Assembly: GCA_001724265.1 (NCBI GenBank)
Contig: MEDY01000131.1
Coordinates: 1 to 64,000, forward strand
Length of the DNA stretch: 64,000 bases
Reading direction: 5' to 3'
From: Rhizaria sp. SCN 62-66
Lineage: Eukaryota
Shown here piece by piece: positions 1 to 64,000 of the stretch. The translations under genes and the position numbers were made by a program. Below the pieces are notes generated by a model that was not told the DNA's origin, did no database searches, and saw nothing but the letters and a program-made list of their open reading frames with translations. Numbering within the stretch: position 1 is the stretch's first letter; each line of letters starts with the position of its first letter.

Positions 1-455
1 GCTGCTTGACTCCGGTGCGCTTCACTACTGCGCACAGACGCTGACCGCTGCCTCCTTACTGTCGTCACCGCCGCCCAGTGGGTTGCTAAATCGGCTCTTG
101 CGGGCGGTGCGCCTTATGACTGAGGTCGACGGCCCTCACGACGACACCGAGGACGCCGAGATGCGAAACGTGTTCCTCGCAGCCTTCTTAGCGGCAGGTG
201 GCCGAAACGCACTTGTTGATCTGATCCAGAATGAAGCATCCAGTGTCGACGCATTGGATGAGGCAATGCAGCTTCTACAGGGATGTGGAGAGGGCGGCTC
301 TGCATCACAGCCAGCGCAGGAGAGCAGTGACGCCGACGCGGGCCGCGACAACAATGCACAGGAGAACAAATGCACAGGAGAACAACAACGCCGAGCCTAG
401 TGACGAGACGATCGCGAGCAATGGCAAGGATACTCCCTCAGATGCCCCTGAGTAA
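1..455 (+). CDS. 3' end of a helical, possibly ARM-repeat-like protein (partial, enters from left edge); C-terminus frameshifted by a 16-bp duplication
   Basis: Frame open from position 2 (LLDSGALHYCAQTL...LLNRLLRAVRLM...FLAAGGRNALVDLIQNE), GC-rich up to 455 then an AT-rich spacer. As written it ends GCC TAG TGA (398-403); without the duplication at 353-384 it would end ...DNNAQENNNAEPSDETIASNGKDTPSDAPE-TAA (455). The ARM-like call is by eye only. Confidence 0.55.
353..384 (+). repeat. perfect 16-bp tandem duplication (AATGCACAGGAGAACA x2)
   Basis: Read directly: 353-368 equals 369-384. Confidence 0.9.
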
Positions 456-1536
456 AACTCATGGCAAAGCAAACAGCTTCATCAAAAGCGTTGGTGGTTG
501 GATTAATATTCGCGCCACCAAGGTAAAATCAATAAAACCTGTAAAAAAGAGTACTAAAGTTCTGTTTATCAAACAAATTCCCCATTATCTCATATTACAA
601 CGGAGACTTTACTATCATCGTCGACAACGTGCATGCGCACTCCCCACCCCAATCTTCCGATTTAAAACTTCTGATAGATTCCACAATATGAATATGAGAT
701 TGAAATTCTTCGAAATATATACAGCACTTTATTCCATTAGTTTATATCATTTTTTTCCGCGTATCTCTCATTTCCTTGTCATTTCTTGGATGGTCTAACT
801 TTTTAATCTGTCTTAAGTCAGTCTCTAGTATCAGCGGACACTATCAACAAAGCAAATCATAGTTAAAGATATATGCACAGCTATAAGTCGACTACTGGGC
901 AAAGTTGATAAAGATATTTAAATTCACACAACTTAATTTAGAAAAACTTATCTGAAAGCGTGAAAATGATCACCCTGTGTGTTGCCCTGGGGTTCCAGAA
1001 AGCTGTCACCAAATGGGAGCACGACGGCATCAGGAACGGCGCTAACGCGAATGTACGATTTCTATACAACGTGACTCTGGTTTGGGAGGATCAATCATTC
1101 AATCTCTTTGCCAATTCAGCAAAGGCGGCAAGTCCACGACTAAAGGCAAGATAAGAACGTTTCTTCGTTTTTGCGAACTCAGCCGTAGTCTCTGCGTGCA
1201 CTGCGTACATTGCGTGCTCTAGCACAGCATTAGCCTTGCGGACCGCAGCCTCAGCCAAGTCAAGCTCGGTCAATAGATCTTTTCGATGAGGACTTTGTGG
1301 TATGTGCCGGACGTTTGCGAGATCCCATGAGTTACGCACTGTGAGGTCTTCAGGAAGAAAACATAGTGAAGCTGGGTTCAAAATATTCTTGTATTCTAAT
1401 ATTTTGCTTGATTGAGTATACTCACACACTATTTCACATTTTCTTTAACATATCTACTTCGACACATAACGCAACAACAACATCAACACCCGCGCGCGTC
1501 ACACAGCGCGTCTTGCGACTTACATGCTCATCATAC

Positions 1537-2301
1537 TTACATGTTCATTAGCGCCTCGAGCTTCTTCATCTCATCCGCCTCCTTGCTGCTGGCCGCGGGG
1601 GCTGCCGCCGCCGCAGCGACGACGGGCTTCTTCTCCGCCCCGGCGCTGCCGCCAGTGGGTGCGCTGGGCATGTCAAGCACAGCGGCGAGCTCCTCCGCCT
1701 CGCGCTGCTCTGTTGAGCGCTTGGCCACAGGCAGGCCTTGCTCGTCGACGTTGACCGTGCCCTCGCGGACGGCGATAGTGGCGGCGTCGACCTCCTCTTC
1801 CTTCTCAAACGCCGCGAGCAGTTCGTCGTCGTCGACTTCGAGCGTGTCACCAGAGATGGGTTGTGCGAGCGCCTCGCCGATCTGGTCCACCATCTCGCTC
1901 GTGTCGCGGATGTCGTCCATCAGGTCCTGCACGTGATCGATGTCGTTCTCGGACACCGACGCCTTGGTCGCGCGATGTGCTTGCTGCATCGCAGCGATAA
2001 CCGACTTATCCACGGCGGCCGACTGGAGCGCCATGATCTGCGTGTCGAGGTTCATACGCTTGCCGTAGAGCTGGGAGATCTCCTTGTCGTACATCTTCAT
2101 GCGGCGCAAGAAGAACATCGCACCATTCTTATCCTTACTCTTCATCTTCTTCAAGCCTTCGACACGGGCCTCCTCTTTGCAGTGCAGGAGGTGATCCTCA
2201 CGCTTCTCCAGGTTGTCGCTCGCGGCCTTCAGGGCCTGGATCGCGTCGTTCAAGCGCGGGGCCGCCGCGGCGGCGGGCTTCTTGCGGCCAAAGAGGTTCA
2301 T
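1537..2301 (-). CDS. SNF7: ESCRT-III subunit, Snf7/Vps32/CHMP4 family (254 aa)
   Basis: MNLFGRKK start, basic N-terminal helical hairpin (LEKRE...KDKNGAMFFLRRMKMYDKEISQL...NLDTQIMALQ), DIDHVQDLMDDI, ALAQP...DDDELLA, acidic tail ending EMKKLEALM; stop TAA; no coding intron. Confidence 0.93.
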   Translation of the reverse strand: MNLFGRKKPAAAAAPRLNDAIQALKAASDNLEKREDHLLHCKEEARVEGLKKMKSKDKNGAMFFLRRMKMYDKEISQLYGKRMNLDTQIMALQSAAVDKSVIAAMQQAHRATKASVSENDIDHVQDLMDDIRDTSEMVDQIGEALAQPISGDTLEVDDDELLAAFEKEEEVDAATIAVREGTVNVDEQGLPVAKRSTEQREAEELAAVLDMPSAPTGGSAGAEKKPVVAAAAAAPAASSKEADEMKKLEALMNM

Positions 2302-2962
2302 GGTCGGGAACGGGGCTGAGCGCGAGAGGGAAAACGAAGCGATGGACCAACGGGAGCGGGAGTGGTGTGGATTGAGGGCTACAGGGAACAGAAACAAACA
2401 TGTGAAGAAAAGATGAGGCGGTTATTAGATAGAATATCGTATGGGTGTGCATGAAACCCGCGTTTGTGAGCGGGTAGTCAAGTCTAATGCGTCTTTGTTC
2501 GAGTGAAAGCGCTGGGTGGGAGGGAGCGTGCATGTGGACAAGCGACGTGCACGCCCATAGCTGTAGCGCTAGTATAACGGGTGATAGTGAGATACAGATA
2601 ATAAAACCAAATAGAATGCTCACTGGCCAGTTGCTTCGTTGTAACATTGAAGGGCTCTCACGACGGGAAGAGGCTACACCAGTTTGGTTCAGGAGTGCAC
2701 GTTCCACCACAAATCGATCTCCCGACTAAACCTGGACTTTTTGCGAACCGTGGTGGACTACTGCTTCTTTCGAACCGGGACCAGTCTTGTTACAAGCTCC
2801 AGAGCGACCATATCAACTGATATATGCATGTAATTACGGAATCATACTATTACTTGGCGCATTCATCTAAAAAATATTCTTGATTTTGCATTGACGGAAA
2901 CCTCACGTGTGCAGCCACTCGTTTCTTGCCTCTTTTGTATTGCAGCCAGAAGTCGAGCGTGC

Positions 2963-5900
2963 ATGCAATCGCAGCAGCCCGACTCAGCGTCGTCCCGCTC
3001 GGGGTACAAACCGGCGCCCATGGACTACCTCAATGGCCCCCCGCGACCGCTTTCGGGCACGCCCCGGCTCCCTACGCCTTCATCATCGTCTTCAACGCGC
3101 GACTCTGAGCCCCTCAACGGCTTTCCTGGCTCACCCTCATATCCACAGTCACAAAGCAACAGTGCCAGCGCCAATGTGTCCTCCGCCGCCTCTGCCGGTG
3201 CGACCCCGACATTTGTTTCCGCGGACTCCGCCGCGCGGTGGGCGGCGATCGAGGCCGCCATCGAGTTGCGCGAAAAGGCCGCGACATTCGCCCGCCGCAC
3301 TCCTCTGTCCCCTGGTCACGCCGCCACAGCGGCCGCGGTCGACGCAATGCTGAACAACACCAGCAGCATCGACGGCAACACTCTCGGTGACAGCAGTCTG
3401 GGCGACAGTCTTGCTGATACTGGCGGCGATAGCGCGGCACATACTGCTGGCGACGCGCTGTTGCAAACGTATCACAGACCTGCGGTTGCATCAGCTTCAT
3501 CAGTGTCAACGAACACTTTCAACACAACTGACGGGAGTCTTAGAATCGAGAGGAATCCGTACATTCTAAGCGAGAGCGACGATTTTATGCTTCCTCTAGA
3601 CACTCTTACACTGAACTCAAACAACAGCAAGAGTGTCAACAACAACGATACCAACAGACCAGCAAGCAATATCAATAGGGCCTGCGACGGCGAGCGCGGC
3701 GCGCGCGGCGCTTATAACGGTGAGCCCGTCACTGCAAGTGACCGCGAGCACGCTACTGACCGTGAGCGCGGCGTGGTACTGTCCCGCGCAGTCCCCAGTG
3801 CACTGCAGAAGCTCACCGACGCGGGCGTAGATATTGTGGCCGCCGCGCACGCCAGCAATGAACGCCTCCGCACTGTTATGTCACAGTCGCAGGCACAACC
3901 GCAGCCAAACCCACAGCAGGCGCAGTTGACGTCGCAGGCTGAGTCCTCACAGCTGGTTGCACAGCCAGCGAGCGCGGATAAAAACAGCAACCGTGACTCT
4001 GCGAGTGCGGGTGAGGGTGCGGATGCGGGTGTGGTTGTCGGCCAAGTTGTCACTGCAATTTGCGATGGCAACAGCTTCAACACGGCCAACAGCTCTCTTG
4101 CAGCGACTGGCAGCACTTCTTTGGCTGCTGCAAGCAGCAGCACGAGCGGAACCAAAGTTGCTCGGACCTTTCTCAAGGCTAACCTGGCGGCGACATCACC
4201 GAGAACGAGCGACCCCGTGACCGCTGCAATTGCTGCTGCGGCGACGACGACGACGGCTACTACCAGCGGCGTTATAAATGACACAAACGCGGGCAGTGGC
4301 ACGGCGAGTCTTGGTATCGGTGCGACGACGAGTGTCAACAAGCTGTATACGTCCCCGGAAGTCGTCGCTCTCGACTTGGGCCTGTCGTCGAACAGTACCT
4401 CGACCACTGGCGCTCGCGCCAAGCCTGAGGGTTTGCAGCCGAGTTTTGGCGCGATCGTTCCAGTGAAAGCCTCGCGTTTGCCGCGCCGCGTCCCGCCGTC
4501 CGTCACTGCCACCGCCACTGCCACTGCCACCGGCACAGCCACTGCGGCGGCGAACAGCACAAACATCGATGGCTCTAACAACAGCAACAGCAACAACAGC
4601 AACAGCGACAACAGCAACAACGGTACTTGTGGCTTGTCTGTCAGTGCGTTTGTTCCTGGCGGCATCACTACCAAGTCAGCCCCAAACAGCGGCAACGCTA
4701 GTGCAGTATCTGGATCTAATGCTACTACTGCGAATGTCAGCACCCAGAATGTGAGCGGGGGCTCGCCAGTAGTTAAGCCGCATCCTCCAGCACACCTACG
4801 CCCACGTCCGCCCCAGTCGCCGCCACACCACACCTCAGTGAGTACTTCCGCCGCAAATGTAAGTACCTCTGGCACGGGTGTAAGTGTGTTGCCCCGTGGT
4901 GCTGCAGGGACCCGTGTTATCCTGCAGCCCCGCACACAGCCGCAGCCTCAGTCAGCTACTGCTGCAACTGCCGCTGCAAGCTCAACATTAACAACAACAT
5001 CAACTGCGGCTGCTTCAACAGCAACAACAAAACTGAAAAAGTTTGCTACGGCAACAAGCCAGGATGTGAACACCCTCGCAGCAACCGACGAAGCTGCCAC
5101 TGAGAGCAACAATGAGACCGCCGCCGCCGCCGCCGCCGCCACCGCCGCCGTCACCGCCGCCGCCGCTGCGGAGGCGCGTGCCTTGGAAGAGGACGGTCAC
5201 CGCGAGCGCGCGCGTGCCGCGGCGGCGCGTGCGCAGGCGGAGCGTATGGCGCGCGCAATGGCCACGGCCGCTGAGGAGGAAGAGGAACGCGTCAAGGCCA
5301 GGGAACGCAGGGCGCACATGGCGACACAACCAGTCACAACAACAACAGCAGCAACAACTGCTGCATCCGCTACAAGTGCGAACTCGAACGTCACTGCGAA
5401 TGGTGTGAAGGTGAGGGACCGCAAGACGGGCGCGGTCGCTGCTGTCGCGCACCCGAACAACACCAACGGCAGCATACGGGCACTGTCACAGCAAGAAAAA
5501 CAGCATCAGACCGGTGTTGTTGGTTTGCAACCTCGCTTACAACCGCATCAGCAGCATCAACAGCAGCAGACGCCGGTTCAGCAGCCAAAGCAGCAACCGC
5601 GCGCTGGCCACGCGTCGAATACGTTCACTCGCCCCCAGCCGCAGCAGAGTGTCTTCACCGCTAATCACAGGCCTCTCAACAATAACCCTTGCAACAACCC
5701 CAACACTGCTACCAACACACACAACAACAGCAACAACAACAACTGTCGCGACGACGCTGCATCCCCAAGCCCCCACCGCGACCGGAGCGCCGCCCGTTGC
5801 AGCCCCAGTCGCAGCAGCAATGGCGGCGGCGAAGACGGTCCCCACAGCGACGGCGCCGCCGGCTCCGACACCGAAGGCGAGACGGAGACCCAGGCAATGT

Positions 5901-7828
5901 ACCGTGACCTCTGGGAGCAAGAGCGCGAGTCCCGCCGCGCGGCCGAGCGCGCCGCGATCCGCAAGGCGGCCGCGCGGCAGCAGCGCCGCAATAGCCATAG
6001 CAGCGGCAGCAACGGCGGCGGCGGTCGTCATGGCAGGCGCCATGAAAGCACGGGCGACAGCGGTGCCGACAGTGTCAGCGACAGCCTCGCTGCGGGCGCT
6101 CACAACACCACAGCTAGTCACAACCGTGCGGGCGCAACTGCAGATGCTGATGCTCAGAAGGGCAACACAAGCGCGGGTTCGAGCTTGAACTCTAATAGTC
6201 GCAGTTCTGGTGCGACTGCGGGGTCGCCCTCTGCTAATAACGCGGTTAGCGCGGATGAAGAGGCCGAGATTGACCGGAAAAAAGCGTTGTTCCGCGCATG
6301 GAGCGAGAATAAAGAACGCGAACACTCGCTGCGGCAAAAACAAGAGCAGCAACAAGAGCAGCAGTCTGATGGGTCTCGCAAAGGTGCGTTTAGTAACGAC
6401 ACAGCTGACTCGGTCTCAACTCCCGCAACTGGTAACTTTACCCACGCTAGCCACAGCAACAACAACAACAATAACCACGCCAAGCCGCAACAACAGAAGC
6501 ACTGCGGTGGCAGTGACAGTTACGGTGCAGACTCTGCTAAGTCGAGCTCAAATGCAGGAGCACAATGTGGCGATGATCCGAAGGCTGCGTATCGTGAGTG
6601 GGAAAAGCGCAAACTCGCCGAGCTTGAGAAATGCCGCTCGCGGCCGCAAAGCGCGTCGACGCCGTTCACGAGCTCTGCTGCGAATGGTGGTTCTGTCGCT
6701 GCGCCGTCTGAGGCGGCGGCGGCCGCGGCTGCGGCGGCGGTTGCTGCTGGAGCGGGTTTGGCTGCGGCCGCCGCGGCTGCGGCTGCGGCGGCTGTCGCAG
6801 AGGGCGCTCCACTCCCCGAAACCTTCTTCACGAGCCCCAACCCCAACGCCAATGCGAACTCGACCACCAGCAGTAGTACCAACGCCAGCTCAAGCTCGAG
6901 TTCTAGTTCTAGCTCTCAGTCAGAGGCGGCGAACGCAGCTCGGTTCGCGTACGCGCGCGGTAAAGCTGCGAACAGTAGCTCTGGGGCTAGTGCCCACGCA
7001 AACGCCGCCTCGTCGCCAGAAAAGTATTTCCAGAGCAACGCCAGCACAAACGGTAGGCGCAACGGCGCCAACGCTTCAAGCACGAACAACGCGAACGCTA
7101 GCTCGAGCACTAGCACAAACAGCCGCACTGGCACTGGCGCTGGCGCTGGCGCTGGTGCGAGTGCTAGCAAGGGAGCTGCTCACAATCGCTTTGATGACCA
7201 CACCGCTGGCCCCAGCGGCATTCCTGCGTCTTCCGAGGCCTTTTACGACAAAGTCTACGGCGCCGGTGCCAGTAGCTCCCGCGGCGGCGCCAATGGGGCG
7301 TGGGGCTCATTCGGCAACTTCCGCAACAGCAACCGCCAGAACTCCGGCGCTGGCGCTGGCGCTGGCCCCAGCTCTGGTACTGGGTTCAGCTATGCTGGAT
7401 TTGGGAATGCTGGTCTGGACGCGTGGCGCGCTGGCGAGGCGAAGAAGCGCGAGCAGTTCGAGGTCGCCGAGGCCAGTTGGGCTCGATTCGAACTCCTCGC
7501 CGCCGCCGCCGGGGCAGCGGGCGCCGGCGCGAGCGCGAGCGCGACGACTGCGGCCGCGGGCGCGGGCGTGACCACTGCGCGCGGCGGCGCGGCGGGGCGG
7601 CAGCTGCGGCTGAGCGAAGTGCCGTGGCCGCGGGACAAGTTCGACCTGACGCTGTCGACGTGGACTGGGGAGGAGCGTAAGAGCCAGTTCCGCCGGCTGA
7701 TGCTGCGCTGGCACCCGGACAAGTGGATGCAGGCGTATGGCGGGGTGATTGTCGCGGAGGAGCGAGAGGCGGCGATGGAGCGGGTGACTGAGGTCGCTAA
7801 ACTCATCAATACGCTGCGCAACGCGTAA
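2963..7828 (+). CDS. ~1620-aa low-complexity protein with C-terminal J-domain-like module (VPWP...LRWHPDK, NFKBIL1 C-terminus-like)
   Basis: Single ORF; first ATG at 2963 (ORF track starts at TTG 2891); C-terminal LRLSEVPWP...EERKSQFRRLMLRWHPDKWMQAYG...VTEVAKLINTL; stop TAA. Confidence 0.8.
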   Translation: MQSQQPDSASSRSGYKPAPMDYLNGPPRPLSGTPRLPTPSSSSSTRDSEPLNGFPGSPSYPQSQSNSASANVSSAASAGATPTFVSADSAARWAAIEAAIELREKAATFARRTPLSPGHAATAAAVDAMLNNTSSIDGNTLGDSSLGDSLADTGGDSAAHTAGDALLQTYHRPAVASASSVSTNTFNTTDGSLRIERNPYILSESDDFMLPLDTLTLNSNNSKSVNNNDTNRPASNINRACDGERGARGAYNGEPVTASDREHATDRERGVVLSRAVPSALQKLTDAGVDIVAAAHASNERLRTVMSQSQAQPQPNPQQAQLTSQAESSQLVAQPASADKNSNRDSASAGEGADAGVVVGQVVTAICDGNSFNTANSSLAATGSTSLAAASSSTSGTKVARTFLKANLAATSPRTSDPVTAAIAAAATTTTATTSGVINDTNAGSGTASLGIGATTSVNKLYTSPEVVALDLGLSSNSTSTTGARAKPEGLQPSFGAIVPVKASRLPRRVPPSVTATATATATGTATAAANSTNIDGSNNSNSNNSNSDNSNNGTCGLSVSAFVPGGITTKSAPNSGNASAVSGSNATTANVSTQNVSGGSPVVKPHPPAHLRPRPPQSPPHHTSVSTSAANVSTSGTGVSVLPRGAAGTRVILQPRTQPQPQSATAATAAASSTLTTTSTAAASTATTKLKKFATATSQDVNTLAATDEAATESNNETAAAAAAATAAVTAAAAAEARALEEDGHRERARAAAARAQAERMARAMATAAEEEEERVKARERRAHMATQPVTTTTAATTAASATSANSNVTANGVKVRDRKTGAVAAVAHPNNTNGSIRALSQQEKQHQTGVVGLQPRLQPHQQHQQQQTPVQQPKQQPRAGHASNTFTRPQPQQSVFTANHRPLNNNPCNNPNTATNTHNNSNNNNCRDDAASPSPHRDRSAARCSPSRSSNGGGEDGPHSDGAAGSDTEGETETQAMYRDLWEQERESRRAAERAAIRKAAARQQRRNSHSSGSNGGGGRHGRRHESTGDSGADSVSDSLAAGAHNTTASHNRAGATADADAQKGNTSAGSSLNSNSRSSGATAGSPSANNAVSADEEAEIDRKKALFRAWSENKEREHSLRQKQEQQQEQQSDGSRKGAFSNDTADSVSTPATGNFTHASHSNNNNNNHAKPQQQKHCGGSDSYGADSAKSSSNAGAQCGDDPKAAYREWEKRKLAELEKCRSRPQSASTPFTSSAANGGSVAAPSEAAAAAAAAAVAAGAGLAAAAAAAAAAAVAEGAPLPETFFTSPNPNANANSTTSSSTNASSSSSSSSSSQSEAANAARFAYARGKAANSSSGASAHANAASSPEKYFQSNASTNGRRNGANASSTNNANASSSTSTNSRTGTGAGAGAGASASKGAAHNRFDDHTAGPSGIPASSEAFYDKVYGAGASSSRGGANGAWGSFGNFRNSNRQNSGAGAGAGPSSGTGFSYAGFGNAGLDAWRAGEAKKREQFEVAEASWARFELLAAAAGAAGAGASASATTAAAGAGVTTARGGAAGRQLRLSEVPWPRDKFDLTLSTWTGEERKSQFRRLMLRWHPDKWMQAYGGVIVAEEREAAMERVTEVAKLINTLRNA

Positions 7829-8090
7829 CGTTGCTTGTGATTAATGAAAACGTGCGTTGGTTTATTCATTCTTACGCACCTAGAACTTTATATAGTTTAA
7901 TAGTTGCTACTTATATTGCTGATGTGATATTTAGTCAAGTACTTCATACAATAATCATACCTATTTTATGACATGACGTCGCGTGTTCTAGTGACCTGAG
8001 TTCTAATTTGTACTGTTTGAGGACTATATAACGGAATCTGTTCATCATTTGTGATTCTTGCCAAGACACGTCTAAATTGAGACGTTATCT

Positions 8091-10540
8091 TCACTGAGCT
8101 AATGGGTTCTTGCTGCGCCGCGACCGAAACGTGTTTGTTGTCCTTGTGCTGGTACTTTTACTAGCAGCGCCGGCACGTGACGTCGACCGCGAGCGTGAGC
8201 GAGACGAAGAACTGGTGCTCGCTATTGCACCTGTGGCGCGCGAGCGAGAGCGCGACACATCAATTTTCTCTGTGCTTTCAGTGTCTGGCACGGTGTTCTT
8301 GGTACTGCGACTGCTTTTGCGTGCAGCGTTCGCATTGGCACTATTATCAGCTTCGCTGGCGATATGATCTGCAGACAACGTAAGATCATTGAGATTCTGC
8401 TCCGGCTGAGACCCACTGACACTGACTTCAGATGTGATGAGCACAGCCTCGCACCAGGCTAGGTAACCAGCGAAACTAGCGCATAGTGGCACTAAAGGGC
8501 AGATAAACACACTCACAACAACAAATGCGATACGATACCACAGATTCATTGTGATATGGCTGTTTGTGGCACATTTGATGACTTGCGGTGAAACCGAGCG
8601 ATCAAGCGTCCCTGCCACGAGTAAAACCGCAAAGATGATCGTTGTAAAAATCAAGTCAAAACCGACTGAGGACTGTGCAGAGGTGCTGTAAAAGGCGTCG
8701 CACACTGCAGCGGCAAACGAAGGCAGCACTGCGGCAACAGCACTGCACACAGCGTCGTGCGCAGTGCCTTCGAACATGCTGGCAGAGCGGTCACAATTTG
8801 CAGTAAAGAGCTCGGGAGTCCAGCCGCGCTGCACCAAGGCATGCGCAAATGTGTTCGTGATGTCGATAGAACTAATGGTAAGACGAGAGCGACGAAGCCC
8901 GCGCGAGAGCGGAACAACAGCAAACGACTTCACTGTAGTCGTGGTATTCGCAACCTTTTCGGAACCAACACCGATGACGGGCTTGACAGGCAAATATTCG
9001 TCAAGTTGGTCAAAGAACAAACCAGCGCAGTCTGCGTCAGTGTGTTCATTCTTGACTCCATTAACAGTCACTGAATGAGTGTGGACGTGCGTACTCGCAG
9101 CAGACTTACGGCCACGACACAACGCAACAAACCTCTTGTTCACGTGACTGTCAACACTCGGGTTAATGTTATACCGAGCGATGTCTGCTGCGGCAGCGCG
9201 CAGAGCAGCGCACTCAGCACGAGAGCGGCAGACAACCTGCCATTGCCACTGCACGTACGACAAATCATTCGAACTACTCTCGCTTGCGCCCGCAGTGCGT
9301 CCTCCAAGAAGAGCACTCAGCTGCTATGAATGCAGGTGTAGCGTTTTCTCTGTAGCGGATTTGGATGAGGAAGACTGCAAGATTGACTGCGACAGTAAAT
9401 AACCCGGCGATTCGAGTGCACGCACCGCGCTAGACCAATGCATCGCAGTTGTCGCAGCGGCGATGATGCATAGCAATGCGCATAACACAATGCTGCCGTG
9501 CGCGGACTTCCGCAAGCTGAACTTCTTCGCAGTGACGCTGCTTTCAGAGTCATAGCAGCCGCTGGAGCTCAGAGGTCGTGCACCGCCAAAGTGTTGCGAA
9601 TACAGCTTAGCAGCAAACGAAGTCAGCGTTGAGATAAACGGCATGAACGGCAGTAGCAGCACGCCGTGTCCTGCAATCAGAACAACGTTAAATGTGGTAC
9701 CGCGCGTCACTGGCATCAATGCGAGACACACCAGTGCAAGCGCAACAGACACGACGAGCAGTACGATATCAACTGTGCTTACCCGCGCCTCAGTTGCCGG
9801 AGTAGTCAATGTCTTACTTTCAACCAAACCGTCAGTCACAGAGTCAAGAGCAGTGTTCTGATTGTGCTCGCAAGATGTCGCAGTGTTGTACGCGTCGACC
9901 AACAGAAACGCTATCGCAAATAGCGGTAAAGCGAACGAGAGAGCGATCATAAAGCCCAACCACACGAGGGCGGGGGCTGCCGACAGCGCACGGCGAGAGG
10001 CTGAAATGCGGAAATACACGCACAAGACAACCGCAAAGCCCATCAACTACAAAGCAAAAGATACACACATGTTGTTAAAAAGTGAGTTATTGCATGCTAT
10101 TAAGGCAGAGTCAAGTATTTGAATAAAATCTTGGAGAAAAACGTTGCGATTAGTACCTGTCCAGTGATATACCACTGCGTGGGGTCGAGACTCGTAAGCT
10201 GATACGCCTCGAAGATCATGCTGTGCGGGCGGTGCCAGCGCGCGCCACGCAGAAACCAGGCGACGACGTTTTTGTCTCCTGTCAGCACCATGTCGTCGAA
10301 CACCATTTGCAGCATGTATCCCCATGTGCAGCAGAGAGCGGTGAGCAGCAGCACTGCGAGTGCGATCAGCGTTTTCACTTGAAGTCCTTCGTGGAAAGCC
10401 TTTGATTGAATTTGAGACGTAGATATAGCAGGCTTAAGAGCTGATGCGGCGTGCACTACAAAATAAAGCATACCGACGATGACGGGGCCCCATACTAGCA
10501 AGGTAAAGGCGTTGTCGGAGACCGAAGTCTCCTCGAACAT
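8091..10540 (-). CDS. polytopic membrane protein of unknown function (~779 aa if the in-frame TAG at 9324-9326 is read as sense)
   Basis: Exons 10540-10157 and 10046-8091; intron 10156-10047 (GTACTA...TTTGTAG) joins WYITGQ|LMGFAVVL in frame. Many hydrophobic segments in all three ORF-track pieces; ORFs 9324..10046 and 8091..9263 share a frame separated by one TAG; stop TGA. Start ATG uncertain. Confidence 0.7.
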
Positions 10541-10964
10541 GCTCTTGGGACAAATGAATGGAGCACAAGACACAACCTCCGTCAGTGATAATATGGAAAA
10601 AAAATTCAGAGTGCTAAGACATATATCTCAATTGTTTCCTTAGTTATATCCTCTGCTAGTGCGATTATAAGACAATGTACAACTTTTCCTACACTGAGAA
10701 CTCAGGTCAAGAGCCGAGAGCTGCCGCCGTAACCGTAAGTAGCAAGCGCACATTAGTGCACAAACAAGGTATATCTACACAAACTCTAGATATAGCAATG
10801 TTCGGTAATTGTATGATCTACATCATGATGCTCGACTCTTATCAGACCTCTTGTGACATATTATTTCAAAGGAACTTATCGCAACAATATGAAACACAAG
10901 ATTCTCATGGAAGACAACTGTATGATGGCACAATCTGAGCTGGAACAAAATCTGAATAAATTAC

Positions 10965-10992
10965 AATGATATCTTACTAATGATATCTTACT
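10965..10992. repeat. perfect 14-bp tandem duplication (AATGATATCTTACT x2)
   Basis: Read directly; lies 3' of the LSD1-like gene stop. Confidence 0.85.
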
Positions 10993-11062
10993 ATAAATCG
11001 ACACATAGCAAAATCATAATCGAACCCCTGCGCTATCCACACGAGCCTCAAGTTGATTTGTT

Positions 11063-14000
11063 TTACTTCTTCTTGACCACCGTCACATGCTTATGCACCA
11101 CATGCGCAGCCGCCGGTGTCACGTGCACCCCATGTGTACCGTGGGTACCCGCGCCAGCAGCACCAGTGGCGCTTACCGACGCCGACAGCGCAGACATGAA
11201 CGTCCTGGCCACGGGCACAGTCGCGGGCAGTGCACGGAGCTCGATACTCGGACCCGGAGACTGCGACTGCGACTGCCACAGTTGCTGTTGCGTGGCGAAA
11301 GCGGGCCCAGTGGCAGCGGTGCTGGCGCCGCGGGCCTGGACCTTGCTCACGGTCACCGCAGCGGCGGCGGCAGCGGCGGGGGCAGCAACAGGAGCGAAAC
11401 CAGCGGCACCAGTAGTGCTCGCCTTACCACTATGCGCAGTGTTGATGACGCTGACGTTATCGGCGATCGACGCGTTGCTCGCAACAGTGCTGCCGCTGCT
11501 ACCGATGCTGAGAGAAGACGGCAGTGCGCGCATCGACACCGTCGTGTCCACGCCCACTGCAACCACACTACTCCCGCCGACCACCGCCGGGCCAGAGGAA
11601 GCTAAGCCACCACCAGTACCAGTGACCCCCGCGTTGCTAGCGCGGCCGCCGATGGTGACCATGAAGGTGCCTGCAGCCGGCACGGGCCCCGCGGCGGCGG
11701 CGGGCACGGCGAGACCCGCGATGTTGACGCTGTGGTCGTGTGCGATGACGTGGGGCGCGGAGAGTCGGTCGACGCCGGTGACGGCGGGCCGGTAGCGGTC
11801 GTTGCTGTTGTTGTTGCTGATACTACTGCTTTGGGTGGACAGAGCGGCGTAGCGAGCGGGAGCGGCGGCGCCAGAGGCAGTAGAAGCGGGGCCGGAGGAA
11901 ACGACAGCAGAGCCGGCGGGACCGTATTTGTTGTCGGTGTAACTGCCGAAGCGAGTGGGGCCATCGAACGCACGGTCACGCTCGCGCTCACGGTCACGCT
12001 GCTGCTCACGGTCGCGGTCGCGGTCGTCAAAACGTCCACGGTCACGAGCCTCACGATCACCGAAGCGCTGCCCACGGTCATTATCGCGGTCAGACGGGAA
12101 ATCACGCCTGTCAGAAGGGAAGTCGCGGCGGTCGTGGCTCGGACTGCGGGGATCGATGAAGCCGCCACCGCCGCCACCGCCGCGCTCACGGTCACTTGCG
12201 AAACGCTCACGGTCGCTTGCGAGGGGACTGCGGGGGTCAAAGGTGCTGAAACCGCCGCCACGGTGACCCATAGGTGTCTGCGCCGCCGAATGACCGTGAG
12301 CAGCCGAGAGACCGTGGGCACCACCGGTTCCGGACGCGCGAGCGTTCGGAGTGCTGACAGTGACAGTCACTGTGTTCTTCGCAGGAGTGCTCATGTTGTT
12401 GGCGCTGGTGGTGATGGTGTTGATGTTGGTGACGGTGATGGGTTTCATCGAGATGAACTCGTTATCACTCATCGTAACCGCGCTCGCACTCGCAGCATTC
12501 ACGCTCGCACTCGCTGGGTTGGTGCCCGCGGCAGGAGCACTGACAGCGTGAGAGCGTTGGTCACCCTTGGCGAGCAGAGGCGCGTTCACACTACTACTGC
12601 TGCTGTTGTTGTTGTTGTTGTTGTTGTTGTTGGCATTACTATTGCCGATGAAATAGTCGTCGTCGCCGCTGCTGCCGCCGCCGTCGTCGGCGTAGTTGCT
12701 GTAGCCGACATACTGCTGTTGACTGCTCGCAGACGCGGAGCTGTGCTTGCTGGGGTCGTTGCGGTAGTCACCGCTGCTCGCACCGCCATGGGCGACCCGT
12801 GTCACCTCCTCCCAGCTGGGCTCATTGCTCCGGCCGCTCTGCCTAGCGCCATCGTTGTTAACGCTGTGGCTAGATTGCTGCTGCTGCTGCTGCTGCTGCT
12901 GCTGAGGCTTGTTGTTACTACTGCTGTTGAGAGGGAGACTCGAGTACGAGCCGCCGCTGCTCGCTGCCGCGTTTGTGGTGAAATTGGAGTTGGTGGCGGC
13001 GGAGACCGTGGCGGGGGCGGGGGCGGGGGCGGGGGCGGGGACGCGGAGGGACGAGTAGGGGCCCGGCGGAGGCACGTAGACTGCAGGGCCGCGGGGGCCA
13101 CGCTTCTCCTTCTCGGCCTTGTCATCGAAGCTGCTGCCGCTGCCGCTGCCGCTACCGACGCTGTTGCTGGTGCCGCTGAAGCTACCGCTCGAGCTCGAGC
13201 CGCCGTTGTACACAGGACGCGGTCCAGGAGCCGCGACAGCAGCAGCAGCGGCAGGAGCAGGAGCGCTCATGGGTGAGGCAGCAACGCCGAAAAAGCCACC
13301 AGAGCCACTGGCAGCAGGAACACTGAAGAAACCGCCAGACGGGGGAGCTTCGGCCGCAGGACCGAAAAATCCTCCCGCGGCGCCACCAGTCGCCGCAACA
13401 GCAGATGCCGCAGCAGGCACAGTCGCATGTGCGGCCTTAGCGGTGCTTGCAGCCGCCGCCGCAGCAGCAGCAGCAGCAGTAGTCACAGGAACAACAGGAG
13501 CAGTGGCAGTGAAGCCAGGTTTCGTGCCTAAGAAGCCACTGCCAAAGCTGTCGCTCATGCTACTGCTATTATTGAAGCCATAACTCGGCGTCTGCGACTG
13601 TGCGGCGGGAGAAAAATGCGCCAGCATCTGCGTGACGGCCAGAAGTGCACGGTCCTCAAGCGCGTCCGCACGCGTGATCTTCAAGTACTTAAAGACGAGC
13701 GCGAGCACGCGTCCCTGCTGCTTAGGCGTCGACCACCAGTGCCAGAACGCGCCCACAGTCGCGTTCGTGGGCGCGTCCTTGAGGATCTTGTCAACGGACT
13801 TCGGCACCACATGCGCGACCAGCGGCACTGTCTTCACCGCAGCGAGTAAAGCTTTAGTGGCGCTGGCGTCATCGGTCCGCGCCGCCGTTTGACTGGCGGC
13901 GGGACTGGGAACGACACTGGCTGCAGTGAGCGCGGCGGCATCAGACTGCAGCGCTGTGAGTGCGCTCGCGGACGGGTGGCTCGCGCCGAGAGTCGCCAGC

Positions 14001-17000
14001 GTCGTCGTCACCGCGGCCAGCAGCGCGGCGATGGACACGGTCGCCACCGACTCGATCGAGACAGAGCCAGCGCCAGCAGATGAGGCCGACTTGACGGGCA
14101 GCGGCGCCGAGGAGGCCCACATGGACAGCGAGAACGCCTGCGGAGCGAGTGCGAGAGCGGTCAGCGGCGGCGGCGCAAGACCAGACCCGGGCGCAAGCGC
14201 ACTGAGCGCGGCGCGCGCGGCCTCGAGCGCCGGCAGAGTGAGTGCGTACGCACCGTTGGTGTGGTAGCTCTCCGCGGCCAACAGCGCGGAGGCGACAGCC
14301 AGCACGGGGTTGCTCTCAGCGGCAGCCTTAGCGGCGCTACTGCCAGATCCCTTAGAGCTGGGGGTGATGGACGCAGGTTTGGACTTTTTAGAAGTGTGTG
14401 TGATGTCGGCGTCGTCCTTCTTCGCGTCCCTCGCACTCGCCTTGCTGCTGGCCTTGGAACTGCTAGAGATCGAGCTCGAGCTGGAGCCGGACGACTTGTT
14501 TTTCTTGCGATCAGCCTTGCGATCAGCCTTAGCGCGCGTCTTCGCCGCCTTGGCCGCGAGGAAGGCCTCGAAGTCGAGCCCCATGATGTCGGCGTCGTCA
14601 TCATCCTCGCTGCTGGAGTCGCTCGCGTCGCCGATGATGCGCAACTGCTGCATGTTCTCCGCGGCGCTCGCCATCTGCGCAATTGTCGCAGCGACCTTGG
14701 CAGACACGCCGGAGCTGCTGCTCGCAGCAGTGTTAGCCGCAGCGTCGGCGTTGGCGTTGTTGCTGAACAGCGACCACTCGACCTGGCCGTTGCTCGCGTC
14801 AGCGTTCAGCGCCGCGTTCGCGCCCGTACTAGACCCAGAGTAGTCGAGCTCGGTGTTGGCGTTGTTGGCGTCGAAGTTGAGACTGAGCGCCTGCTGGATC
14901 TGCTGCTGCTGCAGCTTCCTCGCCGCCACAGCTTCTTGGAACCGGTCCAGCGTGGCCGTGCTGCGCTGCCGCACCTCAATCTCGGCGCTGTCAGTGCGCG
15001 CCGCGGCCGAGGCGAGGGAGCGGATGGTCGAGGGCAGCCACACCTTGAGCGGCGCGAACCGGCGCGGGTGGGACAACGCCGTCGGTGCCCCAGAGGACTC
15101 GCGGCCGAACCGGCTCAGGCCGCTCACACGGCCACCGGCAGAGGCGCGGTTTGCCGCCGAGAGCTTAGACTGCTGCTGCTGCTGTTGTTGTTGCTTTTGC
15201 TGCTGCAGTTGCTGCTTGCGGAGCTTGTTGATGCCACTTCTGCGGGTATTGTTGTTGTTGTCGTTCGACGCCGAGTCAGACTCGACGTCGCTGTCGTCCC
15301 CGAGCCAGCGCCGCATTGCGGCCGACTTGAACCCCCCCGGCGGGGCCAGACCGGAGGCGGCGGCCGCGGCGGCCTCGGCGGCTTCGGCGGCCTCGACCGC
15401 GGCGTTGACCATGTCAACCGCGGAGGACACAGCGGCGCGCGCGGCGGCACTGGCTTGGTCTGCGGCGAGCGCGGCGGCGCAGTGGGCGCGGAAGCCGTCC
15501 CGCGTCACGTGAGCCGCAGTCACCGCAGCAGAGCGAGTCAGAGTCACAGCACCCGCGCTGTGTGCACTCGCGTTGTGGTGGGAGAGCGCGTCGGCGATGC
15601 GGCCGGCGGCGCGGAGACCGGAGCAAAACGCGCCGGGCACTGTGGCGGGGTTGTAGCGGTACGTCGCTTCACCAGCGAAGAAAACCACATCACGACCCGC
15701 CGTCGCCGCAGCAGCATCACTGTCAGTGGCAGAGCAATCGTCAGCTGAGACGAGAAGGGGCGCGAGGGCAGGGATGGGGGCGAGTGCGTGGGTCAGCGAC
15801 ACAGCGCCGCCCTGCTCACAGTCGCCGCTCACGGTCACTGCCGCATTGGTGTTGGCGCGACAGTGGACGGGGACGCCGAGGCGCTGGAGCCGCGCAAGCA
15901 CACGTGAGTGAGCCGCACCGTTGTCTGCAGCGTTGTCTGCAGCGGCAGGGGCAGTGGCGACGCGAAGGGGCTCAGCAAGGACGTCGTAGTCGTCGCCGGA
16001 CGCACCGGGCGGGATGTAGCTGTAAGTACCGCGGCTGTAAGGGTCGCACGCCCAGTCGGTCACGTGCCAGTGTGACGGCGCAGGCACGACGCTTGCGGCA
16101 CCACTGATACCCGTGGCACCTGCGACGCTGGTGAGACGGACAGGGTGCGAAGTCGCAGCTTTCTTCGCGGCGACGGCGGTTGCTTCAGTGCCCGTGAGCG
16201 CGGCGGGGTCGTACTTAGCGTTATACACCGCCGAGCCGCCATGAGCGCCACTGCCGACTGCGAGCTGCAGCGGCTTAACTTGCGAGCGCGCGCTTCCGGC
16301 GTCAGTGTCGCTGTCAAAGATGCGGCGCAACACTGCGAGGCAGTCCTCCACGAGCCCCTTGCGCGCGCCATCAGCGTCAACACTCGCCGAGTCGCCGCCC
16401 GCTGTGAGAGAAGAAAGGCGGGCGGCGGTGGCGGGAGTGCTATACGGCGCGAGCGCGTGCGCGTCGACGCTGGTCATCGCGGCAACGGCGGCGGGAGCGT
16501 AGTATGCTGCGTCGCCTGCCAGTAAAGCGACGAGGACGTGCCGCTGCTGCTGCTGCGTGCCGGTGGACGCGGTCGCAGTCGCAGGTTCGCTGGTGTTCCA
16601 GAACTGGAAGAACCGACCCTGCCTCGCACCAATCACACTCTGATCACTGTTCTTGTTGTTCGCGCCAGAGTCAGAGTCAGAGTCGGCCCAAACGACGCCG
16701 AACATGTCGACCTTGTGCTGCCAAAACGGCGAGTCAAAGCACAGCACGACCTTGTTAAGCAGTCCAAAGCCGAGGCGTGCGATAGCGCCCTGCTTCCACG
16801 CCGGCAACGGTGGCGTAAAGCCCAGTGCGCCGGCCTGCAAGACGCCGAGCGGGACAGTGACCAGCACTGCGTCCGCCGCGATATCCTCGAACTCAGCCGC
16901 GCTCGCGTTCTTGCCGGTGAGCGTTGAGGTCGGAGTGCGGCGCACACGCACGGTGACTGCGGCGCTGCCACTCTTGTTTGCGGCCCAGTCGATGCTGACG

Positions 17001-20000
17001 ACTTCAGTGCCGAGCCGGACTGCGTCGTTGTTACTATTGCCGTTAGGCTCGTTAGAGCTGTTGTTGCGGTGTTGCAAGCGGGCGACTTCGGTGCCCATGG
17101 CGGCGACGAGGGGACCGTAGCCGCCACGCACCATCACGTGGCCACCGCGCCAGTCAAACAAGTCATCCTAAGCAGAGATAAAATAACAAAAATAGACAGC
17201 GATAATGTAAGCCTGAGAACGTAACACTTGAAGAATTTCTTTAAAATAACATAATCGAGTCAAATGGATAAGTTATAACATTCGGAATAAAACATGAAGA
17301 CAATATTGCGCGACGATGTAGCACAAAATGCGTACCTGGTCCCAGTGCGCGGCCGAGAGCGCGCGCAACGACGCCGCACTGCCGTACTCATAGTTCGCGC
17401 TCTGCCACAGAAACACGGCACGCGGGCTCGCCTGGCCGGGCTGCAGCGGCGTCAGCGCAGCGGCACGGGAAGCGCGCGCCAGTGCACCGTGTCCTATCGG
17501 CAAAAGACACAGCGCAACTTCGATCGCGCGCTCAAGGTTGCCGTTTCCGCCCCAATTGGCCGCGTTTTCATTGGCGCTCGCGCTGACACTCGAGACAGAG
17601 ACGGAGTCGGCCTCGGAGGGCAGCGGGGCGCGGCGGCAGGCCTCGGTAAAGAGCGCGCGGCAAAGCGCACTCGCGGCGCGCGCGGTCGTGAATACGGCGG
17701 CGACCGCGGCGGTGACCCGCGCCGGCACTGCGGTGACGACGAGGCGGACGGACTGTGCGAACGCGAGCGCGGCCTCAAGCGCGGCCTCGTCCTCATCCTT
17801 CACACTCGCACCCGCACGCGCGCTTGCGCTCGCACTGTTGGCGCTATTGGAGTTCGAGTCAGTCAAGTTGTTGGAGTTGTTGTTGCGAGTCGTGGTGAGG
17901 TAAAGACGGCGGCGCTCCAGCGCGCGCTTGGCGACGCCGGCGGCGCGGACCGCGGCAGCGACACTGAGCCCCGCGGCCGCGCAAAACGCCGCGGGCCCCG
18001 CGCTCTCGAGCAGTTCCACCGCGGCGGCCGGAGCAGACCGGAGCGCGGTGTCGGCGACGGCGGCGCAGGCGGCGGCGTGGACATGGTAGAAGAGCTGCTG
18101 GTCAGTGCGCAGCCACTTGCGCTCAGCGTCGGCGTCGCCGGCGGCTGCGGCGGCCTTTTCGCCGCTCTCGTCGTCCGCCTCGTCCTCGGCATCATCACCA
18201 GCGGCCGCGGAGTCATTAGCGTCGTCGCTGGCCACAGAAGCAGCAGAGGTGACAGCCTCGGCGGCGACGGCCTTAAACAGACTCTCAAGCTCGGCCTTGA
18301 CGGCGTTGACGCGCGCAGTCTCACTCTCCGCATCATCACCAACGCCGTTGAGCGGCCCCGTGTAGCTCCCGCGCGCGACCGCTGTGGCAAGCGCTGTGAA
18401 CACCTCAACGCGGCGCTGCTGCGGCAGAGCGGCGACGGCGCGGACGGCGGGGTTGGCGCGGGCAGAGGCGCGGGCCGCGCAGAACGCGTGGGGGAACCCG
18501 CGGTTGTAGCTCATGATGCGGTCTTCGTACAGCGCGTGTTCCTCGCCAACCGCAGCCACAGAAACAGCAGCAGCGCTCGAGTCGCGACTACTCTCAGTGG
18601 TGTTGGCCTTATTGGTGATGGTGACTGTGGCTGGGTCGCTGCGGAGACCGAGACCGAGCGCGAACCGCACGACGGCGCCCTCAGTGGCCATCGCCGACGG
18701 GTCGACGTAGTAGCGGCGCGCGGCGCGGTTGCCCGCGCGCATGGCCGCGGTGCCGTCGAGAGCCAAATCGTGGAGCGCAAAGGCCCAGGACTGCAGCGCA
18801 GGGGGAATCTCCTGCCCACCAGCACCCGCAGAAACCATGTTGTTGCTCGTATCATTGTTGTTGCTGTTGTTGTGGCGAGTGGTGGAGAGTTCGAAGAGCG
18901 GGCAGTAGGGGTTCACAGGGTGCACTGCGGCGGTCAGTGATGCCGTCATGTCGCTGGCCTGGGGCAGCTCACCGCCGGCCACCGCGTGGGTCTGGCGGCA
19001 CAGCACCGTAACTGGGTTGCCGACCAGGCCGGTGATGATGCTAGCGCCCAGGTCAACCGCCGCGCCGGAGTGGGCGCTAGCGCAGACGCGGCCGACACGG
19101 GCCGCCGCGCTCTCGGAGCCAGAGCCCAGGCTCTCGATCAGGATATCGCTGTCAGACATCTGAGTGCTGCTGGTATTGCGGTCGTTTGCGGTGTCAAAGA
19201 TTCGGGCGCCGCCGTTGCCGTTGTGGTTGCCCGCGAAGCCGGAGCCCGCGGCGGAGTCACGGGTCTCCAGGTCGGTGACCGTGAGCACGCGCCCGCCGAG
19301 CCTGTCGCGCGCCTCGACCACGGTCACTTTGGCGCCCAAATGAGTCAGGTGCAGCGCAGCGGAAAGGCCAGCGGCACCAGCGCCAATGACGACAACGTGC
19401 TGACCCACAGAATTGCTCTTGTGCGCTGCGCTTGAGTCCGCGGTGACGAGAGCACCGAGTGACGCCGCGGCAGTGTCTGCAGTGTTCTTAGTCTCACCAT
19501 TCTCGCCACCGCCACCACAACGCGCCTGGGGCAGAATGCCGGTGTTGATGTAGCCGTGGCGCGTCAGGAACAGGTACATCTTGACCAGTGCGCCGCGCAG
19601 AGGGTGCACCGCAGATAAATCCTCCGCGTCGCCGGCCACTTGCGTGCCGTCAATGTCAGCCGTAACTGCGGCGAGCAGCGCGGCGCCGTGCTCGACGGGC
19701 ACTGGCGCGGTGGCCTCGCGGGCCTCGAACGCACGGTCAGACGCCGCGCGCGCATCAGCAGTACGGTTGCTCTTGGCAGAACTCCCACTGTTAGCTCCGT
19801 CATCGCCGCCGTTGTTATCGCCATCGTTGTCGTTGAGAAAATCGGAGTTGGGGTCCGGGATGCTGCTCTGCGCGCGCACCGCAGCCTTGACTGCGGGCAG
19901 ATGGTGGCCTAACAAGTCCGCCGCAGAGACGGCACCGCTCGCGACGGCGGCAACGGCGGCCTTAGCAGCAGCCTGCGCCTTCACGGCCGCGGCCGTGGCG

Positions 20001-20740
20001 GCGGCGTCGTTGACGTCGGTCGCCGAGGCGGCGGCGGCGGCGGCCTCACTCTCAGCCCATTGTGCAGCGGCCACGAGCTCTGCCCGGCGCGCGTTCAGCG
20101 CCAACGCGGTTTGCTCCGCCGCGGCCCACAATGTGCAGGGCCGAAGCACGTTACTCTGCCACGCGGCGCAGACGGCGTTGCGCAACAGCACAAACGCGTC
20201 GGCGGCCGCAGATGCGGTCAGGGCGCGCTCGCGGAGAGTCTTAAGGCCGGCAACGGTCGGGATGGGGAGATACAGTGAGTCCAGCGGCGCGCTCGCAGTT
20301 GAGCTGACAGTGTTAGATGAAGTAGAGATTGCACAAGGAGGGAACAAAGCGAGCACATGGGGCGGCGCCGAAGCAAGCAGTGCGCGGACACTGGCGAGCG
20401 TCGAGGGCAGGACCAGACCGGCGAGAGAGTGCTTCGCAGCAGTGGCCGACGACGACGACGAGTCAGTAGAGTCGGTGGCTGTGACTGCCTTGTTGTGGAG
20501 AGCGAGGCACTCATCAATGCAGTAGACAAGCGTGTCGAGGAACTGCGTGGGCAGCGGCAGCGGTGCAACGAGCGGGGCCGCAACGGGCGGCAGCAGCTCG
20601 GGGAGACACTCCCACTCAAGCGGGGAAACGTCGGCGGCGCGAAGACCGCACGCGGTGGCGGCGTCGGCGTGGCGCTGCGGCACAGGCACGCCGCGCCAGG
20701 AGCGAAGCAATGACAAGCGAGACGCGGTGGGGTGCGGCAT
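11063..20740 (-). CDS. KDM1: LSD1/KDM1-like FAD-dependent lysine demethylase (SWIRM-like + amine oxidase) with very large insertions, ~3169 aa
   Basis: Exons 20740-17336 and 17167-11063; intron 17335-17168 (GTACGC...CTTAG) joins HWDQ|DDLF. Motifs: LRNAVCAAW...YLFLTRHGYINTG (SWIRM-like), VVVIGAGAAGLSAA, EARDRLGGRV, DLGASIITGLVGNPV, ANYEYG, ADAVLVTVPLGVLQ, GFGLLNKVVLCF, WACDPYSRGTYSY, FFAGEAT...PATVPGAFCSGLRAA; stop TAA. Confidence 0.9.
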
Positions 20741-21544
20741 GCGGGGCGCGGGGAGTGGGCGGTGAAGCCAGTGACAGGCTGGGGGTTGTTACGGGCGGCT
20801 AGAGAGGGATGTGAAGAGGGGAGTGGCAAGCAAGAGCCAAGAAGCTGTGTTACCTGGGCAGACGCAAAGGAGAATACATGGAGATAGATGTGAGGCGTAA
20901 AAACGGCGGTGCGTTTTGAGAATAAAAAAACCCACTCGGAACTCACCTGACGTGCGCAGAGGTTAGTATCAGAAAGACTAGAGGGTTCGCGATCGAGATT
21001 CGGGTGAATGGACAGATGCTCTGTCATCCCGGCGCAAGTCGCAAAGGAGCAACGAATTCGCAAAGATAGACTCCGATAATAGCGTCAGCACACTGGGATG
21101 ATATAGCCTGGTGCGCAAACTTGAAAATGGTAAATGACGATCTCGTGTTCAGTGCGTGTAAAGGGCTATAATTCAAAGTTTACTGTGGTCGCCGACGAAA
21201 ATCATTTTGGTGAGCGGGAGATGCTTTTTTCGGGCCGACCGATCTGTCTACTTTTGTCAACGTTGAGTGACATCGATATCTTCACAAAAACGCATACAGT
21301 GTTATGTGTAATTAGAACAAGTGGTGGGATGTCCTGTTTTGTCTTCCATATCTTCGTACGCTGCTCTTTGACGGAGCTCTGCACTCAACAATCCAACCAT
21401 CCCCACGTGCTTTCGCTCACCTATCTCGCTCTTCTCCCTCTGCCTGCATTGCTTAGCTCGCGACACCAGGTCCAACCAGCGCTCCGCTATCGCCTAGCAA
21501 ACAGTTCGGACAGCCGTCACCGCCGCTCGCTTGACTTCACCAGC

Positions 21545-22842
21545 ATGTTCTCAATGCTGACGCGCCCCTTCGCGCGCTCCGCCCTCGCTCCCTCCAGTCA
21601 GCCCTCCTCGCTGCATACCGCCGCCGCCGCTGCCGCGTCCTCGACCTCGCTCTTCACCAGCGCGACCGCTCTCGCCCGCGCCCTTACCAGCGCGTCTTTG
21701 CCGGCGACCGCGGCCGCGCGCGTCGGCCCGTCCCCTGCCTCTCTGCTCGCTGCCGCCGCCAACTCTGCCATTGGCCGCAGCAGTGGCGTCACCAGCAGCC
21801 TCATCAGCAATCACCGCCGCTTCTTCACCACCACCAACGCCCCCGCTGCTGCCACCAGCTCCACCACGGCCGCGCCCGCCTCCGCCGCCGCCCCCGTGGC
21901 CGCAGCGACTGAGTCTCTCTGGGATCGCGCCCGCACCGGTTTCTGGTCCTCCGGCATGAAGACTGCCCTGACTGGCTGGACAGCCTTCGCGACCACGCAC
22001 ACAGTGCTTTCACACGAGCCCATTCGCGAGCGCCTTATCGCCGCAGCCGGCTCCGAGGGCAAGTACCGCGTTGCGTTCGGCGCCCTCGCAGCGGCCATCG
22101 CTGGCACGCTGATGTTCCGCTTCTGGCGCACCCCTCTGGCGCAGCGCGGTCCCGTCATGCACAACTACGCCAAAGACAAGAAGTCGCTCTCGTTCGCGCT
22201 CATGGCCACCCTCAAGGCGCTCGGCGTCTTCTGCGTCACCGACGCCTACGTGTCGCCCGTGCCGAACCCGCTCGGCATCACGCTACTCGGCAAGGGTATC
22301 GAGCCTACGGACTCGCGTGCCATCCACGTACGTCACAACCACCAACGCAAAACTCATCATGTCACATCACTAAACCTAAGAATTCATGATGTTAATGAAC
22401 TCATAATTTAATGAAATCAAGCAAACGTGTGTATAGTCTAACTTAATTAATCAAATTCTTTTTGATTTTTCTACGATGTATATCTTTTGATCTATTTCTG
22501 GCTTCTTAGCGCAAGTACCAGGTGTACGGCCTGCAGCGCGTGACCCGCCACAGCGAGTTCATGGGCTACGGCATCTACGCCCTGGGTTCGCTCCTCAGCG
22601 GCCGCCGTCTCGCCGAGCTCGTTCTCTGGGGACTGCTCCCCGTCTTCGCCATCGCGGGCGCTATGCACCAGGAGACGCGTCAGCGCAAAGTTAAGCCGCA
22701 ACGCTTCTTCGATGAGACGTCGTTTATGCCGTTTGGCGCTGTGTTGGACGGACGTCAGTCGATGAGCAAGATCATGGTTGAGATCCCTGCTTCGGCTTAC
22801 GCTGCCGCATTCGTCATTACCGGCATTGTGTACTTCTATTAA
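21545..22842 (+). CDS. NnrU/Z-ISO-family membrane protein with probable mitochondrial presequence (371 aa)
   Basis: Exons 21545-22327 and 22510-22842; intron 22328-22509 (GTACGT...CTTAG). Motifs FATTHTVLSH..IRERLI, GLQRVTRHSEFMG, GAMHQETRQ, FFDETSFMPFGAVLDGRQ; the first ~120 aa are Ser/Ala/Arg-rich with no Asp/Glu; stop TAA. Confidence 0.8.
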
Positions 22843-23109
22843 GCTCGCAACGGTCAGCATAGCAGTGCCTCGTCTGCAGCGCTTGTTCTAGAGCGTATTA
22901 TTTATTCAAATGTTATTATCAATGTGTACTTTAATCTTATTGTCGTATCTCTAACTAATAATTGTTGTTTCTAACAATAAAACAAGGTATTTAAAAGCAA
23001 TATCATCCTTGAGTTTCTTTATATCGCATTTATACCTATTTCAAAATCTAAAGTACGTCGGCTAGCTTAAATAGCCGAGTCTAAGTAGCCGAGTCAGTCT
23101 TTAAACTAC

Positions 23110-26100
23110 TTAACGTCGTCCCGGTTTGAGCTCACGCACCACGATACGCCGCCACTCCTCGCTCTCACCGGCCACGTTACCGTCAGCAGCGCGCGCTTTG
23201 CCGACGAAGTGCTTCAGTGCTGTGAGGGCCCACGCAGCACCAGAGCTGAGATTGTCACGCGTTGTGATTGAACCAACCACAAGTACACCACTCTTCCCGT
23301 TGTTATTACCCTTATCCCAGTCATCAGCGAAGAGCAAGGGCGGTGTAAAGTCGCACGGGGTCGTCAGCAGCAACTTATGTTTCGCTGCGTCCTCGCCATC
23401 TTGCGCAGTGTTGATTCCGCTGGCGTTGTCTGTGATGACGCCCGAGTTGGCGCGGGCAGCGTCGGTCTGTGCACGAGGACCCGCTGCGTCTTGCAGCACG
23501 TCAGCAGCAAGAGAACACGTGAAAGCGATAAAAGTAAAGCCGTCTCCGCTACCACCAGTGGAGTTGCCGCTGTCGTTGTTGTTGCTTGGGCCAGTGCGTG
23601 TCGCGAGGGCTGAGTTAAGACTGTGCTCATGCAACGCGCTAGGCGGATTAAGTTCCGCAAAGCCCGCCGCATCAGGCACCACACTATTCTCATTGCTCGC
23701 ACTCACATTGGTATTAGACTTGCCATTGTTGTTCGTGGTTCCGATAAACAGGTGGTCGAAAATGATTTGTGGGTCTTTCGCACGGCAGGCGCCGACCCAG
23801 TCAGCGTAACAACTGCGCAGCGCCGGCACAGAGGCGCGCGTACGGAAGATGATGTAACGCGTGGTCACGTTCACGTGGGGCGACTCTGACACGCGCATCG
23901 ATAAACCGGAAGAAAGCACTGCAGCGTGGGTTGCGCGTAATGCCGCCGCAGCGGTCTTTGCGCGCTCCAATAGCTCCTCAGTACTGACGTTCTCGTCGCC
24001 AGCCCCGCCACTGTTGCTACCATCACTCTTCTCCTGTCCAGGGCCACCAGCGTTGTTGTTGTCGTTGCCCCACGCGTCAGCGGCAAGGATCGCCTCCTCC
24101 AAAGTTAAGCCGCGCCTGCGGGCCTCTGCGCGCGCGGCCACCCGTGCGTACCCGACACGCATGGCGTCGGTGCGCTGGAAATGCCGTGTGTACGCAAAGC
24201 TGTGCGCGCCGCCAGCCGCAATCTCGCAGATATCCTCGCCCAAGAGGTCTTCTAAGAGGACTGGCAGAGGGGCGTGGTCGAGTGAGCCGGTGCCGAGCTG
24301 CCCGCGGTCGCCCTGCCCCCAGGCGAACACCTCTTTGTCGCGGGACAGCGCGAGACAGTGATGAGAGCCCGCAGCCACCTGGGTGATGCGCACGCCGCGG
24401 CGCGTAAGAGCGTCGACGGGCTTAGCGAGGGCGGTGTTGTGGGCCGGGAGGTGGCCAAGCTGGCCGTGGCTGCCGAACCCAAACGTGTACACTAGAATGA
24501 AACAATGCGGATGTAAACTGATATGGTTAGATTTCGTTGTGAAGCGTCGTATGATCAACACTTAAGTTGTGATACACAGGTGAGAACAGTTTACACCACG
24601 CGTATCATCAATTTTATCAAAAAACATACCTGTTCCGGACTTGGTGAGGCAGACTGTGTGTCGGTCGCCGCAGACCACCTGAATGACACAGTCATCAGCC
24701 CTCGCAACTGCCAGCACGGCGTTGGAGCCGTCGGCAGCAGAGCTATGGTTGTCGTCAGAAGCGGCCGCGGCGAGTTCACTGATATCGACAGCGAAACCCC
24801 CCCATTGCGCCTGCGTCTGCGCCTGCGTCTGTGAGTGCGCCTGCGAGTGCTGTGAAAGGGACGGCGGCTGCGACGGCGACTGCGGCTGCTGCAGAGGCAG
24901 TCCACGCGCGTCCGCGCCCGCGCTCGCCAGGCCAAGCACCGGCGACGGCAGCGACGCGTGGCTGTACTGGCCGGTGCCAAGCTGGCCGTAGTCGCCCTGG
25001 CCCCAGGCCCAGAGACCGCGACCGTTGCTTGAGACGGCAACGGTGTGGAACGCACCTGCTGCAACGGATTTCACGAAAACCTACAATACATTAGAGCACA
25101 AAAACAAGAAGATCTCGAAAACAATATGAATAAGGTGTGATGTTTTGATATACGCATACAAATTCAGTTTTACACGGAATAATAGCTTGCTCGTGCGCAT
25201 ATGTGTACCTTTTGGCGGATGAGCTCATCGACACGACGCGGCTCCGACACATCCTCACCAGAGGCTCCGTGCCCCAGCTGACCAAAGTTATTATGCCGGC
25301 CGCCGCCACCAAAGGTGAAAACCTCGCCCAGCGCAGTGCCGATGACGGTGTGCCACGTGCCACAGGCGACTGAAACGACGCGGCGCAGCGCGGCCGGAAC
25401 GGGTAAGAGAGCGCCCTGTAGCGTGGGCAGCGGAACAGAAGACCGGGACAGAGCCGTGACAACCTGATAGTTGCCGCCGCCGGCAACGAAGGCTGCGACA
25501 GCGCTCGCGTCAGTCGTGCTTTTGTCGCCGTTGCTGCTGGCTAAGCGTTTATGCGCGCTTTCGACGGCCCAGTGATAGGGATTGTACCGCGTCACCGCGT
25601 TGCTACTGCTGGGTACAACGGAGGCAGCGATGGCGGCTTCGACTGCAGCGGCCGCAGCAGCAGCCTGCGCAGCCGCAGCCGCACGCGATTGCGCCACAAA
25701 CACATCGCCAATCGCAGCGTCGCTGCCACCGTAACCAAGACGAGATGATGACGAGGATGCGGCGTGGTCCGGGGTGCCCGCGCCGGAAGCTAAGCCGCTG
25801 CGGCCTAACTTCCCGTGCAGCGTGCCACCCCAAGTGACGATATCGCCAGAGTCCAGCAGCGCGACGTTATGCAAATCGCTTACCGCAATGCCAACCACGC
25901 GCAAACCCTCCGCGATCCCGCTAGCGTGGGCGGTCACGTTGGACGTTGAGGAAAGCGCTGGGAGTTGCTTGAATGCAGACTGGTCGGTGGTTAACGGCAG
26001 GCCGAGCACGCCTGAGCGCCAGGAACCGGCTGCGTGGACCGCGCCGTCGGTCGTAAGCGCGACAGTGTGTGCGAGACCGGCGCCCAGTTGGGCCACGGGT

Positions 26101-27368
26101 GCGCAACGCGGCGTACGCATGAGCATGGGTACGCGGACCACGCGGCCCCCCGCATTACTGCTATGGCCGCCAGACGACGACCCACTCGGCGTCGTCGGCA
26201 CCGAGCCAGAGACAGCGTTGCCGCTGCCATGGCTGTGACCCTGGTTGTGGCTCTGGCCGCTGTTGGCGGCTGCTGCGGCTGCGAGAGCCGTCGAAGTGAC
26301 CGTGAGCTCGGTATTGTTGTTGCTGCCCCAGACCCAGGTTCGGTGCATGCCTTGTCCCCCGCGGTTGTCATTGAGCCGCAGCGCAGTCGTCATTTCTGCC
26401 AGTGCGGCCGCTGCGGCGGCGGTTTGCAGCGCAGCGCCGGTCAAAACGGCACCCTCCGCAGTGTCCGCGCCCGTCGAGCTTGCGTTGGTGGTGGTGGTGG
26501 TGCTGCTGCTGCTGCTGCTGCTTTCCAGCTGTGCAAAGCGGGGGTCTAGCGGGGACAGCGCCACCGGCAGCAACGGCAACTGCGGGGCGCGGGTCGCCGT
26601 GGCAGTCGCAACAGCCCCGGGCGACTGCGGCAGACCGGCGTGGCCGGGGGGGTTGACGGGAACTGCGAGCACGGCCCCGCCCGCAGTCACAGCGGGCGCT
26701 GCGGTTAGGCGCGAGTCGTACAAGTAACCGGTCGAAAACGGCACTGCACTAGAGCTCACGTCGACACTCGCACCAGTCGCATTGTTTGCGGGTGTGCTGT
26801 TGTTTGCGAGGCCTGGTGAGGGGTTGCGACGGGGACTGGGGCTGCCGCGGCTGTGGCCATGGCCAACGCTAGTGGCGGCCACAGACGATGATGATACAAC
26901 GCCCGTTGCACTTGAGTGGGTGGGGACTGTGCCGTATGGGCCCGGTGACTGTGAGTGCCTGCGCGGGGCCGCGCCCAGTGCGCTCGTAGCATCACCAGCA
27001 GCAGTGTTGGAGCTGGAGGTTGTGGTTAGTGCTGTCAGCACGTCGAAAGGGGCCGGGAAGAGCGAGACGAGGGGCACAAACGCGCCGTGCGAGCTGCGGG
27101 AGTCGAAGTAGCGCACGTCGTGCACCGTGCCGTCGTGCGTGCCGTGGGGGCCATCGTACTCAACGCCGATCTGTGTCGACGACCCAGCAAGAGCGGGGGG
27201 CAAGGGAAACTTGACGCGGCCGACGAAACGCACGGTCGCCGCGTAGACGCCGTCGACCCACACACGCATGCCAGGGCCGATGTCTTTGACGTTGGAAAAG
27301 GGCTGTGGTGCGGGGGGAAGCGCGGGCAGAGCCGCGGGGGCCGCCAGGAAGGTCGAGGTGGAAGACAT
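23110..27368 (-). CDS. CAP-Gly domain + RCC1-repeat beta-propeller protein (~1330 aa)
   Basis: Exons 27368-25209, 25080-24630, 24491-23110; introns 25208-25081 (GTACAC...GTAG) and 24629-24492 (GTATGT...CTAG). CAP-Gly: ATVRFVG...IGVEYDGPHGTHDGTVHDVRYF...HGAFVP. RCC1 blades: LGAGLAHT, VACGTWHT...FGQLGHG, VAAGAFHT...WGQGDYGQLG, VCGDRHT...FGFGSHGQLG, VAAGSHH...WGQGDRGQLG, IAAGGAHS; stop TAA. Confidence 0.88.
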
Positions 27369-27898
27369 GTGTCTTCAGCTCAACGGCTACTTTTTCCAAC
27401 AAGGGAGTTCGCAGGTGAGATGTGCGAGTAGAAAGACCTAAAAAGAAAAGAAGAGCAGATATAAGCGGGGGTTAGTGGAGCTTGGCGGACTTTCAAATTG
27501 ACGATGGGGTTATGTCACACCAGCGGTGTTTTCGAAGTCGCTTTGGCTTGCTCTTTGTCTCTGCTGTCTTCTCCACGAGTGACCGTGGGCAGCGGTATTG
27601 GTGACTGTGAGCAGCAGACGGAGGCAAAGACAGCATCTGACTGGCCAGAATCTCGGAAATCAGCCCCGAACTTGTGCCCTAACGCACGTCATGCTCGACT
27701 CAGGGGCCTATATTATGAAATATTCATGTCGTTTTTCATCCTTATCTAAACTCCCTGTCTTACACGGTGCCGTCTCTGCTGTGTTCTCACTGTCTCTTTG
27801 TCGCACTCCTGCCCGTCTTTTCGCCCCACATTTCCGTCCCTTGCCTCCGCTGTACTCTGCATCATCCCTGCTTCACTACACGCCATCAGAGGGCTTGC

Positions 27899-30800
27899 AT
27901 GGCGTATCTGGCGCCCTCGACTCTCGGGCGAAAGGGCTCTTTTCTGCGCCACACGCCTCCGGTCCATTTCGGCGACCAAATCCGTCTCTGGGTTGTGTCA
28001 ATCGCCAACACCGCAGTCTCCGACGAGCACGGTGGCTACCTCTCCGTCAACCGCGAGGCGTCCTCGGGCGCGCGTTTCTCCGTCTCCCCGATCAACCAGC
28101 TCCACGCCACGCTCGACGAGCCCTGTACGTTTACCGTGCGCCACCCCACGCTGGCCGACGTCCGCGCCCCCGTGCGCTACGGCGAGCTCGTGCACCTTTC
28201 GCTCGACGCCGATCCCGACGGCGTATGGGCGCCCCTGCTCTCCTCGGGGCTCCTCGGCCCGCGCCACCGCGGGTCGGGCAACGCGGTGGAGATTCTGTTC
28301 CGTTTCCACGCCGGCGTCGAGCCCAAGGATCCTTCCCAGCCTTCAACCCCGCTGCCCGATCTCATTGCAGGGAACGGCGACAACGAGACCAACCCCGACG
28401 CCGCCGCGGCCGCCGCGACCGCCGCTGACCCTGACTCGGTCACCTCGCTCATTATTGACGACCTTGTCGACACCCCCGTCCTCATCGGCGCTCGTAATGT
28501 CCTCCTGGAGGCCGTCCCCGTGCCCGTCCCTGTCGCCAAGCCCGACGCGTCTTCGGCCTCCGGCGCCGTCGTCTCCACCTCGGCCTCGGCGTCGCAGGCC
28601 ACGGCCCTGGCCGCGCTCCCGCTGCGCCGCCGCCTCCTCCGCGCCTTCCAGCCTTTATCAGCGTCTACTTTAGGCGCGGGCGTGTCTATGGACGGCCAGG
28701 GCGTGTTGTTGGGTTTCGGCGTTGCCCTGCCCGCCGCGCGCGTCGCTACAGTCACCCTCGTCCACGGACTCGTCGCCGTCGACGCCTCGCTGTACCCGAG
28801 CCCCGGCAACTCGGATGCCGCCGCCGTGGCCGCTGCTGCCGCCGCCGGTGCCGCCTCTAAGGCCCGTCGCCGCGGCTCCGTCGATGGCGTGGTCAAGGCC
28901 GCCTCCGCCTCGGCCGCCGCCGCCGCCGCCGCCGCGAGCTCCAACCCTGCCGCATTTGGCTCGGCCGCGGGCGCCGCGCCCGGCGAGCGCCGCCTGCGCC
29001 GCATCAACGTCGAGTGCTGGGACCGCGACTTCGTTCTCGCGCGCGGCACCATGCTGCCGCCGTCGACCGCACTCGTCGTGACCGTGCCCGGTGCCGGCAC
29101 CGTGCGCATCCCCGCCTCGTACCTCCCGCCGCCGCCGAGCAACCTCCCGCTGCTCATCTCCGGCGCCGCCAGTGACCGCGGGTTCCCGCAGTACTACCAG
29201 CGGTCGTTCCCGCTCGAGGCGCCCTCGGTGCCGCCGCCCGTCGCCACTGCTGACGGCTCCGTCGCCGCGCCGCCGCAGTCCCCCTCGGTCGGCGTCGCCG
29301 GCACAAGCGGCGACGGGAATAGCCGCGTCGTGGGCTCGATCACGATCCGGTGGACGCGCGTCCCCGTCGCGCCCGTTGCTGTCGACTACAGTCGCCGGAG
29401 TAATATTTCTAACAAGGACTGTGGCGCCAAGGACTCCAAGGACTCCGTCGTCGCCGCTAAGGACGGTTCTGTGTCGCCGTGCGCCCCCGCGTCGACGGCG
29501 TCGTGGCTGGCCTTCATCATCGCCTGCGCGGCCGTGGGCGCCTGTGCTGCCGCGGCCTGGGACCACCCCCACGTGCGCGCCCTCGCCCGCCGCGTCGCGA
29601 CCTCGACCCCCATGCTCACGGTCTCCGGTGCAGACCTCGGCGTGCCCTCAGTCAGAGGCACCGCGCAAGTGCCCGATCTCGCCGCGCTCGTCCGCGCCGT
29701 GGCGGCGTACTTCAACGACGAGCAGAGCATCGCCGACTTCGTCTTCACGCTGTCCTCCGTCTCGATCCCCGCGGTGCTGCTCGTCCTCGTGTCGCTGGTC
29801 GTGAACCGTGCCACAGTGGCGGCGACCCGCCGTGGCGCGACGGTCAGCAAGACCCCGGCGCCGCTGTTCCTGCTGCGCGTCTCCGCGCCGGTCGACCAGG
29901 AAGGCAACCCGCTGTTCGAGCCCATCGACCCTGTGCCCGGTCTCATCACCGCTGAGGCGCAGGCCGAGCTCCGCGAGCGCCAGCTCGCCGCTCTCAACAA
30001 CGACACCAACAACACCGCTCAGGGCACGCTGGAGGGCGGGAATAGCGTCGGCGAGGCCGGTCTGTCGCTGGAGAGACCCCCCGCTGTCTCCGGCATGGCC
30101 CCCATCATCACCAAGGCACCTTCGGTCGGCGCCGGCCCCCACGGACACGGCAACGGCAACAGCAATAGCAACGTGGCCGGCTGCTGCGGGAGCCTGCCCC
30201 ACAGCAACAGCAACCCCCGCGGCTCGGGCTCCATGCCCGGCGTTGAGCGCCGCATGTCCAGTCTGCTCGGCACGTCGATGGCGCCCGCGTTTGAGGTGCC
30301 CACGGCGGCTGAGTATGGCCGGCTCGATGAGCCCCGGCTCATGGTGGCGCAGATCCTTCACGGTATCCGCATGTCCTCGCAAAAGGCGCAGGTACGTTCT
30401 TCAGGCATATCTCCGCTATATCTCACTGTTTAAATACGATATTATAATCGAGTATGTATAGTTGTGTATGGTATGTTTATGGTTGGTTTTTTTTTTATTA
30501 TAAGAGGCTCATACCTTGTCTTGCTTTTATCGTGTTTTGTAACGGACCAACTTTTACGACTTAACTTTAGGAGGCGCTCGCGGAGGGCAAGTACGGCGCG
30601 GACGGCATGCGCGGTCCCGACGACGTCAAGCACACTGTGCCTGCGCTCAACCAGTGGCTCTGCGGTGAGGTCCAGGTCAAGGACTACGCTCCTGCGCTCT
30701 TTGCCAAGATCCGCAACGCACACAACATCAACCAGGTACGGCAAGACCTTAAACTGGCATAGATATCTCGCATATCACTACTAAAGTCTAAGTGGATATT

Positions 30801-32437
30801 CGGTGTTTATATATAAGTACTGTAATTACTATTTTTATCACTCATATATCTCCTCTCACAATCTCTTTTTTGCCAACTCTGTGTTGTTTCCCTTCTTGAT
30901 GCTTAGACTGAGTTTGCGAAGAGTTGGACGTACTCTGCTTCGACCATGCCCGCGCTGGCCCTCGGCGCCGGCCGTTCCGGCTCTCTTTTCCTCAACTCTG
31001 CCGACGGCAAGTTCCTGTTCAAGACCATCACTAAGGACGACATGGCGACTTTGCGCCTTATCCTGCGTGACTACACCACGTACGTGTGCACACAGCCGTC
31101 GCGTCTGATGAAGTTTGTCGGTCTTCACCGTTTCCGCTTCGCCAAGACGGGCGAGACGCGCTACGTCGTTGTCGCTATGAACATCTTCAACATCCCGCGT
31201 CCCCTCGCAGAGCAAGGACTTGCGGTGACCGCCAAGTTTGACCTTAAGGGCCGCAAGCCCAAGAAGGCTCCCGAGCTGCGCCCGCTGGAGCCCAACCGCG
31301 GCGTCTTCAAGGACAACCAGGTACGGCACATTCGCATGTATATCATAACAAAAACTAAAACATATGCTATTTCATGTATGCTTCCTTTAGCATGCCAAGT
31401 TTTTGTCTCAAAATGTGTTCCTATTGTGCTTATATCGTTGCTACTTTGTGTTTTGTTGCTCGTTTTCTTATTCTAGGTTGCCCGTGTGTTCGAGGCGTCC
31501 AGCGCGGTGCGCGACACGCTGATTAACACGATGAAGGCCGACGTTGCGTTCCTCCGTGACCACGATCTCATCGACTACTCGCTTCTTGTCGGTCTCGTCG
31601 AGCCCCAGGTACGTCGTAAGATCACTATTTTCGCGTGAACAGCTAAATATTGATTCGCCTAATCACACATCTTCACGGATCTGTTTTGTTTATCTTGATG
31701 ATTCAATGCAATACTATGATTGATACCTGCACATTTCCGTTCTATTTACGCTCACATCAAGTCTCTCCTTGCGATTGCTTTTTATCACCGCCCAGGCCCC
31801 CGCGCCTGCTGCCGGCGCCGCCGCTGCCCCCGTGTCGCTGTCTGCTCTTTCCACCATCCGCGAGGTTGCCATCCACACCACCGCCGAGGACTTCGCCACC
31901 CCCAGTGCGTCCCCCGTTGTCCCGGCCCCCGAAGGTCTCCCAGAGATTTACACTGTCGGCATCATCGACTTCCTGTCCCGGTACCAGACGTTCAAGAAGC
32001 AAACGGCGCACTTCTTCAAATCGTTCTTGTGGACTGATGATGAGTTGTCGACGGTCAACAGTGAGTTTTACTCCCGCCGCTTCGAGAACTACCTCGACGT
32101 CATCTTCCCTCCCGCCGACGCCGCCGTCGTCTCCGGCTCCGATGCGGCCGCGCTGCAGCGCTTCGGCATCACCACGGCCACAGTCGCGAAGAGCGGCGCC
32201 GGCGCTCTGGTGCGGACGGCGTCAGGCCGTGCGGTCGTCGTGCTGCCCGAGGGCGTCAAGTCGTCCCCGGCGATGCCCCGTCTGCCCACCCCTGGGACCA
32301 CCGCCGCTGCCGGGTGCGCTGGTGCTGGCGCGGCGACACCGCGCGCGGCGGAGAGGAATCTCGCGGCCGTGACCGCGGCTGCGCAACAGGAGCAGCAGAA
32401 CGGGCTGCCGCCTAAGGCCCCCGTCAAGCAGCAGTAA
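27899..32437 (+). CDS. phosphatidylinositol-phosphate kinase (PIP5K/PIP4K family) with long N-terminal extension and two hydrophobic segments (~1281 aa)
   Basis: Exons 27899-30391, 30571-30735, 30907-31320, 31477-31608, 31796-32437; four phase-0 GTACG introns. Motifs VKDYAPALFAKIR, GAGRSGSLF...DGKFLFKTI, VVVAMNIF, KFDLKGR, VFKD, LIDYSLLVG, YTVGIIDFL, STVNSEFYSRRF; stop TAA. Confidence 0.92.
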
Positions 32438-33185
32438 TGTGCGAGGGCGAGTGCGAGGGAGCGAGGGTGCGAGTGACTGTGAGCAAACGCGAGCTTTCCG
32501 CATTTCAGCGACTGTGGTGATAAGAAGGAGAAAGAATAATGCACGAGAGTTGAGTGGAAGGGAAAGTACTGCCGTGAGCGGTGGCGAATATGCGCCAGTT
32601 TAGTCGTGGACGATGTTGTTTGTTCGTTGTTTTTGATACGTATTGTTGACTTTGAATGTTGTTACTGATGTCATGGTAGGGTTGCTGTGTTTTTCTGTGT
32701 TTTGTGTGTGGTGTGTGGTGTGTAATTTTTTTTCGCCGTCGAAATTGCATAAGCGGAGTGCAGATGTCGTGAGAATGGCTGTTATTATTATCGAGGACTA
32801 GTTTGAATCAGTACACAGTCCTTGTGATAGCTTTGCTGCGATAATGCGGTCTATGTTCGATTGAGTGCTGTTCCGACGTCACTTCGCCTGCTGTCGCAGA
32901 ACCTTGGGGTATGAAGTTTTCACTCGGAAAACGAAAAAAAAATACCAGGTATGCCATGTTTCATGCACATTTGTGAAAAGAGCACTTGTGCTGCTATATA
33001 TAATATACATGAAGTAGCCTCTATTTTATCCTATGAGCTCTGTATCTTGCAATTCCACGCGGACCTGAACTGAAATGCTGAAATGTTAAACTGGTGAAAG
33101 AAAAATTTCGTTTGTGGTCAAAAACAAAAGTAACGACATCAATTATCTGTAATTTTATTCGCGAATAACACTGGTAACAAAATAT

Positions 33186-33215
33186 TATATGTAATATTCC
33201 TATATGTAATATTCC
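33186..33215. repeat. perfect 15-bp tandem duplication (TATATGTAATATTCC x2)
   Basis: Read directly; lies just 3' of the cytochrome b5-domain gene stop. Confidence 0.85.
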
Positions 33216-33224
33216 ATGCAAAGC

Positions 33225-36200
33225 TTACTCTAGTCCGGGAGTGCTCCTGGGCGTGCCATAGAGTGACCGTTGCCCCGCCACAGCTGCTGCCGCGGCCGCC
33301 GTCACTGCGGCCTGCTGCTGCTGAAGCTGATGTTGACGGCGGGCAGGCACGATGATGATTGCTTCCGGGCCGGTCTCATACGTGCTCACAGTCATATCGT
33401 TGTTACTTTGCACGGCAACGCGACTAAAAGCGCCGTGATTATAGTTGTTTGCGCTTCCACTACCGAAGAGCTAATCGCAAATCGACTTGTTCACAGCAGC
33501 ACCAGCGCTCTCGCTCTCATTGGCAGCATTGCCAGCTGCAGTCTCAAGCCCAGGAACCGCATTGCTGTGATCCCCATCATCATCATTGTTGCCGTCATCG
33601 CAGTAGCTGTCGTGACGCTGGGCAGTGGCAGCGGCATCAGTGCCGTGGCCAACGCCCGCGTCGCCCCACGTGTCATCATCAGCGTACAAGGCCGCGATCG
33701 TGATCGCGTCGGCCCCAGTGTCGTCCGCGCTCTCGACATGAATATCACGCTCCTGCTGCTCAACTTGCTGCCGTTGGTGCTGCGCGTCGTGAGCGTGGTG
33801 CGAGGAGTGTGAATGCTGTGGGGCGGTATTGTTCGTCGCGTTGAGCGCGCTGTCGTACACAGTGCACATCGGCGCCGCCGCAGAGTCTGCGAACGCTGAC
33901 TGCGCAAAGATCGAATGCACCGTGTTGATAAAACCAAACAAGCTCTCGCCGCCGTTATGCGCATCATCAGCCGTCGACACAGCCGCAGACTGAGCGTCAG
34001 CCTCAGGGTTTGCCCAGTGACTGCGCACATTGCCGTCGCCATTGCTGCCGTCGCCGTCAGCGTCGGCGTTATTGTCGGTCACAGTAAAGCCAAATGTGAC
34101 CTCACACACACCCTCGTCCTCAACCTCATGCGATTGACTGTGGGCAGTTCCAGGCGCAAAGCCCTGGTTGCCATGAGACTGCGCCTGCGACTGTGCGCGC
34201 GAGAGCGGAACGGGGATGCTGAGCCGCTGGCACAGCCGCGCCAGCGCGCGCCGGCCCGTCGGCGACAGCATCTGGTTGCCGTTGCTCACTCTCGCACTCG
34301 CATCGTTTGTGTTGTTTACATTGGCGTTGTACGCGGGTGTGCGGGCGAAAGCCGGAGTCGTCGCCCTTGAGGCAAATGCCGCAGGGCCAGGCGAGGGGGC
34401 CACGGTCGGCAGCGGCAGCGGCAGCGGTGAACCAAACGGAAGCGGCTGCTGCGTGTGCGCGCTATAAGTGCCACGCGTGGGAGTCTGATGACTGTACGCA
34501 TTTGCATTGCTTTGGCCGTGGCTCTGAGGGCTGCTCGCGCTTGCGCCGCCGCTAGAGTAGTTGAAGATCGACGGAAGCGCGGGTGCCGGTGCAGGCGCGT
34601 ACGTGGGCGCACCGTTTCCGCGAACAGCGGTTGAGCTCGGAGAGACGGCGTCCCCGTTAGGCTTCGACGGCGAAGTGGCCGTCCCCGGTGTGGCGAGCAC
34701 CCGGGAGGCGATGTAAGTGGGCGACCGCGGCGGCTGCGTCTGCCGAGGCGGCGAGCTGAACTGGCCCGCCGAGACGGCACTTATACGCGGTGCCGCACTA
34801 GGGGTAGTTATACTCACTGGGGTACTTACACTCGCAACGCTGGCATTTGCGGTGGGGTTAGTACGGACCGCAACAGGAGAGGAAAAAAGGCCAAACGGCA
34901 CGGGCTTCATGTCAGTGCGCGTTTGCTGCTGTGTCTTCGAGTCGACGTAACACTGCGCCTGGCCCAGCCCCAGTCCCAGTCCCAGGCTCTGACTCTGGCT
35001 GTGGACGTGACCCTGACTGGCAGGGTGACCGTGAGACGCGGCGTGACCGTGGGCGGGGCCCGGTGACTGGAACAGCATGTACGGGTGGTGGCTGAACTCG
35101 GGCGACGCAGACGCGGACGACGCGGACGCTGATGTCGAGGCGACAGCAGCAGCGGGTGTGGACGCAGATGCAAAAGCGGGGCTACTGGGACTGAGATCGC
35201 TCTGCTGTTGCTGATGTTGCTGTTGCTGGTATTGATAAGGACGCTGAGACTGCGGAGTCTGCTGTTGCTGCTGCTGTTGCTGTTGCAACAGAGACAACGG
35301 CGAGCCGGTACCAGGAGCAAACGGGGTAGCATGCATGCCGCTGCTGCTGATACTGCTAATGGAGCTAGCAACGTTCGCATTCGAGCCGCGTTGAGGCGAG
35401 AATGAGACGTTACTACTGATCACAGTCGCCCCATCAACGCTATGTCCGTTACTGTTGTTGTTGTCGCTGCCGCGCACTCGGCGCGCCGGCTGCGGCTGTC
35501 GCACCGACAGCGGCGACCCCCGTTGCAGCCCGTCGCTCACCGCGATTGCACTGGCGCTCGTGGACGCCACTGTAGCTGCAGGACCAGAGAGAGGGCCGGA
35601 TACAGGACCGGAGACTGGCAGTGCGGCGGACACAGAGGCGGGAATGATGGGAAGAGGGATTGTGGAGAGATATCCAAGCACGGGGTGCGCGGAAGGGTTC
35701 TGCGCTGGGTGAGGGGACTGTGGGGTGTAAGTACCCCCGACAACCGTGGCGGACGCATACGCACCCTTAGACGCCGCCGCCGACGACGACAAGGATGCAT
35801 TGATGGGAGTGTTGTTCTTCATGATGGGCCTCGGCGACATGTACGTGAAGCTACTGCGGGGCTTGTACGGAGTATTCGACTCTGCGTTATAAGAGCCCTG
35901 CTGCTGCTGCTGCTGCTGCTGTGCTGTTGCAGAGTTGGCGCCGTGACTCGGCGACCCCACACTCGTGTTGAACGCGCTGACGTCGTGGTGCGCAGTCGAA
36001 ATGCTCGCGTTGGTGGTGGTATTGTTGTTGCTTTTGTTGCTGCGGGAAGTCGCAGCGCTCATCAGTGCGGGTGTCATCCCAGTCGCGCCATGCACAGCAG
36101 CCGCATTGGCAGCATCTGCAGCAGCAGCAAAAGCAGAAGCACTGGCATGAGGCACAGTGACAGAGGCAGTGAACAGTCTACTGGCGCTCGTGTTGAGCCC

Positions 36201-36336
36201 GCGGTCACTGCGCTGCCGCTGCGCACGGTCACGCTCACGGCCACGCTCACGAGCGGCACGGTCCTCGTCGCGTTGGCGCACCATTTCCTGTTCTTGGCGC
36301 AAAACACGCTCATACTTCTGCTCACGGTCACCATCA

Positions 36337-36382
<46 letters not shown>

Positions 36383-38390
36383 GCTGCTCCCTTTGCATCG
36401 CGGCAACGGCGGCAGCGACGGCGGCTGCGGCGGCCTCGGCTGCGGCGGACGCGACCAGCGATTGCAGCTCTCTCTTGGTCACCACAGTCACATCGTCACC
36501 CTGCGAATCGCCGATAGCACTGCCCTGGTCGTCGGTGGCGTCGAGGTCGCTGCTGTCGGTGAACATGGGCTTCGACTGCAGCGCCTGCTGCTTTGCCGCC
36601 GCAGAGCGATCGTGAGCAGGCGTGCGCTGACTGTGCGGACCGGCCTTCGAGTGACTGTGCACAGCATTAACAGCATTTGCAGCATTGGCAGCGGAAGCAG
36701 CATTTGCAGCATGAGCAACAGCGACAGCGGCAGTGGGGCGTGTGGCGACGGGAGGGCGCGTGCCAGCCAGCACAGCGGTGATCTCGAGGGGGGGCAATAT
36801 CGCACTCGCAGTCACGTCTACAGTCTGCGTCTCATCGACGATGCCGACATCGCCGTTGTCATCGTCGTTGTAGCTTATGCCGACAGCACTGCTGAGGGGA
36901 GTGGCGATCGCGTTCGCGCTCTTATACCCACCACCACCAAACAACGCAGCCGAGGACGACGGCTGTGTAGGATTCACCTTGCTGACAGAGCTGTTGACGT
37001 TCACAGTAGGCACACGCTTCGGCGGCAGCGGCGGCGGCACCGTAACGCCAACACCGCGCACAGAGCCAGGAGCATGCTGATACTGAGCGGAAGCAGGCAC
37101 TGCAGCAGACGCGGACGCGGCCTTGCTCAGCGCGTTCGCGAGCGCTGCCGTGACAGGCGTCTGTGACGGCAGCGGCGCGGCAGCCGCGGCGGCGGCGCGC
37201 GCGATGGTGAGGTCGGCCTCGGCGATGCAGCGCTGGACGCTGGCGCAGAGGGAAGACACTTGCGACGCCAGCGGGGAGCCGAACACGCGGCTCGTGCTCG
37301 TAGCAGCGGCGGCGGGCGCGGGGGTCGCGGGGAGAGCAGCGATGTGACTTGCCTTCACAGTGGCAGTGGCAGTGTTAATGTCGGTGTGTGCGCTGCTAGG
37401 GTACGAGGTGTCGCACTGCGGCAGCGGCAGGGCGAACGTACTATCGTCGAGGCCGTCGTTCTCTGCACTCGCGGAAGCAGCAACCACGGCAACAGGGGCA
37501 GTTGCCGTGCTGTTGTTGCTCAGATGCACCGCCGGAGCAGTGCTTGAGAACTTTTGCTGCTGAAGCTGTTCATGTTGGAGCTGTTGAGCGCGCTTTTGCT
37601 GCACGTAGGCCTGGTATTCGCGCGCAGCAATCTCGTCCTCTTCGCTATCTTCATCCTCGTCCTCGTCGCCGTTGTTGTTATTGTTGTTGAAGTTGTTGTT
37701 GTGCGCGTTCGTGTTGTTCGTGTTGTTGTGCGGGTCTTCGTCGTCAAAGTATCCTTCTGTGACCAGAAACGACTCAAAGTCAGCCGCAGCAGCCTCCTCC
37801 GCGTCCCGGCCCCTGTAAGCACTGCCCGCAGCAGTAATCGCGGCGTTAACGTGCGCGTTGGAGCTGGCCGTGCGTGTGCGCGTGCGAGCAGATGCAGGTG
37901 TCGGCGCTGAAAATAACGGCAGCTGCGCCGTGTCATTCAACGCGCTCGCACTCGCACTCACACTCGCACTGCTTGTAGATGCAGGCGCAGCCGCAGCGGC
38001 AGCGGGCGGCGGTGGAGGCGGGCTGTCGCGGATCAGCGTTGCAACAGCGAACTGATCCATCGCAGCGCGCGCGCGCGTCGAGTGGTTCACAGCGGAGAAC
38101 GCACTTGAGGCGTCTTTGCCGGCAAACTCGTGCACGATGTACGCACCGCCAGGGTGCAAAAACGCAAAGACAGAGAGATCATAGACGATGCCATCGATCG
38201 CCACGAGCAGCGGCTGCGCGGCAGCGAGGTCGTCGTTGCCCAAGTCTGCAAGCCAGCTGCGCAGTGTGGCCGGAGGCGGCGGGCTGTCGTGGGCCGCGAA
38301 ATGGGCGTCAGCGAGGCCAGAGATGGCCGAGACGCGGGCGTGCGCGGAGGACTCAGTGAGTTGGTAGCCGCGCAGGGTCGACCACAGCAT
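33225..38390 (-). CDS. cytochrome b5-like heme-binding domain protein with long disordered tail; 1721 aa if two in-frame TAGs (36369-36371, 33471-33473) are sense codons
   Basis: LLVAIDGIVYDLSVFAFLHPGGAYIVHEFAGKDASSAFSAVNHS (HPGG and the second His are present). ORFs 36369..38390, 33471..36302 and 33225..33413 are all in one frame, separated only by TAG codons; TAA at 33225-33227 is followed by an AT-rich spacer. Confidence 0.8.
36339..36386 (-). repeat. polyglutamine trinucleotide tract CAG5-TAG-CAG10
   Basis: The plus strand reads (CTG)10 CTA (CTG)5. Confidence 0.95.
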
Positions 38391-39065
38391 CGGCGGCAGG
38401 GCACGCGCTGGGCGTGTGGGGTTGGAGTAGAAGATAACAAGGGCGATGGGTGAGAATGAGGCACTATAACTAAATAGGCGATTATATCAGTAAAGGGAGT
38501 CGTCGGTAGGGATATGGTCAAGTTAGAAGGCACACGCAAAGACTGCTTCCGTTATACGTACGCTCTTGTGGAGTTGACATTGCAGGGAAGGCGAGCAGAC
38601 GCACTCGGATGCGCTGGATGGAAGAAGGTGGCGGTGCGAAAGAGTGTGGTTCCTACGAGCAAGTGTAGCAGTACACACAGGTAGATTTAAGAATTGAAAT
38701 TGAAAGTTAGAGTATTTTAACTAGTACTGTTGTCAAATATGCCAGTACACGCGACTTTGACGACGGTAAGCTGTCGTGGTTTATATTTCAATTCAAACTC
38801 AAATCGAGCGCCAGCCATGAGCCAGCCGACCGCCACCGAGGTGCATCCAGTGTAATGTACTATTTATAAAGTTGTCAAAAGGCACAAAGATCCCATCAAC
38901 GACACAAGCCGGATGAGAAAGCAAACAAAATAATATATTTATTGATCATATATATCCATCACGCACTCCGATATGCATTTACAGCAGAATATCCGGTGCC
39001 ACTGGCCCTGCGTACGTTTCTTGAGACATCAAAGCGACTTAACCCTTATACCGCAAGCGCAGCAC

Positions 39066-42000
39066 TCAAAACTCCTCCGCGGCGGCAGCCTGGTGCTTCG
39101 CGAGCTCAAGCAGCATCGCCTCGTCGAAATAGCTCGCGACGGCCACATCCTCCGACAGCCCCTTGCGGCGGCGCGTCTTCAGCATGAAATCCCTCGCCAG
39201 CGCCTGTGTCGGTGCGACTTCCAGTGGCTTAAGCGCGATGCTCTTGTCCAGCGGGTCCCCGGGCACGACGCCCCAGTGATCGAACGTGCTCTGACAGAAC
39301 GCCATGCCGTGCGTGAGCGTGCGCAGGTCCGTCTCAAACCCGAACGACTCGATCTGCGGCATCGTCGCCTCGGTCACCACCAGCGGCGTGCCGGGCAACG
39401 GCCGAGTGCTCAGCACGCGCCCGCGGCGGTAGCCCAGGATGCGCTGCGCCTCGCCCGCACAGTCGGCCGGCGAGATGATCTGCGTCAACAGCACTGGCTC
39501 CATCAGCCGCGGCGTTGCCAGCAGGAACGTCGAAAATGTCAACCGCTGCATCGTCGGCATCACCTGCGGGCGCGATCGCAGCACGGGCTCTGCGGCGACC
39601 GCGGCGTCGACGAGTTTCACGCGGACGCCGCGCACGGGCTCGCCGCACAGTGGACCCTCACCCATCGCCCACTGGAAGCCGTCGACGAGCGCGTCGCGCA
39701 CGCCGCCGAGCGCTTTCTTGTCGACTTCACTCGGCAAAGTGTCGTCGCAGAGGATGTTCGGCCCGTCGGCGTCGGGGCCAAACGCCCACACGGAGCGCGC
39801 GGCCAGCGTGTCCCACTGGTACTTGTTCTGGAAAAACTCCTGCAGCGCGCGCGCGTTGCCCGGCTCGCCGGGACTACACCGCACCGCACCGAGCTCGATG
39901 TCCTCCGCGAGTCCCTTGTCGAGCGGCTCGGCCACGGCGGCAAACCGGCTCGCGCGGTTGCGCGTCTCGGCAAAGCACTTGACGGCGGAGGACTCGGCCA
40001 CGGACTCTGTGAAGCGGACGCCAGGGTCCGAAACCTTGACCTCGATTTTGGCGTAGTTGTTGCGCAGATCGTGCAGCACGCTCTCCATCTCCAGCTCACC
40101 GCTGGCAAAGATGACGTGCTCGCCCGACTCGAGCGTCTTGGTCTCGACCAGCGGGTAACACTTGCTCACCTTGCGCAGCCCTTCGAGCAGCTTCGGCAGC
40201 TCCGCGGGGACGAGCGGCTCGACAGCGACACGCATGCCCGCAGTCGTCGCGCACTGGAGAGGACGGAAGACGCGGACGTCGGAGCCCGCGGTGTCGAGCG
40301 CGACGACTGTGGCAGTCTTGCCCACGCCCGCGTCGATGCCCTCGACAAGAACCCAGTTGCCTGCGGTTGCACGGTTCACCTCGACGCGGTACCGGCCAGC
40401 CTGAAACAAAAATATCGATATATCCCATATTATAAAAAGAATTAGAAAATTGAAATCAAGATATAATTGTAGATTGCTAAATACAACCGAAAATTCAAAA
40501 TACACACCATTTCTATCTCGAATAAATACATATTTACTCATGTTCGTACCTGGTAGACCCAGAGGCGGCCGACCTCCTGCACGGTCATATCTTCCTCATC
40601 CGCGGGGGAATAACGCGGACCGAGCACGCGCACGCGGTCGCCCACGCGCACCGTGCCGGACATAACGCGGCAGAACGTGTCAAAGCGTGCGCCGTCACCG
40701 CGCGGAAAGGACTTGAGCGCTTGCAGCACTAGCACGGCCTTGGGGTCGCACGCAAGCATTCCCACAGCGGCCGGGGATGTAAGTGCGCCCGTGTAGCCGC
40801 GGCGCACGCGCTCAGCGGCCGCGGCAACGGGCGTGGGAACGCACCGCGTGAGAGCCTCGCACAGTGCGGCGCACGAATCCGAGAAGTACCTCCGCAGCAC
40901 GAGGCGCAGCAGCGGCTTGACATCGAGCTTGAGCTCTGCCTTGGACAGCGCGACGCCCAGCTCACCGCACAGCGCCGCAAGCGCGGGAAGGTCCGCCGCG
41001 AGCGTGTGCGCGTAGATCTTGTACAGCGGTTCGAGCACAAGCTGGATGAACGTGCGCGGCGCCGTCGCCGTCTCGGGCTTGGTGGCGAAACTGCGGTCGC
41101 TGTTCATGTACACGTTGCCCCACAGACGCAGCGCGAGGCGCTCGGGCGGGAACGCCGCCGCGGCGCCGTGCGCAGTGGCGTAGTAGCGCGCGAAGGACTG
41201 TACTGAAAAAACCCAGCCGTGGAGCGCGGAAGCGAAAAGCACGTTGCCCTTCTCCGGGGACAGGCGTTGCGCCACGGGGTCGCCACCGGCGTCGATGACG
41301 GCCGCGTTGACCTCGGCCAGCACGCGCGCAAGCTTGTGGTACGCGTCGGTGGGTGGGAGACGCAGCTCGAGAATGAGCCGGTCGATCTTGGTGATGCAGA
41401 GCACGAGTGGGAGCCCGTCACGCAGAGCCTGCGCGATGACTTTTTCTGTACCCATGACTACGCCCTCGACGGCGTCGACAACGAGAAGCACGCCGTCCGC
41501 GAGCCGCAGCGCCGCGGTGGCCTCGGCGGAGAGATTGACGTGGCCCGGTGCGTCGGCGAGATTCAGCAGGTGCGATTTCCCGCTGAGATCGGGGATTACT
41601 AAGGAAATCGGCGCCGTTTTGAGCGACATCTCGCGCGCCTGCTCATCCGCGCGCGAGTCCGTAAAGCGCGCAGGACGGTCGAGCGGCCAGTCGCGGAAGT
41701 GCGTGTCCTGCACAAGCACGTCGAGCAGCGACGTCTTACCGTGGCCCAAGTGGCCGACAACGGCGACGTTGCGCGTGAAGCGCGGGTGGTCCATGAGCCC
41801 CGTGAGGTACTTGAGGTCGAACGACGTGCGCGGGGGCGCGGAGTCCGCGGCCGCGTCGGCGTAGAGCGAGCGGCCCTTGACCGGGTCGATGATCGGCTTG
41901 TCCAGCGGCTGTGTGTCCTCTTCCTGAACGAGGACTTCGACGTTGGGGTAGACTTCCTCCGCGGAGGCGTAGTACTCCTTGTCCTCAGAGAGCACCACGG

Positions 42001-42581
42001 AGCGGCCGCGCGTGGGGTCGAAATCCACCACAGCGCGGTCCAGAGACATCGTAGGCGCCGCGCGGGGCTCGTTTTCGGCCTCGGCGGCGTCGGTGTCGTC
42101 GGTCATGGCAGCGGCCGCGGCGGGGGCGGCAGGGGCCTCGACGGAGGTGCCGTAGAGGTCGTCCTGGGGGGCGAAATAAGGCGCGAGGTGGATCGTTAGC
42201 AATAAAAAGAGACGCACATATGCGTAAGGTCATATACAAAGTCTATTCAAGCATGGGCGAGTGTGGGCAGGAAAGGGCGCAGATCTCGCGCAGTGAACAG
42301 TGCGGGGGAGTGGCGGCTTTGTTCAAGCTCGCGTTTCGGGGAGCAGACGTACCTCGTCATCATCCTCGTAGCCGTAGCCGGCGCCAGCGGTGTCGGCTTC
42401 CTCATCAAGGTCGGGGCCAATGTAGTTGCCGAACTGTGAAGGACAGAACAGATGCAGGAACGAGAGCAGGGTGGAGTGAGCAAGTTATGCGGGGAAAGTG
42501 AGGTCAGGATGGGTCTCTGATTGGGGTCATCATTGGGTTTGGATAAGAAATACGTACCTCGTCATAAAGTTCAGAGTCCAT
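39066..42581 (-). CDS. EFTUD2: U5 snRNP 116-kDa GTPase EFTUD2/Snu114 (~1017 aa)
   Basis: Exons 42581-42558 (MDSELYDE), 42433-42353 (FGNYIGPDL...), 42163-40550, 40400-39066; introns 42557-42434, 42352-42164, 40549-40401. Motifs VVLSEDKEYY, QEEDTQPL, GHLGHGKT, DAPGHVN, TKIDRLILELRLPP, WDTLAARSVWAFGPD, ESFGFETDLR, KTRRRKGL; stop TGA. Confidence 0.97.
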
Positions 42582-42857
42582 TCTGCTTAGACACAATATA
42601 CAATTTCAAACCGTCGGTTATTGGTGTCGCGAAGCTCACAAGTTTAAAGCGCTGACTTCGTCAACTTCTCAGACGATCCTAATGCATTGCTCGCTCTCTT
42701 CGCCCATCTGCTCACGGTCACAAGTCGGTATCATGGCTTTCAGAGCAGATTTTAGATGTGTATTCATAGTGGTTTTGAAAATAAGCTAGGTTTTCACATT
42801 TTCACACAAGTTTTATGTACATATCAAATTGATACTAGCTCGAATCTTGTAGTCTCA

Positions 42858-45800
42858 TTAGATTCCGAACCCGAAGAAGGGCCTCGCGCCGCCTCCATTG
42901 GTCCCTGCCGCAGCATCCGCAGCACTGTGGTTAGTCGCGTCTGCCCCCGCCCCACCGGCGTCCGGCGCGTCTCTCAACAGCACGTAGTCGAGCACTTCGC
43001 GGACCACCTCGTCGCCCTCGGCCTCGAGCGCAGCGATCACACCCTCGCCGGCCTCGAGCAGCCTCTGTGACTGCAGTGCGCCGCCATTGCCGCTGCCGTG
43101 GTTGCCGCGGTTGTCGTTGTTGTTGTTGCTCGCGCCGGTGCCCGAGGCGTGCGCGCCCGCGGCAGCCGTAGCGCTGACAACGAGCCTGTCGCGCGTGAAC
43201 GCGATCTGCCACGTCGCGACGCCGGGCTGCGCCTCCATCGCCGCGGCACCGAATCCGCCAGCGGGGCTCACATTGCTCGCGCCGGCGACAGCGGCGACGG
43301 CCGCGGCGGACGAGGCGGCGGCGGACGCGGCGGCCTCCTCGCCCGCGCTCGCGCCGACGGCCCGGGCCAGCTCCACCGCCGCGGCGGCCGCGGCGGAGGC
43401 GGCGGCGGCCGCAGCGGCCTCCGCATCTGCGCGCGCGCGCGCGGCGGCCTCCCGGTCAGACGTCGGCGGCGGCGGCGGCTGTTCATTGTCGCCGCCGGCG
43501 TCCAGGTCGAACCCGGTGTTGGCGAGCCCCGTGGCGTCAATCTCAACCAGGATCGCGCTGCAGCCGATCTCGACGACGTCGCCATGGCGCAGACGGCGGC
43601 GCAGGGCCTGTTCGCCGTTGACGCGAGAGCCTGAGGTGGAGCCGAGGTCGATGAACCACAGCTCGCGCCCGCGCCATTCGACGCGAGCGTGCGAGCGGGA
43701 CACGCGGCCGTCCTCCAGCACGAAGATGTTCGCTAAATAGAGTTAAATAGTTAAAACAAGATATTACGCATGCGAGTTAGTGCGACCGTTGACAAAAAAA
43801 ATATTACAATTGAGACATCTCGATATTCGTTCAGTTCATTACAACTCATTAATGTCTCTTAGAGCACTCATTTACGTACATTTCTCGCGGCCTAGAGTGA
43901 CGAGCGGCATCCCACGCGTCATGACAAAGACCTGCGTCAAGTGCGGCACGTCGACCTGTCGCGCAGTAAGCCGCACCCGTGCCAACGGGCCAAGCGGCTC
44001 GTGTGGCAGCGGTCGCAGTCCCCCGCGCACAGGCTCGCTGTTGAAGGCGTGGTCCGCCGCCGCCGCTGCCGCACTGGCACTGGCGCCGGCGTTGGCGCTA
44101 AGGCTGCTGGCGTTCAAGCCACCGCGCGCCGTCGACGGGAACGCGTCGTCGTCGTCCTGATCGCTCGCTAGCGGTTGCTGCTGCTGTTGCTGCTGCTGAG
44201 GCTGCGCGCCGTTCGCGCCGCTGGTGCCGGAGTAAGACGGGATAGCGTCCGAGAGAGGGGAGACGGGGGACCACGTCTGCGCAGGCGTGCCTGCGGGCGG
44301 GGCGGTGTTCAAAGTCAAGCCGCCGATCCCGCCAGCAGCGCGAGACGGCGTCACAGTCACGGGCTGCTGCTGTTGTTGCTGTTGCTGTTGCTGCTGAGCG
44401 GCGAAGAGAGCGGAGAGGACAGCGCCGGCCGTGGCAGTGTTGGCGCAGTAGCCGAACAGAGCCACAGCGGCCCGGGCGCGCGCGTCACCAATTGCAGGAC
44501 CAAAAAAGTCTTGGTCGACCGAGTCGTACTCGTCGTCGTCCTGGCCGCCGCAACTGTGCACCCCGAAACCGCCACTGCCAACACTCCCAACGGCACCTCC
44601 AAAGTTGCCCCAGAAGGTCGGCATCTTGGGCGCCTGCGTCGCTGCCATAGTCGCACCTGCGTTGCCGTCGGTGCTGCTGGCTGAGTCTGAGACCGTCATG
44701 AAGTCAGACGCCGACGCCGCCGCGTGGTCGCCACTCCCGCCGCCGCCGCCGCCGCCGCTGCGGTGGTGTCCGCTCACTGTGCTCCCGCCGCCTCCGCCGT
44801 GCGCGCCGGGGGACGGCGTGGCCGGTGGCGTCGCGAAGGGCGTCGACACCGCGCTCGCGAGCTGCGCCGCGCCCGCGCGCAGCAGCGGCGTAAGCGCAAC
44901 AGGACTCGCCACAGCGGCCGTCACGCCGGACTCTGACTCGGGGTTCGAGTCGGCGGTGGGGCTTGTCACAGCACTCCGGTCAGACGCCGTTGACGCCGCG
45001 GCCGCCATCACGGTCACCGTCACTGCCGTCGTCGCAGTGGCCGTGACGGCGGTGGCGGTGGCGATGCCTGTCGTGCGTGTAGCTGCTGTTGGCGTTGCGA
45101 ACACACGGCCACTGGACCCGGGCGCCGGGGTCAGAGTCAGCACTCCACCAACTGCACCGCTGGGCTTGCCGTTGTTGCCGCTGCTGCTAGCCTCTGAAGG
45201 CGCCGCTGAACTGGCGCCGGCGGCCGTGGCGGCTGCAGCGGCGGCCGCAGCGGCGTAGGTCGCGGTGGGGTTGACAGCGGCGCCGAGCCACGCGACGAAC
45301 TGCCGTTGTAGCCGCATAAACACGATGTCGGCGACGGGGATGAACATGCTCGTGTGCACATGCGGCGCGTGTGCATACGGCTGCAACGAGCACAAACACT
45401 CCGCGTTGGCGTCGTCGTCGTCGTACGCGTCGTCGTCGCAGCCATAACTGCCGCCGCCGCAGTCGCGGTCACCGTCAGCGCTCTTACGCTCGCTGCCCCC
45501 GCCCCTATGACTGCTGTTGTTGTTGTTGTTGCTGTTGTTGTTGGCGTACTGCCACTGGCGCTGTTGCAGCTGCTGGAAGCGCGTCACGAGCGCGGGCGGC
45601 GGCCGGTACAGCGGGTTCGCCTGCCCTGCCGCGGTGGCTTGTGCTGCGAGCGCGGCGCGGATCTGCGCCCGCAGCCGCGCCACAACACGCGGCGGCAGCC
45701 CCCACAGCGCGGTGCGCGCGGCCGGCGCGACGAACTCGCTGTACAGCGCCACAGCCGCCGCGGTCAGGTCCGCGGCGCCCGCGCGGCGGGAGGTGAAGTC

Positions 45801-48800
45801 GCGGTGCAGTGCGTAAAAGCGCAGCTCGGAGAAGAAGTTCGACGACAACGAGTAGATCGCCAATGCGTCGTCGCGCGTCACGGTCACCGGCAGCGTAATA
45901 GCCGGCTTCGAGTCGAGCGCATTCAAGCCAGCGACAACGAGAGCGGTGGAGCTCGAACCGTCGCTCTCAGGCGACACAGCAGTTACGGCGGCGGCGGCGT
46001 TTGATGCCGATTGTGGCAGCCAGACCGCCCGCCAGCGCTGCGTGGCCTGGTCAGTCGCTTTGAAGGGCCCGTTGTTGCTGACGATGATGAGATAGCGCAC
46101 AAAACGCGTCAGCAGCGGCTGCAGCGACACGCCCACGCCCGCGCCGGCGCCGCGCGCTGAGGCACCACCGGCGCCGCCGCCAGTGGCCGCGGCCGCCGCC
46201 GCCAGCGCGCGCGCGAGTGAGACCAGTGAGCCCTGCGGCTTCCACGCGCAACCCTTACTTAGCGCAGCCTGCGGACCCGGAATGGCAGGTGCGATGGGAG
46301 AGCCCTGTGCATGCGCGCTGCTGGCCGCCAAGGACGACAGCGGCGACGGAGACAGTGGGGACTGCGACGCCGACGCCATCTGCTGCTGCTGTTGCTGCTG
46401 TTGGTGGTGTAGCGACGCCGCGGCTGCGACTGTGAAGATCGCAGTCGCGGGACTCAGCAGCGCCGCCGCAGCCGCCGCCGAGGCCGTGGCAGCCGCAGCG
46501 GCGGCGGAAGACAACGACGACGTCGCCGCCGGATGGGTCAGCGCGGGCGTCAGCAGCGACTCAAACGTTGCGTACGCATCCATCACAGTCGCCACGCGTG
46601 CCAGTACTTCGTCCGGCGTCGGCGCGGTCGCAGCAGACGCCGCCGCGGCGGCGCCGGCAGCAGCACCACTGCCCGCGGCGCCTGCGCCAGTCAAAGGCGC
46701 GGGGCCGGCGAGGGTGTTGGCGGCCGCGGCGGGCGCGGCGGCGCGGTAGGCTCCCAGTCCGCAGTGCGCGCACTCGACGGGGACAGGGCCCGCGCGCGAG
46801 GCGGCGACGGCGCGCACGGCGCTGCGGGCGGCGCGGCGCGCGCAGCGGCACGGGCGAGCGGCGGCGCCGGCGGGGCGCGCGTCGCCGGGGCGGTAATGGC
46901 GCTCGGGCCGGTCGGGGCGCGGCGATAGCGCAGCGGCGGACAGATCAGAGTCGGGATCGCGCTGAGGCTGCGGCTGCAGCGGCTGCGGGGGCGGGGAGAC
47001 GATGAGGCCGCGGCGTGCGTCGGCGGCCGCGGCAGAGAGGCGCGAGGCCTGCATGTACCCGGCAGCGGAGCGCTCTTGCGGGGACAGCGGCGAGCGCGGC
47101 GACAAAGGCCCGCTGTAGGCGAGACTGTGGTGCGACCCTGCATGGAGCCGGCTGAACTCGGTGTCGGACTCGGTGTATGTTGACGTCGTCGTGGTCATCG
47201 TCGTCGACGTGGTTCTACGGCTGATGACGGTACCGTCACTATCGTCGCCGTCGGCAGCAGCGTCGAGTCTGTCGCTCTCGCCGTCGTCATCGTCGTCGTC
47301 GCTGTCGTCGCTGCTGTCAGATTCGCTGAGGCTAGAATCATCGCCGCCGCCGCCGCGGCCGCTGCCACACGCTGCGAAGTGACCGTGTGCGCCCCAACCG
47401 TCACCCACCGCACCATGGCAACAGCCACCGCCGGTGTTGCCGCCGGCCGGGATCAGCGAGGCGCTACCGCGGCCCGACGCGGGCGGGAGGGCCCAATCAC
47501 GCGCCGCCGCAGCCGCCGCGGCCGCCGAGGCTGCGTACACAGGTGGCATCGCCACCAGTGCGAGCATCGCGAAGATCGGTAGCGTCGGCGCTCTTTCCGC
47601 AGCAGCAGCATCGTCAGTGATAAAGCGGCTCACACTGGCCGGGCCTGCACTGCTGAGCTGAGACAGCGCAGGAGGGCTAGAGCCCTGAGGCAGTGCCAAG
47701 GTCTGCCCCGCGACCTGCGTTGCCGCAGCAGCCCTGCTCCCGCTGCCGCCTTGACCGCCACTGCTGTTGTTGTTGTTGTTGTTGTTGCTTTGTGTGCGAC
47801 TCTGCCTGTGGTCGAGGCTGTGGCTGAGGTCCGGTGCGAGCCAGCTGCGCACGATGCTGCCGATGCGCGCCAGCGGGCCGGCCGCCGCCGCCGCGGCCTG
47901 CGAGCTGGCCTCAGCCGCCGCGGCCGCCGCGGTCAGCGCCGCCGCGGCGCGCGTGCGATCAAACATGGGCAGCACGCGCGCGCGCGTCGCCGCAGTGGTC
48001 GCGGCGAAGGCGGCAGCGGCCACACGCCGGCGCTGGCGCCAGTCGACACCGCGCACGGCGTCCGGGCAAACAAAGCCGGGCACAGGCGCGGCCGCCACGG
48101 GGTCGGACCGCAAAAATGGGTCCAGTAGCGTAATGCGGCGACTCTTCAGCTGCTGCTGTTGACTGGTGTTGTTGCCGCTGCCACCGATATTGATTGCCAG
48201 TGACTCTGGCAGCGGCGACAGCGCATTTGGGGGACTCGCTGCGTTATCATAGCACAAAGCCTGCACGTTGGAGTTCATGTTAGTGATTGGGTTGTGGCCG
48301 TCAGTGTGGAGCGACACCCACACGTCAGTGCCGGCGGCCGCAGCGGGCACGACCGCGCCCGACTCGCGCGCCGCGGCGGCCACAGCGGGCGGCGGCTCGA
48401 CCGAGAGAAACGGCGCGTGTCCGCAAGCCAGAAGCGGCGGGATCGGGACGCTGGGCGCCGCGGAGGCAATGCGTGCCGCGGTCTCAGTGAGCACGGACAC
48501 CCACTCTGCCAACGCAACCTAAACAGCGCGAGTAAACCAAAAAAAAATAACAAAATAAAGAGCGAATGAGAGTAGTACAACAAATGAGTTTATGGTTTGG
48601 ACCGATACAGAGCTGATGAGAACGAATATTCCTAAATAACGTTAGTTCGATGCGTACCTGGTGTTTTGCGCGGAAGACCCACGCGCGCAGCGGCGTGCGC
48701 ACAGTGAATACTAGCTCTCCTCGCGCCAGTCCGCGCGCGTCGAGCTCCACGGCGGCGTGCCGCAGCAGCGCGAAGTCGGCGGGCGTCTTGGCGCGCGACG

Positions 48801-51800
48801 AGTGGTAGATGAACAGCGTACCGCTGAGGAGCACGCAGTAGTAGTCGCGGTACGCGTGGGGGGCCGACGCCGGCGAAGGGGCGACGCGTACCGAGCCCGC
48901 TGGCAGCAGCGCGTCGGGCGCCGCCGGGGGCGCGATCACGGTGACGCTCCGACCGCCGCGATCGCCGCGACTGCCGCGGTCGCCGGCGCCAGAACGACGG
49001 TGCTGTCGCCGCTGCCGCCGCCCGGAGGCCGAGGCAGACGCTGACAGCGACGACAAGCGCGCGCCCAAAAACACCGCGCTGAGCTGCTGTTGCGGTGGGG
49101 CTGAGCCTAAGCGCCGGTCACCGGTCGCACTTCCCGCCGCCGCACTCGCACTGCCGCAGCCGCCGTTGCAGCAGCCTGGCGGGAGAGAGAGTGCGACGCC
49201 CGTCAGCGCGGACCCAGACGCGGCGAGCTCCGGCACTGCGCAGGCGGCGGCGGGGTTCACCACAAGCGCGGGCGCCGGCCCCGCCAGACCGGCGCCGACC
49301 ACGGCGCCCGGCTGCGACTGGTACAGGATCGTCGCGGCGGCCAGCGAGGCGGCCAGCGCAGTAGAGCCCGCGGCGGGCGCGCCGCCGATCACCACGGACG
49401 ACGCGGACGCCGCGGCAACGGACGCCGCGGCGGCGGCGGCGGCAGACGCCGACTGGCCGGTCTGCCCGCCCGCGGCGGCGGCGACGGTGGCGGCGCTGTT
49501 GGCCGACGCCTGGCCCGCGGCGGTCGCCGTTGCAGCGGCCGTCACCGGCAGCGTGAGCGCGCCGGCGCCCGCGCTGGCCACGGCAACGGCGGGCAGCGGC
49601 GGTGGCGGCATAAGACCGGTGTCGCCACCCGCCACCGCGCGCGCCGCTCTCGCAGCAACCTTGGCCGCCGCAGCCGCGCTGCCACCAGCGCCGCCACTGC
49701 CAGTCGAGTTTCTGTTGCTGTTCGCGGTGGCAGCGACTAGCGCGGCGGCGGCCTGCGCGGCGTTTTTGTACACCGCCGAGTCCGCCGCGGCGCCAGAGCC
49801 GGTGCTGTCCTCGAGCGCGAGTCCCAGATACGGTGCTGACAGCAAGTGCAGTCCGGGCGGCAGCTGCAGCATGAGCACGCCGCTGCGGTCCTTGGCACGA
49901 GAAAAGACCGGCAGACGCGAGAGCGACGGGCGCGGCGGCTCGACGGCGGGCAGCGCGGAGCCCGCGGCGGCAGCCACGGCGTTGGCCGCGCCCGCCGCCG
50001 CCAGCGCAGCCGAGTAGTCAGGCGCACTGGCGTGCGCCGCGGGCAGCAGCAGAGGCTGGATCAGCGCGGCGGCGGCTGCCCAGGCCTGGTCGACCGCGGC
50101 CGAGCCCCCGCCTACAGTCCCGTTATAAACCGCGCCGCTGTTGGTGCCGCTTGTGTTGGTACTACTGCCGGAGTTTGTCGCAGCAGCCGCGGTTGGGGCG
50201 AAGCCACCGCCGGTCGCGGCCACGGTGGCAGCGCGCGACGCCGCGGACGCTGCGACCGAAGCCGCTACCGCAGAGGACGCGGCCGCAGAGGACGCGGCTG
50301 CCGCGGCCGCGGGCGAGGGCGCTGTCGTGGCTGCCGCGGCGGCCGCGGCGGCGACGGCTGCGGCGGCGGTGGCCGCGGGCGAGGTCTCGGCCGCGCGCGG
50401 CGTGATATCGAGAAACTGAGGTAAGATCGCGATCTGCGCGATGGTTTGCTCCGCGAGCGATGGCAGTGCAAGCCGCCACGCGCGCTGCTTGCCGCGCCAC
50501 TGCGCGCCTGTGCACGCCGCAGCGAGCTCGCGGCGCGCGGGCAGCAGCAGCTGGCGCAGCGCGCGCGGCGACTGCACGCGGATCATCAGCGCGGCGCCGT
50601 CTGTCACGAGCCAAGCGGCGCAGAAGTTAGGCCGCATGCGCAGAGTGCGCCGCAGCGCGGCGACGGCGTCGAGACGGCGCTGGCGCATGGCTGCGATGTC
50701 GTCGAGCAGCGCTGAGATGGCGTGGCGCATCATGTTGTACTCGTTGCTGAGCCGGATCACGACGCCGCGGTAGTGTTCGATGCGTTCCCGCTGGTCAGGA
50801 GTCAGTCGGAGCTGGCCGTTGGGCTGAGCAGCACCCAGAGCACCAGCGGCATTACCAGCGTTGGCACCTGCACCGGCGTTCGCAGCGCCGGCAGCAGCGC
50901 CAGGAGCAGCAGGCGCAGCGTCGGGGCCAGGGCCGGGGCCCGGTCCGCCACCGCCAGCCGCCGCCGCAGCATTGTTGTTATTCGGGTTATTGTTGTTGTT
51001 ATCAGCAGCGCCGTTGGCATTATTCGCGTTGTTATTAGCGTTTGCATTGTTGATATTGGCATTGTTCGTGGCGGCATCCGCAGCAGCCTGCGCGAGCAAG
51101 AACTGCTCGTACTGCCCCATCTCCCTCTGTGCCGACTGCAACTTATCCCGTTTCGCATCAGACTCGGCCTCGTACTTGCGCACGCGCTCCGCATACGCGC
51201 GGCTCTGCTTGTCAACATCGTGCAGCTGTTTGAACGCCTGCGCAGCCTCGCCGGCCTCAGTCGTCCGCACCAGCCTCTGCAGCGCGTGGGACAGTTCAGA
51301 CCCCGTATAGTGGCGCTCGGCGAGCCAGTACCGCATCTCGCTCTCTTCGTCGCCGCTCGCCAGGGCGGCAAGAGACAGCGGCGCGGAGTCGGCCGCGCTC
51401 ACAGCCGCAGCGAAGGCCGCGATGCCCGCCGCGTCGCCCGCGCGTGGCAGAGGGAGGCCAAGCGCGGCGGCCACGGCGGCGGGGCGCGCGCCCAGACTGG
51501 GGTCCAGCGCGGCCGTGGGGGACCGAAACAGCCAGCGCCAGAACGCTCGCGGAGACGCAGCCGCAGCGCGCAGCTCGGCCGACGGAAACACCACCGCGCC
51601 CGAGCCAGCGCCAGAGCCTGCGCCAGAGCCAGCGGCGGATATCTGGGCTCGGAGCTGCACGAAGCGCCGGGCAGCAAGTGCACCATAAAAGCTACCGCAC
51701 GGACTGGAGAGCACGCGCAGAGACGGCATGGTCTCCTCGTCGCTCTCACTCTCGGCGTCGTCGTCGTCGCTGTCGGCGCCGGTCAAGCCGCGGCGCTCGG

Positions 51801-53661
51801 GGTTGTTGTTGTTGTTCTGTTTGCTGCTGCAGTTCTTGTTGTTGTTGAAACCGCGCGTACTGCCATTGCCCCCGTTGCTGGTGTTGGTGTGCGCGTGTGC
51901 GCAGTGTCGTGACGCGCACCTGAGCGACGAGACGGCGAGCGGCCCCGGCTGCGGCGAGAACGCGGGGTCATAAGCACCGCGTAAGGACAGCGGCACCGTC
52001 ACACCCAGCGGCGCCCCAGCCCCAGCGCCAGCGCCAGCGCTGCCGCCAGAGACAGGCGCGGACAGGCCGCCGTGCGTTGCGGAGACCGAGGCGGCGGCGT
52101 CCGCGGCACGCGTGATCGCGAATTCCAGAGCTTTACGGCGGATGTACGGGTACGGCTCTTCCTCCAGTCTGCGCTCCTCCTCGTCCTCGTCGTCATCGTC
52201 ACCCACCCTGGTGCTGTCGTTGTGGTGAGGGGCGTTGTTAGACCTCAGGTTGCGGGTGTTAGCGCGCGTGATGAGCGCAAGTTTGTCGATTTTTGCGTCC
52301 TCCTCGTCACTCAAAGCCCACTCAAGCGGGTCCGGGTCTGTCTCCGCCGCAGCCTCCGCCGCCGCCGCCGCCGCAGCCGCCATTGCCTCGGGTGCGCTCG
52401 TCGCGCGGGCGACAACTGCGGCCCTGGCGGCGGCGCGGCGCGCGGCGGCCTGCGTCGCCCGCTCCCGCACCTCATGGTCACACACGAATGCGCCTGCACC
52501 GGGGTCCGCTGCGAGCCAGCGCACGGGCGCCGACGAGGTTGCGCGGCCGAGCGCGCCCACAGCGATGCGGTGCTGCAGCGCGGCGGGGTCGCGCGTGGCG
52601 TCGAGCGCGCGCTCGCGGTGCTCAATCCACGAGTGCGGAGTCACAGTCACTTCGGCCCAGTGCGCGCGCCAGCGCGGCGCGTCTTGCAGGATCTCGACGG
52701 GCAGCAGCGCCAGCGGCGGCGGCGGCGCGGCCACGCGCGTCGACGGGTCGGAGAAGTCCAGCGGCGCCAGCTCAGGGGAGTCGGACTGCGGCTGAGGCTG
52801 CGGGAACTGCAGCGCGCCTCCGTCCATCGCTGTCGCAGTGGCTGCAGTCGCAGCCGCCGTCGCATTCGTCGGGGCAATGCTCGCGTGCACTGCGTTGCTG
52901 CTCTGCGTATTGGAGCCGTGGCTTTTATTGTTGTTAGTGGTGGGCTCGCGGAGAGCGCGGAGGGCGCGTAAGTGCGATGTCATATCCACACTGGGGGAGA
53001 AGAAATGGATGAAAAGGCCCGGGTGGTCAGGCGCGCACAGCGGCGTTGACGCGCGCAGCGCCGCAGACGCAGTGGCAGAGCCGCTGTCGCGCTCGGGGCT
53101 CGAGGACTTGCTGCAATCTGATACTGACGTCGACGACGATGATGGAGGAGGTGGAGGGAAGAGGTGCACTGAGGGCGGGGCGGGACGTGCCTTATGCGAC
53201 GCGAAACCAATTGCGGGAAGCCCAAGACGCACACCATCGCAATCGTATGCGCCCGGGCTATGTATTGCAGATGATTGAGCGGAGTTGGTCGAGTTTTGCT
53301 GGCGCGCCTGCGTCGTGAGGTGGACGGGGGTGCTGACGGGCAGCGTCAGCGCGGGGGGCGCGTGCAGAGCCGCCAGCGCGGCGTCCAGCCCCGGTGGAAA
53401 GGTGGACGAAATCACGTGCATCGGGTCGTACAGCAGCGACTCCGGGGGCGGCAGCGGGAGCGAGGCCGCGGCGGCAGAGACCGAGACGGAACCGCTGGGC
53501 TGCGACGCGCCTGTCGACACTGGGGCAGACGCCGACGCCGACAGGGCGCGCGGGGACAGCGCCCCCAACGCAAGCGGGGAACGCATAGGACTCAAAGCAA
53601 GGCCATTACCGCGGGTTCGTGGGCTGGCTGAGCCATCCCGCTGGTGTGGGGGCGAGAACAT
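42858..53661 (-). CDS. ~3500-aa signalling scaffold: coiled coil + PH + RGS-like + FHA domains
   Basis: Exons 53661-48658, 48518-43880, 43732-42858; intron 48657-48519 joins the PH C-terminus VFRAKHQ|VALAEWVSVL and intron 43879-43733 joins the FHA LGREK-S-NIFVLEDGRVSRSHA. FHA also has DLGSTSGSRVNG...LRHGDVVEIG; RGS-like: SELRFY...AVALYSEFVAPAA...LPPRVV...MFIPVADIVFMRL; stop TAA. 5' start uncertain. Confidence 0.82.
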
Positions 53662-55000
53662 GACCCAAGAAGCGGTGGGCAATGCCTGCTGTGGTGGTCT
53701 CTGAGAGTGGCTAGGATTGATGCAAGATATGGGAAGGTTAAACAATCGACTTTAGAAATACACTAAGATATTTCAACTATATCAGTCGACTTATGCAAGA
53801 CATGTACGCATATATTTCGTTTGACGGTCCTCATGATGAGCTGAATGGGGTACAAAAAGTCCGCTTTTTGAGAGCCCTTGGCGTTGCCAGGAACCAAGCA
53901 TCTCGAGACGAAGCAGCGATATTTGCAAATTATGTTGCATACTGGCATGTGTCTTTTGAAAGTGGTCATTATCAACAGTAACTTGCAACTATTTATTTGC
54001 TCTACTATTACGAACGCGCTTTTGAATTTGAATAACGCTACTTCTCGTGAAGAAATACTGGGAAACGTGACCATAGTCGCCTCATTGTCAACACTCGAAA
54101 TGATGATATGCGATCAAATGTAGATATATATGCAGTCAATTTGAATCTCTGTTTACTATTAGCGTTGGAATTGCTGTTTTATGTTGATTATGCATATGTT
54201 TTTACTTAAAGCAAACCGTGATCGCGAAATATCTCGGTCAATTTTGTTTGCTTCAAGTCATCATATTTGCGTCTGCGTATGAAAGACGATTATTATTATT
54301 GGCACTTCGCGTTGAGTAGACAAACTCTAGGAAGCCAAATAATGCATCTATTCTAAATAAATCGTATATTATGTGTATGCCGCAACTTATCCTTGTGGCT
54401 CATCAGGACTTGTGCTTCTGTGGATCGGTAAAGAGTAACTGACAATCTGCTTCGACAAAATGACTGGCTCACCGGATAGCACAAGGTCCTACGATAAAAA
54501 CACTTTGCAGAAATAATTGTACTGGTGTCACAAATATTTTAAGAGTTCTCGAATTTTCAAAGCTCATGTCTGCATCTCTGGGTCTCATGGATTGTGATTT
54601 TGCGTCGAGGGGACGACTGTGAGCAGCTCGATGATGCTTCCAACTCGCTTCGCCGAGAAATCCACTCTCTCCGTATCTATTCGGTCTCTAAGTCTCGTAT
54701 ACGTAATACTGCATATGATCAACACGACACTTACTTATATTCTACTTAACCTTCATGCCGGCAACGATTATGCTGCATAACAGTCTTCCGAAGCATGACT
54801 GGATGAGCACTGGAGCCGACTTGAAGTTTTGTCGGAAATCCGCATTCATCGCAGCCCACATAGCTCACTGAAAGAAACCGCTGTGTTGGCATCCAATTTA
54901 CTTGTTTTAGTACCTTTTATTGCCGAGCCCGCATTGCTCTGCGGAGAAGCCAGAGTGATCACGCCAAGCTTTTTAGTTTGCTCCCCACAACTTGGCAATC

Positions 55001-58000
55001 ATGTCTTCTCCAAGCCTGACTCCAAGTCATGCTGCGGCACCGGCAGCACATGTTGTCTCGTCGCCAGACGACGTGAACAGCAAGCTCTTGTCCACCGGGC
55101 CATGTGCGCTTATTGCAACTGCTCCTCTTCAGCGTCCTCATAGTTTGACGCTCCGCGCTTCGTCAACTGGCTCCAACGGCAGCTCCGGCTGCTCAAGCTC
55201 TGGCTCTCATGCCAGCTCTAACCACAACAACAGCTCAAGCACATCAATCTCGGTTACAATCTTGCAGCGCACTAGCCCGCTCATGTGTCCACCAGCGAGC
55301 GCGCCACACACCCTACATCATCCGACAACACGCCTCTTCGCAGCCGTCCCTCCAGCCACCGTCCCAGCCGCTCCCACAGTTCAGGCGTTCTCTTTCCCGA
55401 CGCCAAACAACAGCTCGACCGGCGTGGGCAACAGTTCGTCGTCAACACATGGCAACCACGCGGCGCCTGAGCGTTCCCGCGCTCCTGCCAGGCTCGCGAC
55501 GCCGCTGGACACGGATCTGTGCAGCGACGCTGTTTCTGACTACGGCAACAAAAACCGAGGCGATGATGTTACAGCCATAACTGAAGCCACAACTGCAGAG
55601 CCGACGCTAGCGCGCGAGTCCGTGCTTCTGACAGACACAGCGCATGTACGTGAGGCTGCGCTGCGCGAGCGCGCTGTTCGCGAGGCTGCGCTACTACAGC
55701 AACAGCAACTGCAGTTGCAACAGCGACAGCAGCAAGCTCATGACCAGCCTCAGCCAGCGGCCGCACTGCCGCAAGAGCCGATGTCGCAACAGCTTCTGTC
55801 CGCACAGCAGCAGCAAGACACCGCGGCGTTGCGTGAGGTCGCATTGCTGCAAGAGACAGCACTGTTACGAGAGTCAGAATCGCCGCACACGCGTGATATC
55901 ATCACAGAGCCGGTGTTACTGCGTGAGCCAGTCTTGCCCCACCATGCAACGCAAAACCCTCAAGTGGCAATGACGCAGCCGCATGGGACGGCGCCGCTGC
56001 GGTCGGTTGCAGCGTCGCCAATATACCGCGCGTTTGACGTCCCCAGTCGCGCGAGCTCGCACTCGCACGCGCACTCACGCGTAAACTCGCACGCGCATCC
56101 TCATAGTGCGCATGCTGGTACTCAGCAGCATGTGAACTCTTTGCAGGTGCACAACGCCAACGCTGGCCTGGAGCACAGTCGTCATAAGAACGTCACGCCC
56201 AACAATCTCGGCGGAAGCATCTCGGTTGCCGCGGCGCCGACAGCAGCGCCATGCTCTGTGTGCAAGAAGCCGTCTGTTGCGTCGTCGCTGCCGTTGTCAC
56301 CGCATTACATCTCAACCGCGCCAGGGCTAACTTCGACAACACGTCCTCCCATTTCGCCGCAACTAATGCGTCAGCCGTTGTTGGGAATTAGTTCTCGGTC
56401 GCCTTGCTGTGGCCGTCCTCATTACGTCCACAGCGCGAGCGTAAAGGCGGGCCTCCACGTTAACACAAACGTTAACAGCGACATTGCATCAAACGTCAAC
56501 ACTATGTCAAGTACACACAGCTCAGATGCAACCACCCATGTGTGCGTCAACACAGCCAAAGAGCGGCGTACTGGCACAAGTACCACGGCGATTCCGACCA
56601 CTGAGCGTGGCAGCAGCACTGAGCACTCAACGGTATCAGAGCGCGCAGCTCTGGCGCGCCGCACCAGTAGCGGCGCCAGCTTCAGCAGCGGCAGTATTCG
56701 GTCGCCGGCTGACATATCAGTAGCGCCAGCTTTGGGAACGGCAACGCCGACGACAGGCACACCGTCCGAGATCTCTGCGTTGCGCGTGTTTGTGCCCGTG
56801 TCGACGTCGTTTTCCGGCGCTGGCTTGCTGTCATCTGCGCGGTCACAGCGGTCGCTGGCTTCTACGAAGCCCGAGTCGCCGCTGCTGTTTGTGTCACCGC
56901 ACCAGTCTGAGACACCGGCGACAAGCACTGGTCTTGGTGCTTTGTCACAATCGCCGAGCACGGGGACAGTGGGAGGTGAGAGGCCTGGACAGCTGCGCAC
57001 ACACAGTCTTAACTTTGGCCCTGATCACGACACCATTGAAGAGATCGGTGAAATTGAGGCTATCACCACTGATGACGGTGATGAAGATGATGGTCATATC
57101 AGCGCGTTTCCTTTCACAACGACATCGTCTCCTGCTAAGGCTACCGTCTTTACAGCGGTAGCCACAGATGCGAATGAGACGCGTGCAAGTGCAGCGCATG
57201 AACTTGGTAACGTCGCAAACAAGGCTGAGGCAGCTGCACTGGCGGCGCGCACACATCTTGCAATGACTGTAGCAAGGGAAATTAACACCGCACTTGAGAA
57301 AGAATTGGCGAAGCCGAGTCCGCCTCGAGGCTATTCGCACGGTCACCAAAGCTACACGCACGCACAAACTCACAGTCACCACCTGCATTATGTACACAGT
57401 CAGAATCAGAGTCATGCCAAGGTTCACGGCCACCACGGTCATGGATACAGCCACGGTTATCATGATGGGGTGCATCACAAGGCTGAGCAGGATCATGGGC
57501 AGCATGACAGTGTTTTTGAGAAGGAACGCAGCTTTAGTAGCAACTGCAGCCCTCACAGCCGCCATGGAGACGAGCACGCCCACCATGTTCACCATCACCA
57601 TCGCAGTAGCAGCAAAGACAAAGGCACATCGCCTCAAAGCGAGCATACGCCGCACTCAATAAACTCGCGCGTTGACGTTCATTTGAAGTCAAAATCCGAG
57701 TCCCCGTTACAACCGCAGTCGCACTCAGCGATGCAGTCGCAGGCGCAGTCTCAGCCGCCTGCGGTTACGCTCTTCTTTCCAACCGCCAAATCTCCAGCTG
57801 CTCCAACTGCTCCGCGGCTGCGGCCAAAGCTTGCGCCCCTGCGCATTGCACAGTCGAGTGAAATTATCTTCGCAACCGCGCTGCCGACACCGAGTGCGCG
57901 GGTGCCTTGTGCAGGCTTGCCAACGAGCAAGGGTGGTGGCGCTTTTGCGTTTCCAATCCCCGCTGCCAGCGCAAGCAGCAGCACTGCAAACGCATCAACA

Positions 58001-61000
58001 GTAGCGAACGCATCTCCGGGAGTTAACGCGCAAACAACGACTTCCGCTAGCTTAGCTCTACTGCCGCCAACATCAAGGCGCCCCGCGCCGCTTGCATTGC
58101 CAACTGCACCGGTAGCTGTTGCCGTCCCTATGACGGCCGTCGCGCGCGCAACTCCAGCGCCGCTGCAGCCGCGGCCAACGCCACTTATGACGCCGCAGCA
58201 CCTCCGCATAGGTCCGCCGCATAAGCTGTTAACGCGTGATGCTGTGACTGGGGCGATAACTCCACAAACTAAGTGCAAGACCGGAAAACAGGGTGTGTTT
58301 GCGTTTCCCGATCCCGGCGCTGCTGCAGCGCCGCTGTTGTTAGTGCAAGTGCGTCCGTCGCCGCGGGGTCAGTAGTCGAGTATAGCTGAAGCAAGCAAGC
58401 TGCAGGTTTGTCTTCAACGGCGCGAGACAAAGCGCGGCAGCAACAGCGCAGCTATCGACATCGCAGGTGCGTCAACGACAGCCAGTGCAGCGACGATGTG
58501 TGCGGTAGTGACAGCTCCACTTCGCGGCGACTGCGCGCGTGTTCGGCTTAAAGCAGCTGCAACAGAACGTGCGTTTTTAAGCTCCAAAAACAACGCAAAT
58601 ATTATTGCACGCGCCGCTAAGACTGGTGAATCAGTGCACGCATCGGGGGAAGGCAAATACGACGACGATGTCTGCGCTGTTAACACTTGTCCTGACACAC
58701 CCGTATCGCAAAGCAAGGTAGACATGACTCACATGAAGGGTTTCGGTGCGGCACCCGCATTGTCACCCCGGCTCTGTGCATGCGTTTGCTCGTGTGCTAA
58801 GTCTGCAAAGCACGCGCCGGGCTACGGGCGCGTGCTTCGCGTGGAAACTGCGCGCGCGCTCCTGCACGAGTACGTGTTTGTTTCTTCGTCGCAGAACGTG
58901 ACTGTAAGGCCTGATCAAGGCGACGTTTATTTGCGTCCTCGCAATGCGCTACAGTTAACGCAACGCAAGGAACTATCGTTGGTTGCTGATGTGGCGGCGA
59001 CGTTAGCACAGACTGATGACCTATATCATGCACGTGTTACAAACACTGTCTCATCAGTCGCGATTGAAATTGAAGTTATGGATACCATGCGTGATAAAGG
59101 CTACTTTCCCGAAACTGAGAGCAACGACAGTAGCAGTAACAACGTGGGCAACGGCGCCGAGTTAATAGCGTCATGCACTGTTAAGGGTCGGCAAAGCAGA
59201 AAGTTTGGTTTCGACCCATCGCCACCCACATCTCTGCGTCAAGCCGTCTGCACCCCCGGCGCGGCAATGATCATGGACCGCGGTGTGCAATACGGATTAG
59301 GACACCGCCTTAACAACCCCGCGCGGCGCGGTGGTCGTCGCATCTCACCGTCACACGCTGACCTTGCGCGGCGTTTGCGCGAAGGCCATGGCAAGCTGTA
59401 CGACGATGAAGGCGACATCCCGGAGGAAGATGAGGACGGGATCGACGGCAACGGGGCTGAAGGCGGAATCGAGCTGCTTTCGCTCTCGTTGTCTGGCGAC
59501 GGAGACGTAACTGCAACAGTCAGCGTGACAAGCAGTGGCGTTTCTTACAGCAGCTCGGTCACAGCTTCAGGCACCATAAATGAAACAAGCAGCACGCCGA
59601 TCACTGTGCACAGCGACGACTCATGCAGTGTTAATCCTAGCTGCAGTCGTAGCTCCGAGAGCCGCTGTTGCTCAAGGTCCAAGGGCAGCAAAACCCGGAG
59701 CCCTGATAAGCAAAGCCAAAAGCGCGATCGTGCTCAGCACCGCAAACAGCACGCATGGCCTGCTTTTGGCTCGCCTCCGCCTCACAGCGAGCTAAACATT
59801 AATGACAATGCAGTTGACACCGAAGACCTTGATAGCAGCCATGGCGACTCGCTTGATAATGCTGTTAATGATAATGCGCGCACATCACCGCAGCCTCTTG
59901 GTAACGTTAAAAGCACAAGCGCAAGGTCATCAAACCGCGCAACGCAACGCGGTTACAGTGGCCCTTACGCTCCGCCTCAAGGCCGGGAAGTTGCTCCAAA
60001 GCACTTCTTTGGTCCTGCACTCGACTTATCCACGCTGCGCAGCAAAGGTGCACGCAGTGTCGCTGGTGGTTCTGTTGCTACAAGCAGAAGTGTGTCACTA
60101 GAGCGCAACAAAAGCGACCCAATTAACAACTCGCTCAAGATCAAGAGCAATGCCGACTCAGAACTTGCGACAACAGCGCGCGTTGTCAGCCCGTTTTGTA
60201 CGTTGCAGTCACCGCTTTCAGCGTTTCATTCACGCGCACTACGTGGAACAATCTCGGACACAAGTACTACGACCGCAGCAACGGTTGAAGCAGATCATGG
60301 GGAGAGCACGTCAACGCACGATGGTGAGCGCACTGGCTCACAGAGCGGTCAGCACAAAAACGGCTATAAATCGAGTCGAGGCACTTACGATCGTTCGATC
60401 TCTGTTGCTGGGGACACTAGTGTTGCCGGCAGCGTGACTGGGGCCGGACACTATGAGAGTGCTAGTTCCATCGACAACGGCCCCGGTGGCAGCAACTACA
60501 AAGGCAGCCGCACAGAAAGTATTTGTCAAGGTACTGCATCGCGGATTACAGCTAGCTCCAAGTCTGTTCGTCCTCTTCGTTCAGCTCTCGCGGCCACATG
60601 GACTGTGGCACGCGTCAACGACGGCTGCATGGATATGCTTACTGTTGCGCCCGCTAGCGCTGCGCTCACTCCAGCGTGTCTTCCGTTTCACATTCACTCA
60701 TTACCACACACCGCCAACGTTGATAGAGCGGTCATTGGTGAAGCGTCACAACAGACACCGCTGTTGCAATGCGCAACTCTTCAGCAGCGACCACTGTTGG
60801 CGGCATCATTGCGCCGCGGCGAACCGTGGGTTATGGAAGACACGTTTCTCGCGCGGCCCACTCTGGGACCAACGCAACCGGATGAGGCTGTGCTCGTAAT
60901 TTGTGACGGCCACGGCGAGTGGGGCCGTGCTGTTGCTGAAGTTGCCGGGATGGAACTTGTGGCACATGCTGCTGTGGAAGTTGCAATTCCTACGTTTATG

Positions 61001-64000
61001 GGATCACCAGCGCATAGCGTCTCTGCAATTAAGAGTGCGCGATTGCAGTCACCTGATCCTATAAAACAATCATTGTCCAGCAAGCATTTGAGTACATCTC
61101 AGCCTTTTAAACGCCCACCGCATTTGCGCAAGGTTACTGCAAAGAGTGTTGGTGCCAAGAAAGCGTTTTTTCCGACTACTCAAAGTGCAACACACATTAG
61201 AGAAGCAACAATGTCAATGCTTCCATTAGATGTGCACCGTGAGTCGCCTATTGCTGAAACAGCAATTGCTGTTGTCCCGCCAATCACGGTAATTGCATCC
61301 GCACCAGCACAAGAACATACGGCACACAGTGCAATGAACGCGGCCAATACAGCAGCAACGGCTATTGCTGCGGCTACAGCTGCAGTAGCGTCATCGTACA
61401 ACGTTGTTGTTGCGTCCGCGCACGCAGCTGCTGCTGCACGGATTGCGACAATTGCTGCTGCAGCTGCGGAAGCTGGGAATGAAACACCACTAACTGTTGT
61501 TGACCTTGGCAGTGACTTTGCGGGCGATTCCAACACAGGTCTTCAGAGTGAAATGTTGCCATCAGCACTGACTGACCGCAAATCCTTCCGCCATTACGCT
61601 GCGTTGCAGCAGCGTTCATTGCCGCCTGCCTTAGCACAAAGTGACGGCGACTCAGTCCACAGCTGTGACCGTGACATCAGCTCCGGTGATGAAGAGGACG
61701 CTGACGCACAAGACAACGGCAACAGCAGCAGCGTGTCTGACAGTGCTCTTGGTGTTGCTGTTGTAGAGCCTAGCCCGACGTCAGTCGTTACAACGCACGA
61801 TCTGCGTGTGCGCGCAGAGCAAAGTCGGCTAAATGTCAATCTGGATTCTTGTAACAATGACGATGGCGCTAACAGCACTGAAGAAGAAGCAGATATTAGC
61901 GGTCATGTCTTACCTCGTTCCGCGTCTTGGGAGTTTACTGGATATGAAACCGCGCCACTTTGGCACAAATTGAGCACGCCGCCACCTATGCTGTTTCAGC
62001 AACCTGCTCCGACTGCTGGTCACATTCCGGTGGCCGTAGTGACGGTGCATCGGTTACGCGATGTGCCCACAGTACCCACCGCATGCGCCGCGCTTCAAGA
62101 CGCGTGGATTCCCGCGCCGCGTGTTCATGAGAATAATGCAGTTGCACTCAACACTACAACAAGCCCAGCTACATTTTCAGGTGATCAAGACTTAGGATTC
62201 GCAACGCAACTTGAAGAAAACAACAGCGGCGAATGTGACAGTGGCCCCGCAACCGCGACACTCGCGAGTTCCGCATCTGTTCGAGAAAGCTCGTTGCCGA
62301 AATCGAATGATAGCAAAGATGGTTGTGTTGCGCGGACGACACAGTCACTCACGGTACAGCCTGCTTCATTGCAAAGCGACAGAACTGAACAGTCGACCGC
62401 TGGAGGTAGTAGTTCAGCTGGGCAGATTCGCGGCAAAACACGCTCCGATACTGGCACGCGTCCTATAATTGCAGCGCCACGCTACACCAGTGTTACAGAA
62501 GAGTCAGCAGTGACACGCAATAGTGCCACTGAGAGTGATGGCACTGCAAGCAGTGACGTGGCCTTTACTCGTGCGCGGAGCCAGAGTAGCAGTCTTACAA
62601 AGAGCACATTTGCACCGCCGCAGTTGTTTGTCGCAAAATCTAATGGTGGTGACAGCAAGAGCAGTCGAAGTCGTAGCGCAATCGAGTCAGCGTTAAACAC
62701 GACAGTCGGCACACAACATCAGAGCTGGCTTACAATCCATCCTGCGCAGTCTCCGGCGCGCGCAAGCCTCACCGTCCCGCGGTCGCCGTCGCTGACAACG
62801 ATGGAGTCCGCGCTGTCTGCCTCAAGCGTACCCAACCCTACTATCGGTGCGCTTACTGTAACAGAAACTGGCGCGCAAGAAAGCCTCGGTCTGTGGGGAC
62901 AGGTGCAAGCTGACTTGGAGTCCTGCGGCCGGAGTGCTGTGATTAAAGCATGCAAGGCGACGCCATACTACGGTGCACCGACTGCTCTTGCGATTTTAGC
63001 AAATAAGTTGCCTCTGAACACTACCATAGCTTCTCGGCGCAAGCATACCTCCCAGCAGCCCGCTGCCTCTACTGCGGGACTGTCTCCGGTTGTTTCTGGT
63101 GCAGTTGACTATGCGCAGTCAGATACATCGCGGCTTACTAGTGCAACAGAGCTCGGTGGACACACCGTTATCGTGCCCGTACACGAGTCTCCTGCACTTT
63201 TGGCAGACCGCTGGGCTGCGGACGCCGCAATGCATGCCGTCCTTACAGGGGCATTTGCGCAAGCGCAAGCGCGTTGTATTGGGGTTTTGTCCAAGTCAGA
63301 GTATAACTACCACTATCCGGCGGTCGTTGCTCGGGCTCCCGATGGCACTACGGTCGCAGGCAAGCTGTCACAGCGTGCAACAACGGACACTAAGACAGTG
63401 GTTAAAGGCGGTGCGGCAGCGCTTGTCGTGCGCGTCAGTGGTCGCCTGCGCCGTGTGTGGGCGGCGAGCACTGGCGACTGCAAGGCCATTTTGTTTCATA
63501 TGCCGCAAATAATTTCAAAGTTCGCCAACGGCGGCTATGGCGCTTCAAGTAACATTAAAGTGGCCACTGCGCCGAGCATTGTCCCTGGAGTAACTCACGA
63601 TGACTTAGCCCTTGAGCCTAGCCTTGTCTCTAACTCTGCAAAGACAGCCGCGCACGCGCGCCTACAAGCGTCTCCCCGCGGGCCGCCACCAGCGCAGACG
63701 CCGCGCGTTGTCACAACGCCATCTGCTCGCGGTGGCAACGCAGCCTTCTCGTTTGCTGCCCGCCCGCCCCTCTCTCCTGCACACGTGTCACCACGGTTTC
63801 GTGGTAGTGCAACAGGAGCTGCACAGCCAGTGGCGTGCACAGCAACAACTTGCTGTTTAACAGCTTGCACAGGTCTCTCCCCGGCGTGCGTCACCGTTCG
63901 CGCCACAGTTACAGCGACACCGCTCACGCTTGAGCACCATCCGCAGCGCGCAGACGAGGCCGCGCGCTTGCTCGCAACGCAAGTGCCCGTGTTACCAGTG
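55001..64000 (+). CDS. giant PP2C/PPM-family phosphatase (at least 3000 codons, partial at right edge) with one in-frame TAG at 58373-58375
   Basis: After the TAG the same frame appears open to 64000 (no stop-terminated ORF in that frame in the track; translated stretches checked by hand). PP2C motifs in order: RRGEPWVMEDTF (~60812), VICDGHG (~60896), GGAAALVVRV (~63407), WAASTGDCKAIL (~63458), LTLEHHPQRADEAARL (~63923). Confidence 0.82.

What the first reader, a model, noticed from the sequence alone, without database searches (positions are those of the whole stretch)
8091..64000. Probable non-canonical nuclear genetic code: UAG = Gln, with UAA and UGA still stops
Seen: four in-frame TAG codons (9324-9326, 33471-33473 and 36369-36371 on minus; 58373-58375 on plus) interrupt three unrelated genes, and each frame continues for roughly 80 to 1875 more codons with unchanged coding-like composition. 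No in-frame TAA or TGA interrupts any gene model. Three of the four TAGs touch a CAG codon (TCA TAG CAG; CAG5 TAG CAG10; GGT CAG TAG). The eight complete genes without an internal TAG end in TAA (7) or TGA (1), never TAG. Known: eukaryotic stop reassignments usually couple UAA and UAG; UAG-only reassignment is rare (the fornicate Iotanema spirale UAG=Gln, rhizarian exLh UAG=Leu, some phyllopharyngean ciliates); UAG=Gln with UAA/UGA stops corresponds to NCBI translation table 15. Inference: this GC-rich, intron-containing protist uses UAG as a rare Gln codon, implying a tRNA-Gln(CUA) and an eRF1 that discriminates against UAG; it may be an independent, undescribed origin. The sample is small and none of the four sites lies in a conserved domain.
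Basis: partly seen in the sequence, partly recalled or inferred. Interest (0 to 1): 0.95.

Follow-up and report, generated by a model that had tools for sequence, protein, structure and literature searches.

The report
In-frame TAG codons, probably read as glutamine
An uncultured, GC-rich wastewater protist carries four TAG "stop" codons inside three genes that clearly keep coding afterwards, so it most likely reads TAG as an amino acid (probably glutamine) while still stopping at TAA and TGA, a rare kind of genetic-code change that still needs genome-wide proof.

Summary
All four TAGs are at the stated coordinates. Gene-caller ORFs ending exactly at each TAG occur on 3-5 contigs from other assemblies, and one variant has (CAG)4-TAG instead of (CAG)5-TAG. 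Two independent metagenome assemblies carry TAG 33471 unchanged.

After each TAG the sequence stays coding-like in the same frame, for 410, 965, 81 and more than 1874 codons. After true TAA/TGA ends, GC and codon scores collapse. No intron-like span covers any TAG. For gene B, the only distant homolog is one polypeptide collinear with both sides of the TAG. The shared motifs lie before the next ATG.

Clear gene ends are 10 TAA, 2 TGA and 0 TAG (Fisher p = 5.5e-4). A partial gene ends TAG-TGA and is ambiguous; counting it as a TAG stop gives p = 2.1e-3. Glutamine is favoured only by context: one TAG sits inside a CAG run, and 3 of 4 touch a Gln codon.

Not testable here: tRNA(CUA), eRF1, genome-wide statistics, peptides. 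No genome is held and no tRNA lies in the window.

Verdict: probable UAG sense codon, likely Gln (confidence about 0.62). It would be a new lineage of a known code type. The organism's lineage is unresolved.

The parts
8091..10046 (-). Gene B: multi-pass membrane protein of no Pfam family. It reads as 651 aa through one TAG and ends in TGA at 8091-8093.
   Evidence: ORFs. Pfam gave no family. The distant homolog P0003 is collinear with both halves.
9324..9326 (-). In-frame TAG no. 1 (residue 241 of gene B), context TCA TAG CAG.
   Evidence: The 239-aa ORF P0002 ends exactly here on 5 contigs from JGI/IMG, Logan, ENA and MetaClust. The next ATG is at residue 424, after the conserved motifs at 266-283 and 379-385.
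33225..38390 (-). Gene G: N-terminal cytochrome b5 domain plus a long low-complexity tail. It reads as 1721 aa through two TAGs and ends in TAA at 33225-33227.
   Evidence: Pfam Cyt-b5 E = 7e-13. Frame-0 codon score is -3.76, -3.91 and -4.02 per codon in its three parts. GC falls to 0.23-0.30 only after the TAA.
36369..36371 (-). In-frame TAG no. 2, inside a CAG run: (CAG)5 TAG (CAG)10.
   Evidence: The 673-aa ORF P0126 ends here on 4 contigs. The variant P0127 (672 aa, a different ENA contig of 68,415 bp) is identical apart from one fewer terminal Q. None of the contig pieces listed bridges the site.
33471..33473 (-). In-frame TAG no. 3, 81 codons before the TAA of gene G, context GAT TAG CTC. 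This is the weakest of the four sites.
   Evidence: It is unchanged in X2 record 1 (33001-35254, 1 other letter, at 33908) and X4 record 9 (33273-35085, 0 other letters). The tail scores -4.02 per codon in frame 0 with GC 0.60. An 81-codon open frame alone has P = 0.07.
55001..64000 (+). Gene K: very long low-complexity protein (at least 2999 aa in the window), of no Pfam family. It runs off the window end.
   Evidence: Frame 0 is favoured on both sides of the TAG, by 0.153 per codon over 1124 codons and 0.207 per codon over 1874 codons.
58373..58375 (+). In-frame TAG no. 4, context GGT CAG TAG TCG.
   Evidence: The 1124-aa ORF P0129 ends here on 3 contigs. There is no GC dip (0.50-0.58 after it). 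No ATG, GTG or TTG occurs for 40 codons after it.
398..403 (+). TAG TGA at the end of a partial gene (2-400). It is either a TAG stop or Gln followed by a TGA stop.
40401..40549 (-). Control intron in EFTUD2 (GTACGA...TTTCAG, 149 nt, GC 0.25). It shows what introns look like in this organism.
   Evidence: Similar introns lie at 17168-17335 (LSD1-like gene, GC 0.33) and 48519-48657 (gene I/J, GC 0.36).

Best explanation
The contig comes from the nucleus of an uncultured, GC-rich, intron-containing microbial eukaryote found in bioreactor and wastewater metagenomes. In this organism UAG is decoded as an amino acid, most likely glutamine, and is a rare codon: 4 TAG against 646 CAG/CAA in the codons counted. 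UAA (preferred) and UGA still terminate translation.

Shown: the TAGs are real DNA, they lie inside sequence that is coding in the same frame on both sides, and clear gene ends avoid TAG.

Inferred: a tRNA with anticodon CUA (or very efficient near-cognate decoding by tRNA-Gln) out-competes an eRF1 that has lost or weakened UAG recognition. In a genome under strong GC pressure TAG became rare and could change meaning. C-to-T changes in CAG codons would then be synonymous, which fits the TAG inside the CAG run.
For: 1. The TAGs are real and reproducible.
- ORFs ending exactly at each TAG occur on 5, 4, 3 and 3 contigs from different assembly collections.
- A second contig has (CAG)4-TAG instead of (CAG)5-TAG.
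- TAG 33471 is unchanged in contigs from two runs of different studies and years.

2. The sequence downstream is coding in the same frame.
- Frame-0 codon log-likelihood is -3.91 to -4.20 per codon for all post-TAG segments. It is -4.64 to -5.37 for the 240 nt after 11 true stops.
- GC over the 240 nt after each TAG is 0.55-0.62, against 0.32-0.49 after 11 true stops.
- Stop-free lengths have P = 5e-8, 2e-12 and 2e-32 for three sites.

3. A homolog spans one site.
- The only non-self hit for gene B among 1.84 billion representatives is P0003 (435 aa). It aligns collinearly with residues 33-135 (E = 6e-11), 266-283 and 443-533 (E = 5e-12). The TAG is residue 241.
- The next ATG is at residue 424.

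4. The TAGs are not in introns. 0 of 323, 187, 457 and 516 GT..AG spans over the four TAGs has GC below 0.44, whereas real introns have GC 0.25-0.36 and a GTAYG 5' end.

5. TAG is used internally and TAA/TGA terminally. Internal interruptions are 4 TAG and 0 other. Clear termini are 0 TAG, 10 TAA and 2 TGA. Fisher p = 5.5e-4, or 2.1e-3 if the ambiguous first gene counts as a TAG stop.

6. Context favours Gln.
- One TAG lies within (CAG)5_(CAG)10.
- 3 of 4 TAGs are flanked by a Gln codon: P(at least 3 of 4) = 0.099 if TAG behaves like Gln, and at most 0.0045 for any other residue.
- The +4 base pattern fits the context of Gln codons (P = 0.15) better than that of generic codons (P = 0.019).

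7. There is precedent. The same pattern (UAG sense, UAA the main stop, UGA a minor stop) is documented for Iotanema spirale (PMC5304391, section 7).
Against: - There are only four codons, in three fast-evolving, low-complexity, weakly biased genes. B and K have the lowest GC3 in the window.
- No TAG occurs in 11,299 codons of the 12 better-conserved segments.
- No TAG falls in a column alignable to a conserved residue. P0003 has a gap at the site.
- A partial gene ends TAG-TGA.
- Under random nonsense mutation 4 of 4 TAG has P = 0.11-0.14.
- The Gln-neighbour signal would also arise if the TAGs were simply CAG-to-TAG nonsense mutations.
- No tRNA is in the window, and no genome is held, so tRNA(CUA) and eRF1 are untested.
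- No listed RNA contig covers a TAG, so retention in mRNA is not shown.
- Site 33471 is weak by ORF length: two true stops are followed by open frames of 67 and 116 codons.
- TAG is far rarer here than in Iotanema, where 204 occur in 126 genes. That could mean a leaky stop rather than a settled sense codon.
Confidence: 0.62

Rival explanations
1. Leaky or ambiguous UAG. UAG is still recognised as a stop in some contexts, but it is read through efficiently by near-cognate tRNA-Gln or a weak suppressor at these four sites. This would be an intermediate or context-dependent code rather than a completed reassignment.
For: TAG is very rare (4 in 16,667 codons) and confined to disordered regions of weakly biased genes. 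The partial first gene ends TAG immediately followed by TGA. All four TAGs are followed by a pyrimidine, three of them by C, whereas 9 of 12 true stops are followed by a purine (Fisher p = 0.019). From recalled knowledge rather than a call, C at +4 is the leakiest termination context in eukaryotes.
Against: The +4 bias is explained by ordinary Gln-codon context (P = 0.15). 0 of 4 sites matches the CARYYA readthrough motif. 0 of 12 clear gene ends uses TAG. Two readthrough sites in one gene and four in 14 genes would be far above what standard-code organisms show (recalled, not tested).
Confidence: 0.15
2. Standard code. The four TAGs are fixed nonsense mutations, and the three genes are recently truncated or on their way to becoming pseudogenes.
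For: TAG is the expected product of 58-62% of one-step nonsense mutations in these genes, so 4 of 4 has P = 0.11-0.14. The CAG-run TAG is one transition from CAG. The affected genes are weakly biased and poorly conserved.
Against: It needs four independent nonsense mutations in 3 of about 14 genes, with no frameshift, TAA or TGA in the 3,330 codons downstream of the TAGs. Downstream codon usage is intact. The TAGs are the same in assemblies from different studies and years. In gene B the most conserved part of the family lies after the TAG. TAG is absent from the 12 clear termini.
Confidence: 0.1
3. Gene-model artefact. The TAGs are true stops, and what follows is a separate gene in the same frame or a GC-rich 3' UTR.
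For: Site 33471 is followed by only 81 open codons (P = 0.07). Two true stops are followed by 67 and 116 open codons. The shortest intergenic spacer seen is roughly 130-170 nt, between I/J and the FHA gene. In this GC-rich DNA many spurious frames are bridged by TAG.
Against: The homolog P0003 is a single protein across site 9324, and there is no ATG for 183 codons after it. The CAG run continues on both sides of TAG 36369. No AT-rich spacer follows any TAG, whereas GC falls to 0.32-0.49 in the 240 nt after each of 11 profiled true stops. The same frame is favoured on both sides of every TAG.
Confidence: 0.05
4. The TAGs are removed or changed at the RNA level, either by unusual GC-rich introns or by U-to-C editing.
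For: TCATAG|CAG at 9324 resembles a 3' splice site. No listed RNA contig covers any TAG, so this is not directly excluded.
Against: The six introns mapped here are 138-182 nt, GC 0.25-0.36, with GTAYG...YAG ends. The lowest-GC GT..AG span over any TAG is 0.44. The best one at 9324 (80 nt) would break the frame that P0003 supports on both sides. The CAG-run site has no splice-like option with GC below 0.58.
Confidence: 0.03
5. Sequencing or assembly error in a single metagenome contig.
For: The source is a metagenome assembly. The CAG-run site lies in a repeat where Logan contigs break.
Against: Identical ORF ends occur on 3-5 contigs from several collections for every site. A length variant of the CAG run still ends at the stop. 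X2 and X4 contigs carry TAG 33471.
Confidence: 0.02

Closest known systems
Iotanema spirale (Metamonada: Fornicata) nuclear code: UAG = Gln, UAA and UGA stops (PMC5304391; abstract and section 7 read)
   Same: In-frame UAG only. UAA is the dominant terminator and UGA a minor one (104 UAA, 15 UGA, 0 UAG there; 10 TAA, 2 TGA, 0 clear TAG here). Gln is the inferred meaning. The organism is not a ciliate.
   Different: Iotanema has 204 in-frame UAG in 126 genes, many at hyperconserved Gln columns. Here there are 4 in about 14 genes, none at a conserved column. The genome here is GC-rich with long low-complexity proteins. The EFTUD2 tree contained no named metamonad, so relatedness is untested. The organism comes from wastewater and bioreactors, not a gecko gut.
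Hartmannula sinica and Trochilia petrani (phyllopharyngean ciliates): UAG = Gln, UAA the preferred stop (PMC11687900; abstract only)
   Same: UAG alone is reassigned, putatively to Gln, with UAA fixed as the preferred stop.
   Different: Those are ciliates. From recalled knowledge rather than a call, ciliate macronuclear genomes are typically AT-rich, with tiny introns and short chromosomes. This is a contig of at least 64 kb (72 kb) at 54-71% GC, with 138-182 nt introns. According to that abstract, UAG has widespread usage there.
Rhizarian exLh and TARA phyllopharyngeans: UAG = Leu (PMC5304391 abstract; PMC11687900 abstract)
   Same: UAG is decoupled from UAA, and UAA and UGA remain stops.
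   Different: The meaning there is Leu. Here the context favours Gln about 40-fold over Leu (0.099 against 0.0023), on only 4 sites.
Programmed UAG readthrough of the TMV type (UAG-CARYYA) in standard-code organisms (recalled knowledge, no call)
   Same: UAG is decoded by a Gln or other near-cognate tRNA, so the protein continues past the stop.
   Different: 0 of 4 sites matches CARYYA. Readthrough extensions are usually short C-terminal add-ons, not 410-1874 codons holding the conserved part of the protein.

Membership tests
UAG = Gln nuclear code with UAA/UGA stops (Iotanema type, 'table 15'-like) | In-frame UAG inside genuine coding sequence that continues in the same frame | tested here: met
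   Four sites. A single-polypeptide homolog spans site 9324.
UAG = Gln nuclear code with UAA/UGA stops (Iotanema type, 'table 15'-like) | UAG aligns to conserved Gln in homologs | tested here: inconclusive
   Only one homolog could be found (P0003), and it has a 35-column gap at the TAG. Gene G gave no hits. The support is contextual only: the CAG run, and 3 of 4 sites next to a Gln codon.
UAG = Gln nuclear code with UAA/UGA stops (Iotanema type, 'table 15'-like) | UAG is not used as a terminator | tested here: inconclusive
   0 of 12 clear gene ends use TAG (10 TAA, 2 TGA). One partial gene ends TAG-TGA. The sample is small: with a 20% TAG share, my own arithmetic (no call) gives P(0 of 12) of about 0.07.
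UAG = Gln nuclear code with UAA/UGA stops (Iotanema type, 'table 15'-like) | UAA and UGA remain stops | tested here: met
   0 in-frame TAA or TGA in 16,667 codons. Coding signal collapses after 11 of 11 profiled TAA/TGA ends.
UAG = Gln nuclear code with UAA/UGA stops (Iotanema type, 'table 15'-like) | A tRNA with anticodon CUA and Gln identity | not testable with these tools
   ARAGORN found 0 tRNA genes in the window. No genome is held.
UAG = Gln nuclear code with UAA/UGA stops (Iotanema type, 'table 15'-like) | eRF1 N-domain changes that reduce UAG recognition | not testable with these tools
   eRF1 is not in the window. No other contig of the organism could be reached.
Programmed stop-codon readthrough (TMV-type context) | UAG followed by CARYYA | tested here: not met
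   0 of 4 sites match.
Spliceosomal intron containing the TAG | An AT-rich GTAYG...YAG span of about 140-180 nt that keeps the frame | tested here: not met
   The lowest GC of any GT..AG span over a TAG is 0.44, against 0.25-0.36 for real introns. GTAYG spans exist only at 33471, and they have GC 0.56.

The most novel reading that the evidence does not exclude
A previously unsampled, deep-branching eukaryote lineage known only from wastewater and bioreactor metagenomes has independently turned UAG into a glutamine codon, and it has been caught at an early stage. Strong GC pressure removed TAG from gene ends (TAA 10, TGA 2, TAG 0). TAG is now re-entering genes as a rare synonymous C-to-T variant of CAG, first in Gln runs and in weakly biased genes. 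This would be a natural nuclear example of codon capture in progress.
Probability: 0.3. Interest if true: 0.85.

Novelty: new member of a known kind. Interest (0 to 1): 0.62.

Why it matters
Nuclear codes in which UAG changes meaning while UAA stays a stop were long thought not to occur. They are now known from a handful of lineages: Iotanema, a rhizarian, and some phyllopharyngean ciliates (PMC5304391, PMC11687900).

Another case, in a GC-rich non-ciliate, would matter in three ways:
- It would add an independent origin.
- It would show that such changes can be found in environmental eukaryote contigs.
- Because TAG is still very rare here, it could show what the first steps of a stop-to-sense change look like: which genes and contexts accept the codon first, and how eRF1 and a suppressor tRNA share the codon.

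There is also a practical point. Gene callers using the standard code split this organism's genes at TAG. The database holds the pieces as separate proteins.

Tried and rejected
- **Whole genome:** none is held.
- **tRNA and Rfam scans of the window:** 0 hits each.
- **The search for related loci with EFTUD2 exon 1:**
  - Metagenome contigs gave only loci at 29-41% identity, none a close relative.
  - Genome contigs gave only bacterial GTPases at 36-43%.
  - Viral contigs gave nothing.
  - As a result, the contigs of the relative with 70% identity (P0007) and of P0003 could not be fetched, and no orthologous DNA could be compared.
- **The search for homologous proteins:**
  - Gene B returned only its own piece.
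  - The whole of gene G returned nothing at E <= 0.001, because low complexity filled the candidate list.
- **Read laying:**
  - All four runs were Logan contigs, not raw reads.
  - None of the contig pieces listed bridges the CAG-run TAG. The contigs stop at 36326 and restart at 36399.
  - None of the RNA pieces listed covers either TAG of gene G.
  - The poly(A) RNA contig at 35141-35628 lies between the two TAGs, but the tool warns that DNA can be present in such libraries.
  - Sites 9324 and 58373 lay outside the 20-kb limit of the single call.
  - Too few strain differences were seen to test for synonymous versus non-synonymous change. X2 showed one difference in gene G, at 33908.
- **Taxonomy:**
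  - The Atlas look-up gave only broad 'Eukaryota' rows.
  - The cluster look-ups gave no organism names.
  - The EFTUD2 tree used 37 of the 120 hits listed. It separates the organism from opisthokonts and green plants but cannot name its group.
- **Rejected as evidence:**
  - 'All four are TAG'.
  - The +4 pyrimidine bias, which ordinary Gln-codon context explains.
  - By-eye guesses that gene K has a PP2C domain and gene A a DnaJ end. Pfam found no family in either.
- **Paper supplements:** not consulted. The Iotanema codon tables are in supplements and may refine the usage comparison.

Full report
**What the window is.**
The 64-kb window is 54-71% GC. It carries about 14 genes on both strands, with long open frames and a few short introns.
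- Pfam identifies Snf7, a SWIRM/amine-oxidase (LSD1-like) giant, a CAP-Gly/RCC1 protein, EFTUD2/Snu114, an FHA protein, a PIP5K, an NnrU-like protein and a cytochrome-b5 protein.
- Introns are unmistakable: GTAYG...YAG, 138-182 nt, 25-36% GC, set in exons of 60-70% GC.
- Intergenic DNA is also AT-rich.
- The DNA is held by bioreactor, wastewater and activated-sludge metagenome runs from several studies between 2015 and 2025.

**Observation.**
- Read with TAG as sense, the frames continue for 410 codons (gene B), 965 and 81 codons (gene G) and at least 1874 codons (gene K).
- In 16,667 codons from 15 trimmed coding segments there are 4 TAG, 0 TAA and 0 TGA in frame. Gene D, PIP5K, the partial first gene and small exons were not counted.

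**Are the TAGs real DNA?**
Yes.
- Prokaryote-style gene calls stored in the public protein collection end exactly at each TAG:
  - the 239-aa piece of gene B, on 5 contigs from four collections;
  - the 673-aa first piece of gene G, on 4 contigs;
  - the 943-aa middle piece of gene G, on 3 contigs;
  - the 1124-aa first piece of gene K, on 3 contigs.
- A 672-aa variant from a different 68-kb contig is identical to the 673-aa piece apart from one fewer terminal Gln. So a second assembly has (CAG)4 followed by the stop, where the window has (CAG)5 TAG.
- Laid contigs of two runs from different studies carry TAG 33471 unchanged: X2 record 1 with one difference elsewhere, and X4 record 9 with none.
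- None of the contig pieces listed in that call bridges the CAG-run site.

**Is the sequence after each TAG translated in the same frame?**
Several independent lines say it is coding.
1. *Composition.* In the 240 nt after 11 true TAA/TGA ends, GC is 0.32-0.49, and 9 of 11 meet another in-frame stop within 12 codons. After the four TAGs, GC is 0.55-0.62. The real end of gene D, at 22840, was found later and not profiled.
2. *Codon usage.*
   - The model was trained on 11,299 codons from 12 TAG-free segments.
   - All post-TAG segments score best in frame 0, at -3.91 to -4.20 per codon. Regions after true stops score -4.64 to -5.37.
3. *Chance.* Stop-free frames of these lengths have P = 5e-8, 2e-12 and 2e-32. 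The 81-codon tail after TAG 33471 has only P = 0.07. That site rests mainly on composition, and on GC falling only after the TAA at 33225.
4. *Homology.*
   - A full phmmer scan of 1.84 billion representatives with gene B found its own two pieces and one distant relative, P0003 (435 aa).
   - P0003 is a single protein collinear with gene B on both sides of the TAG. Residues 33-135, 200-218, 266-283, 379-385 and 443-533 align; the TAG is residue 241.
   - The next ATG in gene B is at residue 424, beyond two of the shared motifs. An independent downstream gene could therefore not encode them.
5. *Start codons.* No ATG, GTG or TTG occurs for 40 codons after the TAG in gene K. The CAG run simply continues across the TAG in gene G.

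**Introns.**
Among 323, 187, 457 and 516 GT..AG spans of 30-400 nt covering the four TAGs, none has GC below 0.44. GTAYG starts occur only at 33471, and those spans have GC 0.56. The 80-nt option at 9324 would break the frame that the homolog supports.

**Stops.**
- The 12 gene ends within the window use TAA 10 times and TGA twice, and never TAG. Against the four internal TAGs this gives Fisher p = 5.5e-4.
- The partial gene at the window start ends TAG TGA, which both codes can explain. Counting it as a TAG stop gives p = 2.1e-3.

**Which amino acid?**
The evidence is contextual only.
- One TAG sits inside (CAG)5_(CAG)10.
- 3 of 4 TAGs are flanked by a Gln codon. Gln codons have a Gln neighbour 32% of the time, and other residues 2-11%. 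So P(at least 3 of 4) is 0.099 for Gln and at most 0.0045 for any other residue.
- The base following the TAGs fits the context of Gln codons (P = 0.15) better than that of generic codons (P = 0.019).
- Both signals would also arise if the TAGs were CAG-to-TAG nonsense mutations. They identify the ancestor codon, not the translation.

**What weakens the case.**
- There are four codons, all in low-complexity regions of the least codon-biased genes, and none in 11,299 codons of the better-conserved genes. If TAG tracks the AT-richer Gln codon CAA, that concentration is not unusual (P = 0.07).
- 'All four are TAG' is expected 11-14% of the time from random nonsense mutation.
- None of the RNA pieces listed covers a TAG.
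- tRNA(CUA), eRF1 and genome-wide statistics could not be reached.
- TAG is far rarer here than in Iotanema (PMC5304391, section 7), so an ambiguous or leaky UAG remains possible.

**Rivals.**
- Fixed nonsense mutations would need four hits in 3 of about 14 genes, with no other lesion in 3,330 downstream codons, and would have to be stable across samples.
- Separate genes or UTRs are contradicted by the homolog, the CAG run and the missing AT-rich spacers.
- Introns and assembly error fail the tests above.
- I put the sense-codon reading at about 0.62, and a leaky or ambiguous UAG at 0.15. The remaining rivals together come to about 0.2.

**Who is it?**
- Exon 1 of EFTUD2 has one relative at 70% identity (P0007, unnamed, JGI). 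The next hits are at 52% or less, and named hits are at 41-50% across fungi, Fonticula, choanoflagellates, animals and green algae.
- In a quick ML tree of 37 of the 120 listed hits, the window plus that relative form a long branch. It groups with unnamed environmental sequences, outside the opisthokont and green-plant clades (SH-aLRT 87-100).
- The tree contained no named amoebozoan, excavate, rhizarian or alveolate, so the lineage is unresolved.

**Comparison and verdict.**
- The pattern (UAG sense, UAA the main stop, UGA a minor stop) is that of Iotanema spirale and of two phyllopharyngean ciliates (PMC5304391, abstract and section 7; PMC11687900, abstract only).
- The genome style here is unlike a ciliate's, and there is no evidence linking it to fornicates.
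- If confirmed, it is a new member of a known kind of code variant, probably of independent origin, and possibly at an early stage.

Noticed in passing
window 398-403 (+): The partial gene at the window start ends ...GCC TAG TGA. It is the only place where TAG could be acting as a terminator. Under TAG = Gln it is simply Gln followed by a TGA stop.
   Followed up: partly
window 10047-10049 (-) and 54974-54976 (+): In-frame TAGs sit 1 and 8 codons upstream of the presumed start codons of genes B and K, in lower-GC leader sequence. With TAG as sense, an upstream ATG in frame (7 codons before TAG 10047) would extend gene B by about 9 residues.
   Followed up: partly
window 40146-40269: A poly(A) RNA contig of run X5 differs from the window at 17 listed positions in EFTUD2, all spaced by multiples of 3. 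This looks like a related species or strain with synonymous third-position changes in the same sludge.
   Followed up: no
P0007 and P0003 (no window coordinates): A relative exists in JGI/IMG metagenomes. Its EFTUD2 is 70% identical and called as one 966-aa ORF on a 24-kb contig. The gene B homolog (37% identity overall in the global alignment, 40-42% in the local matches) lies on a 6.6-kb contig. Whether the two come from one organism, and whether that organism shares the TAG usage, is unknown.
   Followed up: partly
whole window; introns at 17168-17335, 40401-40549, 48519-48657, 24492-24629: There is an extreme compositional contrast between exons (60-70% GC) and introns or spacers (23-40% GC). 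The 5' splice site is uniformly GTAYG, and most introns end in TAG.
   Followed up: yes
genes B (8091-10046), K (55001-64000), G (33225-38390): The TAG-bearing genes are among the least codon-biased. GC3 is 0.53-0.60 in B, 0.50-0.58 in K and 0.67-0.70 in G, against 0.71-0.85 in most others; gene A is 0.65. They also hold 84 of the 161 CAA codons.
   Followed up: partly
window 11063-20788 (-): A giant SWIRM/amine-oxidase (LSD1-like) gene of about 3,200 codons is split by one intron. Its catalytic domain is interrupted and followed by very long Ala-, Ser-, Asn- and Gln-rich low-complexity stretches. Such runs pervade nearly every protein in the window.
   Followed up: no
terminal stops listed: 9 of 12 true stops are followed by a purine at +4, while all four in-frame TAGs are followed by a pyrimidine (Fisher p = 0.019). 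The usual context of Gln codons explains the TAG side.
   Followed up: yes

Follow-up and report, generated by a model that had tools for sequence, protein, structure and literature searches.

We propose that TAG is a sense codon, most likely for glutamine, in the eukaryote from which this 64,000-nucleotide stretch of DNA (the window) derives, that TAA (mainly) and TGA serve as its terminators, and that a long minus-strand gene, g8, is read through two TAGs, at 36371 and 33473. We assign this reading a probability of about 0.65; taken separately, translation of TAG at the four sites where it occurs in frame is very likely. If the TAG at 36371 is not a stop, g8 is one gene of ~1721 codons, both TAGs included, extending from ATG 38390 to TAA 33227-33225 (33225..38390, minus strand). 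Its N-terminal part encodes a Cyt-b5 heme/steroid-binding domain (38034..38219, minus strand; matched by Pfam PF00173 with an E value of 2.2e-13 at residues 90-151, counted in the ORF starting at 38486), and the rest of the protein is low-complexity. A homolog search with g8 returned only its own C-terminal piece (P0122), so that neither 36371 nor 33473 is spanned by an alignment to a relative; the C-terminal 1046 codons are without homologs.

The first TAG (36369..36371, minus strand; codon 674 counted from ATG 38390) interrupts a pure CAG repeat. Read directly on the minus strand, the tract is (CAG)5 TAG (CAG)10 (36339..36386), preceded by AGG GAG, followed by CGT GAT, and in frame with the g8 ORF; both the sequence and the coordinates given in the original prediction match letter by letter. 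The frame is open for 705 codons upstream, back to TGA 38489, and for 965 codons downstream, up to TAG 33473, a distance previously put at about 960. With stops occupying 2.0-3.9% of off-frame codons, open stretches of these lengths have chance probabilities of at most 7e-7 and 3e-9, respectively. The earlier claim that no intron lies nearby also holds: GC content around the TAG is 0.57-0.73 (60-nt windows) versus 0.25-0.40 in 11 verified introns, and the sole upstream GT-type candidate donor is unfit, as it would produce a 294-nt "intron" with a GC content of 0.67. Frame 0 has the best codon score on both sides of the TAG, with frame 1 nearly equal to it in the 80 codons that follow (0.144 versus 0.162).

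One explanation, which we consider very improbable, is that the tract is an artefact or has been misread, through a repeat assembly or sequencing error, a plus-strand ORF in which CTA is a synonymous leucine codon, or U-to-C editing of the mRNA. On the plus strand, the tract reads (CTG)10 CTA (CTG)5, and the CTA is in frame with an antisense "shadow" ORF of 586 codons (35406..37166). We rejected this poly-Leu ORF as a real gene; strand-specific codon statistics favor the minus strand as sense, by +0.33 opposite the plus-strand ORF, and the minus-strand ORF reaches 640 and 440 codons past its ends. Over g8, the sense-versus-antisense score is +0.368 per codon, compared to 0.23-0.40 for the training genes. 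An error in the repeat would fit with the masking of positions 36327-36398 in the comparison to Logan contigs, which leaves base 36371 outside that comparison and not independently seen there. However, a 673-aa product, from ATG 38390 to ...REQQQQQ, is identical on four contigs (Logan and ENA), and a 672-aa variant on one further contig differs only in its end, ...REQQQQ, followed by the stop. The repeat 5' of the TAG thus varies in length among assemblies (5 versus 4 Q), and the recurrence of the same stop on all of these contigs argues against an error of assembly. The TAG at 33473, in turn, is internal to contigs assembled independently in two other studies (X3 and X4), with no difference at the TAG.

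Among the Logan contigs of runs X3, X4, X5, and X6, none bridges the g8 tract, since the contigs break at the repeat, and none contains a credible spliced joint; an uninterrupted g8 product was not found among recorded proteins of 919-2925 aa. Contigs from the X5 poly-A metatranscriptome, a library that may contain DNA and whose contigs carry no strand information, match positions 34562-34788, 35141-35628, and 36043-36321 with 0 differences. These matches lie downstream of TAG 36371 in the g8 sense.

The second TAG of g8 (33471..33473, minus strand) does not behave as a terminator. From this TAG to TAA 33227, there are 81 codons through which the coding signal continues: the first 80 codons have a score of +0.22 in frame, compared to -0.37 and -0.40 in the other two frames, resembling the body of g8, whereas the 80 codons after 10 real terminators (a set that omits two ends later placed in introns) score -0.50 to -0.17. 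Directly after the TAA (33225..33227, minus strand), which we take as the g8 terminator, GC content drops to 0.25 and the coding score turns negative.

Two other genes carry in-frame TAGs. The first, g3 (8091..10043, minus strand), has 649 codons, encodes a membrane-like protein, and ends on TGA 8093; its TAG (9326-9324) has 240 open codons on one side and 410 on the other, and the first ATG downstream of it appears only after 183 codons. One 435-aa protein from a relative (P0130) matches g3 in collinear order at residues 32-134, 265-282, and 442-532, flanking the TAG (residue 240) on both sides, with the TAG itself in an unaligned linker. The second, g11 (55001..64000, plus strand), has >2999 codons and runs off the window; 1132 open codons precede its TAG (58373-58375) and at least 1875 follow. 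The frame signal at this TAG is weak (upstream, -0.116 for frame 0 versus -0.132 for frame 2; downstream, +0.02 for frame 0). A splice-site check ruled out the TAGs at 9326, 33473, and 58373 as intron acceptor AGs. Pieces ending at the TAGs are recorded on four contigs (plus one variant) for g8, on five for g3, and on three for g11, the last being a 1124-aa N-terminal piece; an uninterrupted form is not among the recorded proteins.

If these TAGs were true premature stops, the genes would be in decay or cut short, with untranslated relics as their downstream ORFs. At the codon usage found here, CAG>TAG is the most frequent way to a nonsense codon, TAG accounting for 57-61% of one-step nonsense changes; random nonsense mutation would make all four codons TAG at a P of 0.11-0.14, and the N-terminal 673 aa of g8 keep the sole recognizable domain of the protein. 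Decay, however, would have to have placed four nonsense codons in 3 of 11 genes and left 0 frameshifts and 0 TAA or TGA codons, while downstream segments retain sense-like codon statistics and the downstream half of g3 is conserved with the relative. The stops are, moreover, fixed in every recorded assembly, even where the repeat length differs. We therefore regard premature termination as quite improbable.

A census of the window points to TAG as the only stop codon with a changed role. In the 11 gene models, which comprise 17,810 codons, TAG occurs in frame four times (36371, 33473, 9326, and 58373), in 3/11 genes, and TAA and TGA never do; all three are common off frame. The four TAGs all lie in poorly conserved or low-complexity segments. 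Conversely, genes in the window end on TAA (8/10) or TGA (2/10) and in no case on TAG (0/10), a result with a P of 0.2-0.013 if TAG made up 15-35% of stops. Convergent gene pairs, a drop in GC content, and negative post-stop coding scores support the TAA ends. One TGA end is that of an EFTUD2/Snu114 gene (39066..42229, minus strand) identified by Pfam, which served as the reference for a genuine TGA terminator and for taxonomic placement by a tree; it consists of two exons separated by an intron at ~40549-40401, and its TGA (39068) coincides in position with the C termini of five homologs. The Snf7 protein encoded by g1, which ends on TAA, aligns to PDB sequences no further than residues 207-242 of its 294, short of that end. 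Introns are of the GT-AG type, 129-187 nt long, and present in nearly every gene of the window. Apparent TAA ends at 43874, 30431, and 22409 fall within introns, the true ends being at 42860, 32435, and 22841, and an ORF pair spanning 20788 to 11065 provides no case of an in-frame TAA or TAG, its spacer being a 168-nt AT-rich intron that splits an amine-oxidase domain.

The same census bears on the view that the code is standard or ambiguous, with TAG ending other genes and being read through here by leaky near-cognate decoding or a weak suppressor. TAG is very scarce (4 in 17,810 codons), its use is 30-50 times below that of known UAG=Gln ciliates, which fits leaky or occasional decoding equally well, and all four sites are of poor conservation or low complexity; two of the four TAGs have CAG as the next codon, and 10 terminators are too small a sample to exclude TAG ends. 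Yet in 3/11 genes, the conserved regions beyond the TAG, for example the C-terminal block of g3, would be made only through readthrough in mid-ORF, and TAG is found at none of the 10 gene ends. We thus consider readthrough under an otherwise unchanged role of TAG improbable and favor its translation as a regular sense codon.

The original prediction held that TAG acts as a synonymous Gln codon. The first half of this claim, that TAG is sense, is well supported by the three further in-frame TAGs, the lack of in-frame TAA and TGA, the absence of TAG ends, the homolog spanning the g3 TAG, and the coding signal through 33473. The second half, in which the poly-CAG context was taken as the best single clue to Gln, is weaker than had been stated: a recent CAG>TAG change would also sit in Q-rich sequence, whatever TAG encodes, and poly-Q in the window is also broken by nonsynonymous one-step changes, to Lys in g4 (AAG) and to His in g8 (CAT). 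A broader statistic is the company that the four codons keep. Three of the four adjoin a Gln codon, which favors Gln; Gln codons have a Q neighbor at a frequency of 0.318, compared to 0.02-0.10 for the codons of other residues. With a flat prior, this neighbor statistic yields a posterior of 0.81 for Gln, or 0.50 if the tract site is left out. As none of the four TAGs (0/4) sits at a conserved position of an alignment, Gln is a contextual assignment; provided that TAG is sense, we consider Gln probable on the basis of these neighboring codons.

Among other amino acids, Leu is the most plausible, with precedents in the rhizarian exLh and in one lineage of phyllopharyngean ciliates; the tract would then encode Q5-L-Q10. 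A code with UAG as Leu and UAA and UGA as stops has been documented (PMC5304391, PMC11687900), and the Lys and His interruptions of poly-Q, together with the lack of a TAG on a conserved column, leave room for such a residue. On the other hand, the observed adjacency to Q has a likelihood of 0.088 under Gln versus 0.0018 under Leu, i.e., it is ~48 times likelier under Gln, and a single C>T transition in pure (CAG)n is most simply silent. We judge a residue other than Gln to be unlikely.

With TAG read as Gln, several known codes invite comparison. Codes in which both UAR codons specify Gln (NCBI table 6) are used by many ciliates, hexamitid diplomonads, some ulvophytes, and Amoeboaphelidium, and TAA is a sense codon in them as well. 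The present case resembles them in that a stop would become Gln by a one-step change of a Gln anticodon, but we rejected this code because TAA ends 8/10 genes and is never in frame. An ambiguous code that uses all stops, as in Condylostoma or Blastocrithidia, was likewise rejected, given 0 in-frame TGA or TAA in 17,810 codons. An aphelid with an Amoeboaphelidium-like TAR=Gln code is at odds with the predominance of TAA among the stops; the position of the organism in the EFTUD2 tree, outside the opisthokonts, also indicates that it is not an aphelid. Ciliate macronuclear DNA is unlike the present contig, a multigene stretch of at least 64 kb with a GC content of ~60%.

The closest counterpart is the code of Iotanema spirale, for which Panek et al. 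(2017; PMC5304391) describe UAG as Gln and UAA and UGA as stops. In their data, gene ends comprise 104 UAA, 15 UGA, and 0 UAG, and 204 UAG codons are found in 126 genes, with Gln assigned from conserved columns (PMC5304391). As presented there, this code and that of the rhizarian exLh are defined by UAG alone being in frame and by ends of which UAA far outnumbers UGA and UAG is never one (PMC5304391). Here, too, UAG alone occurs in frame, the 10 gene ends of the window are distributed similarly (8/2/0 for UAA/UGA/UAG, compared to 104/15/0), Gln is favored, and the predicted mechanism is the same, a tRNA-Gln(CUA) together with an altered eRF1. The two differ in that UAG is far sparser here (4 in 11 very long genes), Gln is supported by neighboring codons rather than conserved columns, and Iotanema, a fornicate, is anaerobic and was obtained from gecko feces, whereas metagenomes of wastewater and bioreactors are the source of the present organism, nearly all of whose genes contain GT-AG introns of 129-187 nt. 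We saw no close relationship between them: the best EukProt-sourced EFTUD2 match is 47% identical, in a database that may not include the Iotanema EFTUD2.

The rhizarian exLh (Sainouroidea), described in the same report, uses UAG as Leu, with 384 UAG codons in 71 genes and only UAA (56) and UGA (15) as terminators (PMC5304391). Like the present organism under our reading, it is a nonciliate protist in which UAG is sense and UAA and UGA are the sole terminators; it differs in its Leu assignment and high UAG usage, the neighbor statistic here favoring Gln over Leu by ~48:1. Among ciliates, McGowan et al. (2024; PMC11687900) report UAG as Gln for Hartmannula sinica and for Trochilia petrani and as Leu for TARA ciliate MAGs. 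In the phyllopharyngean UAG=Gln ciliates of that report, UAG accounts for 18.5-31.8% of Gln codons and is present in ~80% of genes (PMC11687900). These ciliates share with our organism, as we read it, the reassignment of UAG only and a preference for UAA as the stop but differ in usage; here, TAG amounts to ~0.6% of Gln codons and is found in 3/11 genes.

Under the reading of TAG as Gln, the TAG of the tract would have arisen silently from a CAG codon, by C>T. It would be decoded by a tRNA with the anticodon CUA, presumably a Gln-charged descendant of tRNA-Gln(CUG), and eRF1 would no longer recognize UAG efficiently; UAA would stay a stop since a CUA anticodon cannot read UAA. Scans of the 64-kb window for tRNA genes and against Rfam returned no gene and no match, respectively, and no eRF1 gene lies in the window. 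The sparing use of TAG suggests that the codon is young or inefficiently decoded. One tentative scenario is an early stage of UAG capture, in which TAG has been lost as a terminator and may now be re-entering genes as a Gln codon via CAG>TAG changes, mainly in Q-rich disordered segments, in a previously unsampled lineage that is neither opisthokont nor green plant and whose nearest EFTUD2 relatives are environmental. This scenario is doubtful at present; if true, it would offer a natural snapshot of UAG decoupling from UAA.

According to PMC5304391, nuclear codes in which UAG has changed and UAA is kept as a stop were unknown until 2017; in the reports cited here, UAG-only reassignment is still confined to a few lineages, namely, Iotanema, the exLh of the Rhizaria, and three lineages of phyllopharyngean ciliates (PMC5304391, PMC11687900). 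Our literature searches, which covered main texts, turned up no account of a protist with reassigned UAG in activated sludge or wastewater. If our main reading is true, it would add an independent case bearing on the separability of UAG and UAA, in a GC-rich and intron-rich nonciliate protist; the rarity of TAG in its genes might reflect reassignment at an early stage, and the underlying changes in tRNA and eRF1 could be sought in an accessible environmental source.

This uncultured eukaryote, GC-rich and with introns in its genes, has recurred in bioreactor and wastewater metagenomes over a decade. In the EFTUD2 tree, it is found outside both opisthokonts and green plants, and no named rhizarian sequences are among the EFTUD2 matches. 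A scan of metagenome contigs with EFTUD2 and 10-kb flanks matched 87 stretches, of which 6 were confirmed, all of them distant (29-41% identity) and representing neither the organism nor its 70% relative. Public protein collections store g8, g3, and g11 as separate pieces that end or start at a TAG; because gene callers that apply the standard code split genes at TAG, annotations of such eukaryotic metagenome contigs would be systematically wrong.

We put the probability that TAG is read as a sense codon, within the limits of these 64 kb, at about 85%. The minus-strand gene g8 carries the sequence AGG GAG (CAG)5 TAG (CAG)10 CGT GAT, with the tract at 36386-36339 and the TAG at 36371-36369, just as the original prediction had it. 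The predicted ∼960 open codons 3' of this TAG number 965, ending at a second TAG (33473), and the frame is open for 705 codons between TGA 38489 and TAG 36371. Off-frame stops are frequent in the coding sequence of the window (2.0% and 3.9% of codons in the two other frames), and open stretches of 705 and 965 codons are therefore improbable by chance (<1e-6 and <1e-8, respectively). N-terminal to TAG 36371, g8 encodes a cytochrome b5 domain (PF00173, E 2e-13), outside which its sequence is of low complexity.

Splicing offers another way to remove a TAG, and the window, ∼60% GC with AT-rich islands, has a well-defined intron type. We fixed 11 introns via split domains and frame changes, on the minus strand (17168-17335, 24492-24629, 25081-25209, 40401-40549, 43733-43879, and 48519-48657) and the plus strand (22327-22509, 30392-30570, 30736-30906, 31321-31476, and 31609-31795). 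They are 129 to 187 nt long, with a GC content of 0.25 to 0.40 (exons, 0.6 to 0.75) and stops in nearly all frames; the donor is (C)AG|GTACG in 9 of 11, with one GTATG and one GTACA, and the acceptors are YAG, mostly TAG or CAG. At TAG 36371, the surrounding GC of 0.57 to 0.73 agrees with the claim that no intron lies nearby, and the sole candidate donor was rejected, as it would create a 294-nt “intron” of GC 0.67. Introns ending at the other three in-frame TAGs were likewise rejected (candidate GC, 0.48 to 0.67); among them, two GTACG-donor candidates of 217 and 388 nt 5' of TAG 33473 would shift the frame, which contradicts the coding signal. Conversely, TAGs 30904 and 31474 of the PIP5K gene are intron acceptor AGs and were rejected as coding TAGs.

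A plus-strand ORF (35406-37166), in which the codon is CTA and the tract poly-Leu, was dismissed as a shadow ORF. The minus-strand g8 frame reaches far past it at both ends, and on a codon score that contrasts sense with antisense, with 13 other exons as the training set, g8 reaches +0.368 per codon (+0.329 opposite the ORF; training genes, 0.23 to 0.40).

TAG joins long open stretches elsewhere as well: 240 and 410 codons in g3 (minus strand, TAG 9326) and 1132 and at least 1875 codons in g11 (plus strand, TAG 58373). In g11 (54977-64000), third-position GC is 0.50 to 0.58 versus 0.65 to 0.83 in other genes, and frame-specific codon scores are weak despite ∼3000 open codons. At TAG 33473 (minus strand), the apparent end of g8, 81 more open codons follow; they score +0.22 in frame and −0.37 and −0.40 off frame, matching the g8 body (0.31 ± 0.13), and the 80 codons past 10 real terminators, a set leaving out two TAAs later placed in introns, score −0.50 to −0.17. 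Because this coding score persists past TAG 33473 and GC collapses, to 0.25, only past TAA 33227, g8 most likely extends from ATG 38390 to TAA 33227 with two TAGs inside.

Altogether, in-frame stops comprise four TAGs, no TAA, and no TGA in 17,810 codons of 11 gene models. The models themselves come from frames free of TAA and TGA; more telling is that, introns aside, neither codon joins two long ORFs anywhere in the window. After intron correction, the 10 gene ends are eight TAAs (1539, 7826, 11065, 22841, 23112, 32435, 33227, and 42860), two TGAs (8093 and 39068), and no TAG. The TGA end of EFTUD2 matches the C termini of five homologs, and the TAA ends are supported by convergent gene pairs, GC drop, and negative post-stop coding scores, homology not being among the supports. 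TAAs 43874, 30431, and 22409 were rejected as terminators since they lie inside introns, the real ends being 42860, 32435, and 22841; an intron donor at times supplies an in-frame TAA that mimics a gene end (GTACGTAA at 43879). A table-6 code, in which TAA is also sense, is ruled out by TAA forming 8/10 ends and never occurring in frame, and all-stop ambiguous codes by the absence of in-frame TAA and TGA. A code in which TAG is ambiguous or leaky gains credibility from the very low TAG usage and from there being only 10 gene ends; we regard it as improbable.

If the TAGs were instead random nonsense mutations or marks of pseudogenes, a reading that we judge highly improbable, TAG at 4/4 stops would have P = 0.11 to 0.14 and its absence from 10 ends P = 0.013 to 0.2, neither decisive alone. 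However, 3/11 genes would have been struck without a frameshift or other stop, the TAGs would have to be fixed in all assemblies, and codon statistics and conservation shared with a relative would have to be retained 3' of them. The last point is seen in g3. When g3 was searched exhaustively with HMMER, its TAG translated as Gln, the matches were the two stored pieces of g3 and a single relative, P0130 (435 aa, E 4e-19), collinear with g3 residues 32-134 (40%), 265-282, and 442-532 (42%). The alignment flanks the TAG (residue 240), itself in an unaligned linker, on both sides, and the nearest in-frame ATG 3' of TAG 9326 is 183 codons on, past the 265-282 block; thus, a single polypeptide spanning the TAG is, to judge from the alignment, the conserved state.

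Indirect evidence that TAG 36371 is real comes from an exact-sequence look-up (Logan, ENA): four contigs encode the identical 673-aa product that starts at ATG 38390 and ends ...REQQQQQ, and a 68,415-bp contig has a 672-aa variant, the same except for its end, ...REQQQQ; the CAG unit number therefore varies (5 versus 4) and the stop is constant. TAG 33473 is internal to contigs from two other studies, without difference at the TAG. Standard-code gene callers split g8 (P0123/P0124 plus P0122), g3 (P0125 plus P0129), and g11 (P0126) at the TAGs. The C-terminal g8 piece, P0122, is called on three contigs and was the sole match among proteins of 919 to 2925 aa, none of which was a continuous g8 product across TAG 36371.

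The proposal that TAG is synonymous with Gln stands in part: the sense reading is well supported, and Gln is favored rather than demonstrated. The CAG tract, put forward as the best clue to the amino acid, is weak alone, since one-step non-synonymous poly-Q interruptions also occur in the window (AAG in another gene, g4, and CAT in g8). A Gln codon adjoins TAG at 3/4 sites, a feature of 31.8% of Gln codons in these genes and 2 to 10% for other residues. Over the four sites, this neighbor statistic gives a Gln-versus-Leu likelihood ratio of ∼48, although a recent CAG>TAG change of any meaning would give an equal pattern; the posterior for Gln is 0.81 with a flat prior and 0.50 without the tract site. 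Given that TAG is sense, Gln is its probable meaning; Leu or another residue is unlikely. UAG-only codes described so far assign the codon to Gln or Leu (PMC5304391, PMC11687900).

This case is, within the limits of 64 kb, probably a further UAG-only code, in which TAG use is unusually sparse: 4 of 4+506+168 Gln-type codons (∼0.6%), in 3/11 very long genes. The same signature is seen in Iotanema (104 UAA, 15 UGA, and 0 UAG ends) and exLh (56, 15, and 0), but with 204 in-frame UAGs in 126 genes and 384 in 71 genes, respectively, versus 4 in 11 here (PMC5304391); in phyllopharyngean ciliates, which also share it, UAG makes up 18.5 to 31.8% of Gln codons and occurs in ∼80% of genes (PMC11687900). 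Sparse use could mark an early stage of reassignment. Full-text literature searches listed no protist from wastewater or activated sludge with a UAG-only code. Since UAA is still the main stop, the decoder tRNA should carry the anticodon CUA, which would pair with UAG and not UAA. Such a tRNA could plausibly be a mutated copy of tRNA-Gln(CUG), and weakened UAG recognition by eRF1 may act alongside it, the reasoning also given for Iotanema (PMC5304391); neither gene lies within the window.

The stretch 33400-43399 is represented by at least half of sampled words in four runs from three bioreactor/wastewater metagenome studies (2015 to 2025), with the window sequence possibly derived from one of them; long pieces from two of the studies differ from the window by at most one letter. 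The N-terminal part of EFTUD2 has one relative at 70% identity, other matches listed being ≤52%. In a 36-row tree, both form a long branch grouped with environmental sequences (SH-aLRT 96), and the window branch lies outside the opisthokont (98) and green-plant (100) clades. The organism is best called unplaced, because this is a single-gene tree from a quick search in which those two rows have aberrant composition. In X5, a poly-A metatranscriptome run from activated sludge, one contig shows 24 differences, mostly 3 nt apart, from the EFTUD2 exon over 40014-40301, and the contig matching 38856-39337 with one difference has ten clustered differences at 39465-39538; therefore, a related strain or species shares this sludge.

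Eukaryotic genes in the window include EFTUD2/Snu114, CAP-Gly/RCC1, and Snf7. A minus-strand LSD1-like gene (11063-20788) has a weak SWIRM match and an intron-interrupted amine-oxidase domain; low-complexity inserts swell it to ∼3200 codons. The 904-codon orphan ORF 27719-30391 (plus strand) is the first exon of a PIP5K gene (27719-32437) of at least five exons, with the PIP5K domain in later ones. A giant minus-strand gene (42858-53751; ∼3500 codons, three exons) is mostly low complexity without a Pfam match there, has a C-terminal FHA domain (PF00498, E 6e-12), and terminates in a tandem TAA TGA.
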